Positions 1 through 64,000 of a stretch of DNA of 64,000 nucleotides are shown piece by piece; positions within the stretch are counted from its first letter, which is position 1, and each line of letters starts with the position of its first letter. The notes under the pieces were generated by a model that was given only the letters and a program-made list of their open reading frames with translations, was not told the DNA's origin and ran no database searches. Location of the stretch: contig CAWIYV010000010.1 in the NCBI GenBank assembly GCA_963840455.1, positions 472,348-536,347 on the forward strand, in the 5' to 3' direction. A program made the translations under genes and the position numbers. The stretch comes from Nitrospirota bacterium. GTDB taxonomy: Bacteria > Nitrospirota > UBA9217.

Positions 1-2
1 CA

Positions 3-104
3 GCCACATACGCTCAGGGGCTGCTGATCCTTCTGTGGCGGGACCAAAAGCACGAACGCTTGCCGCGTGAGCAGACGTGCAGGGTCGGGAGCAGGAAACG
101 ATGA
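3..104 (+). CDS. 3' end of an upstream gene (partial)
   Basis: Open frame ATYAQGLLILLWRDQ...RKR* ends in an ATGA overlap with the next start at 101. Confidence 0.35.
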   Translation, partial: ATYAQGLLILLWRDQKHERLPREQTCRVGSRKR

Positions 105-1927
105 TATTCATACCCAACGCAGTGACAGACGCACCTCGCACAAAAATAGAGCAACCATCGCAGTGGTCTTATCTCAGAATCCCTTTGCTGTTCCTGATGG
201 CGGTCATCATTGCGTCTTCCGGGGTCTATGTGAACACCCTCCGCAACGGATTCGTGTATGATGACATCCCGCAGATAGTGCAGAACCCTTGGATCCGGGA
301 TGTCCGGTTCCTTCCCGAGATTTTTTCCACCAATGTCTGGGGATTTCAGGGCATAAGCACCAACTACTACCGGCCCTTTTTACACGTCATCTACCTGCTG
401 AGCTACCAGCTTTTTGGCTTGGCACCCTGGGGATTCCATCTCGTCAACATCGTTCTGCACGTAGGCGTGACCTTGCTGGTGTTCCTGCTCTCATCCCGAC
501 TTTTCCAGGCGGCCTCTCCTCGAGCCGCTTCCGCTTCATCGATCTTACCGTTCATCGCGGCAATGCTATTTGCCGTTCACCCCATCCATACCGAGGTCGT
601 TGCTTGGGCAGGAGGGGTCACGGACCTCTCCTTCACCCTGTTCTTCCTTCTCGCCCTTTATCTCTATATCCTCTCCACCGATAGGGGTGTCCATCAGAAG
701 GGCTTCTACCTTCTTTCCGTAGCGTGCTTTTTTTTCGCAACCCTTTGCAAAGAGCCGGCCCTGACCTTCCCGGTCATCCTTGCAGCCTACGACTACGCCT
801 TCAGCAGGGAGACGCTCCGACCCCTTGATTATCTGAAACGATATTCCCCCTATCTGGGAGTTGCAGCCGTCTACTTCATCCTGAGGGTCAACGCCCTCGG
901 CGGTTTTGCGCCGGTCAGCCGCCACAGCGAGTTAAGCGCTTATGAATACCTGATCAATGCTTTGCCTCTTTTCCGGCAGTATCTGGGAAAACTTCTTCTC
1001 CCGACTCATCTCAATGTTTACCATGTTTTTTCACCGATCTCCTCCCTCCTTCAGCCGAACGGTCTGCTTTCCCTGGCCGCCACCGTGGTCTTTGCCATCG
1101 CCGTTCTGCTGGCCTTGAAAAAGAGCAGGCAGGTCTTTTTCGCCCTTGCCCTCGTGCTGGTGCCCTTGCTGCCGGCCCTTTACATTCCGGGGGCCGGCGA
1201 AAACACTTTTGCCGAGCGGTACCTCTATCTTCCGTCCTTCGGCTTCGTACTCTTTATCGCCTTCCTTGCGGATCAGGTGGTGCTCTATATGCCGCGCTGG
1301 TCCGTTCCCTTGGCCGCGGCATTCGCACTCGTCGCCGTTCTCTACGCCTTCGGCACAGTGCAGAGAAACGTTGTCTGGAAAGATGATGAGCGCCTTTGGC
1401 GAGACGTGGTGGAAAAATCGCCTGCCAGCGCCGTTTCCCACTATAACCTTGCCTGTATATTGAGTACCCGAGGTCAGAACGACGAAGCGATAAGGGAGTT
1501 TCGGACCGCGATCCGCCTGCAGCCGGCTGCCACGGCTTACAAGCGCCTTGGTGTGGCCTACCAAGCCAAGGGACTCATCGGCGAGGCTATTGAACAGTAC
1601 CAGCTTGCCATACGGCTGCAACCCGGCGATAGCGATGCCCACGCCTTGCTTGCGGCTGCGTATGCCGATTCAGGATCACTGGACAAGGCGATTGAGCATT
1701 TTCGCATCGTCGTGCAACTACAGCCGGATTCCGCTAATGCCCAGTATGATCTGGGGAGGGCGTACCTCGAAAAGGGGCGACCGGCGGAGGCCATACCTCA
1801 TTTGGAGGCCGCCGTGCTGCTCAATCCTTCTGATCCGTTGTTCCGCAGCACCCTGAACAGGGCGTTATCGATGAAGGCACCTGCCGCGAAGAACGATGGC
1901 AGGACCGGCAGCAGGAGAGATCGGTAG
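101..1927 (+). CDS. TMTC-like GT-C glycosyltransferase with C-terminal TPRs
   Basis: Multi-TM N-terminus with FVYDD, YYRP, HPIHTEVVAW, LCKE and ERYLYLP motifs, then RNVVWKDDERLW and TPR repeats. Confidence 0.85.
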   Translation: MIFIPNAVTDAPRTKIEQPSQWSYLRIPLLFLMAVIIASSGVYVNTLRNGFVYDDIPQIVQNPWIRDVRFLPEIFSTNVWGFQGISTNYYRPFLHVIYLLSYQLFGLAPWGFHLVNIVLHVGVTLLVFLLSSRLFQAASPRAASASSILPFIAAMLFAVHPIHTEVVAWAGGVTDLSFTLFFLLALYLYILSTDRGVHQKGFYLLSVACFFFATLCKEPALTFPVILAAYDYAFSRETLRPLDYLKRYSPYLGVAAVYFILRVNALGGFAPVSRHSELSAYEYLINALPLFRQYLGKLLLPTHLNVYHVFSPISSLLQPNGLLSLAATVVFAIAVLLALKKSRQVFFALALVLVPLLPALYIPGAGENTFAERYLYLPSFGFVLFIAFLADQVVLYMPRWSVPLAAAFALVAVLYAFGTVQRNVVWKDDERLWRDVVEKSPASAVSHYNLACILSTRGQNDEAIREFRTAIRLQPAATAYKRLGVAYQAKGLIGEAIEQYQLAIRLQPGDSDAHALLAAAYADSGSLDKAIEHFRIVVQLQPDSANAQYDLGRAYLEKGRPAEAIPHLEAAVLLNPSDPLFRSTLNRALSMKAPAAKNDGRTGSRRDR

Positions 1928-1972
1928 CGACAACGAAGAGGCCGAGACCGGAAAGGGCGGGCAGACAGTGAG

Positions 1973-3160
1973 ATGTCCTGCCCCGCGAACGCAGAGGCCG
2001 ACCAACGGTTTTCTATGGCAAAGCTCAACCTGAAAGAGTTCGTCGTTTTCATAAAATATTCTGCCGTGGGCGTTACCGGAACGGTGCTGGATGTAGGATC
2101 GCTCTATATTTTTGTCGACCTGTTGCACATCTCTGTTCTCGTTGCCGCAGCGATGTCCTTTACTCTCGCCGTTGTCAACAATTTTATCCTGAATAAGTTC
2201 TGGACGTTCCGGAATGCCGGTCGCAATATAAGAAAACAATTCATTAAGTTCGTCATTGTTTCTGTCGTCGGGCTCGCCCTTACGGAATTCTGCATGGCGG
2301 TCTTTGTGTTCCTTTTGGGCATCTGGTATATTGCGTCAAAACTGATCACGTCGGTCGTCGTGTTGACATGGAATTTTCTTGCGAATAAAAATTGGACATT
2401 CACCGAGACCATCCGCCCTCTTTCAGTGGCCGATCGATATGATTATGACCTTACGATAATTATTCCAGCTTTTAATGAAGAAAAACGCATAGGAAGTACG
2501 CTCGACGTCATTCATAGGTATTTTGACCAGAAAAGCATGACACGGGAGATTATTGTTATCGATGACGGCAGCAATGATGATACGGCCGGAGTCGTGAACG
2601 CAATGAAAAGGCGGATACACGACTTGCGTTGCATCCGCTCTCTTCCCAATCGCGGCAAGGGATATGCGGTCAAGGCCGGCGTGGAACAGAGCAGAGGAGA
2701 ATACGTCCTGTTTACTGACGCGGACAACTCTACGCCGATCGAGGAATTTGAAAAATTTCATCCTATCTTGCCTCACGCAAAAGTTGTTATCGGTTCCCGC
2801 TATATGGCCAAAAGCTCCGTGGTCATCAGACAGCCATACTACCGGATCCTCCTCGGACGACTGGGCAATTTTCTCATCCGGGTCTTTCTCTTCGATGATA
2901 TCAGGGACACCCAATGCGGATTTAAAGCCTTTCAGCACCGTGCGGCCCGGGAGCTGTTCAGCCGCATGAAGGTCAACCGGTTCGGGTTCGATATCGAGCT
3001 GTTGTCCATCGCGCATCTGTTAAAGTATTCCGTACGCGAGGTCCCGGTAAGCTGGTATAATTCACCCCTGAGCAGGGTCAGGCCGATAAAGGACGCTTTG
3101 CGTACGTTTGCTGATCTGATCTACATAAAACTCAATCTTCTGAGCGGACGATATGAATAA
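1973..3160 (+). CDS. GtrA-like flippase domain fused to GT2 polyprenyl-phosphate glycosyltransferase (DPM1/ALG5-like)
   Basis: N-terminal 4-TM GtrA pattern (NFILNKFWTF, NFLANKNWTF); C-terminal IIPAFNEE, IDDGSND, NRGKG, FTDAD, DTQCGFK, FGFDIE. Start may be 2015. Confidence 0.85.
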   Translation: MSCPANAEADQRFSMAKLNLKEFVVFIKYSAVGVTGTVLDVGSLYIFVDLLHISVLVAAAMSFTLAVVNNFILNKFWTFRNAGRNIRKQFIKFVIVSVVGLALTEFCMAVFVFLLGIWYIASKLITSVVVLTWNFLANKNWTFTETIRPLSVADRYDYDLTIIIPAFNEEKRIGSTLDVIHRYFDQKSMTREIIVIDDGSNDDTAGVVNAMKRRIHDLRCIRSLPNRGKGYAVKAGVEQSRGEYVLFTDADNSTPIEEFEKFHPILPHAKVVIGSRYMAKSSVVIRQPYYRILLGRLGNFLIRVFLFDDIRDTQCGFKAFQHRAARELFSRMKVNRFGFDIELLSIAHLLKYSVREVPVSWYNSPLSRVRPIKDALRTFADLIYIKLNLLSGRYE

Positions 3161-3271
3161 GGGCGGTCACCGAGAAAACACGGTATGCCCTCTGGAAGGC
3201 GCCGCCTTTTCTCGAAAGCATTATTCCACGCGCAGGGACCAGAGAATCGTCGGTGCAGCAGAGGAGAAAGC

Positions 3272-4219
3272 ATGATGCATCAGGAAACGGGACAGGAGAC
3301 CGAAGGGCGCCGCATTCTGCCTTTGAGCGTCTTGATCCTGTTGCTGGCGGCTGCATCGTTCGCACGGAACGGCATCTATCACGAGGACCTGCGCTTGTGG
3401 CAGGATGTGGTGGAAAAAAGCCCTGCAAAGGCCCGGCCCCGCTATCAACTGGGTTTCTATTACGATAAGCGGGAACACCACGAAGAGGCAGTACGGGAAT
3501 ATCGGGCAGCGATCCGGCTCGGCCCTCCGGGTCCCGTTGTCGACCGGGCGCATAATAATCTCGGGAACCTTTACGGAAAACAAGGCCGCTTTGAGGAGGC
3601 GATAGAGGAATTTCAGGCAGTCCTCCGGTATGATCCTAGGGATAGTGTCGCCCGTGCAAACCTCGGGATCATCTACGCCAAGCAGGGGAGAGTGAGTGAG
3701 GCTCTCCATGAGTTCCAGACCGCCATTGAGGCCGATCCCGGCAATACCATGGCACATTACAATCTTGGCAATGCATACCAGGAACAGGGAAGGCTCGGAG
3801 AGGCAATCTTGGCATACCAGGCGGCCCTGCGGATGGACCCCGCCCATGCCGACGCGCGTAATAACCTCGGATTGCTGTACGGGGAGCAGGGACGTTTTGC
3901 AGAAGCGATCCAGGAGTTTCAGGAGGCAATAAAAAGCCAGCCCGAGAGTGCAGAGGCATACAACAACCTCGGGATCGTCTTCGCGAAACAGGGCCGATAT
4001 GATGAAGCGATCCGCGCGTTTCAACGGGCTCTCCTGCACGGGCCTGAAAGCGCCGAAGTGCACAAAAACATCGGCATAGCGTACAGCTACCAGGGGCGCC
4101 TCGAAGACGCCATACGGGAATTCCAGACCGCGCTCCGGATCGATCCGGGACATGCCGGCGCCCGCCACCATCTGGAGAGCACGTACAAGAAATTAAGGGA
4201 TAATCGCGGCGTCAAATGA
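3272..4219 (+). CDS. Membrane-anchored TPR protein (TMTC C-terminal half only)
   Basis: GAGGAG RBS before ATG 3272; one hydrophobic helix, RNGIYHEDLRLWQDVVEKSP, then multiple A.NNLG TPRs. Confidence 0.8.
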   Translation: MMHQETGQETEGRRILPLSVLILLLAAASFARNGIYHEDLRLWQDVVEKSPAKARPRYQLGFYYDKREHHEEAVREYRAAIRLGPPGPVVDRAHNNLGNLYGKQGRFEEAIEEFQAVLRYDPRDSVARANLGIIYAKQGRVSEALHEFQTAIEADPGNTMAHYNLGNAYQEQGRLGEAILAYQAALRMDPAHADARNNLGLLYGEQGRFAEAIQEFQEAIKSQPESAEAYNNLGIVFAKQGRYDEAIRAFQRALLHGPESAEVHKNIGIAYSYQGRLEDAIREFQTALRIDPGHAGARHHLESTYKKLRDNRGVK

Positions 4220-4277
4220 TACTATTCTTCGAGGCGGTATCCCACGGAATGATTTGCTGCGGTAGCAACTCTGACCA

Positions 4278-5372
4278 ATGAATAGACAAATAACAACAGT
4301 CATTGCGTTCTGTCTGCTCTCCTTGTTCTGTGGCACCGGCCATGCAGAAGAATACGTATGGCATTTTGACAAGGGCGCTGATGCGTTGCATTGGAAGGCT
4401 CTCAATGCGGCTCCCGAGAACACGGCCGACGGGTTTTCCCTTGTCCGGCAGGATGACCCGTTCTGGTTCGTTTCACCGCCGAACCTCAATATTTCTCCCG
4501 AGCTTTCGTATGCAGAGTTCAGGCTCAAGACCCCTGAAACCTATCTGCGCGGGTATCTCGTTGTGAAAACACGCGATGCCAGAAGTTGGGAAGAGGAATT
4601 TACCCTGGGTCTGCCCGATACGTACCATGTGTACCGGATCAATATGCAAAAGGGCAACGTGACCGGATCCCCGGTTGACGCGGTCGCATTCTCGTTCGGC
4701 GGCGTTGACCGGGTTTTCCTTGACTACGTCAAGATCTATCAACCATCTTTTCTTCAACTCCTGGGAGTGTATTGGGGAGAGTTCTGGAGCGTACCGTTTA
4801 CAAGTTCGACAACCGTTAATTTCGTCGATACTCCTCTGATAGGCGATTATCCGTTCCTGGCCCCCCTGTATATTCTTCTCCTGGTCATCGTGGTCTGCAT
4901 GGTCGCCCTGCTGAGACCGGTTACCAGGCAGTCCGTCGTGAGATCCCTGCTCCTGTCCTGCATGGCGGCGGGGGCGTTGTTCGCCGTGCGTATGGATTAC
5001 ACCTGGTATATGCAGTGGAGAGCGGACCGGTCATCGCTGGGGCAGAGAAGTCTTGATGAACGGATAGCCCGGGTGGACGGTACAGGAGCGTATACTTTCG
5101 CTCAGGGCTTGAAAAAGGTCATCCCTCCCGGCTCGACCGTAAGGATCTACGCCGGCATTCTTGAGGGTAAGGTGAGATACTACCTCCTGCCTGTAAAAGT
5201 ATCTGCTCGGGCACCGTATATCGCGGTTTTTAAGGACCCCGCTATTTCCCATGACCCAGTCAATAAATTGCTGCAGAGAGATCACGAGATCGTGGCCCGG
5301 AACGTCCAATTGATCATGGCTATTGGAAAAGACGGTTTTCTCTACAAATCCTCCGAGGACGGCCACCCATGA
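4278..5372 (+). CDS. Hypothetical membrane protein (signal peptide, soluble domain, 2 TM, YYLLP motif)
   Basis: 364 aa ORF; C-terminal half resembles 44798-45394; ATGA overlap with next gene. Confidence 0.7.
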   Translation: MNRQITTVIAFCLLSLFCGTGHAEEYVWHFDKGADALHWKALNAAPENTADGFSLVRQDDPFWFVSPPNLNISPELSYAEFRLKTPETYLRGYLVVKTRDARSWEEEFTLGLPDTYHVYRINMQKGNVTGSPVDAVAFSFGGVDRVFLDYVKIYQPSFLQLLGVYWGEFWSVPFTSSTTVNFVDTPLIGDYPFLAPLYILLLVIVVCMVALLRPVTRQSVVRSLLLSCMAAGALFAVRMDYTWYMQWRADRSSLGQRSLDERIARVDGTGAYTFAQGLKKVIPPGSTVRIYAGILEGKVRYYLLPVKVSARAPYIAVFKDPAISHDPVNKLLQRDHEIVARNVQLIMAIGKDGFLYKSSEDGHP

Positions 5373-6809
5373 CGATCATGATGCTCGCATATGCTTTGGC
5401 TGTGCCTTCGGTGTCCGGATTCCTGTTCGTCACCTGGTGCACCCGTTCAGACCTCAAGCAGAGCTTTTTTGAACGGTTCTTTCTCGGCTTTGGCATCGGC
5501 ACAGGGATTATCACGTTCGAGATGTTCCTCCTCGGGCTGTTCAGAATACCGTTGAACACTGGTGGCGATCTCTATCATGCCGATCGCAACAGCGATTCTT
5601 CTTGGGTATCTCCTGTACCGGTCAGGAATACCATGGCGACAGATCTTCAGCCAAGCGGCAGAAGATACTGATGTGTCACCGGTAAAGGCAGCGTATCTCA
5701 AAAGGTTCATTGTCTTTGTCCTCATCGCATGGATCCTTGCAAAGGTCCTGTTTGTCCTGTATGAAGGGTTTTTCCTGCCTGAGCACACATCGGACAGTTG
5801 GGAACACTGGAGTTCAGGCGCTAAATTCATTTTTTATGAAAAAGGTCTTGCACTCGATCCTGCGAACGAGCACTTTTTTGGAGCGGGCTACTTGAAAGTG
5901 CAGCGATATCCGCTGAATGTTCCCCTCATGCAGGTCTGGATCTCTCTCTGCATCGGGGAGGCCCATGAAGTGTACATGAAGGTATGGAATGCCCTGTTTT
6001 TCATCAGCATGGTAGGCCTGCTGTTCTTTGCTCTCCGCAGGAAAACGACGCTCATGACCGCACTCCTTGCCGCCTTTTTCCTCTCGACGGTTCCGCTGCT
6101 CACCTATCATGCGCTTACCGCATATGCGGACCTGCCGTTAAGCGCCTACGCTCTGGGCGCCATGGTCTGTTTCTGGAACGCGATCGAGGCTCTGAAGAGC
6201 GGACGCGCCGGCCATGCCACAGGCCTATTCGTGCTCATGGGTGCCTGTGCGGCGCTGTGCGTGTGGACCAAGATGGAGGGCTTGTTTTTCGCAGCAGCCT
6301 TTTCCGCTTCGTTGGCGCTTTATTATCTGATGAAAAAAATTTCATTCACACAGGTGATGGCCTTTCTCGCCCCTCTCGTTCTCGTCTCCGTTCCGTGGTA
6401 TGTTTTTTTGATGAGCATTGGCGTTCCGATAAGTTATGGCAAGGCGGAGTTGCCGGGAGCAACGATGACCGCGGGAATTCATTTCCAGGTGCTGCCCGTC
6501 ATAGCTGAGCAGATCCTGTTCTCGGCGAATTTCAACCTGATCTTTTTGTTCCTGTTCCTGCTGGTCATCGCTGGATACAGGCGGATCCGGGAGTCCGGCC
6601 TCGGATACCTTTACGCGGTGTTGCTCTCCGTCATGGCGATGTTTCTTGTGATGTATCTGGGCACGGATACGTACCGGTGGGTTATGAACCTGACAGCGGT
6701 CAACCGGAATATCCTGACCTTTATCCCGATGATGTATTATGTGTCGGCATTGACCGCCGGCAGGCTTCTCGAGGGGGATGTGGTCACGGACCGCCGGCCG
6801 CATCGATGA
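5369..6809 (+). CDS. GT-C (PMT/ArnT-like) glycosyltransferase without TPR, split by a 1-nt insertion at ~5561
   Basis: ORFs 5369-5671 and 5562-6809 join (IPLNT/VAISIM) if one G in ACT-G-GTG is removed; colinear with the intact paralog 45391-46776 (DSWEHWSSGAK, YADLPL, TKMEG). Confidence 0.7.
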
Positions 6810-8980
6810 GGTCCCGACAAGGGGGATCCCATGCCATCAAAAATATTCTGATCATGCCACGGAGAGGCCGGACCGGCGATATGCATACCCAACTGCGGAA
6901 CAATGCTCGACAAGCGGATTCTCGATGGCTGCCGTATTTCAAAAGCCCTTTCGTCCACGGCGCCCTGATCATCATCCTCTGCCTTGCCGCCTATTCCAAC
7001 ACCTTTCACGTGCCGTTCCAGTTCGATGACCCGCGCAGCATCAGCGAGGTGCCCTATGTCAGGGACATGCACCAATTTCCGAATCCCATAACGCTGCAGC
7101 GGGCCGTCGGCTTCTTTACGTTTGCCCTGAACTATCGGCTCCATGGTACTGACGTTGTCGGTTACCATATCGTCAACCTCGTTATCCATATCATAAACGC
7201 GTTCCTCGTATACGCATTTATTGTCCTGACCTTCCGGACGCCGGTCCTGCAAAGGTCTACGCTAAAGAAGCATGCGAAGCTCATAGCCCTTTTCAGCGCC
7301 CTTCTCTTTGCGGGTCATCCGATACAGACCCAGGCGGTCACCTATATTGCCCAGCGCTTCGCCTCGCTTGCGACGCTCTTTTTCCTTCTGAGCCTCGTCG
7401 CCTATATCAGGTCGAGGATTCCGGCCGTTGCGAACCCGTCGAACCGTCGGTCCTTCATCTGGTACGGTGTTTCCCTTCTCTCCGCCGTGTTTGCGATGAA
7501 GACCAAGGAGACAGCGTTCACCCTCCCGGTCGTCATCGCCCTGTACGAATTCCTGTTCCTTGAGGGAGCGATCAGAAAGAGGCTCCTGCTGCTGCTGCCC
7601 TTTCTGCTCACGATGACCATCATTCCTCTGAGCCTTCTTGGCACAGCCAAGCCTCTTGGGGACATGCTGGGCGACATTAGCGAGGTGACGAGGCTTCAGA
7701 CGAAGGTATCGAGAGCGGAGTATCTCATTACGGAGTTCACGGTGATCGCAACGTACCTGCGTCTGCTGTTCTTCCCGGTGCACCAGAATCTCGACTATGA
7801 CTACCCGATTTTTGAGTCGTTCTTCACGCCGGAGGTGGTTTTCTCATTCCTTCTCCTGGCGCTGATCCTCGGTACGGGCGTCTATCTCCTGTATCGTGAC
7901 CGGCGTTCACCCGGCACCGGCAAGCTCGCGGCCTTCGGCATTTTCTGGTTCTTCATCACCCTTTCCGTGGAATCGAGCATCATCCCCATTGCCGACGTGA
8001 TCTTTGAGCACCGGCTGTATCTTCCCTCTGTCGGGTTCTTCCTCGCCTGCACGACCGCCGTCTTTTGGGGCGTTGATCGGCTCAAGGCCCGATGGGCGAA
8101 AGCGGAACAAGCGGTAGTGATCGCCCTTGCAGCGGCTGTTCTCGTATTCGCCGGCCTCGCCTATGCGCGGAACATCGTCTGGCAGAGCGAGGAGAGTTTA
8201 TGGGAGGACGTGATCAGGAACAGCCCCATGAAGGCACGGGGGTACAACGGACTTGGTCTGGCCTATTTCAACAGGGGCCGCTATGACAGGGCGATCGAGG
8301 CCTTTGCGAAGGCCATCGCGCTCCATCCTGCCTATGGCGTGGCGTTCAATAACATCGGAAATGCCTTGTATCGTAACGGCCGGTTCGACAGGGCGATCGA
8401 GGCGCAGACAGAGGCGATCGCGCTGGAGCCGAATAATGCGATCTTTCGCGACAACCGGGGGCTGTCCTATTCGGCAATCGGTGCGTACGACCGGGCTATC
8501 GATGATTTTACCAAGGCGATTGCATTGGATCCCTTCTCTGTAAAGTCATACCATAACCTGGGGTTTGTCTATCACAGCAAGGGACTGTATCGCCAGGCGA
8601 TAGAAGAATACACGAGGGCCATCGCATTGGATCCTGGCAACGCTGTTTTTCGCACCAACCGGGGGTCGGCCTATGCGGCAAACGGCGAATATGAAAGGGC
8701 GATCGAGGACCAGACGACGGCGATCGCCCTTGATCCGGATTTTGCTGCTGCATACAATGGGCGGGGAACCGCGTATGGCCTTCAGGGGCGGTACAATGAG
8801 GCTATCGCTGATTTTACGCGGGCAATATCCCTGGACGCCGGCAACGCCCTTTACTACGCCGGCCGCGGTGCCGCCTTTTCACGGGCAGGTCGCCGGGCTG
8901 AAGCGCTGGCAGATTTTAAGCACGCCTGCGATCTGGGAAGCGAGACAGGATGCAAAATGGTGATGCAGCTAAAGCATTAG
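6806..8980 (+). CDS. TMTC-like GT-C glycosyltransferase with TPRs
   Basis: FQFDD, HPIQTQAV, MKTKE, EHRLYLP, RNIVWQSEESLW, TPRs, C-terminal ACDLGSETGC cap. Start could be 6806, 6854 or 6881. Confidence 0.85.
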   Translation: MRSRQGGSHAIKNILIMPRRGRTGDMHTQLRNNARQADSRWLPYFKSPFVHGALIIILCLAAYSNTFHVPFQFDDPRSISEVPYVRDMHQFPNPITLQRAVGFFTFALNYRLHGTDVVGYHIVNLVIHIINAFLVYAFIVLTFRTPVLQRSTLKKHAKLIALFSALLFAGHPIQTQAVTYIAQRFASLATLFFLLSLVAYIRSRIPAVANPSNRRSFIWYGVSLLSAVFAMKTKETAFTLPVVIALYEFLFLEGAIRKRLLLLLPFLLTMTIIPLSLLGTAKPLGDMLGDISEVTRLQTKVSRAEYLITEFTVIATYLRLLFFPVHQNLDYDYPIFESFFTPEVVFSFLLLALILGTGVYLLYRDRRSPGTGKLAAFGIFWFFITLSVESSIIPIADVIFEHRLYLPSVGFFLACTTAVFWGVDRLKARWAKAEQAVVIALAAAVLVFAGLAYARNIVWQSEESLWEDVIRNSPMKARGYNGLGLAYFNRGRYDRAIEAFAKAIALHPAYGVAFNNIGNALYRNGRFDRAIEAQTEAIALEPNNAIFRDNRGLSYSAIGAYDRAIDDFTKAIALDPFSVKSYHNLGFVYHSKGLYRQAIEEYTRAIALDPGNAVFRTNRGSAYAANGEYERAIEDQTTAIALDPDFAAAYNGRGTAYGLQGRYNEAIADFTRAISLDAGNALYYAGRGAAFSRAGRRAEALADFKHACDLGSETGCKMVMQLKH

Positions 8981-9161
8981 AGAATATAAGTTCGTCCCCG
9001 CCTTTCTTATTGTCCCGTTTCAACAAGCACTCGGAAATCTCCCCAATCCCTATTCTGTAATATGCCCATGACTTGGTGATTTCACCATCAATTTGCAAAA
9101 GAAGAATCCCGCCAATTACTATAATGTATTGTTATTTAATAATTTAATTAATATCAATTAA

Positions 9162-9179
9162 CTGGTACAGACCTTGCTA
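9162..9179 (+). promoter_or_regulatory. Putative sigma54 (-24/-12) promoter
   Basis: TGGTACAGACCTTGCT has GG-N10-GC spacing, follows an AT-rich tract and precedes the riboswitch. Confidence 0.65.
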
Positions 9180-9250
9180 TATATCAGAGCGAGAGAGAAT
9201 AGGTAATACTACAAAAGTACCTATTCTTTCTCGCAGTATATAAGCAGCAC

Positions 9251-9335
9251 TTTCCGATAAAGCCAAACCTTTCGTGAGGAGGGGGCGGAAAGCACCGGGT
9301 CTTCAATCAGGAAGATGGCCGGGCCACCGAAGAAA
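9251..9335 (+). ncRNA. GEMM-I riboswitch, G20 (c-di-GMP type)
   Basis: AAAGCCAAACC-GTGA loop-GGGGCGGAAAGC...GGGTCTT...AAGATGGCCGGGCCACCG; G at 9262 precedes P2. Confidence 0.85.
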
Positions 9336-9382
9336 GAGCGCCACATCCCGTGCACCAAGATCCGCTTCCGTGTGGAGAACGT

Positions 9383-10345
9383 ATGGGAACGAGTGGACTC
9401 ATAAGAACCCCCCTCAGAATAATAATCACGATGGTGATGATGCTTACCTTTGCATTGCCCGCATTGGCAGTGGCCATCGAGGCAAACTTCCTGTATACGC
9501 TGTCCGATTTCACCGGCCCCTTTTTGATCCATGGGGGGAGGATGTTCGTTGACAAGGACCGGAACGAGACCTACGTCGTGTATCAGAATGTCGTCAGAGT
9601 GTTCAATGAAAACGGGCTGGAGATCTATCGGTTCAATGAAGAAAACAACCTCGGCAGGATCGCCGCCTTAGCAGTGGACCGGGACGGCGCCATCTTCTTC
9701 CTTTCCTATGATGATAGAGGAGTGTATGGAATCATCCGCTGCAATTACCGGGGAACGCCGAAGGGGAGGATCGAGATCGCCGGGCTCCCGTCCGATTTTT
9801 CCAACGCTGAGAAGTTTTCGCCGAGCCAGATGGTGTACCAGGGAGGACAGTTCTACCTTGCGGACACGAGTAGCCTGAGGATCGCGGTCGCCGATATGAC
9901 CGGCCAGGTGAAGAAGACCTATGACATTATCCCTCTCCTTGATCTCAAGGAAAAGGGCCGGGCCGATCTCGAGATGGGCGGCTTCAGCGTGGACAAAGAG
10001 GGCAATATGCTGTTCACCATTCCGGTCCTGTTCAGTGCTACCGTGCTCTCTCCGGAGGGGAAGGTAGCGAACTTCGGCGAACCGGGGAGCGTCCCGGGGA
10101 AATTCGGGGTTGTGTCGGACATCACAACGGACAACGTGGGGAACTATCTGGTGTCGGACAAGTTGAAATGCGTCGTCAGCGTGTATGACAAGGGCTTTCG
10201 GTTTCTCAAGGAATTCGGCGGCCGCGGGAACGAGCCGGGCAATTTGATCATGCCCCAGGTGCTGGCCGTGGACGGCAGCGACAAGCTGTATGTCACCCAG
10301 GGCGGGAACCGGGGGATCAGCGTTTTCAGGTTGATTTACAACTGA
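9383..10345 (+). CDS. Exported NHL-repeat beta-propeller protein (omcS-associated)
   Basis: Signal peptide; NHL-like motifs (FGEPGSVPGKF, FGGRGNEPGNLIMPQVLAVD); GGAGA RBS. Confidence 0.85.
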   Translation: MGTSGLIRTPLRIIITMVMMLTFALPALAVAIEANFLYTLSDFTGPFLIHGGRMFVDKDRNETYVVYQNVVRVFNENGLEIYRFNEENNLGRIAALAVDRDGAIFFLSYDDRGVYGIIRCNYRGTPKGRIEIAGLPSDFSNAEKFSPSQMVYQGGQFYLADTSSLRIAVADMTGQVKKTYDIIPLLDLKEKGRADLEMGGFSVDKEGNMLFTIPVLFSATVLSPEGKVANFGEPGSVPGKFGVVSDITTDNVGNYLVSDKLKCVVSVYDKGFRFLKEFGGRGNEPGNLIMPQVLAVDGSDKLYVTQGGNRGISVFRLIYN

Positions 10346-10400
10346 AGACAGCAGTCCACATAAAAGGAGGTGAATGCCGTCAGAGAATAAAAAAAGTGGA

Positions 10401-10450
10401 AAGCAGGCAGTAGTAAGCAGTAAGCAGTAAGCAGGAAGCAGTAAGCAGTA
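10401..10450. repeat. Heptamer tandem repeat (GTAAGCA)n
   Basis: aagcaggcagtagtaagcagtaagcagtaagcaggaagcagtaagcagta. Confidence 0.85.
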
Positions 10451-10487
10451 CGTTGTACCCATGTCGGCTAAGCCGACACACTCTATC

Positions 10488-10567
10488 CTCCGAAAAGAGT
10501 AAACCCATCGCAAGGTGGGGACACAAAGCCAACGGGTCCCGAAAGCGGGACGGCCGGGCTGCCGGAG
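10488..10567 (+). ncRNA. GEMM-I riboswitch, A20 variant (GEMM-Ib, predicted 3',3'-cGAMP)
   Basis: CTCCGAAAAGAGTAAACCCATC-GCAA-GGTGGGGACACAAAGCC...GGGCTGCCGGAG; A at 10498 precedes the GT/AC base of P2. Confidence 0.85.
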
Positions 10568-10593
10568 CAAAAAAAACTGATCTGGAGGATTTA

Positions 10594-11847
10594 ATGAAGA
10601 TCTACAAATTAAGCCTTATCCTTGTTGCTGTGGCCGCGGTAGTTGTTGGGCTGAGCGGAACCAGCTTCGCCTTCCATAGCGGCGGCGTCGCCGAATGCGT
10701 GGGCTGCCACCAAATGCACGATGCACCAGGCGCCAACCTTCTTATCGCCGCTGACCAGAGCTCGACCTGTCTGAGCTGCCATGGCGCAGCAGGCCAGTCC
10801 AGCTACCATGTTGCCACCCCCGACGCAGACATGCCCGCGGGTTCGCCGCCAGTCAATGAAGGCCCCGGCGGTGACTTCGGCTGGCTGCACAAGTCCTATT
10901 ACTTCACGATCCGTGGTGGATTGACCACCGACCTCGGCGACACCCACGGCCATAACATTATCGCTGCTGGCTACACCGGCGGCACTTACGTTGCTGACCC
11001 CATCAACGCAACGGCCCCGGGAGGCACGTTCCCGGGAGGCCAGCTCTCCTGCGTCTCCTGCCATGACCAGCATGGTAAGGGCCGTTGGACGACGGCCGGC
11101 ACCTATAGCAAGACCTCCGGCGCTATCTACACCTCCGGTTCCTATGGTTCCATACCCTCAACGTTCGGCCCCACGGGCGAACTTTTGTCGACGGGTGTGT
11201 ACCGCCTGCTCCGTGCTGCCGAGGCTGTTGACGGCGTGACCTTCCCCGCCCTCCCGCCGGTAGCAGTTGTTCCGAGCACCTACAACAGGTCAGAGTACTT
11301 CTTCCAGACCCGCACTGCCTACGGCTCCGGTATGTCAGACTTCTGCGCAACCTGTCATCCTGACATGCACGACACCGCAGGTATTCTCCGTCACCCGGCC
11401 GGCCAGACCATGAGCGGCGCGGTCCAGGGCAACTACAACAGCTATGTGAAAACAGGTGCTATGACCGGCTCCGCGACCACCTCGTACCTGTCGCTGGTTC
11501 CGTTCGAAGAAGGCCAGGCCTACAGCACTGCCGCCATCGGCGTTCTGAAGAGCCATGCCCAGATCAACGATTCCAATCTGAACGGCCCGGGCGCTGGTAC
11601 CGTGCCTGCAACGGCGACCGTAATGTGCCTCTCCTGCCACAGGGCGCATGCGTCCGGCTGGCCGGAAATGCTTAAGTGGAACCCCGAAGTTACGACCATC
11701 ACCGTCGCTGGCGCCTATCCTACTGGCAATGACGCAGGCTGGGGCCGCAGCGCAACGGAAGTATCGAAAGCCTACTATGACAAGAACGTAACGAAGTGGT
11801 CCGCCTATCAGCGCCAACTCTGCAACAAGTGCCATGCGAAAGACTAA
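10594..11847 (+). CDS. omcS: OmcS-like hexaheme c-type cytochrome (nanowire subunit), copy 1
   Basis: Signal peptide then FHSGGVAECVGCHQMH; 6 CxxCH; PGGDFGW, LSLVPFEEG, CLSCHRAHASG and C-terminal LCNKCHAKD as in OmcS; GGAGGA RBS. Confidence 0.92.
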   Translation: MKIYKLSLILVAVAAVVVGLSGTSFAFHSGGVAECVGCHQMHDAPGANLLIAADQSSTCLSCHGAAGQSSYHVATPDADMPAGSPPVNEGPGGDFGWLHKSYYFTIRGGLTTDLGDTHGHNIIAAGYTGGTYVADPINATAPGGTFPGGQLSCVSCHDQHGKGRWTTAGTYSKTSGAIYTSGSYGSIPSTFGPTGELLSTGVYRLLRAAEAVDGVTFPALPPVAVVPSTYNRSEYFFQTRTAYGSGMSDFCATCHPDMHDTAGILRHPAGQTMSGAVQGNYNSYVKTGAMTGSATTSYLSLVPFEEGQAYSTAAIGVLKSHAQINDSNLNGPGAGTVPATATVMCLSCHRAHASGWPEMLKWNPEVTTITVAGAYPTGNDAGWGRSATEVSKAYYDKNVTKWSAYQRQLCNKCHAKD

Positions 11848-11869
11848 CGCATGCTGAAGAAGTAGCGCC

Positions 11870-11904
11870 AGGGAGGATCGGCAGATGCCGGTCCTCCCTT
11901 TTTT
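11870..11904 (+). terminator. Intrinsic terminator after omcS
   Basis: GGGAGGATCGGC-AGAT-GCCGGTCCTCCC-TTTTTT. Confidence 0.85.
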
Positions 11905-11986
11905 ATCATCGAACGTGCATTTTCCCGCTGTTTCTGGTAACATGCTGCCTGAACCATTCCAGCCCGGTCTTGGCTCACCGAGCGGA

Positions 11987-13285
11987 ATGATTGACCTCAT
12001 GAAAGTCACCACCATAATTCCGATCATGATGCTCCTGATTCTCTGTATGAGACCGGACAACGCCGCGTCCGCCTTTCATGACGGCGGTGTCGGTGCCTGC
12101 GATGCCTGCCATTCCATGCATAACGCCTCACCATTAGCAGGCGACAGTCTGTTGAAGTCATCGGACCCGAGCTCGACCTGTCTCTATTGCCACCAGAATA
12201 CGGGCGACATCGGACCGACGAGCTACCATGTCAGCACCTCTTTATCCGACATGCCGCCGGGCGCTCCACCCAAGCAGCTTACCCCGGCCGGCGATTTCGC
12301 GTGGTTGAAGAAGACCTTCACCTGGCTACCCAGCGCCAACGGGCTTTTGCAGTTCAGTTACGGCGACCGGCACGGCCACAATATCATCGCCAATGATTTT
12401 CAGTATGCCGTGGACATGACCAACAGCACGGCCCCCGGGGGCGCCTACCCCGCGTTGAGCCTCACCTGCATCAGCTGTCATGACCCGCACGGCAAATACC
12501 GCAGGGACGCAGTCGGCTCGATCGCCACGACCGGCACTCCTATTCAGGGCTCGGGGTCCTATGCCTCCAGTGCCGGCCCGCAGGCCGGATCCTCGGTCGG
12601 CGTGTACCGGCTGTTGGGCGGCAAGAACTATCATCCCAGGAACCTGCTCGGCAGTTTCGCTTTTCAGAACGACCCGCCTGCTGCCGTCGCTCCGGACGCG
12701 TACAACAGGTCCGAGACCGGGACCCAGACCCGCGTGGCCTACGGCTCGGGGATGTCCGATTGGTGCCAGAACTGCCATACGACCATGCATACCATCGTCT
12801 CATCGGGAACATCAACTATTCCGAAGACCCATCCCGTCGGGAGTCTCGCCAAGCTAGGACCGACGGTGTCCACCAACTATAATATGTATGTCAAGACCGG
12901 AGTCCTCACGGGTATCGTGAACACATCGTTCCTTTCCCTCGTCCCCTTTGAGGAGGGTACCAGTAATTATTCCGCGCTCAAAGCGCATGCTCGAAGCGAT
13001 GATTCCTATCTTTTCGGGCCCGATTCGGGCAGCTCCCAAGTGATGTGTCTCACCTGCCACCGGGCCCACGCCTCGGGCTGGGACCACGCGACCAGGTGGA
13101 ACACCAATACGGACCATATCGTCGTCAACGGGTTCTATTCCCAAGATGGCCAAACATATCAGCCCTATGGGCAGGGACGCACGGAGCTGGAGGCGCAGAA
13201 GGCCTACTACGACATGCGGGCAGGCCGGTTCGCCCTTAATCAGGATACGCTCTGCCATAAATGCCATGGAGGGGCCCTCCCGTGA
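11987..13285 (+). CDS. OmcS/OmcT-family hexaheme cytochrome paralog
   Basis: FHDGGVGACDACHSMH; 6 CxxCH; CHDPHGKYRR, TRVAYGSGMSDWC, CLTCHRAHASG. Start 11987 or 11999. Confidence 0.9.
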   Translation: MIDLMKVTTIIPIMMLLILCMRPDNAASAFHDGGVGACDACHSMHNASPLAGDSLLKSSDPSSTCLYCHQNTGDIGPTSYHVSTSLSDMPPGAPPKQLTPAGDFAWLKKTFTWLPSANGLLQFSYGDRHGHNIIANDFQYAVDMTNSTAPGGAYPALSLTCISCHDPHGKYRRDAVGSIATTGTPIQGSGSYASSAGPQAGSSVGVYRLLGGKNYHPRNLLGSFAFQNDPPAAVAPDAYNRSETGTQTRVAYGSGMSDWCQNCHTTMHTIVSSGTSTIPKTHPVGSLAKLGPTVSTNYNMYVKTGVLTGIVNTSFLSLVPFEEGTSNYSALKAHARSDDSYLFGPDSGSSQVMCLTCHRAHASGWDHATRWNTNTDHIVVNGFYSQDGQTYQPYGQGRTELEAQKAYYDMRAGRFALNQDTLCHKCHGGALP

Positions 13286-13287
13286 CC

Positions 13288-14694
13288 ATGCTCCCTGGAA
13301 TAAAAAAATATGGCCCTCTCCTTCTTCTGATACTCTGCGGATGCCAGACACTTCAGCTCCACACGACGGCCATTCGCGAGGACGAAGGCACGGTGTTCTT
13401 CTACCTCCAGCCCTTCTCAGGGGGGGCTGAGCGGCTCCGATTCTCCCTCTCGGCGTTTGCGGCGCTCAAGGATGACGGCACGGAGATTCCGGTGCCCCTC
13501 TCGCTCAATGAGTTCAGCAGTATGGTCATGAACAGGCAGAGGCTGATGGCCGAGGTGCGGCTGCCTGAAGGAAAATACAGGGGCTTTCTCATGCGAATCA
13601 AGAGCGCCGCACTCACCACAGAGGGTGGAACGGCCGCGCTCCTCGTGCCGGAGACGCCGCATATGATCGCGTTCCCCTTCAGCGTGGAAAAAAGAAAGGC
13701 GTTCATCATATCACTGACCCTCCGCTATGACCAATCCCTGCAGGGGGTCAATTTCAGCCCGGTGTTCCTCGTGGCTATCCCGGCCCGGCCGCTCGTCGCG
13801 GTCACGGGGTTTGCCTCCAATGCCGGCATCGACGCCATCACGGTATTTGACAAGATTCATCTGCAGGCCACGGGCGTCATCGCCACCGGGAGAGGGCCCA
13901 CGTGTATTGCCCTGGACCAGCGCCTCAAACGGGCCTATGTCGCCCTGGCCGGCGATAACGCCGTCGAGGTTTTCGATATGGACTCGGAAATCGTTCTCGC
14001 CAGAACCATGCTGATGCCGGGAGACGAGCCGCAGGAGATTGCGCTCACTCCTGACGGCTTGTCGTTGCTCGTGGCGAATGGTCGTTCGGACACGGTAAGC
14101 ATCATTGACACCGTGACGATGGGGGAGGTGGGCAGGATCAGTGTCGGCAGATACCCCAGCACCCTGGTGATTGACAAAACCGGAACGAAGGCCTTTGTCT
14201 TCAACAGGATGTCCGACAATATATCGGTCATTGATATTCCCTACCGGCAGGTCATAGGCACGATCAAAACCGGACCGGAACCGCTGCGGGGGCAGTTCAA
14301 CCGGGCGGGAAGCCTGCTTTACGTGATCCACGCAGCCTATCCCTACCTGTTCGTCATCGATCCGGCGTCGTTCTCTGTGGTGCGGCGGGAATTTATCGGG
14401 ATGGGGACGGTCTCCCTCAAGGTCGATACGCGGACCGATCAGATCTACATCGGCAAAAAGAACGAAACCCTGATTACGGTATATGATCCCGTCTCCTTTG
14501 TCCGGGTGAGCTCTATTCCGACCGGGGGGACCGTAACCTTCATGACCATAGACGGTGAGACGAACTTTCTTTACCTGCTCATCCCCGAACGAAAGGTCCT
14601 CCTGGTCATCAATCTGGCGAGCAAAAGGCCGGTCTCGGAGATCGATGTCAGCGAAGAACGCCCCGCGTGGATAACCATGATGGGAGAGCGATAG
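13288..14694 (+). CDS. YVTN/YncE-like beta-propeller lipoprotein
   Basis: Lipobox-like ILCGC; repeats such as VANGRSDTVSIID, VFNRMSDNISVID. Confidence 0.8.
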   Translation: MLPGIKKYGPLLLLILCGCQTLQLHTTAIREDEGTVFFYLQPFSGGAERLRFSLSAFAALKDDGTEIPVPLSLNEFSSMVMNRQRLMAEVRLPEGKYRGFLMRIKSAALTTEGGTAALLVPETPHMIAFPFSVEKRKAFIISLTLRYDQSLQGVNFSPVFLVAIPARPLVAVTGFASNAGIDAITVFDKIHLQATGVIATGRGPTCIALDQRLKRAYVALAGDNAVEVFDMDSEIVLARTMLMPGDEPQEIALTPDGLSLLVANGRSDTVSIIDTVTMGEVGRISVGRYPSTLVIDKTGTKAFVFNRMSDNISVIDIPYRQVIGTIKTGPEPLRGQFNRAGSLLYVIHAAYPYLFVIDPASFSVVRREFIGMGTVSLKVDTRTDQIYIGKKNETLITVYDPVSFVRVSSIPTGGTVTFMTIDGETNFLYLLIPERKVLLVINLASKRPVSEIDVSEERPAWITMMGER

Positions 14695-14695
14695 C

Positions 14696-16996
14696 ATGCG
14701 GCGATTGACGTGGTCCAGCCTGCGCCGTGCTCGAAAGGCCCGGTGGTTGATCGTTCTCGCGGGAACGGCCGGGGTGATGTTTTTTTTTTGGTACGCACCG
14801 GCAATGGCTTTAGCTGAAGGGCTCTCGGGGCGTATGAGTTGGGTGTACGCAACTACTGATTCCACGTCAACAGAATATTTCACCGGCACGACCACGGACT
14901 TTTCATCCCGATCTTTTGCTCAACAGTACAGCCTGACCGCTGACAAGTTCCTCTATCCGAACCTCAGGCTGTTTGCCTCCGGCCTGTTCCAGAAAGCCGA
15001 TGCGACCAGCTCGACGAACGGCCAGGGAACATGGGGGGATTCCACGGTCATACGGCCGTACATCGACCTTACCTTGAGAACTCCCGTGTTCGCCGTCGGC
15101 GTGAATTATAACGCAGTAACGACCGAGACGAAATCCTTGAATGCGCCGACGATGACCTTGAAGCACGAGTCCTATGGTGGAATTCTGGGCATGAAACCGG
15201 AGGGCCTGCCTACGCTCGACTTGGTGCTGACCAGAAGCTACAATTACGACGAGAACCGGGTTCTGCAGGATATCGTGAACGACTCGGTGAGCCTCTATTC
15301 GCGCTACGATCCGACGAAAACAATCCGGCTGCGGTACCAGGGAAACTATACCGATACACAGGACCGCCTCAAGGATGTGGAAAACAAGACCACGGGCAAT
15401 GACATGAGGATCATGTATGACGATCAATACCTGCGTGACCGGATCATGGTATCGACATACTATGATTACGGCCACAGTACGACAGAGATCACGTCGAGCG
15501 GGAAGGGAACGGTGAATTTCCCGGTCCTCGCAGTTGACGGGCTCTTCCTGAACAGCGACAATCTCCTGACGGACCCCCTGCGTTCGTCGCCGTTCCTGAT
15601 CGACAACACGGCGACCGGCCCTACGAACGCCGCCAACAATATCGGGTCTGCAACGTCCGCAGCTTCTCCGCCCGATACAGCGGCCAGAAACATCGGGCTG
15701 CAGTTCCCTGCGGCAGTGGAGATGAACACCCTCAACGTATGGGTCTATTCCGTGTCCGGCGCCACGGTCGATATAGCTGTCCCTGCCTTTCTGCCGGCTC
15801 CCGTGGCAGGGTCATTGACGTGGGCGGTGTACACGAGCTCCGATAACCTGAACTGGCGGTTGTATCAAACGGGCGTCCCCGCCCCCTATGAGATCGATGT
15901 CTCCCGCCCCGGCGTGGGGCGATTCGAGATAACCTTCCCGAACGTGGTCACGAAATACATCAAGGTCGTCGTCAGTCCTCTTTCGCCGTTCGCGGCAGGA
16001 GGACAGGGGAGGGAGTTCCCGGGCATCTATGTGACCGAGCTTCAGGCGTTCACCGCCAGATCTGCCGCAGATGTCACCGGGAAGTCCTCAGCAACCACTC
16101 AACTTGCAGGCCTGTCCACCAAGGTGATACTTTTGAAAACTCCGGGACTGAATTATGATTTTTCCTATTTTTACAATAAGCAGGAAAGCCAGTTTTCCAC
16201 GACGCTGTATACAACGATGTCGAATGCGCTTTCGGTCCAGCACCGGTTCAACCCTGTATTTTTCGGATCTGCGCAAGTACAACGGGTCGACGATTCCAGC
16301 CCCTCCGGGGATCAGGTCACGTTACAGGCCGGCGGCCAGATCGTGATTGTCCCCTTGCGGACGCTGAGCCACACCATTGGCGCTTCCAGCTCGACCATAC
16401 AAAGGTCGACGGGACGGAGCAAGAGTAACGCGGTGACATTGACCAATACCGCCGAGCTTTACCCCAATATCAATGCCTTCTTGAACGGCGGGCTGAGCAG
16501 TAACGTATCGGAGACGGACCAGAAAATGGAGTCCAGGAACTATTCGGCGGGGCTCAATCTGATCCCGATACAGACATTGAACATCACGCTGAGCTCCGGG
16601 GGCCAGACAAGCGATCAATCAGGCGGAGGCGCCCCGGACAGTACGCAGTCCACCCGGAGCAACGAGGTTAGCGCGTCGTATTATCCGTTCAAAACCCTGT
16701 ACCTCTTCGCCTCCCGGAGCGTGAGATCAGGCTCGGGCCAGGCGAGCGACAGGATCACGAACTACGGACTCAACTGGGCGCCGTTCCCGGGTGGAGATCT
16801 CGTGTTCAATTATTCCTATTTCGAGAACCGGAGGGCCTTTGATGATTCGATTGATACGTCATCCATCCCGAGCCTGCGGTGGAATATCACCAGGCGGGCC
16901 TATGCGACTGTAGCGTATAACTCTACCAAGAACACTTCTAGAATAGGGCAGTCAACGACGAGGATAGAATCTGCGTCGTTGAATGTGATCTTTTAG
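14696..16996 (+). CDS. Outer-membrane beta-barrel protein with an inserted soluble domain
   Basis: Signal peptide, alternating Y/F/S/T amphipathic strands, C-terminal Phe (ASLNVIF), central non-barrel segment. Confidence 0.7.
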   Translation: MRRLTWSSLRRARKARWLIVLAGTAGVMFFFWYAPAMALAEGLSGRMSWVYATTDSTSTEYFTGTTTDFSSRSFAQQYSLTADKFLYPNLRLFASGLFQKADATSSTNGQGTWGDSTVIRPYIDLTLRTPVFAVGVNYNAVTTETKSLNAPTMTLKHESYGGILGMKPEGLPTLDLVLTRSYNYDENRVLQDIVNDSVSLYSRYDPTKTIRLRYQGNYTDTQDRLKDVENKTTGNDMRIMYDDQYLRDRIMVSTYYDYGHSTTEITSSGKGTVNFPVLAVDGLFLNSDNLLTDPLRSSPFLIDNTATGPTNAANNIGSATSAASPPDTAARNIGLQFPAAVEMNTLNVWVYSVSGATVDIAVPAFLPAPVAGSLTWAVYTSSDNLNWRLYQTGVPAPYEIDVSRPGVGRFEITFPNVVTKYIKVVVSPLSPFAAGGQGREFPGIYVTELQAFTARSAADVTGKSSATTQLAGLSTKVILLKTPGLNYDFSYFYNKQESQFSTTLYTTMSNALSVQHRFNPVFFGSAQVQRVDDSSPSGDQVTLQAGGQIVIVPLRTLSHTIGASSSTIQRSTGRSKSNAVTLTNTAELYPNINAFLNGGLSSNVSETDQKMESRNYSAGLNLIPIQTLNITLSSGGQTSDQSGGGAPDSTQSTRSNEVSASYYPFKTLYLFASRSVRSGSGQASDRITNYGLNWAPFPGGDLVFNYSYFENRRAFDDSIDTSSIPSLRWNITRRAYATVAYNSTKNTSRIGQSTTRIESASLNVIF

Positions 16997-17011
16997 CATG
17001 GAGGGATTGTC

Positions 17012-17578
17012 GTGAATGTCAAAAAAATCATATCGCTGTTAATGCTCGTCGGTCTTGCAGCCTGTGCCCGTCCGACAAGCGGCGTGTTCCGCGACCAGAA
17101 CATGGATTTTGGGGCGATCCAGAACATTGCCGTAATGCCCCTTTCGAACCAGTCGCGGGAGCAGACCGCTGCTGACCGGGTGAGGGACGTATTCATCAAT
17201 AAGCTCTTATCCACCGGCGCGGCGTATGTACTTCCTATCGGTGAGGTGAAGCGGGGGATCGCGAGGGCGGGGATCTCCGATGCGACGGCCCCCTCGCCCG
17301 AGGAAATCGTAAGGTTTGGGGGCATTGTGAAGGCTGACGTCGTGATCGTCGGTTCGGTAAAGGAGTATGGTGAGGTGAGGTCAGGCACCTCTTCCTCCAC
17401 GTCCATCGCCCTGAGCATGCAGATGCTCGAAGCGCAGACGGGTCGGGTTGTATGGGCCGCATCGTCCACCAAGGGAGGTATCACATTCGGCGACCGTCTC
17501 TTAGGCGGGGGCGGCGAACCTATGAATGTAGTTACCGAGAAGGCTGTTGATGACATTATCGATAAACTGTTTAAATAG
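17012..17578 (+). CDS. Lipoprotein, CsgG/DUF799/LpoB-like fold
   Basis: GGAGG RBS, GTG start, LAAC lipobox, IAVMPLSN...ADVVIVGSV...TGRVVWAAS. Confidence 0.75.
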   Translation: MNVKKIISLLMLVGLAACARPTSGVFRDQNMDFGAIQNIAVMPLSNQSREQTAADRVRDVFINKLLSTGAAYVLPIGEVKRGIARAGISDATAPSPEEIVRFGGIVKADVVIVGSVKEYGEVRSGTSSSTSIALSMQMLEAQTGRVVWAASSTKGGITFGDRLLGGGGEPMNVVTEKAVDDIIDKLFK

Positions 17579-20500
17579 AAGGGGTCTTTATGTTGTCGTT
17601 GCTGGTTTCCTTGTTTTAACAGCGTGCGCGGGCAGCAGAAATTCCGTGCTGATCAACCCTCCCGAGAAACATCTGCACGTCGCCGTATATCCAGTCGATA
17701 ACCTGAGCAATGCCGTTGTGCCTTTGGACGAGATCCGGCAATCGCTGGTCCAGCAGTTGAAGGCAGCAGGGGCTGATGTGCTTGATGACGCCGCGCTCGA
17801 CCAGTTTATGAAGAAACACCGTGTCCGCTATACCGCAGGTCTGGATGCCGCGACATCAGAGTCATTCAGCAGCGAGATCGGTGTTGACGCAGTTCTTATT
17901 ACCTCGGTGGAGGCCTACAGCGAGACCTATCCTCCCGCGATCGCCCTCATCTCCAGGCTGGTTTCTGCCGGACCCAGACCGTCGGTTTTGTGGGCTGACA
18001 GCATCGGAATGACAGGCGCCGATTCCCCCGGCCTCCTCGGGCTTGGCCTGATTGAAGATCCTAAAGTCCTGCGGCACAAGGCAATGGTACAGCTGGGCGC
18101 CTTATTAACGAAGTATCTTGCAGGGGAGAAGGACCGTATCCACGGCGGGCGGAAGAGCTTTGGACCGAGAGCATCATACCGCTCCCCTATCATCGGCGCG
18201 AACTTTCGGCAGAATGCCGTCGGTTTTGTGAACAGCAGTTCCAGCGGGGATGAGGGGAATGGACCGGTCAGGTTGGATGTCGCACTCACCGCTGAGAGCA
18301 GAGCGCCGGTGACGGTGGAGTATGCGGTCACGGGCGGCAAAGCGACGGAGGGGAGGGATTATGTCGTGAAGGGGAACACCCTCACCTTTGCGCCCGGAGA
18401 GACGCTCAAGAGCATTGAGGTCGACATCAGACACAACGGTGTGAATACGGGAGACGAGACCGTCGAGGTGAGCCTGAAGAACCCGGCGGGCGCGGCCTTG
18501 GGCAGCACGGCGGTCCATACCTATACCATCATCGACAGGGATCCAGAGCCTGCGGTTACGTTTGCGGTACCGAGCCAGCAGGTGCGGGTAAAGGAGAACG
18601 CGGGGAAGGCGACGATCGGCGTGGAGCTATCGGCCGTGTCGGGCAGGGATGTGACCATCCCGTTCATGGTGGGCGGGACGGCGAAGACACCGTCGAACTA
18701 CACCATCACGCCGGGCCCGCTCGTGATCAAGGCGGGACAGAGGAGCGCAGCGATCACGGTGAATGTCACGGACAAAGGGTTGAACGAGGACGCCAAGACC
18801 GTGGTGGTGAGCATGGGCGTGCCGACGAACGGGGTGCAGGGGAAGATTGTGCAGAGCTCTGTGACCATCGTCAACACCAGCCCCGATCCCACGGTTACGT
18901 TCACCGTAGCGAGCCAGCAGGTGAAGGAAAGCGCAGGGACAGCGGCCATCGGTGTCGAGCTCTCGGCAATTTCAGGCAGGGACGTGACCGTGCCGTTCAT
19001 GGTGGGCGGGACAGCGAAGACGCCGGAGAACTTCACCATGCCTTCAGGTCCGGTGGTGATCAAGGCAGGGACGAAGGGCACGACGGTCCCGGTGCAGGTG
19101 AAGGCCAACGGGGTGAACGAGGACGACAAGACCGTGGTGGTGAGCATGGGCGTGCCGACGCACGCAGCCCAGGGAAAGACGACCACGAGCACGGTGACCA
19201 TCGTCGACACGGACCCCGTCCCCGCGGTATCGTTTGTGAGCGCGAGTTCGAGCGGAGAGGAGAAGTCCGGTCCTGCGCGTCTTGAGGTGAAGCTCTCCGC
19301 GGCGAGCGGGAAGCCGGTGACGGTCGAGTACGGGGTGAAGGGCGGGACAGCGGTCTTGGGCAAGGACTACGCCCTTCCGGCCGGCGTCGTGAGCTTCGAG
19401 CCCGGAGAGACGAGCAAGACCCTGGTGGTGGACATCAAGGACCACGGCATCTACGACGACGACAAGACCCTTGAGATCACCCTGAAGAACCCGAAGAACG
19501 CGGTGCTGGGAAGCACGGCGGTCCATACCCATACCATCATCGTCAGCGGCGGACCCGGGCAGATCAAGAAAGCCGCGGGGACAGAGATCAAGGACGCGAC
19601 CAAGCCGCTCATCATGCTTGCCATGGCGGGTACTTCGGGGGACTCTGCAATCATGACGGGTCTGCTGGCGGCCGAAACAGAGGAGCGGAGAGAGGAGATG
19701 CCGTTGCCGGCAATCTCGTTCCTCTACGCGAATTCCCGCGGCGATGAGAAGATGAGTTCCGTTCTTCTCCCGGTGGGCCTCTCCGCTCCGAGCGGAAAGC
19801 CGGTGCGGGTGGAGTACGAAGTGACGGGCGGGACAGCGGAGGCCGGGAAGCAGTATGTTTTGAAGGGGACCAGCCTGACCTTTGCGCCGGGCGAGACGGT
19901 GAAGGAGATCGAGGTCACGGTAAAGGATGACGGTGTGAACCGTGACGACACGACCGTTGCGGTAAGCCTCAAGAACCCGACGGGCGCGGTGCTGGGCGAG
20001 ACGGCAATGCATACCTACACCATCCTGGACAGCAGCCCCGAGCCGGCGGTGACGTTTACCACAGCGAGCCAGCAGGTGAAGGAAAGCGCAGGGACAGCGG
20101 CCATCGGTGTCGAGCTCTCGGCAATTTCAGGCAGGGACGTGACCGTGCCGCTCCTGGTGAGCGGGACAGCGAAGACACCGTCGAACTACACCATGACGCC
20201 GGGTCCGGTGGTGATCAAGGCAGGGACGAAGAGCGCGACGGTCCCGGTGCAGGTTGCGGCCAACGGGGTGAACGAGGACGACAAGACCGTGGTGGTGAGC
20301 ATGGGAGTGCCGACGCACGGTGTGCAGGGGAAAACGACCACGAGCACGGTGACCATCGTCGACACGGACCCCGTCCCCGCGGTATCGTTTGCGAGCGCGA
20401 GTTCGAGCGGAGAGGAGAAGTCCGGCCCTGCGCGTCTTGAGATGAAGCTCTCCGCGGCGAGCGGGAAGCCGGTGTGGGTCGAGTACGGGGTGAAGGGCGG

Positions 20501-23500
20501 GACAGCGGTCTTGGGCAAGGACTACGCCCTTCCGGCCGGCGTCCTGAGCTTCGAGCCCGGAGAGACGAGCAAGACCCTGGTGGTGGACATCAAGGACCAC
20601 GGCATCTACGACGACGACAAGACCCTTGAGATCGCCCTGAAGAACCCGAAGAACGCGGTGCTGGGCGGAAGCCCGGTCCATACCCTGACCATTGTGCACA
20701 CCGCACCCCTGCCGGCAGTGGCATTCCTGCATGCAGGCTCCCGGGGTACGGAGAAGTCCGGTTCCGCGCGTCTTGAGGTGCAGCTCTCTTCGGCGAGCGG
20801 AAAGCCGGTGCGGGTGGAGTACGAAGTGACGGGCGGGACAGCGGAGGCCGGGAAGCAGTATGTTTTGAAGGGGACCAGCCTGACCTTTGCGCCGGGCGAG
20901 ACGGTGAAGGAGATCGAGGTCACGGTAAAGGATGACGGTGTGAACCGTGACGACACGACCGTTGCGGTAAGCCTCAAGAACCCGACGGGCGCGGTGCTGG
21001 GCGAGACGGCAATGCATACCTACACCATCCTGGACAGCAGCCCCGAGCCGGCGGTGACGTTTACCACAGCGAGCCAGCAGGTGAAGGAAAGCGCAGGGAC
21101 AGCGGCCATCGGTGTCGAGCTCTCGGCAATTTCAGGCAGGGACGTGACCGTGCCGCTCCTGGTGAGCGGGACAGCGAAGACACCGTCGAACTACACCATA
21201 ACGCCGGGTCCGGTGGTGATCAAGGCAGGGACGAAGAGCGCGACGGTCCCGGTGCAGGTTGCGGCCAACGGGGTGAACGAGGACGACAAGACCGTGGTGG
21301 TGAGCATGGGAGTGCCGACGCACGGTGTGCAGGGGAAAACGACCACGAGCACGGTGACCATCGTCGACACGGACCCCGTCCCCGCGGTATCGTTTGCGAG
21401 CGCGAGTTCGAGCGGAGAGGAGAAGTCCGGTCCTGCGCGTCTTGAGGTGAAGCTCTCCGCGGCGAGCGGGAAGCCGGTGTGGGTCGAGTACGGGGTGAAG
21501 GGCGGGACAGCGGTCTTGGGCAAGGACTACGCCCTTCCGGCCGGCGTCCTGAGCTTCGAGCCCGGAGAGACGAGCAAGACCCTGGTGGTGGACATCAAGG
21601 ACCACGGCATCTACGACGACGACAAGACCCTTGAGATCACCCTGAAGAACCCGAAGAACGCGGTGCTGGGCGGAAGCCCGGTCCATACCCGGACCATTGT
21701 GCACACCGCACCCCTGCCGGCAGTGGCATTCCTGCATGCAGGCTCCCGGGGTACGGAGAAGTCCGGTTCCGCGCGTCTTGGAGGTGCAGCTCTCTTCGGC
21801 GAGCGGAAAGCCGGTGCGGGTGGAGTACGAAGTGACGGGCGGGACAGCGGAGGCCGGGAAGCAGTACGTTTTGAAGGGGACCAGCCTGACCTTTGCGCCG
21901 GGCGAGACGGTGAAGGAGATCGAGGTCACGGTAAAGGATGACGGTGTGAACCGTGACGACACGACCGTTGCGGTAAGCCTCAAGAACCCGACGGGCGCGG
22001 TGCTGGGCGAGACGGCAATGCATACCTACACCATCCTGGACAGCAGCCCCGAGCCAGCGGTGACGTTTACCACAGCAAGCCAGCAGGTGAAGGAAAGCGC
22101 AGGGACAGCGACCATCGGTGTCGAGCTCTCGGCAATTTCAGGCAGGGACGTGACCGTGCCGCTCCTGGTGAGCGGGACAGCGAAGACACCGGGAAACTTT
22201 ACCATGACTTCGGGCCCGGTGGTGATCAAGGCAGGGACGAAGAGCGCGACGGTCCCGGTGCAGGTTGCGGCCAACGGGGTGAACGAGGACGACAAGACCG
22301 TGGTGGTGAGCATGGGCGTGCCGACGCACGGTGTGCAGGGGAAAACGACCACGAGCACGGTGACCATCGTCGACACGGACCCCGTCCCCGCGGTATCGTT
22401 TGCGAGCGCGAGTTCGAGCGGAGAGGAGAAGTCCGGCCCTGCGCGTCTTGAGGTGAAGCTCTCCGCGGCGAGCGGGAAGCCGGTGACGGTGGAGTACGGG
22501 GTGAAGGGCGGGACAGCGGTCTTGGGCAAGGACTACGCCCTTCCGGCCGGCGTCCTGAGCTTCGAGCCCGGAGAGACGAGCAAGACCCTGGTGGTGGACA
22601 TCAAGGACCACGGCATCTACGACGACGACAAGACCCTTGAGATCACCCTGAAGAACCCGAAGAACGCGGTGCTGGGCAAGACGACCATTCATACTCATAC
22701 CTTGAGCAAAACAAATTCAGCGCCCGCAGCAGTTTCCTCCACGGCCGAGGGCCGGCAGATGAAGGAAACCTCCACTCTTGTGACCATCACTGTTGAGCCT
22801 GCTGCTGATCCGGGAAAGGATGCGATCGTCCCCGCGGTTACGTTTGCGGGCGCGAGTTCGAGCGGAGAGGAGAAGTCCGGCCCTGCGCGTCTTGAGGTGA
22901 AGCTCTCCGCGGCGAGCGGGAAGCCGGTGTGGGTCGAGTACGGGGTGAAGGGCGGGACAGCGGTCTTGGGCAAGGACTACGCCCTTCCGGCCGGCGTCCT
23001 GAGCTTCGAGCCCGGAGAGACGAGCAAGACCCTGGTGGTGGACATCAAGGACCACGGCATCTACGACGACGACAAGACCCTTGAGATCGCCCTGAAGAAC
23101 CCGAAGAACGCGGTGCTGGGCGGAAGCCCGGTCCATACCCTGACCATTGTGCACACCGCACCCCTGCCGGCAGTGGCATTCCTGCATGCAGGCTCCCGGG
23201 GTACGGAGAAGTCCGGTTCCGCGCGTCTTGAGGTGCAGCTCTCTTCGGCGAGCGGAAAGCCGGTGCGGGTGGAGTACGAAGTGACGGGCGGGACAGCGGA
23301 GGCCGGGAAGCAGTATGTTTTGAAGGGGACCAGCCTGACCTTTGCGCCGGGCGAGACGGTGAAGGAGATCGAGGTCACGGTAAAGGATGACGGTGTGAAC
23401 CGTGACGACACGACCGTTGCGGTAAGCCTCAAGAACCCGACGGGCGCGGTGCTGGGCGAGACGGCAATGCATACCTACACCATCCTGGACAGCAGCCCCG

Positions 23501-26500
23501 AGCCGGCGGTGACGTTTACCACAGCGAGCCAGCAGGTGAAGGAAAGCGCAGGGACAGCGGCCATCGGTGTCGAGCTCTCGGCAATTTCAGGCAGGGACGT
23601 GACCGTGCCGCTCCTGGTGAGCGGGACAGCGAAGACACCGGAGAACTACACCATGACGCCGGGTCCGGTGGTGATCAAGGCAGGGACGAAGAGCGCGACG
23701 GTCCCGGTGCAGGTTGCGGCCAACGGGGTGAACGAGGACGACAAGACCGTGGTGGTGAGCATGGGAGTGCCGACGCACGGTGTGCAGGGGAAAACGACCA
23801 CGAGCACGGTGACCATCGTCGACACGGACCCCGTCCCCGCGGTATCGTTTGCGAGCGCGAGTTCGAGCGGAGAGGAGAAGTCCGGTCCTGCGCGTCTTGA
23901 GGTGAAGCTCTCCGCGGCGAGCGGGAAGCCGGTGTGGGTCGAGTACGGGGTGAAGGGCGGGACAGCGGTCTTGGGCAAGGACTACGCCCTTCCGGCCGGC
24001 GTCCTGAGCTTCGAGCCCGGAGAGACGAGCAAGACCCTGGTGGTGGACATCAAGGACCACGGCATCTACGACGACGACAAGACCCTTGAGATCGCCCTGA
24101 AGAACCCGAAGAACGCGGTGCTGGGCGGAAGCCCGGTCCATACCCTGACCATTGTGCACACCGCACCCCTGCCGGCAGTGGCATTCCTGCATGCAGGCTC
24201 CCGGGGTACGGAGAAGTCCGGTTCCGCGCGTCTTGAGGTGCAGCTCTCCGCTCCGAGCGGAAAGCCGGTGCGGGTGGAGTACGAAGTGACGGGCGGGACA
24301 GCGGAGGCCGGGAAGCAGTACGTTTTGAAGGGGACCAGCCTGACCTTTGCGCCGGGCGAGACGGTGAAGGAGATCGAGGTCACGGTAAAGGATGACGGTG
24401 TGAACCGTGACGACACGACCGTTGCGGTAAGCCTCAAGAACCCGACGGGCGCGGTGCTGGGCGAGACGGCAATGCATACCTACACCATCCTGGACAGCAG
24501 CCCCGAGCCAGCGGTGACGTTTACCACAGCAAGCCAGCAGGTGAAGGAAAGCGCAGGGACAGCGGCCATCGGTGTCGAGCTCTCGGCAATTTCAGGCAGG
24601 GACGTGACCGTGCCGCTCCTGGTGAGCGGGACAGCGAAGACACCGTCGAACTACACCATGACGCCGGGTCCGGTGGTGATCAAGGCAGGGACGAAGAGCG
24701 CGACGGTCCCGGTGCAGGTTGCGGCCAACGGGGTGAACGAGGACGACAAGACCGTGGTGGTGAGCATGGGCGTGCCGACGCACGGTGTGCAGGGGAAAAC
24801 GACCACGAGCACGGTGACCATCGTCGACACGGACCCCGTCCCCGCGGTATCGTTTGCGAGCGCGAGTTCGAGCGGAGAGGAGAAGTCCGGTCCTGCGCGT
24901 CTTGAGGTGAAGCTCTCCGCGGCGAGCGGGAAGCCGGTGTGGGTCGAGTACGGGGTGAAGGGCGGGACAGCGGTCTTGGGCAAGGACTACGCCCTTCCGG
25001 CCGGCGTCCTGAGCTTCGAGCCCGGAGAGACGAGCAAGACCCTGGTGGTGGACATCAAGGACCACGGCATCTACGACGACGACAAGACCCTTGAGATCAC
25101 CCTGAAGAACCCGAAGAACGCGGTCCTGGGAAGCACGGCGGTGCATACCCGTACCATCATCGTCAGCGGAGAGTCTGAGCAGACAACGGGCGTTTCCCGC
25201 CCGGTCCAACAGGCAAAGGCGACCACGGGGGCAGCGACCAAGAACGCGACCATGCCGCTCATGATGCTTGCCATGGCAGACATTCCCGGGAACTCCACAA
25301 TTATGCCGGTACTGATTGCAGCCAAAACAGACGAGCGGAGAGTGGGGATTCCCAAGCCTACGGTGGCGTTCCTGTATGCGATCTCCCGCGGCTACGAGAG
25401 GGTAAGTACTGTCCGGATTCCTGTGGCGCTTAACGCGGTAAGCGGCAAGCCGGTAACGGTGGAGTATGCGGTAAGGGGCGGAACAGCGGTTCGAGGTATG
25501 AACTACACTCTGAAGGACGGAGGGCTAACCTTCAAACCCGGAGAGACGGTCAAGACCATTGAGGTCAGTATAAAGGATAACGGTGTGAACGAGCCTGACA
25601 GGACCGTCGAGTTGAGCCTGATGAACCCGAAGAACGCGGTCCTGGGCAACACAGCGGTCCATACCTATACCATCATGGATAACGACCCCGAGCCCGCTGT
25701 TACGTTCACGGTGGCGGGCCAGCAGGTGAAGGAGAGCGCGCGGAGCGTTTCCATCGGGGTGGAGCTTTCTACGGTGTCGGGCTGGGACGTAGCGGTGCCG
25801 TTCCTGGTGACCGGGACTGCGAGGACGCCGGGGAACTACTCCATCGTGCCTAGTCCGCTGGTGATCAAGGAAGGCCAGCGGAGTGCTTCGATCACGGTGC
25901 AGGTTGCTGATAACGGTCTGAACGAGGATGACAAGACCGTAGCGGTGAGCATGGGGGTGCCGACGCACGCGGTGCAGGGAAAGGTCGTCGCGAGCACCGT
26001 GACCATCGTTAACATCGATCCCGAGCCAGCGGTGACGTTCACGATGGCGGGCCAGCAGGTGAAGGAGAACGCGGGGAAGGCGACCATCGGTGTTGAGCTT
26101 TCGGCAGTGTCGGGCAGGGACGTGATCGTGCCGCTTATGGTAAGCGGAACAGCGAAGACACCGGAGAACTTCGCCATGCCTTCGGGCCCGGTGGTGATCA
26201 AGGCAGGGACGAAGAGTGCGACGATCCCGGTGCAGGTGGTGGCCAACGGGGTGAGCGAGGACGACAAGACCGTGGTGGTGAGCATGGGAGTGCCGATACA
26301 CGCGGTGCAGGGGAAAACGACCGCGAACACGGTGACCATTGTCAATACGGATCCTGAGCCCACAGTATCGTTTGCGAGCGCGAGTTCGAGCGGAGAGGAG
26401 AAGTCCGGCCCTGCCCATCTTGAGGTGAAGCTCTCTGCGGCGAGCGGCAGGCCGGTGACGGTGGAGTATGCTGCCTCGGGCGGCACGGCGATACAGGGGA

Positions 26501-27489
26501 AGGACTACGCCCTGCAGGGAGGTCCGCTGACCTTCGCTCCCGGCGAGACGGCCAAGGAGATCCTGGTCGACATCAAGAACCACAATATCTACAGCGAGAG
26601 CAAGACCAAGACCATCGAGGTGGCCCTGAAGAACGCTTCGGGCGCGGTCCTGGGCAGCAGCGCGGTGTTTGCCTACACCATAGTCAACAATCATATGAAG
26701 CCGACGGTCGTAATCCGAACCGCAAACCAGCGCATCAGAAAGAGCGCAGGAAGACTGAACATCACTGTCCAGCTATCAGAAGTTTCCGGAAAAGACGTGA
26801 CGGTACCCTTCACGGTCAGCGGCACAGCGATTCAGGGAAAAGACTTCGCCATTACCCCGAGCCCGGTCGTGATCAGAGCGGGGATGCGGAGTATGGAGAT
26901 CGTGATAACCATGAAGGACAATATCCCGGTCGAAGCTGATAAGACGATCGAAGTGAGGCTGTCGAACCCGGACAACGCATTCCTCGGGTTGACCGGGGTA
27001 TACCGCATAGTCATCGTGAAGGATGCCATTCCCACCATTGCCGTTGTTCCTTTTTTCACCACAAGCACGAAGAAGAATGCCGGCGACATCATGGCGTTAC
27101 AGTTTGTCAAAGAATTAAAGAAACAAGAGGACTTCGTGGTGATCGAGCCGGGTGTAGTCAGGCAGCAGTTTCTGGACATGAGGGTCATCATGTCTGAAGG
27201 GGTTTCATCTGCCGATATCGACCTGATCACCAGCAAAATCGATGCAGACCTGATCCTGGCCGGGCAGGTAATGGATTACCAGGATGACATAGCGTTATAC
27301 GGCAAGCCGAAAGTGGCTTTTTCCGTCATGTTGATCGACAGATCGAGCAAGAAGATCATCTGGGCATCCAGGAGCTCCAATAAGGGAGATGACGCGGTCA
27401 CCCTGTTCGATTGGGGAAGCGTCAATTCGGCCAATGAGATGGTATCGGAGATGGTGCGGGTACTCACAAAGAGGGTGGTAACATGGTGA
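17550..27489 (+). CDS. Giant lipoprotein (~3,310 aa): CsgG/DUF799-like domain, ~25 Calx-beta domains, second CsgG/DUF799-like domain; +1 frameshift at ~21781
   Basis: LTAC lipobox; VAVYPVDN at the N-terminus and IAVVPFFT at the C-terminus; repeats GGTA..GKDY, LTFAPGET.K.I.V.I.D; ORFs 17547-21941 and 21697-27489 join when one G is removed (cttgGaggtg vs cttgaggtg in sister repeats). Confidence 0.85.
18880..25160 (+). repeat. Near-identical intragenic repeats with a 1005-bp (three-domain) period
   Basis: Identical antisense ORFs recur at 20186/21191 and 23646/24651 (offset 1005). Confidence 0.9.
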
Positions 27490-27560
27490 GCAGTTATTGT
27501 AATTTTTTTTGTTCTAGGATATAATGCTCCAATTTCGTGCATATTGTCATGTGACACGCA

Positions 27561-29378
27561 ATGAGAGGTGAAATGATGCTGAAGAAATGGTTCATAACAA
27601 CCGTAGCGCTGATGTTCTTCCTGGTTGCCGCCATGACGGGATTTTCATCAGACCAGAAGCCAGTGACCCCTGCAGAGAAAACGGGCGGAGCGCAGAATCC
27701 GGGGGTATCAGCAGGCGGCATGGTCATTATCGTAAAGGATCCCCGCTCGTCCACGACGGTAACGGTTCCCTTCGATTCCACGGTACACGATGATCTCCCT
27801 GTTGCCGTGGTGAACGATGTGCCGATTACGGTGGATGATCTCAAGAATGCGATCGCCGCTGCCCATGAAGAAGGGCATGAGGGCAAGAAGGAAACGACGA
27901 CTCAGGCGCCCAAAATAGATTTTAATGAACTGCTGCAGCGCATGATCAATGTGGAGCTTGTCATCCAGGAGGCAAAGAGCATCGGTCTCGACGAATTGCC
28001 CGAAGTACAGGATCCTATGGATGTCTTCTCAAGGGTGTCCCTGCGGGGCCTCTTGCGGGAAGATGTCGCGAAAGATATTACGGCAAATGAAGACGAGGTC
28101 GAGAAGGTCTATCGAGGGAACGTGAGGGAAGTGAGGACGAATACGGCTTTTTTCGAAAAGGAAAAGGCTGCGAAGAAGGCCGTTAGAGAGATCAAGGCAG
28201 GAAAAAGCTTTGACGATGTGATCGCAAGGGGGAAAAAGGATGAGACGGTAAAAGGGGCCGACGTAGGGAACTATATAAAATTCAAAGATCTCAACCCGGC
28301 GATAGCAGCAGCTCTTTCAAAAATGAAGGTCGGTTCCGTAAGCCCTGTTACGAAGATCGCAATGTCGGACAACAAAACATACTTTGCCGTCTTCCGGCTG
28401 GACGATGACCGGTTAGCAGAAAGCCCCGAAGCAAAAGAGCAGGCCCGGCAAACAGTTCTCCAGAGCAAGATAGATAAAGCTATGGAGACATTGGGCAATT
28501 CCTTGTACAAAAAATATGTGAAAGCGGATAAGAAGCTGATTGAAAGTCTGGATTACGGACCGCAGGGCGAGGGACTCGAGAAGCTCCTGGAGGACCAACG
28601 GGTCGTGGCCGAGATCGAGGGAGACCAACCCGTTACGGTGGCGCAACTGTCCCAGGCGATGCAGGAAAAGTTCTACCACGGGATGAAGAAGCTGAAAGGG
28701 GAAAAGATGATCAGGACCAAGCATGACGTCCTGGAAAGCCTCGTAAAGAAACGCCTGTTCCTGCTGGAGGCAAAGAGGCGGGGACTTGACAAAACAGCGG
28801 CATACAAAAATATGATGGAGGAGTACGAACGGAATATTTTGTGGAGCGCTTTCATTCAGAAGGTTGTTGTACGGGACGTGAAACTGCGGGATGAGGACAT
28901 GAGAGCCTACTACCATGATCATGCCGGCGATTACCTGTCCGACAAAATGATCAAGATCCGAAGTCTCGCATTCGGGAAAGAGACAGATGCCGTAACAGTG
29001 CTCGAGAAGCTCAGGAAGGGCGCGGATTTTAACTGGACCAAGGCCAATGTCGAAGGCAAGCTGGATGCCGGCACAAAGGACCTCATGACCTTTGATGAAG
29101 AGCTGGTGCCGATCACCACAATGGCCCCGGATGTGCAGAAAGCCCTCTCTGGAGTCAATGCCGGGGATTTCCGGCTGTATGAAAGCCCGCAGGGCCATTT
29201 CTATGTTCTGTACATAATGAACGTGGTGCCTCCTGTGCAGCAGCCGTTCGAGAATGTCCGGGTGGCAATCCGAAACCAAGTGTTCAATGAGAAGCTGGGT
29301 GAAGCAGCGAACGAGTGGATCCGCAAACTGAGAAAATCCGCCGATATCAAGGTTTATCTGGCAGGTCCTGAGAAATAA
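27561..29378 (+). CDS. SurA/PpiC-like periplasmic foldase with two parvulin-like modules
   Basis: Signal peptide; VAVVNDVPIT, EIKAGKSFDDV, MKVGSVSPV, LRKGADF, ESPQGHFYVL, WIRKLRKSADIKV. Confidence 0.75.
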   Translation: MRGEMMLKKWFITTVALMFFLVAAMTGFSSDQKPVTPAEKTGGAQNPGVSAGGMVIIVKDPRSSTTVTVPFDSTVHDDLPVAVVNDVPITVDDLKNAIAAAHEEGHEGKKETTTQAPKIDFNELLQRMINVELVIQEAKSIGLDELPEVQDPMDVFSRVSLRGLLREDVAKDITANEDEVEKVYRGNVREVRTNTAFFEKEKAAKKAVREIKAGKSFDDVIARGKKDETVKGADVGNYIKFKDLNPAIAAALSKMKVGSVSPVTKIAMSDNKTYFAVFRLDDDRLAESPEAKEQARQTVLQSKIDKAMETLGNSLYKKYVKADKKLIESLDYGPQGEGLEKLLEDQRVVAEIEGDQPVTVAQLSQAMQEKFYHGMKKLKGEKMIRTKHDVLESLVKKRLFLLEAKRRGLDKTAAYKNMMEEYERNILWSAFIQKVVVRDVKLRDEDMRAYYHDHAGDYLSDKMIKIRSLAFGKETDAVTVLEKLRKGADFNWTKANVEGKLDAGTKDLMTFDEELVPITTMAPDVQKALSGVNAGDFRLYESPQGHFYVLYIMNVVPPVQQPFENVRVAIRNQVFNEKLGEAANEWIRKLRKSADIKVYLAGPEK

Positions 29379-29406
29379 AAAACCGTGAGATAGTCTGAGG
29401 AGAACC

Positions 29407-31386
29407 ATGCATACCATACACTCAAAACAGAAAATTCTTCACCTTGTACTGTTCCTTCTTCTGGGCGGGGCGGTTTTTCTCGCCGCGACCACCCAGGCGC
29501 TTGCACAGAAGAAATTTGAAAAGAAGGAGTGTCTCGAATGCCATAAAAAATTTGCCGACAAGTATCTTGACATGAAGAATGTGCACCGCGTGGTGAAAGA
29601 GAAAAAATGTGAGGACTGCCATCTCCGGCACGGCAAAGTTCCTACTCTGCTCCTGAAGAAACCCCAGAATGATCTCTGCTATTCGTGCCACCCCAAGGAT
29701 AAAATGGGCCTGGACAAGGCAAAAATGCACACGGCGGTGCGGGCCGGCACGTGTACGAACTGTCATGATCCCCATGCGTCACAGATGCCCCACCTGCTCA
29801 AGCAGGAAGGCGCGGCCCTCTGTTACCAGTGCCACCAGAAGGAGAATTATGAGAAGAAAGTTACGCATAAAACCCTGAAGACCGACGGCTGCAAAGCATG
29901 TCATCTTCCCCACGGCGCCGATTTGGACAACCTGCTCACCAAGGCGGAGCCGGCCCTGTGTCTCGACTGCCACAGCAGCGGTTCATCGTCATTCAAGAAG
30001 GCGCACAACGGGTACCCCGTGGACGGCAAAACCTGCTCACGCTGCCATAACCCCCACGCTTCGTCGGAGCCAAAGCTCCTGAAGGCGAGCGTTCACAACC
30101 CCGTTGCCTCCTCGAGCTGCGATTCGTGCCACAACCCTGCCGGGTCCGAGAAACCCTTTGCTACGGCGCAACAGGGAGGCGACCTCTGTTTCCAGTGCCA
30201 TGACGCGTCGGCGCTGAAGGCCGGAGGCACGGTCGAACATCCTCCGTTCAGTGGCGGGATGTGTCTTTCCTGCCATGATCCGCATTCCTCGGAGAATCCG
30301 AAGCTGGTTGCCGAGAAAGGCAATAAGCTCTGTTTCGGATGCCATCCGGACAAAGAGGCGAAAAAAACCTTTGGCCATGCAGCGGTCTCGAGCGGGAAGG
30401 GGTGCTTGTCCTGTCACGCGCCCCATGCAGCAAAGAACAAGAATCTCCTGATCGCGAAAGAAGGGGAGATCTGCTTCACCTGCCACGCAAAGACCCAGGA
30501 GCTGAAGAAGGCGAAAGACGTCCATACGCCGTTTGCCAAAAATATGTGCAGCTCGTGCCACAATCCGCACGGCTCCGATTTTATTGCTATGACGCGGAAC
30601 CGGATGGACACGATCTGCTATTCGTGTCATACCAATGCCGAAAAGGAGTTTCTGAAAGCCTATACCCATAAGCCCGTAAGCACTGCAGCGTGCTATGTAT
30701 GCCACAATCCCCACGGCTCGAATGAGGGGAAGCTCCTGAAAGTGTCGGCATCGGCCCTCTGTGCGCAATGTCATGGTGAGCTAATGAAAAAGGCAGGCAC
30801 CGGAGGGGCCAATCATCCTCCCTTCCAGGACGAGCAGTGTCTTACCTGCCATGATGCCCATGCGAGCAATATCAGCGGGATGATCGTTGCGAAACAGGAC
30901 GTACTCTGCTTCCAGTGCCATACGAAACTGCAGCAGGAGATGGGGACCGGAAAGAGCAAGCATGCCCCAATGATGACGGGCGAATGCACCCAGTGCCACA
31001 GCCCCCACAAGTCAAAGTTGGCAAAACTCCTCGTAGTGGAAAGTCCCGATCTGTGTTTTACCTGTCATAAGAACATAAAGGAACGCTTGGGGAAGGATAT
31101 AACCCATCCGCCGGCGGCGAGAGATTGCCTGCGGTGCCACCTGCCGCATTTTTCGAAGGACCCTTCGCTGATGGCGCAGCCGTTATCCGCATTATGCGGT
31201 GAATGCCATGACCTGAACGGAAGTTCTTTTGCGAAGGCCCATATCGGCATCAAGGCTGCTGTGATGGATTGCATGAGCTGTCACGATCCGCATGCTTCGA
31301 AGGACCCGAAACTGTTCAAAGCAAACATCCATCCTCCCTTCGCCGCACGATCGTGCGATGATTGCCATATAGGAGAAAAGAAATGA
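29407..31386 (+). CDS. 26-heme periplasmic c-type cytochrome (doubled CxxCH family)
   Basis: Signal peptide; 26 CxxCH counted, with CxxCHxPH...LCxxCH pairs. Confidence 0.92.
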   Translation: MHTIHSKQKILHLVLFLLLGGAVFLAATTQALAQKKFEKKECLECHKKFADKYLDMKNVHRVVKEKKCEDCHLRHGKVPTLLLKKPQNDLCYSCHPKDKMGLDKAKMHTAVRAGTCTNCHDPHASQMPHLLKQEGAALCYQCHQKENYEKKVTHKTLKTDGCKACHLPHGADLDNLLTKAEPALCLDCHSSGSSSFKKAHNGYPVDGKTCSRCHNPHASSEPKLLKASVHNPVASSSCDSCHNPAGSEKPFATAQQGGDLCFQCHDASALKAGGTVEHPPFSGGMCLSCHDPHSSENPKLVAEKGNKLCFGCHPDKEAKKTFGHAAVSSGKGCLSCHAPHAAKNKNLLIAKEGEICFTCHAKTQELKKAKDVHTPFAKNMCSSCHNPHGSDFIAMTRNRMDTICYSCHTNAEKEFLKAYTHKPVSTAACYVCHNPHGSNEGKLLKVSASALCAQCHGELMKKAGTGGANHPPFQDEQCLTCHDAHASNISGMIVAKQDVLCFQCHTKLQQEMGTGKSKHAPMMTGECTQCHSPHKSKLAKLLVVESPDLCFTCHKNIKERLGKDITHPPAARDCLRCHLPHFSKDPSLMAQPLSALCGECHDLNGSSFAKAHIGIKAAVMDCMSCHDPHASKDPKLFKANIHPPFAARSCDDCHIGEKK

Positions 31387-32672
31387 AAAATAAAGGCATG
31401 AATGTATGGTACTGGCCGTTCCCGGCGCTTATTGCGGTCTGTGTTCTCGGTATCATAGCATCCGCCGGTGCGCAGGAAAATAAATTCAGACTGAAGCCGG
31501 GAGCGGAGGGGAAGAATTGCCTGACCTGTCATGTGACGTTCGAGGACAAGCTTAAGCAGCCTTTTGTCCATTCGCCGGTAAAGTCCAGAAAATGCGCAAG
31601 CTGTCATAATCCCCATGCGTCTTCCCATGGCAAGCTCCTTACAGCGGATCCTAATAAGATCTGCTTCACCTGCCACCCCGATGTGATATCCAAAAAGGCA
31701 CGCAGTTCCCATGTGGTCGTGGTAGAGGGAAATTGTATCAAATGTCACGATCCTCACGCAGCAAAGAACAAGTTCAACCTGCTGGAGGCAGGGAACAAAC
31801 TCTGTTTCGGATGTCATAAGGATATGGGCGATACCCTAGCAAAGGTGAAATTCAAGCACAATCCCGTGGAGCGGGGATGCATCAACTGTCACAACCCCCA
31901 CTCTTCTGATCAGGCCGCCTCGCTGTTAAAGGACGACGTGCCGGCTCTCTGCCTGAAGTGCCACAAGACGGCAACGCCTTCGTTCCAGAAACAGCACATG
32001 AACTATCCCGTAGCGAAAGCGCGCTGCACGAGCTGTCATGATCCTCATGGTTCTGATAGGGGAGGGGTGCTCTACACGAACGTCCACCGGCCCGTTGCCA
32101 ATAAGATGTGCAATCAGTGCCATGAAGACCCTACTTCCCCGAAGCCCTTTGCGACCAAAAAGACGGGATACGAGCTGTGCCGGGGATGCCATAGCACGAT
32201 GGTCAATGAGGCACTCAGCAAGAACCGGATCCATTGGCCTGCGTTGGACAAAACAGGCTGTATCCATTGCCACAGTCCCCATGCAAGCCCGGTAAAGGGG
32301 CTTCTCAAGGCCAAGATGATCGACCTGTGCAGCGAATGTCACCCCGATGCCATTGAGAGGCAGAAACGCTCTCAAACAAAACACGCTCCGATAAAAGACG
32401 GCATGTGCACCACCTGCCATTCGCCCCATGCCTCGGATAATGTGTTCCTGTTCAAGCAGGCATCCACGATCGACCTGTGCCTGTCCTGTCATAACTATGG
32501 GAAACACTCAACGCATCCCCTTGGAGCAAAGGCCCTCGACCCGAGAAATAACAATGTCATGGTCCAGTGCACAAGCTGCCATGGGACCCACGGGACGGAG
32601 AACAAAAAAATGCTTTACTATCCGACGACGACGGAACTGTGCGTCCAGTGCCATGCAGAACATAGGAGATAA
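31383..32672 (+). CDS. 16-heme periplasmic c-type cytochrome
   Basis: ATGA overlap with the previous gene; signal peptide; 16 CxxCH counted. Confidence 0.92.
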   Translation: MKNKGMNVWYWPFPALIAVCVLGIIASAGAQENKFRLKPGAEGKNCLTCHVTFEDKLKQPFVHSPVKSRKCASCHNPHASSHGKLLTADPNKICFTCHPDVISKKARSSHVVVVEGNCIKCHDPHAAKNKFNLLEAGNKLCFGCHKDMGDTLAKVKFKHNPVERGCINCHNPHSSDQAASLLKDDVPALCLKCHKTATPSFQKQHMNYPVAKARCTSCHDPHGSDRGGVLYTNVHRPVANKMCNQCHEDPTSPKPFATKKTGYELCRGCHSTMVNEALSKNRIHWPALDKTGCIHCHSPHASPVKGLLKAKMIDLCSECHPDAIERQKRSQTKHAPIKDGMCTTCHSPHASDNVFLFKQASTIDLCLSCHNYGKHSTHPLGAKALDPRNNNVMVQCTSCHGTHGTENKKMLYYPTTTELCVQCHAEHRR

Positions 32673-32676
32673 TGCC

Positions 32677-33567
32677 ATGATGAAAAATATCGTTCTGATA
32701 GCGATCCTGCTGCTGCCTGCTCCGGCCCTGAGCGCCGAGATGATGAACTTTCAGCGTGTTGCCTCGATATATGCCGATGCTGGAGGAATTAAAATCAATC
32801 AGCCCGAAGGAGTTGCCTGCAGGGATAAATCCCTTCTTCTCGTGTCCGATACTGCAAACGGCCGTCTTCAGCCCTATACTCTCCAGGATGACGGGACCAT
32901 AAAGCCGGGACCGGGGGCTGAGATCAAAGTGCCCTATCCCTTGCATGTTCGTCTGAATTCCAAGGGAGATATCTTTGTGCTCGACGGCAAGCAGCGCAAG
33001 ATCCTCCGCATGAGCCCCAATGGCGAGCCCAAAGGATCATTCGAACCCGAGGGGATGCCTTTGCCGACAGCATGGATTCCGAAAAATTTTGCGATCGATA
33101 CGAAGGATACGGTGTACATTCTTGATGTATTTTCTTCACGAGTGCTCATCGTGAGCCCGGAAGGAAAGTTCCAAAGGCAGATCGCGCTCCCGAATGCTGA
33201 TGGTTTTTTCTCTGACCTGGCCGTGGATCCCCAGGGCACGATCTTTATACTCAACAGCATCGCTGCTTCGGTCTATTCTGCTGGTCCCGATGACAAGGCA
33301 TTTTCCCCGCTGACAAAGGGCCTCAAAGACTATGTCACGTTCGCGACCACGCTTGCAGCAGACAAACAATTTCTCTACATGGTAGATCAGTTCGGCAGTG
33401 GTGTCGTGGTTCTGGGGAAGGACGGCTCCTTTAAAGGTCGCAAGCTCAGAATGGGCTGGAAGGAGGGAGAACTTCTCTATCCTTCCGATATTTGCCTGAA
33501 CGAGAAGGGGGAAATATTCATCGCGGACCGCGGGAACAACCGCATCCAGATGTTCAGGAAAGAATGA
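32677..33567 (+). CDS. NHL-repeat protein
   Basis: AGGAG RBS; signal peptide; INQPEGVA, LLYPSDI...IFIADRGNNRIQMF. Confidence 0.85.
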   Translation: MMKNIVLIAILLLPAPALSAEMMNFQRVASIYADAGGIKINQPEGVACRDKSLLLVSDTANGRLQPYTLQDDGTIKPGPGAEIKVPYPLHVRLNSKGDIFVLDGKQRKILRMSPNGEPKGSFEPEGMPLPTAWIPKNFAIDTKDTVYILDVFSSRVLIVSPEGKFQRQIALPNADGFFSDLAVDPQGTIFILNSIAASVYSAGPDDKAFSPLTKGLKDYVTFATTLAADKQFLYMVDQFGSGVVVLGKDGSFKGRKLRMGWKEGELLYPSDICLNEKGEIFIADRGNNRIQMFRKE

Positions 33568-33728
33568 ACTTCGATAGTTCCGGCAGCCTGGTATCACCTT
33601 CTTGGAACCGGGGAAATGTCTGAAGACCTCTCTTTGCGAGAGCGCAGCTTACGTGATGCGCTCTCGTTCTTCTTTTGGGGATCGTCGGTCATCATACCGC
33701 CTGATTCGAACTCGTTAAGGGCAAGATT

Positions 33729-34379
33729 ATGAAAGAGAAATCATTCCGGACAGGGACCCGGGGAGAGAATCGAAAAGGCATGGTCATCTCGCTTGTCGCG
33801 GTCCTGCTGGTCATTGCTTTTTCAAGTATCACGTATTCGAGAAACATACTCTGGCAGGATTCGGTAACGTTGTGGCAGGATACAACACTCAAAAGTCCGA
33901 AAAAGTTCAGACCTCGGTTTAACCTGGCGAAAGAATACGAAGCACGAGGGCAATTGGACCTGGCGGCCGAGAACTATCGAGCGTCCATCGATCTGAAACC
34001 AGATGATGCAATGGCTCATAACAACCTAGGGAATGTGTACATGAACCAGAGGCGCCTCGGGGAAGCGATCGAGGAGTTTCGCACGGCCGTCCATCTCAAC
34101 CCGGACGCTCCGTTGACCCGCGATAACCTTGGCTATGTTTACTTCAAGCAAGGTCGGCCTGACGAAGCCATCAAGGAGTATCAAGCGGCAATAAAGCTCG
34201 CACCGGATGTTGCCGAGATTCATAACAATCTCGGGTACGTCTATTTCACCCAGGGACGTTTCGAAGACGCAGCGGAACAATATCAGATCGCTTTGAAGCT
34301 CAAGCCGGACTTCCCCGCGGCACTCGAGAACATTCATTTGCTCGATCGGGTATCGAACCAGAAGCAACTGCGGAAATGA
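33729..34379 (+). CDS. Membrane-anchored TPR protein (TMTC C-terminal half only)
   Basis: One TM helix, RNILWQDSVTLWQDTTLKSP, then ~4 TPRs. Confidence 0.8.
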   Translation: MKEKSFRTGTRGENRKGMVISLVAVLLVIAFSSITYSRNILWQDSVTLWQDTTLKSPKKFRPRFNLAKEYEARGQLDLAAENYRASIDLKPDDAMAHNNLGNVYMNQRRLGEAIEEFRTAVHLNPDAPLTRDNLGYVYFKQGRPDEAIKEYQAAIKLAPDVAEIHNNLGYVYFTQGRFEDAAEQYQIALKLKPDFPAALENIHLLDRVSNQKQLRK

Positions 34380-34742
34380 ACGAGATTACGCACTATCTGA
34401 GGGCGATGTATGTATATCGATCGAAACCGCATCGAGAAACCATACGAGGACCTGGAAGGAAACGAAACAAGGTTCGACCGCGAGCCTCGGACGTGTTAAG
34501 GTCGCAGGTGAGCACAACGAGAAACCTCAAATAATCCATCATGGTTCATCCGCAATCACTGCCTTGTCGTCCTCTTTGGCATCTCTGCAGATTACGTTCG
34601 ATAAGGAGGATGATAATGCCAATCTTCCTGAAAACCCATATAGTCCTCGCACTACTGGCAGCTCATTGAAATATATTCCAGCGGTACCTTCCGGAAGCAA
34701 GGGTTTGAGAAACCGCAGGTTCTGGAAGAGTATTCTTATCAA

Positions 34743-34860
34743 TTGAATCCAGGAGCGAGCGCATTCCCCGTAGCTTGCTGCGGGGTTAGCGAGCGATGAG
34801 AATAAATAGTACTACCTTGAGGATCGAAGATTCCCTGCAGCTTGCTGCAGGGAGCTTCAA
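34743..34860. mobile_element. Non-autonomous palindromic element (IS200/IS605-end or REP-like)
   Basis: Hairpins CCCCGTAGCTTGCTGCGGGG and CCCTGCAGCTTGCTGCAGGG, bounded by TTGAA...TTCAA; partial copy at 56428-56462. Confidence 0.55.
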
Positions 34861-34962
34861 TGCCCCGCACCTTGCTGTACCGCGGTTGTTTTCAGGGGCA
34901 ACGAAAGCACTCACTCGCAAAACGATCATACCAGCAGGTTGGGTCTTCATCAGTTTTATCCG

Positions 34963-36888
34963 ATGAACATGTTTAAGAATTTCAATGTGAAGAAAACACG
35001 GCACGTTCAATATATGCTCGAACTCCCTCATGGTTTAAAAAAGCACAAGCCTATTCTTGACAATATACGGCATCACATCATACCTATAATTGTTCTTGTT
35101 GGCGCGACCTTTGCTGTATATGCCGGTACGCTCGAACATGATTTTCTCTTGAATTGGGATGACAGCTTGTATGTCACGGACAATGAAACGATACGAGGTT
35201 TGACATGGGAACACGTGAAGGAGGCATTCGCCCGATTCTATGTAGGAAATTACGCTCCGATCCAGATCATCTCATACATGGTGGACTATTCCGTTGGGGG
35301 ACTGCGCCCTAGTGTTTATATTTTTACTAATGTTCTTTTGCATGTCACAAACGGCATCCTATTCTATTTGCTGCTTTTTCGACTTACCCAACGCAAGGTA
35401 ATCGGCTTTCTTGCCGCATTTATTTTCCTGCTCCACCCTGTTCAGGTCGAGTCAGTTGCCTGGATATCCCAGCGGAAAAATCTGCTCGCCATGTTTTTCT
35501 TCCTTGCAGCTTTTCACTTCTATATTTCCTATCGGCTTGCAGAGAAAACAAAGGGCACGTTATCGTATATATTTTCTGTTGCGGCATTTATGGTCGCCCT
35601 TCTGTCAAAAACGGTTGCGATCATTCTCCCTCTTGTTCTCTTTCTTTACGACCTTTGTTATCGTGATAAGACCGACCGGCCATCATGGCTGATCAATAAG
35701 ATCCCTTTTATATCCATTGCAGGCGTTGCGCTCTTGGTCGCGTTAAAAAGCCAGTTGCCGGAATATGACGGAGGGCGGATATCGTATGCCATTGAAGGTC
35801 CGCTGGGTGTTTTCTACACCATGCTCACGGTCCTTGTCCGCTATTGTAAGATCATTTTCTGGCCGATGGAATTAAGTGCTCTGTATATGCCGCCCATGAA
35901 AGTAAGAATAGATTCAGCGGTTGTGTTGTCCGCGTTGTTTGCTGTTCTGTTGATCATTCTGGGATGGTATCTTTACCGGAGAAGAAAAGAGCTTTTCTTC
36001 TGGTACGCACTTTTTTTTGTCGGCCTCCTTCCCGTTTCCCAGATCGTGCCCCTGGTCACGCTCATGAATGATCGTTATCTCTATTTTCCCCTGTTGGGAG
36101 CCGCAGCGTTTTTTGGACTCATGGCGCTCGCTTTTACCGATGATGTCCATAATTTACGAAAAAGAAGCATAGCGGTCATTCTTGGTCTTTTGATCATACT
36201 GCTTCCCTGGCTTTCGTGGCAGAGAACGTCTGTTTGGAGCAATGACCTGTCTTTATGGAGGGACGCGACAAGTAAAACCCCGGTTTCGCCCCTCGCCTGG
36301 AATGGTCTCGGCATGTCCTACGTTGATGCGGGGAGGTTTGAAGAAGCGGCCAGCGCCTTCTTAAAGGCATTATCGATTGACCCTGATTACGAGCTGGCGC
36401 TCAACAATATTGGCGGCCTGTACAATAGCCGTGGGAAAATAGCGGAGGCTCGGCCTTTTTTGCTCAAGGCCACGAAGTTATTTCCTGAAAACAGCAATAG
36501 CTTGATGAACTTGGGAATCAATTATTATGTTTCCCATGATTATCAAAACGCCGAACTGATTTTTAAAAAAGTGCTGGTGTTGAAACCCCAGTCAGCCGAT
36601 GCTCTCTCGCGTTTAGGCGATGTCTATCTAAGGATGAGAAAACCTGAGATGGCCCGGGATTATTTTCAAAAAGCGACCGAACTTGAAGGCACAACGGCAG
36701 ATCTGGAGTATCGTCTGGCCTGCGTCGAATCTCTCAGCAGACATCCCCATGAAGCGTTAGGGCGTCTTGAGTCAGCATTGAACAAGGGATATAACGACTA
36801 CCAGAACATCGCACGGGACGCGTGCCTGGATCCTCTTCGGGGCCATAGTGGTTTCCAGTTTCTTATGAGAAAGTATTTTGGCAAGTGA
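34963..36888 (+). CDS. TMTC-like GT-C glycosyltransferase with TPRs
   Basis: LNWDD, HPVQVESVAWISQRK, NDRYLYFP, TPRs. Start uncertain (34963-35014). Confidence 0.85.
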   Translation: MNMFKNFNVKKTRHVQYMLELPHGLKKHKPILDNIRHHIIPIIVLVGATFAVYAGTLEHDFLLNWDDSLYVTDNETIRGLTWEHVKEAFARFYVGNYAPIQIISYMVDYSVGGLRPSVYIFTNVLLHVTNGILFYLLLFRLTQRKVIGFLAAFIFLLHPVQVESVAWISQRKNLLAMFFFLAAFHFYISYRLAEKTKGTLSYIFSVAAFMVALLSKTVAIILPLVLFLYDLCYRDKTDRPSWLINKIPFISIAGVALLVALKSQLPEYDGGRISYAIEGPLGVFYTMLTVLVRYCKIIFWPMELSALYMPPMKVRIDSAVVLSALFAVLLIILGWYLYRRRKELFFWYALFFVGLLPVSQIVPLVTLMNDRYLYFPLLGAAAFFGLMALAFTDDVHNLRKRSIAVILGLLIILLPWLSWQRTSVWSNDLSLWRDATSKTPVSPLAWNGLGMSYVDAGRFEEAASAFLKALSIDPDYELALNNIGGLYNSRGKIAEARPFLLKATKLFPENSNSLMNLGINYYVSHDYQNAELIFKKVLVLKPQSADALSRLGDVYLRMRKPEMARDYFQKATELEGTTADLEYRLACVESLSRHPHEALGRLESALNKGYNDYQNIARDACLDPLRGHSGFQFLMRKYFGK

Positions 36889-36924
36889 ACCACTCCCCGG
36901 CCTTTAGGCCGGGAAGTGATTCAC
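36885..36924. repeat. Palindrome related to the IS200/605 right end at 41470-41504
   Basis: GTGAACCACTCCCCGGCCTTTAGGCCGGGAAGTGATTCAC; shares CCCCGGCCTTTAGGCC with the IS remnant. Confidence 0.6.
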
Positions 36925-37058
36925 GGGGTGTTGGCTTTCTAAAATGGCTTAAGACATTAGGGGACGTATTTAGAGCACCTTTTGCTTGTACATGATGGCT
37001 ATTATTGTGCAGTCCGTGTGTCAGGAGAGAGCTGAAGCAGATCCCGCCCGGTAAAAAA

Positions 37059-37105
37059 CCTTCACACGGCAGGGACCACTGGTTCAAACCCAGTAGCGCC
37101 CACCA
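37059..37105 (+). pseudogene. 3' half of tRNA-Val(CAC), att-like remnant
   Basis: CCTTCACACGGCAGGGACCACTGGTTCAAACCCAGTAGCGCCCACCA has anticodon loop, T-arm and CCA; no 5' acceptor strand or D-arm. Confidence 0.75.
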
Positions 37106-37124
37106 GAAATATCAAGGGGTTAGC

Positions 37125-37268
37125 TTACCGGAGAGTCATCTTAATGTCTTTGTGACACAGCAGATCCTTTACTGCTGTGAGGTCTGCTCACGACATTACC
37201 AGGTGACTACCAAAGGTATGCAGACCGTGAAAGTGAAAATCCGCAATGTCTGCCCGTTTCAATACTCT
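37125..37268 (-). pseudogene. Tyrosine integrase C-terminal relic
   Basis: Manual translation RVLKRADIADFHFHGLHTFGSHLVMS*ADLTAVKDLLCHKDIKMTLR* matches FHDLRHTFAS.LV..G.DL..V.ELLGH.DI.MT.RY with the catalytic R and Y lost. Confidence 0.8.
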
Positions 37269-37820
37269 CCAAGAGGAGCCAGCACAATCCATAAAGTCCA
37301 GCTTTCCAATTAGTGCAATGACTCGGTTACGTCAATGGTCAACTATTACTCTCCTAATTTTAGCCATGCGGTAACATACTCCACGATGTATACTTTATTT
37401 TATTGATATTACAATAATTAATAGCTGTGTCGAAATGTTGACTTTGACGCTTTATAATAGGTTCTGCTATTTTAGTTTTACTATCTGCTATTAACCTACC
37501 TGTTGCTGATCTTTTCTCGCCACAGTCAATCGCTGTTTGCGTAAAATCCTAGCGGCTATTTCTTCGTAAAGACGCATCCCAGGTTAATGAAGGACAACGT
37601 AAATTAGATACGGATCCTATGCATAATATTTGATAATTGCGCTTCGAATGCAGTTCGAGACAGAATTCGCGATCTCATTATTAGTTAAGATATTTCTTAT
37701 ATTTTATGACCATCCCATATAGGTCAAATGACCATTTTCTATCGGTTGTTTCGCCAGACATGCAGATAGTATATATCCAACAATAGTCGCATTGTATTGT
37801 TATTAAAGAAGTTGCAACTA

Positions 37821-37836
37821 AGGCATGATTGTTGCT
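37821..37836 (+). promoter_or_regulatory. Putative sigma54 promoter
   Basis: AGGCATGATTGTTGCT has GG-N10-GC spacing just upstream of the tandem riboswitch. Confidence 0.6.
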
Positions 37837-37852
37837 TTTTTCAATACATAAG

Positions 37853-37975
37853 TAGGTATCGATAAAGCCAAACCCACCGCGAGGTGGGGACGGAAAGCAA
37901 ACGGATCTTGATAAACCACGCAAGATGGCCGAGCTGCCGAAGGATATATCCTGAGGTATGCTTGGCCTTTTTTAT
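37853..37975 (+). ncRNA. GEMM-I riboswitch (G20) with overlapping terminator, tandem unit 1
   Basis: AAAGCCAAACCCACC-GCGA-GGTGGGGACGGAAAGC...GGCCGAGCTGCCG, then GGTATGCTTGGCCTTTTTT. Confidence 0.88.
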
Positions 37976-38058
37976 TCCAGCTGAAGGAGCGGACCCTAGA
38001 AGTATCAACCACCCCAGGAACGAGCGCCGGGGAAAAGATAATCTGGATGCAATATAAA

Positions 38059-38182
38059 TAGGTTGCGACAAAGCCAAACCCATCGTGAGATGGGGACGGA
38101 AAGCAAACGGATCTTGATAAACCACGCAAGATGGCCGAGCTGCCGAAGGATATATCCTGAGGTATTGCTTGGCCTTTTTTTA
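38059..38182 (+). ncRNA. GEMM-I riboswitch (G20) with overlapping terminator, tandem unit 2
   Basis: Copy offset by 206 nt with P2 changes (CATC-GTGA-GATG) that keep pairing. Confidence 0.88.
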
Positions 38183-38309
38183 TTCCAGCGGAAGGAGCTG
38201 GCCCTAGAAGTGGTCAACAACCCAATGGACGAGCGCTGGGGAAAATGTTTGGAAGCAACGTCACAGCATTCGTGGAAAGGCTTGGAATAAGTGTTAGGTG
38301 GATTTATAC

Positions 38310-39566
38310 ATGACGTTCACGGTTAGCTTGATTATCATTATTACTGCGCTCGTGACCTGCGGGTTGGGCATGGATGCATTCGCTTTCCATAGCGGCGGCG
38401 TCGCCGAATGCGTGGGCTGCCACCAGATGCACGATGCACCAGGCGCCAACCTTCTGATCGCCGTTGATCAGAGCTCGACCTGTCTTGATTGCCATGGCGC
38501 ATCAGGCCAGTCCAGCTACCATGTTGCCACCCCCGATGCGGACATGCCCGCGGGATCGCCGCCGGTCAATGAGACTCCGGGCGGTGACTTCGGCTGGCTG
38601 CACAAGTCCTATTACTTCACGATCCGCGGTGGATTGACGACCGACCTCGGCGAGACCCACGGCCATAACATCATTGCTGCAGGCTACACAGGCGGCACGT
38701 ACGCTGTTGACCCAAAGAACGCAACGGCCCCGGGCGGCACGTTTCCGTCAGCCCAGCTCAACTGCATCTCCTGCCATGACCAGCATGGTAAGGGCCGTTG
38801 GACGACAGCCGGCACCTATAGCAAGACCTCCGGCGCTATCTACACCTCCGGTTCGTATGGTTCCATCCCGTCAACTTTCGGCCCCACAGGCGAACTTTTG
38901 TCGACGGGCGTATACCGCCTGCTCCGTGCTATGGATACTGTTGACGGCGTGACCTTCCCTGCGCTCCCGCCGGTAGCAGTGGTTCCGAGCACCTACAACA
39001 GGTCAGAGTACTTCTTCCAGACCCGCACTGCCTACGGCTCCGGCATGTCCGACTGGTGCAGCACCTGCCATCCTGACATGCACACCGGAAACGGAAATAC
39101 GGGGGGGATTATCAGGCATCCGACAGATCGAAAGCTGACGGGGTTGACCGTCAGGAACTACAACAACTATACAAAGAGCGGCGTCATGACCGGTAATGCG
39201 GCCACCTCCTACCTGTCGCTCGTTCCGTTCGAAGAAGGCCTGACCTACAGCACAGCGAACATCAACACTTTGAAGTCCCATGCAAAGACGGATGATTCTT
39301 ACCTGAACGGTCCAGACCAGACCAATGGTTCGACAACGGTGTTCTGCCTTTCCTGCCACAGGGCGCATGCGTCCGGCTGGCCGAAAATGCTTAAGTGGAA
39401 CCCCGAAGTTACGACCATCACCCTTGCTGGCGCCTATCCTACCGGGAATGACGCGGGCTGGGGCCGAACCTTGACCGAGGTATCCAAAGCCTATTACGAT
39501 AAGAACGTAACGAGGTGGTCCGCCTATCAGCGCTCGCTCTGCAATAAATGCCATGCGAAAGATTGA
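38310..39566 (+). CDS. omcS: OmcS-like hexaheme cytochrome, copy 2
   Basis: Different signal peptide; same FHSGGVAECVGCHQMH start, 6 CxxCH, LCNKCHAKD end. Confidence 0.92.
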   Translation: MTFTVSLIIIITALVTCGLGMDAFAFHSGGVAECVGCHQMHDAPGANLLIAVDQSSTCLDCHGASGQSSYHVATPDADMPAGSPPVNETPGGDFGWLHKSYYFTIRGGLTTDLGETHGHNIIAAGYTGGTYAVDPKNATAPGGTFPSAQLNCISCHDQHGKGRWTTAGTYSKTSGAIYTSGSYGSIPSTFGPTGELLSTGVYRLLRAMDTVDGVTFPALPPVAVVPSTYNRSEYFFQTRTAYGSGMSDWCSTCHPDMHTGNGNTGGIIRHPTDRKLTGLTVRNYNNYTKSGVMTGNAATSYLSLVPFEEGLTYSTANINTLKSHAKTDDSYLNGPDQTNGSTTVFCLSCHRAHASGWPKMLKWNPEVTTITLAGAYPTGNDAGWGRTLTEVSKAYYDKNVTRWSAYQRSLCNKCHAKD

Positions 39567-39598
39567 CTCCCAAATCTTCATAGGATCAAAAAACACAT

Positions 39599-39632
39599 AA
39601 GGCGGGAGGACAGTCTCCGGCCTTTGGTTTTT
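39599..39632 (+). terminator. Probable terminator
   Basis: AAGGCGGGAG-GACAGT-CTCCGGCCTT then T-rich. Confidence 0.5.
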
Positions 39633-39813
39633 GTCACAGCATCAACCTTCTCAACGGGGATATCGCCTCTACCGGAAGCCTCGAGTCGCAGGCACCCGGC
39701 TGACAAGCGGGGAGGGCAGCCCGGGATTATCATCTTCTTGTCGTGCGTCTTCAGTTGTACAATAAAATATCTCTTCAGAGCGATCCTATGAAGTGGAACG
39801 GAGCATCGGAGAA

Positions 39814-40371
39814 ATGAGAGTCTTAAGAGTATCTTTACAGTTCACTGCGTTCATAATGTTGTTTCTCTTCATGGCATGCACGAAACCAACAACGAATTTC
39901 TCCATTATATGGAAAGATGAGACATATCAAGTTCAGCCCAAAAAGGTCCTTGTGATCAACGCATATAAAAATCCCGTGAACAGAAGGTTCTTTGAAGACG
40001 GGTTCGTGACGGCATTAAAGGACCGCAAGATAGATGCCGTCGTGAGTTACACCGTTATGCCTGATATGCTTGATCCAATCCTGGACGAAAAGGTCGCTAT
40101 TGTGATCCAAGCAAAAGAAGTCGGCGCGGATACCGTGCTGATTAACAAACCTCTTGATACGGCACGGAAGGACATTACTATTTCCACCGGTATTCCAGTA
40201 TGGAAAACATCTATTAATACACGAACAGATGTCTACGACATGAAGACATACAAATTGATTGTGAGCGTTTCAGCGGAAAAACAGCTACAAAAAGGGAAGC
40301 CTTACACTGACCAAATACAATCCTATACTAAAGATCTCGTAAGTATGCTGTCTCACACAGGCTCAAGGTAG
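39814..40371 (+). CDS. Small lipoprotein, paralog of 43872-44414
   Basis: FMAC lipobox; WKDETYQ..PKKVLVINA, AKEVGADTVLINKP. Confidence 0.75.
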   Translation: MRVLRVSLQFTAFIMLFLFMACTKPTTNFSIIWKDETYQVQPKKVLVINAYKNPVNRRFFEDGFVTALKDRKIDAVVSYTVMPDMLDPILDEKVAIVIQAKEVGADTVLINKPLDTARKDITISTGIPVWKTSINTRTDVYDMKTYKLIVSVSAEKQLQKGKPYTDQIQSYTKDLVSMLSHTGSR

Positions 40372-40608
40372 TTTCTCCCTTCGGCATTCCTGACGTAATG
40401 CGGACATTTGCAGCCTTGACAACCTATCTGCTCCTATGGAGTATTCATTTGGGGTGATGGCTATCCTATATTGCGCAGTTCGCGCGTGTTAGTAAAGGAC
40501 AGAGACAGAGAGTAAAAGGCGGAAAACTGCCTATCCCCATGGTTCTGTAACCGCATGATGTAGCAATAGAAAGAAAAGGCGGAAAATTCGTCCCAGCCAT
40601 GTAAAAAG

Positions 40609-40694
40609 CCTTCACACGACAGAGCCACTGGTTCAAACTCAGTAGCGCCAACCACGTAATCAAGGGGTTAGCAGACAAATGCTAGCCCTTTTTA
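40609..40694 (+). pseudogene. Second degenerate tRNA-Val 3' fragment plus terminator hairpin
   Basis: CCTTCACACGACAGAGCCACTGGTTCAAACTCAGTAGCGCCAACCA, then AAGGGGTTAGC...GCTAGCCCTTTTT. Confidence 0.7.
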
Positions 40695-40761
40695 TTGGAC
40701 TGTATCGGAATTGTATAGTCTGCGGGGACGTTCAGGGTTTTATCCAGGATATCGATGGCGT

Positions 40762-40980
40762 TTACCTTATGGGCGGGGGCTGGTGGGCGTAGCGGAGGAT
40801 CATGGTACCAAGCAAGACGCAGCGGTCTGCCTGGAAGAATTTCCGGACCTGTGCCAAGGCCTGCTCGATCTCCTCATGAAGTTCGTCCATGTGCGTCTTG
40901 ATGAGCCGGGCGGACGGGTTGGAGAGAAGCGTCTCGAACTGCATCCATTGTTCGCACAAGCTATGATCGTGTTCGAGCAT
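40762..40980 (-). pseudogene. Fragment resembling the N-terminus of a GAF-domain regulator
   Basis: FETLLSNPSARLI...EEIEQALAQVRKFFQADRCVL, truncated at 72 aa. Confidence 0.45.
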
Positions 40981-41277
40981 CGGCGATCAACTCCTGAGGA
41001 ATCCCGGTCAACCGACAAACCTTCCGATCAAATCATTTGAAGGAAGGTTTCTGGACCGTTTCTCGTAGATCCGCGAGTAATGACGATCAGTGGTTAGCGT
41101 GGTCGTTTTGCTGTTAGCATAGGGTTTTTTTACGATATTCAGTGAATGGTCAAGTGGTGAGCATCCCCAAGGCTTCAGGTCCACGTACAGGCGGATATTC
41201 CTCATGTCGTCACCGCTTCGGTCGTCTCTCTCTCGCGTAGTGACCTATAGAGAGGGTAAAGAGCCTCCATTTATAAA

Positions 41278-41504
41278 AACTGCCAGAAAACCCCAGCATT
41301 TTAAGGCTGGGGATGAAGAGCAGCCAGGAGCGAAGCCAGAGTTTCATCTGGCGTAGCGAAGGTACTTCTGGCATAATATAGCCGAGTCGGTCGGCAAGGT
41401 GGATGAAGAGGTCATCCGGAAATACATCAAGACGCAGAAATGGCAGGCCATGACAGATCATGCCATGCCTGAAGCCCCGGCCTTTAGGCCTGGGGGTGGT
41501 TCAC
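41278..41504 (+). mobile_element. Internally deleted IS200/IS605-family element
   Basis: Left hairpin CCCCAGC..GCTGGGG, TnpA C-terminal remnant FW..AESVGKVDEEVIRKYIKTQ, right hairpin CCCCGGCCTTTAGGCCTGGGG-GTGGTTCAC. Confidence 0.75.
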
Positions 41505-41557
41505 TAGCAAAGTACGACTATAAGGGCTATGTATATCCATGTAAGGGATCTCTCGTA

Positions 41558-43795
41558 ATGTTTCTTCCTGTTTTTATACTGACTATTATTCTCACTTCCT
41601 GCACCACCCATATCGTGACATCGCAAAATCTCCCCGAACCTTTTCCCTATTGCGGATTGCTGAATACGCCGACTCGGCCTTACTCGGCCATCGAACCAAG
41701 AGCGTACCTCGGGATCTACCTAGCCACCCAAAAAATAGAGCAAGCCATACCGAACTGCAAAGAGAACCTTCTTATTCTGACTGCCGGAATCATCATGGGG
41801 ACGCCTGCGGAAAAAGCAGGGCTCAGGGATGGCGACGTCATTTTGTCATTGAACAACATCCCTACCTGTCATAATGCCGAGCACATCATATCGTCCTTTA
41901 AAAAAACGATCGAACAGCAGAAGATCGGAGTTCCTCTCCCCCTTGAGATTATCCGCAATGACAAAAAGCTTGGCCTCACGGTCACGCTGGAGGAACTACC
42001 GACCCATGTTCAGCGGGAAGCGGAACACCCTGAGATCGATCAATGTCCGCAACAGACCTCGATGCTCGAGAACACCCTGCGGGCTCAAAATGTCTTGCCT
42101 TTCTATAACACCCTCGTGAATGAGCTCTACCGGAAATCCAACGTTGTACATAATCCAGGCTTCATAATCCACGAAAAAGAGTTCCATCCCTTACAATTGA
42201 ACGAGGCGACTTACCTGATGAGGCATCCCTTGGCAGCGGGAGCCGTTGCCAAAGAACTTTCACGACGGACAAGTTTGCCCCTTGAAGAAATGAACTGGCA
42301 GATTAATACCATTTTCCAAAAAACCGCTTCTCTCCTTGATGTCGGGCGATTATCTTCCGTATCTCAAACCGAAATGACATTCCCTGCCTTGCTCCGAACC
42401 ACGGAGGAAACAAAGAACAGGATTGACGAAGCGCTAAGCAACTTGACGCCAGAAGAAAAGATGCTCCTGCAGAATGTCGCACGAAATTTGGATGACGACA
42501 AACAATGGAACACTGTTCTCGACATCTCCATGAAGATCGACCGCACAAAGATCTTCAATGCCTTTTCTCCTTTTCTCGCTTTTTTGACCCGCGACAACCT
42601 CGAGCTCCTGAGACAAGACCTCGTCAGCAGGTTCCGTGGCAGCACGGGCTCCATCCTCTATGAAGCGCAGACACCGATTGGCAAGGTGATCGTGGGCGGA
42701 GGAGGGCCGAATGTGTATGCTGAGGACGCCGCATTGATCCTTGATCTCGGAGGTGACGACCTTTACCTAAATAATGCAGGAGGGACGCGACCCGGGATGC
42801 CATTGGCCCTGGTGATCGACTGGGGAGGAAATGATCGGTACCTAAGCAGAGAGAACTTTTCTCAAGGTGCGGGGATCCTCGGTGGCGGTTTTCTTATCGA
42901 TCTTGGCGGGGACGATACATTCATCTCACTGGATGGGAGCCAAGGAGTTGGCTTCTGGGGCATAGGACTTCTCTATCATGGCGGCAGTAACAGCGTTTTC
43001 AGTGCAAGGAAGCTATGCCAAGGCGCAGGACAGATGGGAATCGGTCTTTTGATAAACAGAAACGGGGACGACAAATATATCTGCTCCTATGCGGGACAAG
43101 GGCTGGGACTGTTCGGCGGAGCAGGCATACTAATCGACGAGGCCGGCGATGATCTGTATCAATTGGGCGGCCTAGAACCGGACTTTCGCGATCCCACAAA
43201 AGCGACGCAAAGCCTTGGTCAGGGGTTCGGTCTGGGCACCAGGGCCGACAAGGACAAGCTCGGCGTGCCGGGAGGGATAGGCATGCTCATCGATAACAAA
43301 GGGAACGATGTTTATATCGCTGATTATTTTGCCCAGGGTGCAGCCTATTACTACGGACTTGGCATTCTGGACGATCGGGCAGGAAATGACCAATACCTTT
43401 CCGGCCGGTATTCTCAAGGCGCGGGAATCCATTCTTCGATCGGCATCCTCATTGACCGTGCGGGAGATGACCTCTACTATTCCTCGGTCGGTGCAGGCCA
43501 GGGCATGGGGCACGATTTTGGTGTCGGGTTCCTGGAGGATGACGGAGGAGACAACTACTTTTATGGGGGCTCACTAGTGCAGGGCGCGTCCACAAATGGA
43601 AGTCTCGGTATCCTGATAAACGCGAAGAGGAAAGGGGACAACAAGGACGAAGCGCTGTTCGACGTGGAGGTGAACAGCATGGGGATCAGGATTGGCAAAG
43701 AACGTGCGCACGCCGCCGTTGTTATTGAGCCGGATAAACCCCCCTGCTGCTGCCGGGGGAGTGTCATTCAATGCCCACAAAGAGAGAGGTTTTGA
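41558..43795 (+). CDS. PDZ-domain lipoprotein with Gly-rich D-x-x-G-D-D-x-Y repeats
   Basis: LTSC lipobox; YLGI...GTPAEKAGLRDGDVILSLN (PDZ); repeated QG.G..G.G.LID..GDD.Y. Confidence 0.75.
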   Translation: MFLPVFILTIILTSCTTHIVTSQNLPEPFPYCGLLNTPTRPYSAIEPRAYLGIYLATQKIEQAIPNCKENLLILTAGIIMGTPAEKAGLRDGDVILSLNNIPTCHNAEHIISSFKKTIEQQKIGVPLPLEIIRNDKKLGLTVTLEELPTHVQREAEHPEIDQCPQQTSMLENTLRAQNVLPFYNTLVNELYRKSNVVHNPGFIIHEKEFHPLQLNEATYLMRHPLAAGAVAKELSRRTSLPLEEMNWQINTIFQKTASLLDVGRLSSVSQTEMTFPALLRTTEETKNRIDEALSNLTPEEKMLLQNVARNLDDDKQWNTVLDISMKIDRTKIFNAFSPFLAFLTRDNLELLRQDLVSRFRGSTGSILYEAQTPIGKVIVGGGGPNVYAEDAALILDLGGDDLYLNNAGGTRPGMPLALVIDWGGNDRYLSRENFSQGAGILGGGFLIDLGGDDTFISLDGSQGVGFWGIGLLYHGGSNSVFSARKLCQGAGQMGIGLLINRNGDDKYICSYAGQGLGLFGGAGILIDEAGDDLYQLGGLEPDFRDPTKATQSLGQGFGLGTRADKDKLGVPGGIGMLIDNKGNDVYIADYFAQGAAYYYGLGILDDRAGNDQYLSGRYSQGAGIHSSIGILIDRAGDDLYYSSVGAGQGMGHDFGVGFLEDDGGDNYFYGGSLVQGASTNGSLGILINAKRKGDNKDEALFDVEVNSMGIRIGKERAHAAVVIEPDKPPCCCRGSVIQCPQRERF

Positions 43796-43871
43796 AAACA
43801 AGCGGAGCGCAGGCCGACGGTAACCTGTGTCCCCTGACACCGCTAAGAAGTGAAAAGGAGCATCGAAGATA

Positions 43872-44414
43872 ATGAGCGCCTTAAAAATATTTTTACAATT
43901 CGCTGCGTTTGTGATGTTGTTACTTTTCATGGGATGCACGTCAACAAAATTCACCGCTATCTGGAAAGATGACACCTATCAAGGACGTCCCGAAAAGATC
44001 CTGGTGATCAACGCATTTAAAGATCCCGCGAACAGAAGAGTTTTCGAAGAAGAATTTGTGAAGGCAATGAAGGATCGAAGGATAGATGCCGTCGTGAGCT
44101 ACACCGTTATGCCTGATCCGGCCGTGCCCGATATGGATACTATTGCGGCGAAAGCAAAGGAAGTCGGCGCGGACACCGTACTCATCAACAAACCTGTTGG
44201 CACATCACAACATGAATCCCCGAACGGTTTTGTCGGTAGCTACATTGACACGTACGTCAATACAAAAACAGATGTCTACGATATGAAATCGACCAGATTG
44301 GTCTTGAGCGCTTCAGCGGAAACATGGATACGAGAGGGTGTATCTTACACCGACCTTATGCAATCTTTCGTTAAAGATCTCGTAAACAAGCTGTCACGTC
44401 TGGGGCTCTTTTAG
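43872..44414 (+). CDS. Small lipoprotein, paralog of 39814-40371
   Basis: AGGAG RBS; FMGC lipobox; shared motifs. Confidence 0.8.
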   Translation: MSALKIFLQFAAFVMLLLFMGCTSTKFTAIWKDDTYQGRPEKILVINAFKDPANRRVFEEEFVKAMKDRRIDAVVSYTVMPDPAVPDMDTIAAKAKEVGADTVLINKPVGTSQHESPNGFVGSYIDTYVNTKTDVYDMKSTRLVLSASAETWIREGVSYTDLMQSFVKDLVNKLSRLGLF

Positions 44415-44797
44415 AAAGGGCGTGTTATTTCACGATGTCCTCATCGTACCTCGTCCCGGCATCGCCTATTGACTAATATCGTCGCTGCTTATTCAGATGA
44501 TGATTCCGGAGAAAGCTTTCACCTACTCCATGTGCGTAGAAATCTAATTGAGATGTGGCCTTTATGCTATAGTGTGATACACAAGAGCTTTGTTCTGAAT
44601 CCCGCACTTCTGATATTTGTCAAAACTGCTGTTATTATGATTGGAAATCGCGGGGGCAGAGCTTGTCCAACGAAAAAAACCGAAGTGGCTTTTGATGAAG
44701 ACCTTTTCTCAATCCGTTAATGCGAACACATTGCTATTTATAATCTTGTAATCGCTTCTATGCTCGTTGTAAATCTTGCAGGCAATGCCATAATGAC

Positions 44798-45394
44798 ATG
44801 ATGGATTCTTTCATCGCAGACCTACTCAAGGTTGAGCCAATGCACGGAGGCAGCGTGAATGGCTGGATACAAATCCCGACGTCATTTGTCATCGTGATGT
44901 ATTTTGTAATCGTAATAATTACGATGGTGAGTACTGTATATTATCTCAGGAAGAAAATCCCACTCGTTGAAGCTTTAAGAAAGGCTATTTCCCTTGTCTT
45001 TTTTTGCGCAGGATTCCTGTATTTGGTTCATTCGGAAAGGACATGGTACTCATGGTTCAGCGAAGATGTTGCAACCTATTCCGGATCCTCCACAGGCGAG
45101 AAGGTAAGGATATTTTTGGGACCCTTATACGAATTTGTCGCGGTGGCCAGCACTGTGCTGAACGACAGCGATTACACTCTGTATGCTTCCGACACCGCTA
45201 CTAGTCTAATGGCCCAATACTATCTGCTCCCCCGACGGCACAGGGCTAACGCAAAAATAATCATCGTTTTATACAATGATAATACTGCCTATGACGAATT
45301 GACAAGAACATTCAATAGGGGCGATGAACGGATTGAAAACGTTGAGCTGCTCTTTCGCTATGATCCCGGTGCATATATTGTGAGGGTAAGATGA
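44798..45394 (+). CDS. Hypothetical 2-TM protein with YYLLP motif
   Basis: Resembles the C-terminal half of 4278-5372; ATGA overlap with the downstream GT-C. Confidence 0.7.
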   Translation: MMDSFIADLLKVEPMHGGSVNGWIQIPTSFVIVMYFVIVIITMVSTVYYLRKKIPLVEALRKAISLVFFCAGFLYLVHSERTWYSWFSEDVATYSGSSTGEKVRIFLGPLYEFVAVASTVLNDSDYTLYASDTATSLMAQYYLLPRRHRANAKIIIVLYNDNTAYDELTRTFNRGDERIENVELLFRYDPGAYIVRVR

Positions 45395-46776
45395 TCTCAA
45401 TGCTCATCGCTCTCATGATACCGGCCATCCTGGGTTTTCTCTTCGTGTCCCTGCTGTTGCGCAATGATACTGCAAGCGGGCCTATCGAACGTCTCTGTCT
45501 GGCTTACCCGCTTGGCATGGGTTTTGTGACTATGCAAATGTTCTTCTTAGCTCTCATGCACGTTCCATTAAAGCTTTGGTATGTTACCGTACCGATTATA
45601 ATGGAAATTGCTGGGCTCTTCTTGTGGATACGGAAAAAAAATGTCATCATCGTCAAAACACCTTCATTAGGGCTTTTCAGCGAGATTTTCGATAGGGACA
45701 GCCCTTGGATTAAAAAGACCGCCCTAATCATCCTGACTACGCTCGTTTTCATTAAAATCGGATCCATCTTTGCGGAAACCTATTTGAGACCGATATTTGC
45801 CTGGGATTCGTTCGCCAATTGGTCAGCGGGAGCCAAAGCATTCTTTTATTCTCACAGTCTCTTCGTAGATGCTTCGCCAGAAGATTTTTTCGGTAAGGGG
45901 CTGCTGAATAGGAACGCAAACTATCCGCCTCACAATCCCCTTATGCAGGTCTGGATGGGCCTTTGGATCGGAAATTTTGATGAAGTACTTGTTAAATTCT
46001 GGAGCCCAGCGTACCTTCTCGCCATGTCCTTTTATTTATATGCGGTCATGGCCCGAGAGACCTCACGACTCATTGCATTATCGATGCTTGTGCTTTTCTT
46101 GAGTTCTCCGCTCCTGTCTCTTCATTCTATCGAAGTATACAGTGATGTACCGCTCAGCGTTTATATTCTCTTTTCCCTGATCATGTTTCTTTTCGGCATG
46201 AGAGGGAAGTATGAGTATTGGATGCTGATGGGCATCTTCTCTGCAGAAGCACTATTTACTAAAGATGAGGCACCTTTTTTTGTTCTTCCTCTGCTTCTGG
46301 TTGCTGTTATTTTCTTCTGGCAGAACAGTAGTCAAAATATTGTTCTTCGAAAATCCGCAACCCCCCTATTCGCTAGTCTGTTATTGGCGGCACCCTGGTT
46401 CGTGTTTAAATTCGCCCATCAACTCGGGTTCGGCGCCGATTATGTTACGTTAGAATTTACCTTTCGTCCCGAGATGGCATGGAAAGTCGTTTTGCTGCTT
46501 GTCTCCTTTCAGAATTTCAATGTTTTTTTCCTGTTTTTCCCCATCTTTACAATGCTTGCATGGCCGCCTACAAAGGAATTTATTTTCTTGTTTGTGCCTG
46601 TTCTGTGTTATGCGCTGTTCTTCACCTTCGTCTATATTTTCACAGTCTTTTTCTCTGGACGCCTAATGTTTAACACAGCTATCTTCCGGAATACGCTGAC
46701 TTATTATCCCAGCATATGCTTACTTACTTCTTTGCTGATAAAGACGTTCAAGCTGAGGTGGGATGGAACTCGCTGA
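45391..46776 (+). CDS. GT-C (PMT/ArnT-like) glycosyltransferase without TPR
   Basis: Polytopic; WDSFANWSAGAK, NYPPHNP, YSDVPL, FTKDE. Confidence 0.75.
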   Translation: MISMLIALMIPAILGFLFVSLLLRNDTASGPIERLCLAYPLGMGFVTMQMFFLALMHVPLKLWYVTVPIIMEIAGLFLWIRKKNVIIVKTPSLGLFSEIFDRDSPWIKKTALIILTTLVFIKIGSIFAETYLRPIFAWDSFANWSAGAKAFFYSHSLFVDASPEDFFGKGLLNRNANYPPHNPLMQVWMGLWIGNFDEVLVKFWSPAYLLAMSFYLYAVMARETSRLIALSMLVLFLSSPLLSLHSIEVYSDVPLSVYILFSLIMFLFGMRGKYEYWMLMGIFSAEALFTKDEAPFFVLPLLLVAVIFFWQNSSQNIVLRKSATPLFASLLLAAPWFVFKFAHQLGFGADYVTLEFTFRPEMAWKVVLLLVSFQNFNVFFLFFPIFTMLAWPPTKEFIFLFVPVLCYALFFTFVYIFTVFFSGRLMFNTAIFRNTLTYYPSICLLTSLLIKTFKLRWDGTR

Positions 46777-47094
46777 CCCTTAAAGAATCGGTGGCTTGTA
46801 TCAAATCTTCGGACGAGTTTTGGGAGAACGTTCAGGACTTCTGCACTATGCCCGTCTTCTCGGGAAGAAAAACAGTTCTTTTTGGGGGCCTACGGACCCT
46901 GTTACCCGCCTGCAGGAGTTTGCCTATGTTGCGACAGAAGTCTATTACCAGAAAATTCCCTGCTCTCCATGCCTGCATGTGGCCGAGCCCCCCGTGCGAG
47001 GGGAAAAATATCTGCCTTAGGACGATCTTCCAGCAAGAGAAGCTAAAAGTGATTGAAAATATAAATATTAAAATAAATAAACAAATGAATGAAT
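46765..47094 (+). pseudogene. GT9 (heptosyltransferase-like) C-terminal remnant with frameshifts
   Basis: SGLLHYARLLGK..FWGPTDP...PCSPCLH and CEGKNICL lie in different frames. Confidence 0.55.
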
Positions 47095-47332
47095 AATCAC
47101 CCCGAAGGAGAGAGGGATTTAACTTGTAGATATTGAAAGAAATTGATCGCTTCGTTCATCGGTATTGCCAAAGCGCTTCTTATATTTGTCTCTAGAGGTT
47201 CTGTAACGATCAAACGAATTGGCATATGGGGAAATAATATTATCCTATGGACTTTCGCCATCGACAAAGCGGCATCGTTGCTGAAGGATGGTTTGTGCTT
47301 GTCATTTTGGACCGTAGTACATAACGCGAGCG

Positions 47333-47348
47333 TGGCTTGTCGCTTGCA
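47333..47348 (+). promoter_or_regulatory. Possible sigma54 promoter
   Basis: TGGCTTGTCGCTTGCA has GG-N10-GC spacing. Confidence 0.45.
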
Positions 47349-47370
47349 TTAAGATTTTAGGCGGTTAGAA

Positions 47371-49176
47371 ATGAGAATGACAAATAAGCTCAAATATTCC
47401 CTTGCAGGTTTCGTTGCCGTCATCACGTTTGCAATATATCTTGCTGCTCTTCAGAATGATTTCATTGCAGCAGGGGACGATAGTGAATATGTTCTGAATA
47501 ATCCATACATTCGCTCGATCAACCTGGTGTTTCTGAGATGGGCGTTCTTTGATTTCCATGCCAGCAACTGGCACCCCCTTACTTGGATATCCCATGCCGT
47601 GGATTATGCGCTCTGGGGACCGAATCCCTTCGGGCATCATCTTACGAACATCATTCTCCACGCAGCGAACACGGCGATCGTTGTGTTACTGACTCTGAAG
47701 TTGCTCGAGATCGTGAAGGAGAGGACAAGGCAGAATACATCCACATTCTTCCTGACTGACCGGACGATCCTTATCGTGGCGGGATTGACCGGTTTATTGT
47801 TTGGTTTCCATCCCATACATGTGGAATCCGTGGCTTGGGTCGCAGAACGAAAAGACCTTCTGTGCGCCTTGTTCTTTCTGCTTAGCATCACCATCTATAT
47901 ATCTGCGGGAACAGAATGCCATGAAGCGCCCCAGGATGAATCGATCTCGCGGCTTTTCAATAAGCGCTATCGCATCACGCTTGGGTTTTTCATCCTCGCT
48001 CTTCTCAGCAAGCCGATGGCGGTGACCCTGCCCGTGGTCCTGCTGATCTTGGACTGGTATCCCTTTAACAGGATTCGGTCTCTCAAAACCTTATGGGCTG
48101 CGAGTATCGAGAAAATTCCTTTTCTTGCATTGAGCCTTGCTTCGTCCGTGATCACCATTTTGGCTCAGAGGACGGGAGAATCCATCGTATCACTAGAATT
48201 TGCGCCACTATCATCCCGCGTGCTGATAGCCTCTCGGTCCATCGTCATGTATCTTGGAAAGATGATAGCCCCAATGAATCTAATCCCATTGTATCCCTAT
48301 CCCAAGTACGTATCACTGTTCTCGTTAGAGTATTTATTCGCAATTAGCCTGACGATGGGGCTTACAGCAGCCTGCATGGTCATTGTTAAAAAACAGAAAT
48401 TCTGGTTGTCAGCCTGGGGATATTATGTGGTAACGCTCATTCCTGTCCTTGGCATTGTCCAGGTGGGCAATCAGTCTATGGCCGACCGATATGCCTATTT
48501 GCCCAGCCTTGGACCCTTCCTGGTGGCGGGTTTATGCGTGGCATGGATTGTGGTAAAAGTAGCTAACCTGCCAAAGTGGAGAGTTCTTGTTAAGTTCGTC
48601 GGCACTGCCGGGGTGCTTATTTTGTTATGCTCGATGTCATACAGAACCTTTCAACAAATAGGTATCTGGAAAAACGGCTTTGTTCTTTGGAATCACGTCA
48701 TTGCAAGGGGTTTCGAGAGCGCTACGGCCTATAACAACCGGGGAATGTCTCTGGAAGATATGGGGCAGCGAGATCGGGCAATTGCCGATTACGAGCTGGC
48801 GATTGCCTTGGATCCACGGTTTTATCTTGCCTATAATAACCGGGGGGTATTATACGGCGAAGATGGCTTGTATCGTATCTCAATAGAATATTTCCTTAAG
48901 TCGATATCCATAAATCCAAGGCATGCTGAATCTTACTGCAACCTTGGCCTGTCCTATTTCTATATGAATCAGTATGATCGTGCACTGGAAAATTATAATA
49001 AGGCAATTGAGTTGAAGCATGATTTTGACACGGCATATCTCAATCGCGGGAATGTATTTATTATTTCCGGCAACAAGGAGCTTGCCTTGAAGGATTACGG
49101 GAAGGCGTGTAATCTGGGGAACAGAAATGCCTGCGATGCATTTCGCCGATTATCTCCAGATTTCCCCCCCACCTGA
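47371..49176 (+). CDS. TMTC-like GT-C glycosyltransferase with TPRs
   Basis: AGDDSEY, NWHPLTW, HPIHVESVAWVAERKD, SKPMAV, ADRYAYLP, TPRs, ACNLGNRNAC cap. Confidence 0.88.
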   Translation: MRMTNKLKYSLAGFVAVITFAIYLAALQNDFIAAGDDSEYVLNNPYIRSINLVFLRWAFFDFHASNWHPLTWISHAVDYALWGPNPFGHHLTNIILHAANTAIVVLLTLKLLEIVKERTRQNTSTFFLTDRTILIVAGLTGLLFGFHPIHVESVAWVAERKDLLCALFFLLSITIYISAGTECHEAPQDESISRLFNKRYRITLGFFILALLSKPMAVTLPVVLLILDWYPFNRIRSLKTLWAASIEKIPFLALSLASSVITILAQRTGESIVSLEFAPLSSRVLIASRSIVMYLGKMIAPMNLIPLYPYPKYVSLFSLEYLFAISLTMGLTAACMVIVKKQKFWLSAWGYYVVTLIPVLGIVQVGNQSMADRYAYLPSLGPFLVAGLCVAWIVVKVANLPKWRVLVKFVGTAGVLILLCSMSYRTFQQIGIWKNGFVLWNHVIARGFESATAYNNRGMSLEDMGQRDRAIADYELAIALDPRFYLAYNNRGVLYGEDGLYRISIEYFLKSISINPRHAESYCNLGLSYFYMNQYDRALENYNKAIELKHDFDTAYLNRGNVFIISGNKELALKDYGKACNLGNRNACDAFRRLSPDFPPT

Positions 49177-49374
49177 CACAAGCTCTAGCGGAGGATGCTA
49201 ATTCATTATTGCGCTCATCACAGTGATGGGAGCCAAGAACATTTTGATATGAAGTGATGATATACTTCGCTCGGATCGGGATAACACGTGTTTTGATTTC
49301 TCGATTCTTTCGATAGATCGCTAACTGCGGATACGCGAATACCTGGTTTCTGGCCGTGCAGCGTGGAGGTCGTG

Positions 49375-51414
49375 ATGCAAAAGACGTCGAACTTTAGATA
49401 CTACCTTGCCGGTTTCGTTGCCGTCACCACTTTTGCCGTGTATCTCGCTGCTCTTCAGAACGATTTCATTGTTGAATGGGACGATGGCGAATATGTTCTG
49501 AATAATCCATACATTCGCTCGATCAACCTGGCGTTTCTGAAGTGGGCATTCTTTGATTTCCATGCCAGCAACTGGCACCCCCTTACTTGGATATCCCATG
49601 CCGTGGATTATGCGCTCTGGGGTGCAAATCCCTTCGGGCATCATCTGACCAGCGTGATTCTCCACGCTGTCAACGCTTTTCTGGTCGTCGTGCTCATCAT
49701 GAGGCTGCAAGAGGCCGCGAAGCAGGCGGCGCCGGACGGCCGGTATGCGTCACCATCGGGCGATCGCGGGATGCTGATAACAGCAGGAGTCACGGGATTA
49801 TTGTTCGGCCTGCATCCCGTACATGTTGAATCCGTGGCTTGGATCGCTGAACGGAAAGACCTTCTGTGCGCCTTGTTCTTTCTGCTCAGCATCGCCGGGT
49901 ATGTGAAGTATGTAACGGGCATCGGCAATGAGTCGATCGACCATGCTGTGCGATCTCGCTTTGTCAGGAAAGAATACCTGCTTTCTCTCGGATTTTTCAT
50001 CCTTGCGTTGATGAGCAAACCGATGGCGGTGAGTCTTCCCGCGGTTCTGCTGATCTTCGATTGGTACCCGTTTCGCAGGCTGCGCTCCGCCAAAGCAGCA
50101 CGGATCCTGCTTGTTGAGAAACTTCCTTTCATCACGTTCAGTCTCATCTCGTCGGTCCTCACGATTCTGGCACAACGGGCAGGGGGGGCCATTGTAGAGA
50201 TTCAGTGGCTCCCCTTGTCATCACGCTTGCTGGTCGCGGCCCAGTCGCTGCTCGTGTATCTCTGGAAGATGGTAGTACCTCGGGATCTTATCCCCTATTA
50301 TCCCTATCCGAAGGACATCTCGCTCCTCTCCGTGGACTTTCTGCTCGCCTTTGCTCTGGTCATTGGGATCAACATATTTTGCATTATTGTTGCCAAGAGA
50401 CATAAATTAGGGTTGGCGGCCTGGGGTTATTATATTGTCACCTTACTGCCTGTAATCGGCATCGTGCAGGTGGGAAGTCAATCGATGGCGGACAGATATA
50501 CCTATTTGCCAAGTCTTGCGCCCTTCCTGATCATCGCAGCGGGAACCTCATGGGGCTACGATAAGGCCGTACGCCTTAATCGGGCGAGGTCCGTGGTCAT
50601 GATGCTCTTCCTTAGTGCAGGAATCGTGATATTCGCCGGCTTGTCATTCTTGTCAGTTCGACAGATGCATATCTGGGAAAGCAGTCTTACCCTGTGGAGT
50701 TATGTCATCGAAAAACAACCGGAGAAGGTTTCCATCGCTTATACGAATCTTGGCTCGGTTTATCAAAAAATGGGCCAGCTCGACAAGGCCATGGAGAACT
50801 ATGACAAGGCGATAACCTTGGACCCAAATGATTATCTAGCTTATTCGAACCGTGGTGTAATATTTGGCAAGGTGGGTCAATTCGACAAGGCAATTGAGAG
50901 CTATAACAAGGCGGTGATATCGAATCCTGGTGATTACAGGGCTTATTTCAATCGAGGTTTGTTATATGACAAAATGGGCAGAATTGTTGACGCAATCGAG
51001 GACTTTCAACGGGCAATGAGATTAAATATGCTGGATCCTCGGGTGATTGCGTGGGCACATAATAATCTGGGGATTCTTTATGGCAAGGCAGGCATGGACG
51101 ACCAGTCAATAGCTGCTTTTAATAACTCCATTGCGATTGAGCCAAACAATCCGGTGACGTTTTACAACCGTGGTTTTGCCTATGCTTATCGAGGTCGGTA
51201 CAAAAGGGCAATAGAGGATTTCAGCAAGGCAATCATCTTGGACCAGAATTATGCGAGCGCTTATTTTCACCGAGGTGATGTATATCTCAGAACAGACAAT
51301 AAAGAACTTGCCATTTCAGATTTTAAACAAGGGTGTGATTTGGGCGACGAGGAGGCGTGTAACGCATTGCAGGTATCACGTACCATGATCAGGCCGGACC
51401 GGAAGAAAGAATAA
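49375..51414 (+). CDS. TMTC-like GT-C glycosyltransferase with TPRs
   Basis: EWDDGEY, NWHPLTW, ERKD, ADRYTYLP, longer TPR array, GCDLGDEEAC cap. Confidence 0.88.
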   Translation: MQKTSNFRYYLAGFVAVTTFAVYLAALQNDFIVEWDDGEYVLNNPYIRSINLAFLKWAFFDFHASNWHPLTWISHAVDYALWGANPFGHHLTSVILHAVNAFLVVVLIMRLQEAAKQAAPDGRYASPSGDRGMLITAGVTGLLFGLHPVHVESVAWIAERKDLLCALFFLLSIAGYVKYVTGIGNESIDHAVRSRFVRKEYLLSLGFFILALMSKPMAVSLPAVLLIFDWYPFRRLRSAKAARILLVEKLPFITFSLISSVLTILAQRAGGAIVEIQWLPLSSRLLVAAQSLLVYLWKMVVPRDLIPYYPYPKDISLLSVDFLLAFALVIGINIFCIIVAKRHKLGLAAWGYYIVTLLPVIGIVQVGSQSMADRYTYLPSLAPFLIIAAGTSWGYDKAVRLNRARSVVMMLFLSAGIVIFAGLSFLSVRQMHIWESSLTLWSYVIEKQPEKVSIAYTNLGSVYQKMGQLDKAMENYDKAITLDPNDYLAYSNRGVIFGKVGQFDKAIESYNKAVISNPGDYRAYFNRGLLYDKMGRIVDAIEDFQRAMRLNMLDPRVIAWAHNNLGILYGKAGMDDQSIAAFNNSIAIEPNNPVTFYNRGFAYAYRGRYKRAIEDFSKAIILDQNYASAYFHRGDVYLRTDNKELAISDFKQGCDLGDEEACNALQVSRTMIRPDRKKE

Positions 51415-51514
51415 TGTTGCGCCTCACGGTTTGAGAGCCGACCACGCAGCCAGCGGCATACCGCATAGAGAAACAAAATGTTCCCCGCTCGCCTTGAGTT
51501 TCTGGAGGTTGCAG

Positions 51515-53218
51515 GTGAAGGAATCAAAGAACCTTCGTTACTATCTTGCAGGTTTCGTCGCCGTCGTTACCTGCGCGGTCTATCTCTCAGCTCTCCGTAA
51601 CGATTTTGCTGGTTGGTGGGATGATAGCGAATATGTTTACGAGAATCCTTATATTCGTTCATTCAACCTGGTTTTTTTAAAGTGGGCATTTCTTAATTTC
51701 TATGCTTCAAATTGGCATCCGCTGACATGGATATCCCACGCATTGGATTATGCTATTTGGGGACTGAATCCCGTGGGACATCATCTTACCAACCTCATTA
51801 TCCATGCTATCAACACCTTCCTCGTGGTTGTCCTAATAATAAAACTGTTAGAGATTTATCAGGAAAGGGAAATCAGAAGAGGTTCAGCCACATTCATGGA
51901 CCGTTCAGGGTTTTTGATGGTGGGTGTGGTTACGGGGCTGCTTTTTGGACTTCATCCTGTTCATGTGGAATCTGTGGTATGGGTTTCGGAAAGGAAAGAT
52001 CTTCTCTGTGCCCTGTTCTTCCTGCTCAGCAGCATGACATATGCGGGATACGTGACTACTGGATCAGCCCATCAAAAAAGGGCGTCACGTTTTTTCAATA
52101 AGCGGTATCTCCTCTCCCTGGGCTTTTTTGCCCTTGCCCTTTTAAGCAAGCCTATGGCGGTTTCCCTGCCGTTGGTCTTCCTGATATGGGACTGGTATCC
52201 CTTCAAAAGAATTCAGTCGTTAAAATCATTTGTGTCCGCATTCGGGGAAAAATTGCCGTTTTTTGCATTAAGCTTTATTTCATCAATACTGACTATCCTC
52301 GCACAGAGAGCTGGCGGTTCAATGGGAATGATGGTCTTTGTGCCTTTATCAGTCCGCCTTCTTGTGGCTGCCAAAACCCTTTTGGCTTATATTTGGAAAA
52401 TGATACTACCTAGGGATTTAATCCCCTATTACGCATATCCAAAGGGGGTAACGGTTTTTTCGCTAGAGTATTTTTCAGCAGCCATCCTTATAACAGTGAT
52501 TACGGTAATGTGCATACTGTACGCAAAAAGGCAAAAGGTCTTATTGACAGCCTGGGGTTATTATGTTTTGACCTTGATTCCCGTAATTGGGATAGTCCAA
52601 GTGGGGGAGCAGGCGATGGCGGACAGATATACCTATTTGCCCAGTCTGGGTCCATTTATTATCGCAGGGCTGTTGGGTGCATGGATTTATGGAAGGGTTC
52701 ATGCCTTACAAAGATGGTCTTTTGCCATAAAGGTCTCTGCGCTTGCTATAACCTTCTTCCTGTTCTCTGTTCTCGCATTTTTAACGTCGAAGCAGATAGC
52801 CATCTGGAAGAATCCTGTCACACTATGGACGTATGTTATTGAGAGAGAACCGGTACGCGTCCCTGGCGCCTATGTTAATCGAGGCGTGGCTTTCCACAAA
52901 GAGGGTCGGCTGAATAAAGCGATTGCGGACTTTAATATGGCACTTTTCTTAGATGCATTCAGTGTTGATGCCTATTATGAGCGCGGTACGATTTTTTTTG
53001 AAATGGGTCAATTTGACAAGGCAGTCGCAGATTTAGATAGAGCAATTAGTTTAATTAGATATGGGTCTAAGAGCTTTGTCGGCATTGAACTGTTCTTTCT
53101 TAATCGTGGTTTCGCTTACTCTAGACTGAATCAAGATGCGTTAGCTGCCTCAGACTTCAGAAAAGCTTGTGAATTGGGAAGTCCAGCAGGTTGTACTATG
53201 ATAAAAACCTCGGAATGA
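51515..53218 (+). CDS. TMTC-like GT-C glycosyltransferase with TPRs
   Basis: GGAGG plus GTG start; WWDDSEY, NWHPLTW, ADRYTYLP, ACELGSPAGC cap. Confidence 0.88.
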   Translation: MKESKNLRYYLAGFVAVVTCAVYLSALRNDFAGWWDDSEYVYENPYIRSFNLVFLKWAFLNFYASNWHPLTWISHALDYAIWGLNPVGHHLTNLIIHAINTFLVVVLIIKLLEIYQEREIRRGSATFMDRSGFLMVGVVTGLLFGLHPVHVESVVWVSERKDLLCALFFLLSSMTYAGYVTTGSAHQKRASRFFNKRYLLSLGFFALALLSKPMAVSLPLVFLIWDWYPFKRIQSLKSFVSAFGEKLPFFALSFISSILTILAQRAGGSMGMMVFVPLSVRLLVAAKTLLAYIWKMILPRDLIPYYAYPKGVTVFSLEYFSAAILITVITVMCILYAKRQKVLLTAWGYYVLTLIPVIGIVQVGEQAMADRYTYLPSLGPFIIAGLLGAWIYGRVHALQRWSFAIKVSALAITFFLFSVLAFLTSKQIAIWKNPVTLWTYVIEREPVRVPGAYVNRGVAFHKEGRLNKAIADFNMALFLDAFSVDAYYERGTIFFEMGQFDKAVADLDRAISLIRYGSKSFVGIELFFLNRGFAYSRLNQDALAASDFRKACELGSPAGCTMIKTSE

Positions 53219-53544
53219 ACCTATAAGGCAGGCGTTCTACCAGCCCTTTGACGGCTAGTGTGTTGAAGCATCGGGCTACAGATAGCGATCATCTTATTGT
53301 GTATATTCTTCTTTAAATTACACTATACCCGGAAAAACATTCTTCCTGACTCTATACTTCTTCTTCAATTTATGCTATTAATAAAACAAGAGCAATTTTA
53401 TATGCCCGCATTCATGTACCCGTGTAACTGACAGATATTAGTATTTATTAATTCTATACTTTTAAAGTATTATTTTTTGCACTATGAGGTTATAGGCAAA
53501 ATTTACACATAATTTGCATTTATTTTCTTTTAACAGTAAGAGCG

Positions 53545-53652
53545 CCCGATAAAGCCAAACCCTTCGTGAGAGGGGGGCGGAAAGCGGCGGGTCTTGAAGT
53601 GAAGATGGCCGAGCTGCCGAAGGTTGAGCCTTTGGTATGCTCGGCTTTTTTA
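53545..53652 (+). ncRNA. GEMM-I riboswitch (G20) with overlapping terminator
   Basis: AAAGCCAAACCCTTC-GTGA-GAGGGGGGCGGAAAGC...GCCGAGCTGCCG, then TGGTATGCTCGGCTTTTTT. Confidence 0.87.
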
Positions 53653-53707
53653 TTCTTCAAGTCTAGGGAATTCGGCTGTAAACATCGAGGTTTACAGGAG
53701 AGTACAT

Positions 53708-54670
53708 ATGCGAGCGCGATTCCATATATATTTTCTTTTGCTTCTCATAACGATTTTCACCTTCACGACGACCTTTGCATTGCCCGCATTGGCAGGGGCC
53801 ATCGAGGCAAACTTCCTGTATACGCTGTCCGATTTCACCGGCCCCTTTTTGATCCATGGGGGGAGGATGTTCGTTGACAAGGACCGGAACGAGACCTACG
53901 TCGTGTATCAGAATGTCGTCAGAGTGTTCAATGAAAACGGGCTGGAGATCTATCGGTTCAATGAAGAAAACAACCTCGGCAGGATCACCGCCTTAGCAGT
54001 GGACCGGGACGGCGCCATCTTCTTCCTTTCCTATGATGATAGAGGAGTGTATGGAATCATCCGCTGCAATTACCGGGGAACGCCGACGGGGAGGATCGAG
54101 ATCACCGGCCTCCTGTCCGATTTTTCCAACGCTGAGAAGTTTTCGCCAACCCAGATGGTATACCAGGGAGGACAGTTCTATCTTGCGGACACAAGCAGCC
54201 TGAGGATCGCGGTCGCCGGTATGACCGGCCAGGTGAAGAAGACCTATGACATTATCCCTCTCCTTGAGCTCAAGGAAAAGGGCCGGGCCGATCTCGAGAT
54301 GGGCGGCTTCAGCGTGGACAAAGAGGGCAATATGCTGTTCACCATACCGGTCCTGTTCAGTGCTACCGTGCTCTCTCCGGAGGGGAAGGTAGCGAACTTC
54401 GGCGAGCCGGGGAGCGTCCCGGGGAAATTTGGGGTTGTGTCGGACATCATAATGGATAATGAGGGGAACTATCTGGTGTCGGACAAGTTGAAATGCGTCG
54501 TCAGCGTGTATGACAAGGGCTTTCGGTTTCTCAAGGAATTCGGCGGCCGCGGGAACGAGCCGAGCAATTTGACCATGCCCCAGAAGCTGGCCGTGGACGG
54601 CAGCAACAAGCTGTATGTCACCCAGGGCGGGAACCGGGGGATCAGCGTTTTCAGGTTGATTTACAACTGA
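53708..54670 (+). CDS. NHL-repeat protein, near-identical duplicate of 9383-10345
   Basis: Mature region almost identical; different signal peptide; AGGAG RBS. Confidence 0.88.
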   Translation: MRARFHIYFLLLLITIFTFTTTFALPALAGAIEANFLYTLSDFTGPFLIHGGRMFVDKDRNETYVVYQNVVRVFNENGLEIYRFNEENNLGRITALAVDRDGAIFFLSYDDRGVYGIIRCNYRGTPTGRIEITGLLSDFSNAEKFSPTQMVYQGGQFYLADTSSLRIAVAGMTGQVKKTYDIIPLLELKEKGRADLEMGGFSVDKEGNMLFTIPVLFSATVLSPEGKVANFGEPGSVPGKFGVVSDIIMDNEGNYLVSDKLKCVVSVYDKGFRFLKEFGGRGNEPSNLTMPQKLAVDGSNKLYVTQGGNRGISVFRLIYN

Positions 54671-54787
54671 AGACAGCAGTCCACATAAAAGGAGGTGAAT
54701 GCCGTCAGAGAATAAAAAAAGGGGGACGGCAACAAGCAGTGAGCAGGGGCATTCCGACCATGCATGTCGGATTAACCAACATTGATC

Positions 54788-54866
54788 CTCCGAAAGAGTA
54801 AACTCATCGCAAGGTGGGGACACAAAGCCAGCGGGTCCCGGAAGCGGGACGGCCAGGCTGCCGGAG
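54788..54866 (+). ncRNA. GEMM-I riboswitch, A20 variant (predicted cGAMP)
   Basis: CTCCGAAAGAGTAAACTCATC-GCAA-GGTGGGGACACAAAGCC...GGCTGCCGGAG; A at 54797. Confidence 0.85.
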
Positions 54867-54887
54867 AATATGAAGGAGGGGGGTTAT

Positions 54888-56144
54888 ATGAAGCTCGCTA
54901 AATTAAGCCTTATCCTTGTCGCTGCAGCCGCGGTAGTGTTCGGGCTGAGCGGGACCGGTTTCTCCTTCCATGACGGCGGCGTCGCTGATTGTGTGGGCTG
55001 CCACCAAATGCACAACGCACCAGGCGCCAACCTTCTTATCGCCGCTGACCAGAGCTCGGTCTGTCTGAGCTGCCATGGCACATCAGGCCAGTCCAGCTAC
55101 CATGTTCTTACCCCCGATACAGACATGCCCGCGGGTACGCCGCCAGTCAATGAAGGCCCCGGCGGTGACTTCGGCTGGCTGCACAAGACCTATATTTTCA
55201 CGATTGCAGGATCGCTAGTCTCCACCGATAACGGCCAGACCCATGGCCATAACATCATTGCTGCAGGTTACACCGGCGGCGTTTACACTGTTGATCCCGA
55301 CAACCCAACGGCCCCGGGCGGCACGTTCTCGTCAGCGCTGCTTGCCTGCACCAGCTGCCATGACCAACATGGTAAAGGCCGTTGGACGACAGCAGGCACC
55401 TATAGCAAGACCTCCGGCGCTATCTATACCTCCGGTTCGTATGGTTCCATACCGACAGTTTTCTCCGCCACTGGCGAAAACTTGTCGACGGGCGTATACC
55501 GTCTGCTCCGTGCTGCCGACAGTGTTGGCGGCGTGACCTTCCCCGCCCTCCCGCCGGTTGCGGTAGCTCCGAGCACCTACAACAGGTCAGAGTTCTTCTT
55601 CCAGACCCGCACTGCCTACGGCTCCGGCATGTCCGACTTCTGCGGCACCTGTCATCCTGACATGCACACCACGGCAGGCATCAACCGTCACCCGACGAAC
55701 CAGGTCATGAGCGGCACGGTCCAGGGCATCTACAACAGCTATGTGAAAACAGGTGCTATGACCGGCAGCCCGACCACCTCGTACCTGTCGCTCGTTCCGT
55801 TCGAAGAAGGCCAGACCTACAGCGCGGCCGCCATCAACACCCTGAAGAGCCATGCCCAGATCGACGATTCCAATCTAAACGGCCCGGGCTCTGGTACCGT
55901 GCCTGCAACGGCGACCATAATGTGCCTCTCCTGCCACCGGGCTCATGCATCTGGCTGGGCTACCATGTTTAGATGGAACAAGGATGTTACGACCATCACC
56001 GTCGCTGGCGCCTATCCTACTGGTAATGACGCGGGCTGGGGTCGATCCTTAGCGGAGGTATCAAAAGCCTACTATGACAAGAACGTAACGAAGTTCGCCG
56101 CTTTCCAGCGCACGCTCTGCAACAAGTGTCATGGTCTAGACTAA
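54888..56144 (+). CDS. omcS: OmcS-like hexaheme cytochrome, copy 3
   Basis: FHDGGVADCVGCHQMH, 6 CxxCH, LCNKCHGLD. Confidence 0.92.
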   Translation: MKLAKLSLILVAAAAVVFGLSGTGFSFHDGGVADCVGCHQMHNAPGANLLIAADQSSVCLSCHGTSGQSSYHVLTPDTDMPAGTPPVNEGPGGDFGWLHKTYIFTIAGSLVSTDNGQTHGHNIIAAGYTGGVYTVDPDNPTAPGGTFSSALLACTSCHDQHGKGRWTTAGTYSKTSGAIYTSGSYGSIPTVFSATGENLSTGVYRLLRAADSVGGVTFPALPPVAVAPSTYNRSEFFFQTRTAYGSGMSDFCGTCHPDMHTTAGINRHPTNQVMSGTVQGIYNSYVKTGAMTGSPTTSYLSLVPFEEGQTYSAAAINTLKSHAQIDDSNLNGPGSGTVPATATIMCLSCHRAHASGWATMFRWNKDVTTITVAGAYPTGNDAGWGRSLAEVSKAYYDKNVTKFAAFQRTLCNKCHGLD

Positions 56145-56165
56145 TGCATGCAGAGGAAGGAGAGC

Positions 56166-56200
56166 AAAAAAGAGGACCGGCATTTGCGGTCCTTTTTTTT
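56166..56200 (+). terminator. Intrinsic terminator
   Basis: AAAAAAGAGGACCG...CGGTCCTTTTTTTT. Confidence 0.8.
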
Positions 56201-57088
56201 GTTATCTCTCCAATGAGAGCGGGATATGATGCCAAGGTACGAATTGTTTGAATGTAAATCAAAAACCGTGTACAATCACACAAAGCGCCTCCTGGGTTTA
56301 AGATTGGCGTTTTTGCCCAAGAGCATATCAGAGTCTAGCCGCTCTGGTATGCTTGGGAAGTGCCCTTTATATGATTATCAAGTCAGGTAAGCCGAAAGAC
56401 GAACTGAAGCAGTTGACGTTGTTCTGAAAGATACCCTGCAGCAAAATGCGGGGAGCTTCATTGCAGACACTTTTCTTAGCCTTTCCAAAAAAAACCTATT
56501 GTCCTAATATCAGGGTGTAACTCCTCGGATACAAAAGGAGGCAAAAGGCCATCCGTATCAGTATACGTGCGTTGAAACTGCGAAGGATCGCGGCATAATC
56601 GGAACCATGCAAACCATTGGGTATAAAACCCCGGCGGTGTTTCTTTACGGAAAAGGCTTGACAATGCTAGATGCAACCTGATAAGTATACGCAACAATAG
56701 GTTCCCGAAACCTCCTGCGTGTGCAGCTCATGTTTTACGATTTACAGCGGTCCTAATGATTTTATCGCTTGCCGTGTGAGTTGATGATTCTCTTAATATA
56801 AACTATCGCCGAGCAAGTCATGTCCAAGTTGCAGGAACGTCTCAGCCTGACAGGAGAGCAATGTCAGCGATCCTCGAATAAAGCTTCCAGAAAGACCCCG
56901 GATTTTCTAAACGCTGATCAGGTCTTGATGGGTCTCCACTTGCGGGAACCCCAGTTATCACCGATATTCATCCTCGCAAGATTCATACTGAGGAACGGAT
57001 GAGGGGGAATGAGAAGCCCGGGAAAGGACAGGGTGTGAAGATGGAGCGCGATGAGAGGCAATGCTGCAAGGACCCCCTACCACATAAA

Positions 57089-58585
57089 ATGAACATTACA
57101 TCACGCTATATTTACGTTCTCGCCTTTTTTTCCGGCATGTGCATCATGGCCGTTGAACTTTGCGCATCTCGTCTCATGGCTCCGTTTTTCGGGACCTCCA
57201 CCTTTGTCTGGACAAACATCATCGGCATTATTATGATTGCACTGTCGGCCGGTTACATTGCTGGGGGGAAGCTCGCCGACCGGAAGCCGCGGCTCGACAT
57301 CCTCCTGAAGCTCCTCCTGGCCGCCTGCGCCTTCCTTCTCGTGCTTCCTTTTGTGGCGTCACCCATTGCCAGGTGGCTCGCGTCGCTCATGGCGAACTTC
57401 AATTCGTCCTTTTCGTTCATATTTTTCGGATCGCTCTCTGCCATAACACTTCTGTTCTCCCCGCCTATCGTTATCATGGGCATGACGAGTCCGTTCCTCA
57501 TACGGATCATTGCTCAGAGTGGCCACGAGGGTGACGCTGCCGGGCGCATTTTCGGGATCTCCACCATCGGAAGCGTCGTAGGCACCTTTCTGCCTATCCT
57601 GGTCTTCATCCCGACGTGGGGCACGGGCAAGACAATAATGTTTTTTGCGGCAGTGCTATTCGTCGTCACCGCATTGGGCTTTGCCAGCAAGAGAAACGCG
57701 CTTCTTTCAGTCGCCGCGGCCGTGCCGTTCCTCTTCCCAATACCGTCCGTGCGGGAGACCACCGGAAAGATATACTCGACAGAGTCGGCGTATCAGTATA
57801 TCGAGGTCTTTGACAGAGGATCTTTCCGCTACCTTGTGTACAATGATGCGGCAGGTTTCCAAACGGTTGCCAATAAGAAGAGCGTCCTTACGGGACTTAA
57901 CTACTACTACGACTTTTATTCGCTTCTTCCGTTCCTCTTTCGAGATGCCCCCAAAAGCGCACTTATTATCGGCCTCGGCGGGGGGATCATAGCGAACCAG
58001 CTCCACTACTTTCACCCGAAAATCGATATTGACGGCGTGGAAATAGACCCAAAGGTGATACAGATTGCGCGGAACTACTTCGCACTAAGCGACGCTGTGA
58101 AGACATACAATCAGGACGGGCGCATCTTCGTCAGCCTGGGAGAAAGGAAGCATGACATCGTTATCATCGACGCCTACACACAACAGGTCTATATCCCTTT
58201 TCACCTTACGACGATGGAGTTCTTCAGCCAGGTGAAGAAGGGACTTTCAGACAATGGAATTGTCGCCATGAACGTTTCCTCGGCACGAGAGGACTCACCG
58301 CTCATTCAGAGCATCAGCAACACGCTCCGACTCGTGTTCGGTCACGTATACCGGCTTAGAATCCCCGGTTCTGTTGATAACGTCGTCCTCGCCTCTGACA
58401 GGAGCGTAGACTTAGCGTTGTTCACAGCGGCGGGCGGAACAGAACTTCAGGGTATTGCTCAGTACAGCCAGGTGAACTTCAGGGAGAGTATATACGACAA
58501 CAGGTACAAGCCCCTCACTGACGACCTGGCTCCCATAGAGCACATGGTGGATTGGGAGATACTCAAACGGGGAATCACGAGATGA
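57089..58585 (+). CDS. Fused membrane domain / spermidine synthase-like SAM-dependent transferase
   Basis: SGMCIMAVELCASRLMAPFFG, ESAYQYI, LIIGLGGG, VEIDP, DGR, IIDAY, LTDDLAPIE. Confidence 0.85.
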   Translation: MNITSRYIYVLAFFSGMCIMAVELCASRLMAPFFGTSTFVWTNIIGIIMIALSAGYIAGGKLADRKPRLDILLKLLLAACAFLLVLPFVASPIARWLASLMANFNSSFSFIFFGSLSAITLLFSPPIVIMGMTSPFLIRIIAQSGHEGDAAGRIFGISTIGSVVGTFLPILVFIPTWGTGKTIMFFAAVLFVVTALGFASKRNALLSVAAAVPFLFPIPSVRETTGKIYSTESAYQYIEVFDRGSFRYLVYNDAAGFQTVANKKSVLTGLNYYYDFYSLLPFLFRDAPKSALIIGLGGGIIANQLHYFHPKIDIDGVEIDPKVIQIARNYFALSDAVKTYNQDGRIFVSLGERKHDIVIIDAYTQQVYIPFHLTTMEFFSQVKKGLSDNGIVAMNVSSAREDSPLIQSISNTLRLVFGHVYRLRIPGSVDNVVLASDRSVDLALFTAAGGTELQGIAQYSQVNFRESIYDNRYKPLTDDLAPIEHMVDWEILKRGITR

Positions 58586-58982
58586 GGCTATTGCGAGACG
58601 GAACACTGGCCCATTGCCACTTGCGTCAATGCTCCCACCGCTATTTTCTTATAATAATATTCTTTCTGCTTGCCCAGGCTCAGATCGTGTCTGCCGGTGT
58701 ATGATTATTATTATGGGTAAAGTGACAGTTTAGCCACTGACTTTTTAACGCATTCTGACATTTTAGTTAAGAAAGGATTCGCGAGTTCAATCTCGATGTA
58801 CAATGCTTAAAACAGCGAGCTTCAACGGTGTTGTCTGGCCGAGGCACTTTCTTGGGCGGCTATCAAGGGTACATTCTATCTAATCTGTCGTTAGATTGCA
58901 GCAATCTGCGAAGGTATTATCCATTGAAAGATGCATAAAGATTTCAGCCTCACTACTTATAGTATCCCAAAATTAGGTGAAA

Positions 58983-60647
58983 TTACGGAAGAATATTGCG
59001 TTGAATTTCCTTGCCCATGGCACGAGAACGCGCTTCTGCTCTCTTCTTGAACGACTGCTCTCGCAACAGGTCCTGTACCTTCTTGTCGTCAGGCTCGACC
59101 TGAAGAACCTTCTGATACTCCGCCATCGCCTCCTCGTGCCTGCCCATCTCATCCAGTACTTTGGCGAAGACCAAGCGACGGGAAGTATTGCCAGGCTCGA
59201 TGCGGAGAGATTCACGGTAATAGCGGACGGCCTCCTGCCGGTCCCCCTTCCGGTAATATGCGACGCCGAGATTGAAATAGGGGTCAGCATATGCAGGATT
59301 CCGGCGGATGGACTGCATCAGATGAGGGATCGCCTCGTCGAACCTTCCCTTCGTACCGAGCAGGGCCCCGAGTGTGTTCTGGGCGATCCAGTTGTCCTCA
59401 TCGACATCCACTGCATGACGATAAAGGGTCAAGTCATTCTTCCAGTATCCCAGCTGTATCCAGGTTAACGATGCAAGCAGCAGGAGAATCGTCGTTGAAC
59501 AAATGGGCAGTACCCACTTCGGGAGGGCCAATCTCCGGACCAGATCGCCTATTCCCCAGGAAACCGCGATGAAAATCCCGATAAGGGGCACGTAGGTATA
59601 TCGGTCGGCCATGGCCTGCGCCCCGACTTGCACGAGCCCGATCACCGGTACCAGGGTTCCGAGATACCAGAACCATCCAAAGGCCAAGTACGGGAACCTT
59701 CTCGCGAAATAGGTGACCAGAATCGTCAAGCAAGCCAGCAGTGCGATTACGAGGGTGATCTCCCAGAAGGGAATGAGATAGCCGCGATGGGGGTAGTAGA
59801 CGGACAGTCCCGACGGCCAGAACGTCTTGCCCAGATAGGCCACATAGCTGCTGAGGGCGTTCGTCAGGCGAGCCTGGAAGGTGATCGGCTGGATAAACGC
59901 TTTCTGGGCGATAACGGTGATCACGGAAGAACCTGCTGTCAAGACCAGGAAAGGGATTTTCTCCAGCAGCAGACGAGGAAGCCTCGCCGCGGTTAATCTC
60001 AACGGAGAGGACTGCTCCCATTCGTCAACACGGAGACGCCCGAGGGGCCACCAATCGATGAGAAGGAGGACAAAAGGCAGGGTCACCGCCATTGGTTTTG
60101 CCATCAGTGCACAGGCAAAGAACATCAGCGCCATGGCGTACCACCGGGCGGTAGAACGCTCCGCGAATCTGACATACGCCCAGAGCGTCAAGAGCGAGAA
60201 GAAGGTGCAGAGCACATCCTTTCGTTCAGAAGCCCAGGCGACCGACTCGACGTGAAGGGGATGGACGAGGAATAGCGCCGCCACAAACGCACTTCGCAGT
60301 GACTTACCCGTCATGATCCAGAGCAAGAAGAACAGGATCACGCTGTTTAGGGTGTGGAAAAGGGCACTCACGATGTGATGCCCCCCGGGCGAGAGGCCGA
60401 AGATCTGGATGTCCAGCATGTGCGACAGCCACGTTATCGGATGCCAGTTCTGCTCGTAGGTGGATGTGAATGCCCAGACGATCCCCTGCGTCATAAGGCC
60501 TTCCCGGATAAAGGAGTTCTCGGTGATGTACGCAGGATCGTCAAGGCTGATGAAGGAATTGGTCGAGGTTTGCGAGAAGAGAATGAGGCCCGCGACGGCT
60601 AGCGCCACAACGATCATATAATTATTGATGAGAAATTCTTTTTTCAT
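58983..60647 (-). CDS. TMTC-like GT-C glycosyltransferase with TPRs
   Basis: ISLDDPAY, NWHPITW, HPLHVESVAWASERKD, AKPMAV, ADRYTYVP, TPRs. Confidence 0.88.
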   Translation of the reverse strand: MKKEFLINNYMIVVALAVAGLILFSQTSTNSFISLDDPAYITENSFIREGLMTQGIVWAFTSTYEQNWHPITWLSHMLDIQIFGLSPGGHHIVSALFHTLNSVILFFLLWIMTGKSLRSAFVAALFLVHPLHVESVAWASERKDVLCTFFSLLTLWAYVRFAERSTARWYAMALMFFACALMAKPMAVTLPFVLLLIDWWPLGRLRVDEWEQSSPLRLTAARLPRLLLEKIPFLVLTAGSSVITVIAQKAFIQPITFQARLTNALSSYVAYLGKTFWPSGLSVYYPHRGYLIPFWEITLVIALLACLTILVTYFARRFPYLAFGWFWYLGTLVPVIGLVQVGAQAMADRYTYVPLIGIFIAVSWGIGDLVRRLALPKWVLPICSTTILLLLASLTWIQLGYWKNDLTLYRHAVDVDEDNWIAQNTLGALLGTKGRFDEAIPHLMQSIRRNPAYADPYFNLGVAYYRKGDRQEAVRYYRESLRIEPGNTSRRLVFAKVLDEMGRHEEAMAEYQKVLQVEPDDKKVQDLLREQSFKKRAEARSRAMGKEIQRNILP

Positions 60648-61181
60648 AGGAGGCAATACAACATATAATCCTGCCGCAACGCCATTGAGCAACGAACAGA
60701 GACCCTATCGCCATGGCAAATGAAATCATTCTTCAAACAGATATAATTCAGGACCGTTACGGTCGAAATTGATGCTGAAAGATAGCAACTAAAGCCCTTT
60801 GTTCTTTTCATCCTGAACCAACACCTGTTATGCTGCAATCTAAGGTAAAATAGTCTTTGGACCCGTGAAACCGAGCAAGGACGATTCAAGTTATTCTGTC
60901 ACCAAGCAAAATCCCCTTTTACCGTCAGCCAATAGTCATGTAATGTGTTTTGTGAAAAACATCTATAGCATGTTCTGATTACCATAATAATAGTAAAAAA
61001 GCAATGTTAGAATACTTTTGCTCTCTACAAGGATTCGTTACACAAAGAGATCATACGTTGTGGATGGCCTGTGGTCTTTTCTTGTTAAAAAAATAGGAGC
61101 GAACGATACTGTGATGCTTCAGTTGCATATGCAGTGACCAGCTTTTCGTGTTGTAAAAGGGAGTGTATTGCACTACTATAC

Positions 61182-62228
61182 ATGGCAATGAAGAACGAGC
61201 AACCGGAAATATCCGCAAAGATCCGCATCCTCATACTGACGTTGGCCGTTGCCGCGGTCTGGTTCGTCCTCGGGATGGTTTACCTGGATCGCTTTCCGCC
61301 GGCCCTGACGCGGCTGGAACTGGTGCTGATGCCGTGGAAACGGCCCCTGCCGCCAGAGGCGAATCTAGACCAGCGCCTCGAACTAATGCAGCAACAGCTT
61401 GACGCTTCCACCAGGATCTCCTCGTACGCGTTCACCGGCATGATCATGTCGTTCGCCGCGCTGAGCGTGTATCTCTCCATCCTCTACCAGCAGAAACAGC
61501 GCCGCGCACGGGAGAACATGTTCCTGGTCCTCAAGAACCAGGAGATCGCCCGCCGCAACGAGTTCATCCGCTATATTTCCGCCACCATCGGCCATGAGTT
61601 CAAGAACAATCTCGGCCGTATCAAGCGGCGGATCGATCTGATCTCGGAGCTGCCCCGGGAGGCACGGGGACGGATCGATGACAACCTGGACAAGCTTTTC
61701 GCAGATATCGATATCTTCAAGCGTATCTCGGATGAGCGCGAAGCGAGCCTGGTAGAGTTCAAGAACTTCGATCTCAAAGAAATGCTGAACAGTCTTGCCC
61801 TGCAATTCAGCGATCTTGCTCACGTCTCGATCCGTGAGTGTGCAGTTGTCCCACCGATCTATGCTGCACCCGAGCTGGTGAGGACCGTGTTCGAGAATGT
61901 CTTTGATAACGCGGCCAAATACAAGAAGCCGGACGACAATCTCGCTCAGGTCCTCGTTTCCTGTGCCACGGATCAGGACGGCGGCAGGCGGTATGTGACG
62001 ATCTCCATCCGCGACCAGGGGATCGGCATGGATGAGCAGCAGGCCGACCAATGTTTCTACAAGGGCAAAGGCACCGGCGAAAGCTGGGGGCAGGGTCTGT
62101 ATTATGCGAAGTACGTTGTTGGCCTGCATGCGGGAAAGATACGGATCGGCAAGGAATATACGGCGCCCGGAGCGGGAACCGAGATCATCATCAATCTTCC
62201 GTTCGTCGAGGAGTCGCTGGATGTTTAA
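61182..62228 (+). CDS. Sensor histidine kinase
   Basis: 2 TM; H-box IGHEFKNNL, N-box ENVFDNAAKY, G1 DQGIG, G2 WGQGL. Confidence 0.88.
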   Translation: MAMKNEQPEISAKIRILILTLAVAAVWFVLGMVYLDRFPPALTRLELVLMPWKRPLPPEANLDQRLELMQQQLDASTRISSYAFTGMIMSFAALSVYLSILYQQKQRRARENMFLVLKNQEIARRNEFIRYISATIGHEFKNNLGRIKRRIDLISELPREARGRIDDNLDKLFADIDIFKRISDEREASLVEFKNFDLKEMLNSLALQFSDLAHVSIRECAVVPPIYAAPELVRTVFENVFDNAAKYKKPDDNLAQVLVSCATDQDGGRRYVTISIRDQGIGMDEQQADQCFYKGKGTGESWGQGLYYAKYVVGLHAGKIRIGKEYTAPGAGTEIIINLPFVEESLDV

Positions 62229-63111
62229 GGTGCTGATCGCCGATGATGATTTTGAGGACCGCGAGCTTCTGAAGCTCGAGATCCAGCGGGCCCTCGGACC
62301 GGACGCGGACGCCGTCCGGTTCCGCGAGGCAGGCAGCGTTCAGGAGGCCGTCAAGCAGCTCGAGGCGCAGGTCTTTGATCTCATGACGCTCGACATCGAG
62401 TTCGACCGGATGACCGAGGGGATCGATGTCCTTCCCGAGATCTTCGAGACCTATCCGGGGCTGAACATCATCATTATCAGCGGCAAGCTCGACAAACGGG
62501 AAGTGTCGGAACGGCTGTTCCGTTTCACCAAGGACAACGTGCTGAAGGGCAAGCGCTGGGCCAGGCACTTCGATGTGCTTGACAAGAAGGACGACAAGGC
62601 GGAGGCCATCCGCCGCGCTTATGCGTTCGCCCGGCAGCAGCAGGAAGGGGCGGACAATGTCCGGGAGCTGTTCCTGCTTGCCGAGTCCTATCTTGAGAAG
62701 AACATGATCGATAAATGCCTGGAAGTCTATCAGAAGATCCAGCATCTGGCGCCGCATGATGTGGAATCCACAGAGAACATCCGCATCATCCGGGGCGAGG
62801 TGTCGGCGGAACAGGCCCTGGAGTATTTCCGAGCCGGCGAGCGTATCGTGGCCGCGCTGCTGCTCGGTTATTATCTGGAGAACCGTCTGAAGTCTGCTAC
62901 CGCGTCGACACTGGGACGAACCTACGCCATCCTGTCAGAAGGCCTGCAGGAGATGCAGCAGCGCAACATGATCACCCGTTACCGGTATGGATTGTTCGGC
63001 GATCTGCTGGGGCTGAGGAACAAGGCCATTCACCAGCCCGCGACCCTGGTGGAGAACGACTTCCAGACAGCGATCAAAAAACTGGCCCAGTTGGAGGAGT
63101 TCACGCCATGA
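62221..63111 (+). CDS. Response regulator with a C-terminal HEPN-like helical domain
   Basis: VLIADDD...DLMTLDIE...IIISG receiver domain; C-terminal LRNKAIH (RxxxxH). Confidence 0.75.
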   Translation: MFKVLIADDDFEDRELLKLEIQRALGPDADAVRFREAGSVQEAVKQLEAQVFDLMTLDIEFDRMTEGIDVLPEIFETYPGLNIIIISGKLDKREVSERLFRFTKDNVLKGKRWARHFDVLDKKDDKAEAIRRAYAFARQQQEGADNVRELFLLAESYLEKNMIDKCLEVYQKIQHLAPHDVESTENIRIIRGEVSAEQALEYFRAGERIVAALLLGYYLENRLKSATASTLGRTYAILSEGLQEMQQRNMITRYRYGLFGDLLGLRNKAIHQPATLVENDFQTAIKKLAQLEEFTP

Positions 63112-63761
63112 TCGAGCGAGTTAGATCGCGGTGGCGCTACCTGCCGCCGTCCGGCCCGGTCATCAGCCTCCTGCTGATAGGGCTCGTGCTTTTGAGCGCA
63201 CTGCTCTATTACCGGTCCGTGAAGATCCAACGGTTCTTGGAACCGGCATTGGCGCTCTCCCAGCCCCGGAACGAGTTCACCAAGCGGATCAACGAGCTGT
63301 TCCAGCGGGAGTTCGGCGACCGGCCTGTCAGCGGGCTGAAGGTTCGGAGGAGCTCCATCCAGATGCAGCGGTCGCTCATCTTCCAGCCGGACGGCAAACT
63401 GCAGCCGGAGGGAAAGAGCATCCTGGGCAAGCTCGCGAAGGTCTTTTTTGCGCTCATGAAGGACGAACGAACGCGTTCCGAGATCGACCGTGTCCTGATC
63501 GTCTCGCGGTTCGCGCATCGCGAAGCGCCGGGTGCGAACGTCCCGGGGAGGATGCAGGAGCATCTGTTGGTCGGGTTCATCGAGGACGCGTTGTTCCTGG
63601 AGGTGCCCGAGCTCGGCCGGGGATACGCGTCGTACTTCATCAGCGCTACCGGACCGCTTGATGCCCGCAAGGGGGCTCCTGACATAGTGGACTTCATCAT
63701 CGTTCCGTCGGAGTCCCTGCACATCGAAGTGCTTGAGAAGCTGGAGAAATACGCCAACTGA
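63108..63761 (+). CDS. Single-TM protein with a degenerate MotB/OmpA-like domain
   Basis: ATGA overlap; TM, then LIFQPDGKLQPEGKSILGKLA...RVLIV; lacks the canonical GHTD/RA motifs. Confidence 0.55.
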   Translation: MIERVRSRWRYLPPSGPVISLLLIGLVLLSALLYYRSVKIQRFLEPALALSQPRNEFTKRINELFQREFGDRPVSGLKVRRSSIQMQRSLIFQPDGKLQPEGKSILGKLAKVFFALMKDERTRSEIDRVLIVSRFAHREAPGANVPGRMQEHLLVGFIEDALFLEVPELGRGYASYFISATGPLDARKGAPDIVDFIIVPSESLHIEVLEKLEKYAN

Positions 63762-64000
63762 GCCCGGACCAGGGAGAGCGGCAGGGAGATGGCCAGCACG
63801 TATCCCCCGTGCATGCATGCCCCGCTTCAACCCGGGAGATATTCCGGTGGGTACTCCTGCTCACGCAGGTGGTCGTCATCTTATCGATCTTTTCCGGACA
63901 ACCGGGACAGGACCATCGCATCCGGTCCAGGTCTGGTCACCGTAAAGCTACTAGCAGTCAACACGGACGATCCGCGATGCATACAAAAGGCCGTTGATAT

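Follow-up and report, generated by a model that had tools for sequence, protein, structure and literature searches.

Do the glycosyltransferase genes that surround the nanowire cytochrome genes of an uncultured Nitrospirota bacterium have a role in modifying the nanowire itself? The stretch of 64,000 nucleotides that we analyzed, here called the window, was described in an earlier sequence-only reading as a candidate dedicated glycosylation system, in which genes for TMTC-like GT-C enzymes are interleaved with omcS-family genes. Within 10 kb of omcS genes we find seven TMTC-type GT-C/TPR genes, one or two PMT_2-like GT-C genes and a DPMS-like GtrA-GT2 gene (Table 1). We give roughly even chances to the view that the OmcS cluster is flanked by a candidate periplasmic protein O-glycosylation system whose likeliest acceptors are the OmcS-family subunits. 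Below, we discuss the evidence for this view and the alternatives to it.

Several lines of evidence support the assignment of the seven proteins, T1 to T7, to the TMTC-type GT-C enzymes. Firstly, ORFs with transmembrane (TM) segments and TPR repeats begin at the seven positions reported before (101, 6806, 34963, 47371, 49375, 51515 and, on the minus strand, 60647), and each encodes about 8-10 hydrophobic segments followed by Pfam TPR repeats. Secondly, the DD motif said to follow TM1 in all seven is indeed present, 5-10 residues past TM1; in alignment A1 of T1-T7 neither of the two aspartates (D36 and D37) varies (7/7), nor do K214, R373 and Y376, and the DD is also invariant across 35/35 rows of alignment A3. 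Together with the DD, the sequences RKD, N(W/Y)(H/Y)(R)P, K(E)xxxT and (E/D)RYxY correspond to motifs M1-M4 and M7 of the TMTC proteins, taking as reference Table 4 of PMC7801869; most of the donor-binding motifs are thus found in all seven proteins. RKD (M3) is found in five of the seven window proteins and hardly varies in A3, M2 is partial among the window paralogues and missing in T2, and T2 has the exact M4 sequence KETAFT; T1 contains DD, NYYRP, KE..LT and AERYLY. Thirdly, the transmembrane domain (residues 1-460) of the predicted structure of T4 (pLDDT 87.2), which is 57-59% identical to T5 and T6 as these are to each other, could be aligned over 313-349 residues with seven GT-C enzymes: AglB (3waj, Z 19.0, 327 aa), Pmt1/2 (6p2r, Z 18.4, 349 aa), STT3 (6s7t, Z 17.8), ALG12 (9s6t, Z 17.5), Pmt4 (9e61, Z 16.9), PglB (5ogl, Z 16.0) and ArnT (5f15, Z 16.0, 330 aa). 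The structural comparison that the earlier reading had called for thus gives the T4 domain a predicted GT-C fold (Z 16-19), and the TPR arm of the model aligns with the TPR of OGT. The motifs of all seven proteins, and for T4 the predicted fold as well, support the TMTC-like identity proposed before. Many homologues of the family carry the JGI label "protein O-mannosyl-transferase", and T7 is the only TMTC-type gene of the window with a Pfam PMT_2 match.

Eukaryotic TMTC1-4 are protein O-mannosyltransferases of the endoplasmic reticulum that act on cadherins and belong to the GT-C/PMT clan (PMC7801869). Like the window enzymes, they have an N-terminal multi-TM GT-C domain (about 11 TM in TMTC1-4) followed by a TPR arm across the membrane, and share the DD in the first loop, a KExxT-type lysine, RxD and ERxxY. 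Unlike TMTC1-4, the window enzymes are bacterial and come as 7-11 paralogues, and the glutamate of M4 is present in T1 and T2 only. Moreover, the TMTC signature loop between TM7 and TM8, Pfam DUF1736, gave no match in the seven N-terminal domains at E-values up to 10, in a search in which the HMMER filters discard most matches above about 0.1, and motif M5 (DW) was not identified in T1-T7. A DW at residues 228-229 of T4 was considered and rejected, because it lies 14 residues past the M4 lysine, which is not the M5 position.

Table 1. Location of the features of the window and the basis of their assignment
Feature	Position	Strand	Basis
T1, TMTC-type GT-C with TPR, about 608 aa from ATG 101	101..1927	+	TPR Pfam matches, motifs, clade
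GtrA-like TM domain fused to GT2, predicted polyprenyl-phosphate hexose synthase	1973..3160	+	Pfam, PDB
TPR-only protein, single hydrophobic segment	3185..4219	+	Pfam
364-aa protein, signal-peptide-like N-terminus	4278..5372	+	
S1, possible PMT_2-like GT-C without TPR (weak)	5562..6809	+	Sub-threshold PMT_2
T2, TMTC-type GT-C with TPR	6806..8980	+	ATG overlaps stop of S1
c-di-GMP-I-GGC riboswitch aptamer 5' of beta-propeller gene	9253..9332	+	Rfam RF03167, 60.8 bits
Beta-propeller, SGL/NHL-like	9350..10345	+	Pfam/NCBIfam
c-di-GMP-I-GGC riboswitch aptamer 5' of omcS1	10489..10567	+	RF03167, 59.9 bits
OmcS paralogue 1, six haems	10594..11847	+	PDB 6ef8, six CxxCH
OmcS paralogue 2, OmcT-like position	11885..13285	+	CxxCH count
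YNCE-type beta-propeller, 766-aa S/T-rich protein and GNA1162/LpoB-like lipoprotein (osc-like core)	13261..17578	+	Pfam
Putative beta-barrel (label of the earlier reading)	14696-16996		
Calx-beta lipoprotein, about 25 domains, two ORFs	17547..27489	+	Pfam
PPIase, 26-haem and 16-haem cytochromes, NHL propeller, TPR protein	27561..34379	+	Pfam
T3, TMTC-type GT-C with TPR	34963..36888	+	Pfam, motifs, clade
Tandem pair of c-di-GMP-I-GGC aptamers within 206-nt direct repeat	37858..38148	+	
OmcS paralogue 3	38298..39566	+	CxxCH count
S2, PMT_2/ArnT-like GT-C without TPR	45391..46776	+	PMT_2 E 1.2e-5
T4, T5, T6, tandem TMTC-type GT-C with TPR	47371..53218	+	Pfam, motifs, T4 model
Riboswitch 53545-53622, beta-propeller 53624-54670, riboswitch 54787-54865	53545..54865	+	Pfam, Rfam
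OmcS paralogue 4	54870..56144	+	CxxCH count
Fused MFS/spermidine-synthase-like membrane protein	56999..58585	+	NCBIfam NF037959, 7e-60
T7, TMTC-type GT-C with TPR	58983..60647	-	PMT_2 6.2e-8, motifs

Both domains of the GtrA-GT2 fusion were recovered by Pfam (GtrA_DPMS_TM, 1.3e-25; Glycos_transf_2, 3.3e-26). Its top PDB match is the dolichol monophosphate mannose synthase of P. furiosus (5mlz, E 3.1e-23), followed by weaker matches to GtrB (5ekp, 1.2e-6) and ArnC (3e-6); every match to an NCBIfam equivalog is under its cut-off. With its TM domain first, the fusion has a permuted domain order with respect to the DPMS/GtrB/ArnC-type synthases. The GT2 domain is predicted to be most like a polyprenyl-phosphate-hexose synthase of the DPMS type, which likely makes it the source of the polyprenyl-phosphate sugar, as had been proposed. 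Its place in one gene string with the GT-C genes is an indirect hint that these may use a polyprenyl-phosphate-linked donor. The two GT-C proteins without TPR fared differently. S2 is retained as a candidate, since it scores 26.0 bits with PMT_2, just under the cut-off of 26.1, and, among 109 homologues, many carry PF13231 and some ArnT-like JGI names. S1 is a weak lead, with a PMT_2 match under the cut-off (E 4e-3, 17.7 bits), Atlas neighbours of which 17-30% of the members carry PMT_2, itself a lead only, and no relation to alignment A1 by hhalign. The 364-aa protein encoded upstream of S1 has no Pfam or NCBIfam match.

The count of four OmcS-family genes also holds: each of the four homologues has six CxxCH motifs, and the omcS1 ORF (10453-11847) matches OmcS (PDB 6ef8) with E 1.7e-93. 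The window further contains the other members of an osc-type set, namely propellers, a large, presumably secreted/outer-membrane protein, a lipoprotein, a PPIase and multihaem cytochromes. As far as the Geomonas silvestris locus L030 reaches, positions 9350-34379 are colinear with it, the order there being TMTC-like gene, propeller, two OmcS, propeller, 762-aa protein, lipoprotein, PPIase and 26-haem cytochrome. By gene content and this colinearity, the window holds an osc-type OmcS nanowire cluster. The osc (omcS companion) operon of G. sulfurreducens (Shen et al. 2025, as cited in PMC13194489) likewise combines OmcS and paralogues with propellers, secretion proteins, a PPIase and periplasmic multihaem cytochromes, a likeness by gene content; unlike in the window, the osc functions as cited there list no glycosyltransferase. 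In the Geomonas locus a 990-aa Spermine_synth-domain protein, possibly a counterpart of the membrane protein at 56999..58585, is encoded between two TMTC-like genes, and no family was assigned to the 766-aa protein of the osc-like core. The Calx-beta protein of the earlier reading stands as regards its domains but not as a single ORF: Pfam finds 10 and 15 Calx-beta stretches in two overlapping ORFs, which we read as one gene with an apparent frameshift near 21750-21790.

The linkage of TMTC-like genes to omcS is genuine and recurs in other phyla. This genome has 11 TMTC-like loci, of which eight are no more than 10 kb away from an omcS gene, in a territory that makes up 2.0% of the genome and in which about 0.22 of the 11 copies are expected by chance (binomial 5e-12); three loci lie elsewhere. 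The sequence-only reading had placed GT-C clusters near every omcS module, and each of the five full-length omcS genes in the whole genome has a TMTC-like gene within 5 kb, at a distance of 1.4-4.6 kb. Unrelated housekeeping genes lie between the fifth omcS and its TMTC-like neighbour. The enrichment over genome-wide density extends to 49 other omcS genomes of several phyla, in which flanks of up to 10 kb contain 28 copies against 1.53 expected (18-fold) and a copy occurs at 14 loci, where 1.5 would be expected, statistics that are inflated by related genomes and tandem arrays. TMTC-like and omcS genes are adjacent on one contig in G002, G022 and G024, the last with a T2 orthologue (85% identical) 2.5 kb ahead of omcS. 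The T1, T2 and T3 clades each cross phyla and contain omcS-linked genes. Those that group with T1 come from Nitrospiraceae Ngb-4 and Geomonas, and five of the six T3 rows are omcS-linked. The T2 clade takes in omcS-linked genes of Ngb-4, a Geobacterales MAG and Geomonas; of its eight rows, three are within 10 kb of omcS, one is at 10-50 kb and four are far. T1-like genes (at least 48% identity) occur in 5/41 relatives, four of which have omcS. That there is no functional coupling, and that two expanded, mobile paralogue families have merely piled up in one variable island, is in keeping with the duplicated modules (omcS copies 83-85% identical, duplicated lipoproteins, the 206-nt repeat) and with the housekeeping genes that split the fifth pair, but we regard it as very improbable in view of the 18-fold excess, the gene order shared with Geomonas and the continued omcS linkage of the T1, T2 and T3 orthologous lineages.

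"Dedicated", however, is too strong a description of the glycosylation system. The TMTC-like family, with at least 7939 matches, is present in 30/41 relatives, and it is kept in 21 of the 31 relatives in which omcS was not found; the flanks of 56/72 omcS loci, many of them short, contain no copy. G001, a genome of the same genus in which no omcS was found, has nine copies in tandem next to genes for UbiA, a GMC-oxidoreductase and an epimerase. Furthermore, six GEMM-I (c-di-GMP-I-GGC, RF03167) aptamers are placed between the TMTC-like genes and the omcS/propeller genes, which therefore form separate transcription units; the TMTC-like genes are upstream of the riboswitch-controlled omcS units and thus outside them.

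This wide distribution, together with the position of the TMTC-like genes outside the omcS riboswitch units, is in keeping with the possibility that the acceptors are not OmcS but other exported proteins. These could be the propellers, the porin-like protein, the Calx-beta lipoprotein or a wide range of periplasmic proteins, and the island would then serve glycosylation of the cell surface in general, with a tendency to adjoin genes for surface structures. The Calx-beta repeat is a beta-sandwich. In this respect it resembles the cadherin domains, also beta-sandwiches, that are modified by eukaryotic TMTCs (PMC7801869). On the other hand, the colinear Geomonas cluster has TMTC-like genes yet no Calx-beta gene, and what the linked loci have in common is omcS/osc; we consider this alternative, in which OmcS itself would be unmodified, unlikely.

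The Ser/Thr richness to which the earlier reading drew attention does not help to choose the acceptor. The OmcS copies (18-20% S+T), the 766-aa protein (22%) and the Calx-beta protein (18-19%) are indeed above the 95th percentile of the ORFs of the genome (15.8%; mean 9.7%, a crude estimate). However, OmcS homologues with a TMTC-like neighbour have the same content as those without one (0.184, n=26, versus 0.187, n=74; p=0.75). The OmcS family as a whole is rich in Ser/Thr, and this does not vary with the presence of TMTC-like neighbours.

Alternatively, the GT-C/TPR proteins might act, in the manner of ArnT or Emb-type arabinosyltransferases, on a non-protein acceptor that embeds the nanowires, for instance lipid A, an EPS matrix or a glycan of the periplasm or the cell surface. 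ArnT shares the GT-C fold, the candidate PMT_2/ArnT-like proteins S1 and S2 are encoded in the window, the arrays of the relatives are accompanied by DPA-like donor genes and GT9, and TfpW, a protein-modifying enzyme discussed below, is thought to polymerise sugar as well (bioRxiv 10.1101/2020.04.19.049825). We nevertheless consider this improbable, since no Wzx/Wzy/Wza-type polymerase or export genes are among the Pfam matches of the window, and TMTC motifs together with a TPR arm typify protein-modifying members.

That a periplasmic glycosylation system may serve a filament has precedents, and the earlier statement that no such pathway had been described holds only for the combination of OmcS and TMTC-like enzymes, on which our literature searches found no publications. 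OmcS and OmcE filaments of G. sulfurreducens have been described as surface-glycosylated (PMC9473688). "Glycosylation clusters" with GT2/4/39 and TPR genes come after the omcE clusters of Geobacter and Geomonas, and are taken by the authors, on correlative grounds, as the source of filament glycosylation (mBio 2026, PMC13712944; preprint 10.1101/2025.10.22.684050). As in the window, nanowire genes are there adjoined by GT2, GT4, GT39 and TPR proteins and regulators; unlike those clusters, whose description concerns OmcE and names no TMTC-type enzymes, the window is from Nitrospirota, has OmcS/osc as partner and has its GT-C genes interleaved with the omcS modules. TfpW of Pseudomonas aeruginosa group IV strains is a GT-C pilin D-arabinofuranosyltransferase of 646 aa, with 11 predicted TM, a DDX motif and a periplasmic C-terminal TPR; tfpW adjoins pilA, its product glycosylates the pilin, and ArnT served as the nearest template for a model (bioRxiv 10.1101/2020.04.19.049825). 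By this description it shares with the window enzymes the combination of GT-C domain and periplasmic TPR, encoded beside a filament-subunit gene. It differs in that it modifies a type IV pilin, with decaprenyl-P-D-Araf as the donor, while here the filament is a cytochrome and the donor gene DPMS-like.

In the O-glycosylation system that we propose, polyprenyl phosphate would receive a hexose from a nucleotide sugar on the cytoplasmic side of the membrane, through the action of the GT2 domain, and the lipid-linked sugar would be flipped, possibly aided by the fused GtrA-like domain. Each GT-C would then hold exported proteins with its periplasmic TPR arm and transfer the sugar to their Ser/Thr residues by means of the DD loop past TM1 and the conserved Lys and Arg, which bind the donor phosphate in TMTC models. 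The likeliest acceptors would be OmcS-family subunits en route to the Osc secretion machinery, and the Calx-beta lipoprotein or propellers may be further ones. The idea that nanowires are glycosylated by neighboring gene clusters has already been raised in print for OmcE, and is thus new only in part; the window provides a candidate system for OmcS, in which the old and distinct paralogue lineages (T1, T2, T3, T7 and T4-6) may serve different sites, sugars or acceptors.

The seven genes T1 to T7 of the window were all recovered at the starts proposed by the sequence-only reading, each encoding ~8-10 hydrophobic segments and, after these, TPR repeats. To judge from sequence and from one structural model, these proteins are bacterial TMTC-type GT-C enzymes, yet outside the eukaryotic family in the strict sense; we assign them so because they keep TMTC motifs and because the model of T4 superposes on GT-C enzymes. 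Firstly, when the proteins are compared with the seven TMTC motifs listed in Table 4 of Eisenhaber et al. (PMC7801869), the DD motif after TM1 (M1), whose retention had been noted earlier, is invariant in the alignment of all seven N-domains, i.e. the TM parts, over ~420 columns. The lysine of M4 is invariant as well, with the complete KETxxT in T2 and KE..LT in T1; M3 (RKD) occurs in five of these proteins and is almost constant across 35 relatives; M7 takes the form (E/D)RYxY, its R and Y being invariant; and for M2 a partial N(W/Y)(H/Y)(R)P is seen. A search of the seven proteins for M5 and for the DUF1736 loop found neither. Secondly, residues 1-460 of an AlphaFold model of T4 (pLDDT 87.2, pTM 0.86) superpose on AglB, Pmt1/2, STT3, ALG12, Pmt4, PglB and ArnT with Z 16-19 over 313-349 residues, matches that came from the VIA-align wide search alone, the single-protein PDB search and Foldseek with the full model having returned TPR proteins and no GT-C enzyme. 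The TM part of T4 is thus predicted to have the GT-C fold, and the C-terminal part of the model aligns with OGT-type TPR domains. A profile of the seven N-domains had 0 matches among PDB sequences at E up to 10, and in the N-domain profile search against Pfam T7 alone matched (PMT_2). The family is large, with at least 7939 relatives in the database search, many of which JGI calls "protein O-mannosyl-transferase".

The GtrA-GT2 fusion reported earlier was found in the Pfam scan; its GtrA part is a putative flippase. Its GT2 part fits a polyprenyl-P-hexose synthase by sequence, because its best match is the P. furiosus dolichol-phosphate-mannose synthase 5mlz (E 3.1e-23), ahead of GtrB and ArnC.

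The source genome is 4.03 Mb in 14 contigs, and the window lies at C10:472348-536347. An ORF survey showed that the + strand carries nearly all of its sizeable genes; the map below was completed with Pfam and NCBIfam scans, and the aptamers were found with Rfam.

Features of the window discussed in the text
Feature	Position	Strand	Context or content
T1	101-1927		first gene of the T1-to-T2 string
GtrA-GT2 fusion	1973-3160		after T1
TPR protein, then 364-aa protein without family			between GtrA-GT2 and S1
S1	5562-6809		before T2
T2	6806-8980		end of the T1-to-T2 string
osc-like block	9350-34379		propeller, two OmcS paralogues, YNCE-type propeller, 766-aa protein without family; GNA1162/LpoB-like lipoprotein, giant Calx-beta lipoprotein, PPIase; 26-haem and 16-haem cytochromes, NHL propeller, TPR protein
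Calx-beta ORFs	17547-27489		1464 and 1930 aa, overlapping
T3	34963-36888		then OmcS3
Two paralogous small lipoproteins	39793-40371, 43872-44414		on either side of a PDZ protein, after OmcS3 and before S2
S2	45391-46776		after a small membrane protein
T4, T5, T6 (tandem)	47371-53218		then propeller and OmcS4
Fused MFS/spermidine-synthase-like membrane protein	56999-58585		among TMTC-like genes
T7	58983-60647	-	then histidine kinase and response regulator
Six GEMM-I class aptamers	9253-9332, 10489-10567, 37858-37942, 38064-38148, 53545-53622, 54787-54865	+	five RF03167 (c-di-GMP-I-GGC), one RF01051

All four OmcS-family genes hold up, with six CxxCH each, and one matches G. sulfurreducens OmcS (6ef8) with E 1.7e-93. 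An OmcS-like fragment of 106 aa lies far from the other copies, at G000:C11:613445-613765 (- strand). Of the two genes put forward as TPR-less GT-Cs, S2 is well supported, whereas S1 is a lead only. The PMT_2 score of S2 is borderline, and its 109 homologues include many with PF13231 or with an ArnT-like name given by JGI; hhalign of the N-domain alignment against S1 and against S2 detected no relation. The product of 14696-16996 is a putative beta-barrel. The Calx-beta protein is spread over two overlapping ORFs, which read jointly as one lipoprotein gene of ~3300 aa with a frameshift near 21750-21790; the interruption is genuine or else comes from misassembly of the repeats. The two small lipoproteins are 55% identical (E 4e-70), and neither has a family in the Pfam or NCBIfam scans.

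The proposed association of TMTC-like genes with omcS can be compared with their genome-wide density, and an excess was found both in the source genome and across genomes. An N-domain HMM search of the source genome gave 11 TMTC-like loci: seven in the window, one on C11 at 4.6 kb from a fifth omcS, and three on C7, namely two divergent ones (one adjoining UbiA and GT4) and a split copy. Eight of the 11 fall inside the 82 kb lying within 10 kb of omcS genes, which is 2.0% of the genome (~0.22 expected). Among 41 relatives the family occurs in 30 and omcS in 10; nine of these 10 have both, and in three (G002, G022 and G024) the two are adjacent on one contig. We also sampled 72 omcS loci from all GTDB species, with flanks of up to 10 kb; 16 of them have one or more TMTC-like genes in those flanks. 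In the 49 omcS genomes with known totals, 28 copies lie in flanks (1.53 expected) and 14 loci have a copy (1.5 expected), a number reached in 0 of 200,000 simulations, these statistics being inflated by kin genomes and tandem arrays. The linked loci span Nitrospirota, Geobacteraceae (Geomonas, Citrifermentans), other Thermodesulfobacteriota or "delta" MAGs, and one Acidobacteriota.

The link also extends to gene order. In the cultured Geomonas silvestris, a locus (L030) runs TMTC-like gene, 990-aa Spermine_synth-domain protein, TMTC-like gene, propeller, two OmcS-like genes, YNCE propeller, 762-aa protein, GNA1162-like lipoprotein, 388-aa protein, PPIase and 26-haem cytochrome, and is colinear with positions 6806-31386 of the window save for the Calx-beta gene. 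At least eight of the 12 TMTC-like copies of this genome lie within 30 kb of omcS. A second cultured carrier of the colinear cluster is G. limicola (L033). A spermidine-synthase-type protein occurs among TMTC-like genes twice, as the membrane protein of the window and as the 990-aa protein of L030 (1268-4240). T1, T2 and T3 each fall in a starred clade of a tree of 87 N-domains (two duplicate rows dropped). That of T1 also holds omcS-linked genes from Nitrospiraceae Ngb-4 and Geomonas; the eight rows of the T2 clade include linked genes from Ngb-4, a Geobacterales MAG and Geomonas as well as four unlinked ones; and in the T3 clade 5/6 rows are omcS-linked. The clade of T4-T6 consists mostly of Nitrospirota rows, including copies of a relative (G016) in which no omcS was found. 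Genes like T1 (at least 48% identity) occur in five of the 41 relatives, four of which have omcS, and genes like T2 (at least 50% identity) in nine, six of which have it; in G024, T1, T2 and omcS are spaced as in the window.

The enzyme class of T1-T7, the donor gene and the conserved physical link to omcS and the osc-like genes (osc being the omcS companion operon of G. sulfurreducens) are what our analysis establishes of the proposed dedicated glycosylation system. Exclusivity, however, has to be given up: the family is present in 21 of 31 relatives without omcS. One of these, G001 from the same genus, carries a tandem array of nine TMTC-like genes (L076/L077, G001:C23:58000-86987), and upstream of this array lie UbiA, a GMC oxidoreductase, an epimerase, GT9 and two radical SAM/SPASM genes. 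The first three are reminiscent of a decaprenyl-P-arabinose-type donor route. In the case of the fifth omcS on C11, unrelated genes intervene between it and its TMTC-like neighbour. The Ser/Thr content that had been adduced was correctly reported (S+T 18-22%, the genome mean being 9.7% by a crude estimate), but it does not carry the argument, since OmcS homologues with and without a TMTC-like neighbour do not differ in S+T (0.184 vs 0.187, p 0.75). In 16 same-family relatives, one TMTC-like gene per genome lacks the TPR part; it is ~400-450 aa long and shares 38-43% identity with T2. The split C7 copy (two ORFs, G000:C7:67973-69197) may be its counterpart.

Each of the six aptamers lies 5' of a propeller or omcS gene and 3' of T2, T3 or T6, with two in tandem before omcS3, and because they sit between these genes the glycosyltransferase genes are separate transcription units, which also speaks against a dedicated OmcS system. 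The aptamer at 10489-10567 makes an ORF start at 10453 spurious, and omcS1 likely starts at 10594. The tandem riboswitches are carried by a 206-nt direct repeat at 37848-38224, upstream of omcS3, composed of 126-nt copies that are 90% identical and a 49-nt family. Contigs of soil metatranscriptome X20 have pieces at least 90% alike over 53.5-56.15 kb (propeller and omcS4) and hardly any over T4-T6, although such contigs cannot rank genes and may come from another organism.

OmcS and OmcE filaments have been described as glycosylated (PMC9473688). The omcE clusters are reported to be followed by 15-70 genes that encode glycosyltransferases (GT2, GT4 and GT39), TPR proteins and regulators, to which the authors link OmcE glycosylation (PMC13712944; preprint 10.1101/2025.10.22.684050). 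The roles listed for the osc operon are folding, secretion and morphology, with no glycosyltransferase in that list (PMC13194489). In P. aeruginosa, the 646-aa GT-C TfpW is described as combining 11 predicted TM segments and a DDX motif with a TPR domain on the periplasmic side; its gene adjoins pilA and is required for pilin arabinosylation (10.1101/2020.04.19.049825). Our literature search on OmcS glycosylation and on bacterial or Geobacter TMTC proteins returned no paper tying TMTC-type enzymes to OmcS, none naming the enzyme for the sugars of OmcS or OmcE filaments, and no bacterial study of the TMTC-like family.

The island is a candidate periplasmic protein O-glycosylation system serving the OmcS cluster, a reading that could equally well prove right or wrong. 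More tentatively, and rather improbably at present, a co-inherited, cross-phylum set of at least four distinct TMTC-type O-glycosyltransferase lineages might be the long-missing machinery for the surface sugars of OmcS nanowires, the TPR arm of each paralogue selecting a particular site or sugar. Surface sugars are expected to influence insulation, bundling and mineral contact of the filaments. Concrete genes for deletion are offered by the island and especially by the colinear locus of cultured Geomonas, so that both the enzyme of filament glycosylation and the role of the bacterial TMTC-like family become directly testable. If the reading is true, filament insulation, bundling and adhesion would be tunable by the cell, and a first function would be assigned to this very large bacterial family.

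Follow-up and report, generated by a model that had tools for sequence, protein, structure and literature searches.

OmcS-type cytochrome filaments export electrons from cells, and the switch that governs their production is poorly known outside Geobacter. The DNA analysed here, a 64,000-nt stretch from a Nitrospirota bacterium (the window), carries OmcS-family genes preceded by riboswitch aptamers that differ at one base of the ligand pocket, with G before the NHL-like genes and A directly before omcS in two similar modules. The question raised by this arrangement, put by the initial annotation in the form of an AND gate, is whether two second messengers, c-di-GMP and 3',3'-cGAMP, are both needed for the filament subunit to be made.

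A search of the window with Rfam cmscan returned six matches to the GEMM-I clan (CL00126), all on the plus strand, at 9253–9332, 10489–10567, 37858–37942, 38064–38148, 53545–53622 and 54787/8–54866. All six reach the gathering thresholds (E = 6.4e-15 to 6.9e-08) and belong to GEMM-I by covariance-model score; as no further GEMM-I match was returned by cmscan in the window at E ≤ 1, the total stays at six. For five of them the best model was RF03167 (59.9–71.4 bits, gathering cut-off 59, with two of the scores exceeding the cut-off by less than 2 bits) and for the remaining one RF01051 (54.5 bits, gathering cut-off 35). RF03167 (c-di-GMP-I-GGC) represents what we take to be a binding-site variant of c-di-GMP-I, whose consensus has a G at model position 37 where that of RF01051 has an A. 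The cmscan alignments place an A at this position in 6/6 window aptamers. The altered pocket nucleotide is thus absent from all of them, the c-di-GMP-I-GGC pocket was rejected, and the higher RF03167 score therefore reflects general sequence likeness.

In the published numbering, the GEMM-I pocket includes G20 before P2, the junction A47 after P2 and C92 adjoining P1. Position 20 corresponds to the last unpaired nucleotide preceding P2, which is model position 10 of RF03167. This position is occupied by G at 9262 and 53554, in the aptamers placed before two NHL-like genes, and also at 37867 and 38073, where two aptamers in tandem precede a third OmcS-family gene. It is occupied by A at 10498 and 54797, in the aptamers placed directly before the other OmcS-family genes. 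The junction A's and the C adjoining P1 are invariant in the six window aptamers. Thus, the c-di-GMP-I pocket combines G20 in four of the six with junction A's and C in all of them, and A replaces G20 within a GEMM-I fold, the definition of GEMM-Ib, at 10498 and 54797. The Rfam alignments and the direct reading of the bases agree at every aptamer, and the G20/A20 pattern described by the initial annotation is borne out, with six covariance-model matches and the position-20 bases as claimed.

The genes downstream are arranged in two modules of common origin. In module 1, an NHL-like β-propeller gene (9383–10345, plus strand; 320 aa with a signal peptide) is followed by OmcS-family hexahaem cytochrome A (10594–11847, plus strand; PDB 6ef8, E = 1e-93) and by an intrinsic terminator (11870–11904, plus strand; 13-bp stem then T5). 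In module 2, a second NHL-like gene (53708–54670, plus strand) precedes OmcS-family cytochrome D (54888–56144, plus strand), which is 82% identical to cytochrome A; a hairpin with a T-run 3' of this gene (56173–56201) was read by eye as a plus-strand terminator and was listed by the terminator scan on the minus strand only. The NHL-like proteins give weak NHL/SGL matches in Pfam (PF01436, 21.1 bits with a cut-off of 20; PF08450, 23.6 bits, below the cut-off of 26.3), and the two copies are 95% identical from residue 24 onward. A third cytochrome, C (38310–39566, plus strand; PDB 6ef8, E = 1.8e-92), has an ORF that opens at 38298 and a likely ATG at 38310. Positions 9446–11907 and 53771–56206 form a segmental duplication (88% identity over 2471 nt), while the head aptamers at 9253 and 53545 are 83.5% alike and their flanks do not align. 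Since the A20 aptamers at 10489 and 54787 both lie within this single duplication of about 2.5 kb, they count as one event and not two. The pattern does occur in both modules, as first noted, but its repetition is not independent.

A closer inspection of the folding of the G20 aptamers showed an intrinsic terminator overlapping the 3' half of the aptamer as the MFE structure in three of the four, which should therefore be transcriptional ON switches. In head aptamer 5 (53545–53622, 71.4 bits, G at 53554; 53545–53651 with its terminator, plus strand) the terminator at 53607–53646, with a T-run to 53651, is the MFE (z = -6.1) and none of 200 shuffles folds as well. Tandem aptamer 3 (37858–37942; 37858–37973 with its terminator, plus strand) overlaps a terminator at 37927–37967 followed by U6 (folding z = -4.3), and tandem aptamer 4 (38064–38148; 38064–38181 with its terminator, plus strand) overlaps one at 38133–38174 followed by U7 (z = -2.8). 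The overlapping terminator is also the MFE in both of the relatives of the same subtype that were folded (z = -4.6 and -3.6). A simple terminator scan misses these riboswitch terminators, which were revealed by folding. At this first level the 3' half of the aptamers at 53545, 37858 and 38064 would double as the 5' arm of the terminator and, as the predicted folds suggest, the ligand-bound aptamer would block termination; judging by the pocket base, that ligand should be c-di-GMP. No expression platform was recognised at head aptamer 1 (9253–9332, plus strand; 60.8 bits with a gathering cut-off of 59; G at 9262; P2 closing pairs C-G/C-G), where the MFE keeps the aptamer fold with no terminator (z = -1.4). 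As it lacks a terminator or a significant alternative fold, the first tier is unsupported in module 1. Pairings with the NHL1 ribosome-binding site, found by eye, are weak and were discarded, and the predicted fold of this region is no better than that of shuffles.

A different platform is predicted for the omcS-proximal aptamers. Aptamer 2 (10489–10567, plus strand; GEMM-I 59.9 bits, and 99.9 bits with R1, a model custom-built from the six window aptamers; A at 10498; P2 closing pairs G-C/U-A) begins within an anti-Shine-Dalgarno (anti-SD) sequence, AUCCUCC (10485–10491, plus strand), whose 3' end also serves as the 5' strand of P1. The complementarity of this flank to the Shine-Dalgarno (SD) sequence of omcS-A, GGAGGAU (10584–10590, plus strand; start codon 10594), leads to the prediction of a translational ON switch. 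In module 2 the anti-SD GAUCCUCC (54784–54791) and aptamer 6 (together 54784–54866, plus strand; A at 54797) are followed by the SD of omcS-D, GGAGGGG (54875–54881, plus strand; start codon 54888). In this scenario the anti-SD strand overlapping P1 would pair with the omcS SD in the absence of ligand, and the ligand would lock that strand into P1, so that the ribosome-binding site would be freed.

Both folding and comparison bear on this second level. The MFE of 10470–10600 in module 1 (-40.9 kcal/mol) is the anti-SD:SD state, versus -37.1 with P1 enforced; the corresponding values for the A20 leader of module 2 are -40.4 and -39.8 kcal/mol. When longer leaders are folded, the anti-SD:SD helix is recovered in the centroid for module 1 (full leader, 260 nt) and in MFE and centroid alike for module 2 (230 nt); another cut of the module 1 leader (10455–10610) has an MFE with neither P1 nor anti-SD:SD. 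The flank positions beyond the 5-bp core of the helix pair in 18/21 and 17/21 omcS-proximal aptamers, and an A-U to C-G double change is found in three related loci. Cognate duplexes are more stable than non-cognate ones (-10.40 versus -9.24 kcal/mol), a difference reached by 3 of 10000 permutations (22 aptamers, relatedness uncontrolled). A shuffle test limited to the flanks of the helix gave no significance, since 888 of 10000 shuffles equalled or passed the observed value. Conservation rather than covariation prevails in the helix, and part of the GGAGG/CCUCC match would be expected in any case, given P1 and any SD sequence.

The best explanation of these features is a two-level riboswitch control, by cyclic dinucleotides, of an island for OmcS-type cytochrome nanowires in which the A20 input is bispecific; taken as one joint claim, we regard this as probable, if by no means secure. 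Two-tier control in series is plausible, with its best case in module 2, where two different predicted ligand-ON platforms stand in series with no terminator-like or promoter-like site between them. For omcS to be produced there, and perhaps in module 1 too, read-through at the head would have to be followed by translational release. Comparison lends no support to the series arrangement, because no head aptamer precedes NHL in any of 45 related NHL-omcS loci. The gate so formed would read c-di-GMP AND (cGAMP or enough c-di-GMP), and not be a clean two-messenger AND gate. As regards the second input, GEMM-Ib aptamers, which bind cGAMP, are recognised by an A at position 20 (PMC6140456, PMC9481103), in agreement with the class first assigned to these aptamers, but the A alone is no proof of selectivity, as bispecific cases are reported. 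Bispecificity is described as widespread among natural A20 aptamers, one of which is reported to bind c-di-GMP 15-fold better than cGAMP. We take the A20 pocket in the window to accept 3',3'-cGAMP, probably with c-di-GMP binding retained.

The reading by a single messenger with two thresholds is a real possibility, although not the one we expect. Here c-di-GMP would be the only ligand and A20 would be tolerated or lower the affinity, with omcS translated at higher c-di-GMP than read-through requires, or the change would be near-neutral. It draws on the Vc2 aptamer, whose picomolar affinity for c-di-GMP is reported to fall with G20A to 53 nM, weakened but not lost (cGAMP, 120 nM), and on the relatives of the locus. 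The best of these are Nitrospirota MAGs, with an OmcS locus 75% identical versus about 40% for Geobacterales, and a Geobacter origin was therefore rejected. Of the 45 related NHL-omcS loci, 16 have the order NHL-aptamer-omcS, and these carry at least six phylum labels; Rfam confirms the aptamer arrangement on 26 loci. Position 20 is A in three and G in 13 of the 16 intercistronic aptamers of relatives, and the nearest relative has G in its orthologous aptamer. Over the OmcS tree of 21 orthologues (6 A, 15 G, no pyrimidine) it changed between G and A at least four times, in an unclustered manner. Such frequent flips between purines would suit this reading, but lineages that alternate between two genuine messengers should also show purines only. 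Likewise, no GGDEF or nucleotidyltransferase cyclase domain, and hence no cGAMP synthase, was found by Pfam among the 39 window ORFs scanned; yet the window covers only 64 kb of the genome, and cGAMP-making enzymes are described as widespread among bacteria (PMC8835794).

Somewhat unlikely, in our view, is that there is no gate at all and that each module consists of two independent units, the head aptamer acting on the NHL-like gene only and omcS, with its own promoter or a 5' end processed at a hairpin, obeying only its own aptamer. The spacer between NHL and aptamer offers grounds for and against it. Shortly 3' of the NHL stop codon of module 1 lies a conserved SD-like box, AAGGAGGTGA (10364–10373, plus strand); an AGGAGG-type box, most commonly AAGGAGGUG, is present in 14 of 15 inspected NHL-to-aptamer spacers, the exception (L008) reading GGGGGUG. 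It is followed by a 7-nt tandem repeat (AAGCAGT x 7.1, 10401–10450, no strand assigned), missing from module 2, and by a stable GC-rich hairpin, uGUCGGC-uaa-GCCGACa (10462–10478, plus strand), 7 nt before the anti-SD and just 5' of the switch, which appears in MFE and centroid. Similar hairpins with other stem sequences were seen by eye in about 11 of 19 regions upstream of omcS-proximal aptamers; RNAalifold gave no consensus structure for the 19. In locus L046, which has no NHL gene upstream, SD-like box, hairpin and aptamer head omcS from its own intergenic region, with a sigma-54-like motif noted by eye. The leader (SD-like box, purine-rich stretch, hairpin, anti-SD and aptamer) is self-contained there and can thus be a complete 5' UTR; an omcS-specific start or processing site may exist in the window. 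A filament subunit such as OmcS should, moreover, be required in much greater quantity than an accessory β-propeller. Against separate units, sequence scans found no sigma-70-like promoter and no terminator-like site between NHL and omcS in either module, a pattern scan found no sigma-54-like motif there, and no promoter-like site of either type was found in the NHL 3' end. The NHL stop lies 20–50 nt before the leader in most inspected spacers, a short distance which fits an operon. An omcS promoter independent of the first switch, foreseen by the initial annotation as a refutation of the gate, was not found by these scans in the window but may still exist, and co-transcription of NHL and omcS is an inference.

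Upstream of the heads, sigma-54-like motifs are suggestive in the strict pattern only. One, GGTACagaccTTGCT (9164–9178, plus strand), lies 75 nt upstream of head aptamer 1 and another (37822–37836, plus strand) 22 nt upstream of the tandem aptamers. The strict pattern GGYAYN5TTGCW has three matches in the window versus 0.73 expected (5 of 100 shuffles reach three), and with two mismatches allowed there is no enrichment in the window (25 matches versus 30 expected).

The strict two-messenger AND gate, with a head that answers c-di-GMP only, A20 aptamers that answer 3',3'-cGAMP only and one NHL-omcS transcript, would make OmcS A and D dependent on both messengers and OmcS C on c-di-GMP alone; we consider it unlikely. 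The G/A pattern of the window and the predicted ON platforms of module 2, different in kind and placed in series, speak for it, as does the fact that both duplicated copies keep A despite 12% divergence. In locus L040, G20 and A20 aptamers likewise precede different OmcS paralogues in one cluster. In the background of Geobacter Gmet_0970, a single A20G is reported to turn cGAMP selectivity into c-di-GMP selectivity (PMC6456294), but the omcST riboswitch of G. sulfurreducens is reported in the same source to respond to both ligands. The bispecificity of natural A20 aptamers leaves such a strict gate unproven, and the preference of one of them for c-di-GMP tells against it. So do the platform missing from head aptamer 1, the G of the nearest relative, the unclustered G/A changes on the tree, the lack of a GGDEF or other cyclase domain in the scanned ORFs, and the three related loci (L004, L007 and L040) where A20 occurs without any head aptamer. 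From the gate first proposed there remain the predicted ON platforms in series in module 2 and the difference in pocket base, while the module 1 head and the selectivity of A20 are unsupported. A natural AND gate between a c-di-GMP head antiterminator and a cGAMP-selective omcS translational switch, in which the G/A change retunes the second input by lineage, is quite improbable.

The preferred reading, two-level control with a bispecific A20 input, finds its closest parallels in Geobacter. GEMM was linked to OmcS in 2007 (PMC1950547), and the G. sulfurreducens omcST operon is reported to drop 2–3 fold without the cGAMP synthase GacA (PMC6456294). The GEMM-Ib aptamers of Geobacter, including omcST, share with those of the window the GEMM-I fold, the A at the pocket, the position before an OmcS-family cytochrome and, by prediction in the window, the ON logic. 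They differ in acting by termination in the reported examples (PMC6456294), whereas sequestration of the ribosome-binding site is predicted for the A20 aptamers of the window. Unlike omcST, the window has its aptamer in the gap that separates omcS from an NHL-like gene, with a G20 aptamer ahead of the operon, and a Nitrospirota-related host. The omcST riboswitch is itself reported to be bispecific.

A 7-kb region of Desulfobacca acetoxidans is reported to hold three c-di-GMP-I, one c-AMP-GMP and three AdoCbl riboswitches (PMC9481103). The likeness resides in very similar G and A variants of GEMM-I in one neighbourhood with ORFs between them, and the A variant is described as having gained cGAMP affinity with little loss of c-di-GMP affinity (PMC9481103). 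Every aptamer for a cyclic dinucleotide in that region has an AdoCbl OFF switch as its partner, and the pairs work as NOT A AND B gates (PMC9481103). The window differs in that it lacks an AdoCbl element and that G and A aptamers, with two types of predicted platform, stand in series on a possible single operon. For tandem c-di-GMP-I riboswitches, 347 doublets have been reported (PMC9481103), and the pair at 37858/38064 before omcS-C, two G20 aptamers with a terminator each, is an ordinary doublet of this kind. The NHL-omcS modules are unlike doublets, since their aptamers are about 1.2 kb apart, enclose a gene and differ in the pocket base. Our literature search found no paper on the NHL-aptamer-omcS arrangement, on a c-di-GMP/cGAMP riboswitch gate or on Hypr GGDEF enzymes in Nitrospirota, and no c-di-GMP/cGAMP gate appears in Table 2 of PMC9481103.

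These results place nanowire genes under cyclic-dinucleotide riboswitches in a Nitrospirota-related genome, that is, outside Geobacter, and in several phyla an aptamer is found joined to the ribosome-binding site of omcS. If only one messenger lies behind G and A, the locus would argue clearly against calling the ligand from position 20 alone. If they stand for two, it would represent a compact natural integration of two second-messenger pathways at the RNA level, and the recurrent flips would be a one-nucleotide route to rewire the input. Should a c-di-GMP and cGAMP gate prove true, it would be the first such riboswitch gate and would extend riboswitch-read cGAMP signalling beyond the Geobacter group; a Nitrospirota-related bacterium would then make particular nanowire subunits only with both pathways active.

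Six GEMM-I aptamers (clan CL00126), and no more, were identified in the window by Rfam cmscan, all on the + strand and with E-values from 6.4e-15 to 6.9e-08; additional GEMM-I matches were absent at E<=1. In module 1 the head aptamer (9253–9332), with G at 9262, precedes an NHL-like beta-propeller gene (9383–10345, +), and the second aptamer (10489–10567), with A at 10498, is placed 26 nt ahead of the OmcS-family gene omcS-A (10594–11847, +; PDB 6ef8, E = 1e-93). Module 2 is built likewise, with an aptamer at 53545–53622 (G at 53554), an NHL-like gene (53708–54670, +; family matches are weak for both NHL-like genes), an aptamer at 54787/8–54866 (A at 54797) and, after a gap of 21 nt, omcS-D (54888–56144, +). 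A tandem pair at 37858–37942 (G at 37867) and 38064–38148 (G at 38073) precedes the third OmcS-family gene, omcS-C (38298–39566, +; PDB 6ef8, E = 1.8e-92). The initial annotation, which read G before the NHL-like genes and A before omcS, was thus correct to the base, and its proposed covariance-model alignment returned all six as GEMM-I. The pocket nucleotides other than position 20 (the last unpaired nucleotide before P2) are invariant across the six.

For five of the six the top-scoring model was 'c-di-GMP-I-GGC', which we take to be a binding-site variant of GEMM-I. This variant was rejected because the column in which the model has G carries an ordinary A in all window aptamers. By their aligned sequences they are canonical G- or A-pocket GEMM-I aptamers.

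The head type carries G20, has P2 closed by two C-G pairs and leads into a long hairpin with a U-run behind it; the 3' half of the aptamer doubles as the 5' arm of the hairpin. This terminator hairpin is the minimum-free-energy (MFE) fold for aptamers 53545 (z = -6.1 relative to shuffles), 37858 (z = -4.3) and 38064 (z = -2.8), and also in the related OmcS loci L001 (position 2190, z = -4.6) and L014 (position 2445, z = -3.6). As the terminator arm and the aptamer share this segment, the ligand-bound aptamer would block termination, which predicts an ON switch by antitermination. No terminator was seen at head aptamer 9253, where the predicted fold does not stand out from shuffled sequences (z = -1.4) and no platform could be assigned. 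In L001 the head-type aptamer and its terminator (2190–2297, 85% identical to window 53546–53651) lie downstream of omcS and ahead of a different ORF; the cassette seems to be mobile between genes. Sigma-54-like promoter motifs are found at 9164–9178 and 37822–37836, just 5' of the first head aptamer and of the tandem pair. Three matches to the strict pattern occur in the window (0.73 expected), the third of them within omcS-A; with two mismatches no enrichment was seen in the window, nor was a sigma-54 activator domain among the ORFs scanned.

In the omcS-proximal type P2 is closed by G-C and U-A, and a conserved 5' flank, AUCC, together with the first P1 bases forms AUCCUCC, the complement of the omcS Shine-Dalgarno (SD) sequence GGAGGAU situated 10–20 nt past the aptamer. 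The anti-SD:SD pairing is the MFE for both window copies, more stable than the P1-enforced state by 3.8 (module 1) and 0.6 kcal/mol (module 2), and it reappears in folds of both whole leaders, although an alternative cut of the module 1 leader folds to a different MFE. Since anti-SD and P1 have three bases in common, ligand binding should release the ribosome-binding site, and the model is that of a second ON switch, acting on translation. Relatives preserve this complementarity: outside the 5-bp core, the two adjoining positions are paired in 18/21 and 17/21 omcS-proximal aptamers, and one A-U to C-G double change is present in three related loci. Cognate duplexes reach -10.40 kcal/mol against -9.24 kcal/mol for non-cognate ones, a value attained by 3 of 10000 permutations with relatedness uncontrolled; a flank-only shuffle of the helix was not significant (888/10000 attain the observed value).

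Scans for sigma-70-like and sigma-54-like promoters and for terminators gave no match between the head and omcS switches. Most spacers contain a strong SD-like box (AAGGAGGUGA or similar) 20–50 nt past the NHL stop, at 10364–10373 and 54689–54698 in the window, in the NHL-to-aptamer spacers of L001, L002, L004, L005, L007, L011, L015, L020, L022, L036, L040 and L061, and at about 3335 in L046. What is conserved is the RNA sequence, the short ORFs behind the box varying in length and sequence by locus; its pairing with the anti-SD was not predicted in folding. Small GC-rich hairpins lie 7–10 nt ahead of the anti-SD (window 10462–10478, with equivalent sites in L046, L011, L036, L040, L005, L073, L002, L004 and L015), with stems varying by locus (GUCGGC, GCCGG, UAUUGG). 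They could be 5'-end or processing hairpins of the omcS message; RNAalifold gave no consensus because the alignment is poor. In the module 1 spacer a 7-nt unit is also repeated in tandem (AAGCAGT x 7.1, 10401–10450). Neither module 2 nor L001 has this repeat; L040 carries a comparable short, purine-rich repeat at the corresponding place (about 3700–3760).

A fourth OmcS gene (about 11999–13285; PDB 6ef8, E = 2.2e-124), the window paralogue closest to G. sulfurreducens OmcS, has no aptamer in the cmscan of the window. This, a strong terminator upstream (11870–11899) and a sigma-70-like site (11991–12018, 10/12 match) suggest that it may be expressed independently of cyclic dinucleotides. By gene content, regions 17547–36888 and 41399–53218 look like an extracellular electron-transfer island; they encode a SurA-like PPIase, a PDZ protein, two giant proteins of 1464 and 1930 aa with Calx-beta repeats, two multihaem cytochromes with 8–12 paired CXXCH motifs and at least seven 570–770-aa proteins with C-terminal TPR repeats. 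A third NHL-repeat gene is located at 32428–33567.

An alignment of the four OmcS paralogues, scanned against a set with a single genome for each species, gave 73 loci. A Geobacter origin is rejected, the top relative being a Nitrospirota MAG (75% identity) and Geobacterales reaching about 40% at most; at about 50% stand Nitrospirota, Schekmanbacteria, Rokubacteria and Acidobacteriota. The conserved order is NHL, OmcS (one to several copies), beta-propeller and a 766-aa protein. A covariance model built from the six window aptamers picked up 23 more across the 73 loci; Rfam, run on 26 of these loci, gave no hits in the 13 that were model-negative and returned the identical 14 hits in the 13 positive ones. 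An NHL gene stands immediately 5' of OmcS in 45/73 loci, with an aptamer between them in 16 of the 45 (at least six phylum labels). None of the 45 has an aptamer upstream of NHL, at least six having <600 nt available there, so within this sample only the window has the head-plus-internal arrangement. Its repetition in both modules stands as an observation, but 9446–11907 and 53771–56206 are a segmental duplication (88% identity across 2471 nt) that takes in NHL (from about residue 22), the A20 aptamer, omcS and the terminator of omcS, and the two A20 aptamers count as a single event. The NHL proteins are 95% identical; the head aptamers are 83.5% alike, with flanks that do not align.

The arrangement of the switches speaks for control on two levels, clearest in module 2, where a terminator-type ON switch at the head would be followed by a translational ON switch at omcS. 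We consider a two-tier cascade, its second ligand being cGAMP, c-di-GMP or both, reasonably probable. The strict AND gate of the initial annotation, with c-di-GMP read at the head and cGAMP at omcS, gains from the two ON platforms of module 2 but appears unlikely, as two messengers would rest on one nucleotide, position 20. A20 is indeed the recognised mark of cGAMP-binding GEMM-Ib aptamers, and A20G swaps selectivity in one Geobacter background (PMC6456294). However, the base does not guarantee selectivity: the A20 class is termed widely bispecific, with c-di-GMP and cGAMP values of 53 and 120 nM for Vc2 G20A and of 30 and 463 nM for one natural A20 aptamer (PMC6140456), and the G. sulfurreducens omcST riboswitch reportedly answers to both ligands, omcST being described as the operon least affected by cGAMP synthase loss (PMC6456294). 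Position 20 also flips freely among orthologues, always as a purine. Intercistronic aptamers of relatives have G in 13 and A in three (L004, L007, L040); in L001, the nearest relative (80% DNA identity to module 2), the omcS aptamer is nearly the same but carries G; and on a tree of 21 OmcS genes that follow such aptamers the state requires six changes (at least four forced by well-supported branches; shuffle mean 5.4), without clustering. A second genome, that of L040, has G20 and A20 translational-type aptamers (252–331 and 3796–3873) ahead of different OmcS paralogues in one cluster. No cyclase gene was found among 39 window ORFs scanned. Both the cascade and the gate would require NHL and omcS to share a transcript; in L046, where NHL is absent, the same leader forms a free-standing 5' UTR of omcS.

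No c-di-GMP/cGAMP gate figures in one review of tandem riboswitches; Desulfobacca acetoxidans, like the window, has G and A GEMM-I variants side by side, the A variant having acquired affinity for cGAMP while giving up little for c-di-GMP (PMC9481103). The GEMM-OmcS association was reported as early as 2007 (PMC1950547); the locus is a variant on the known GEMM-I/GEMM-Ib control of OmcS genes.
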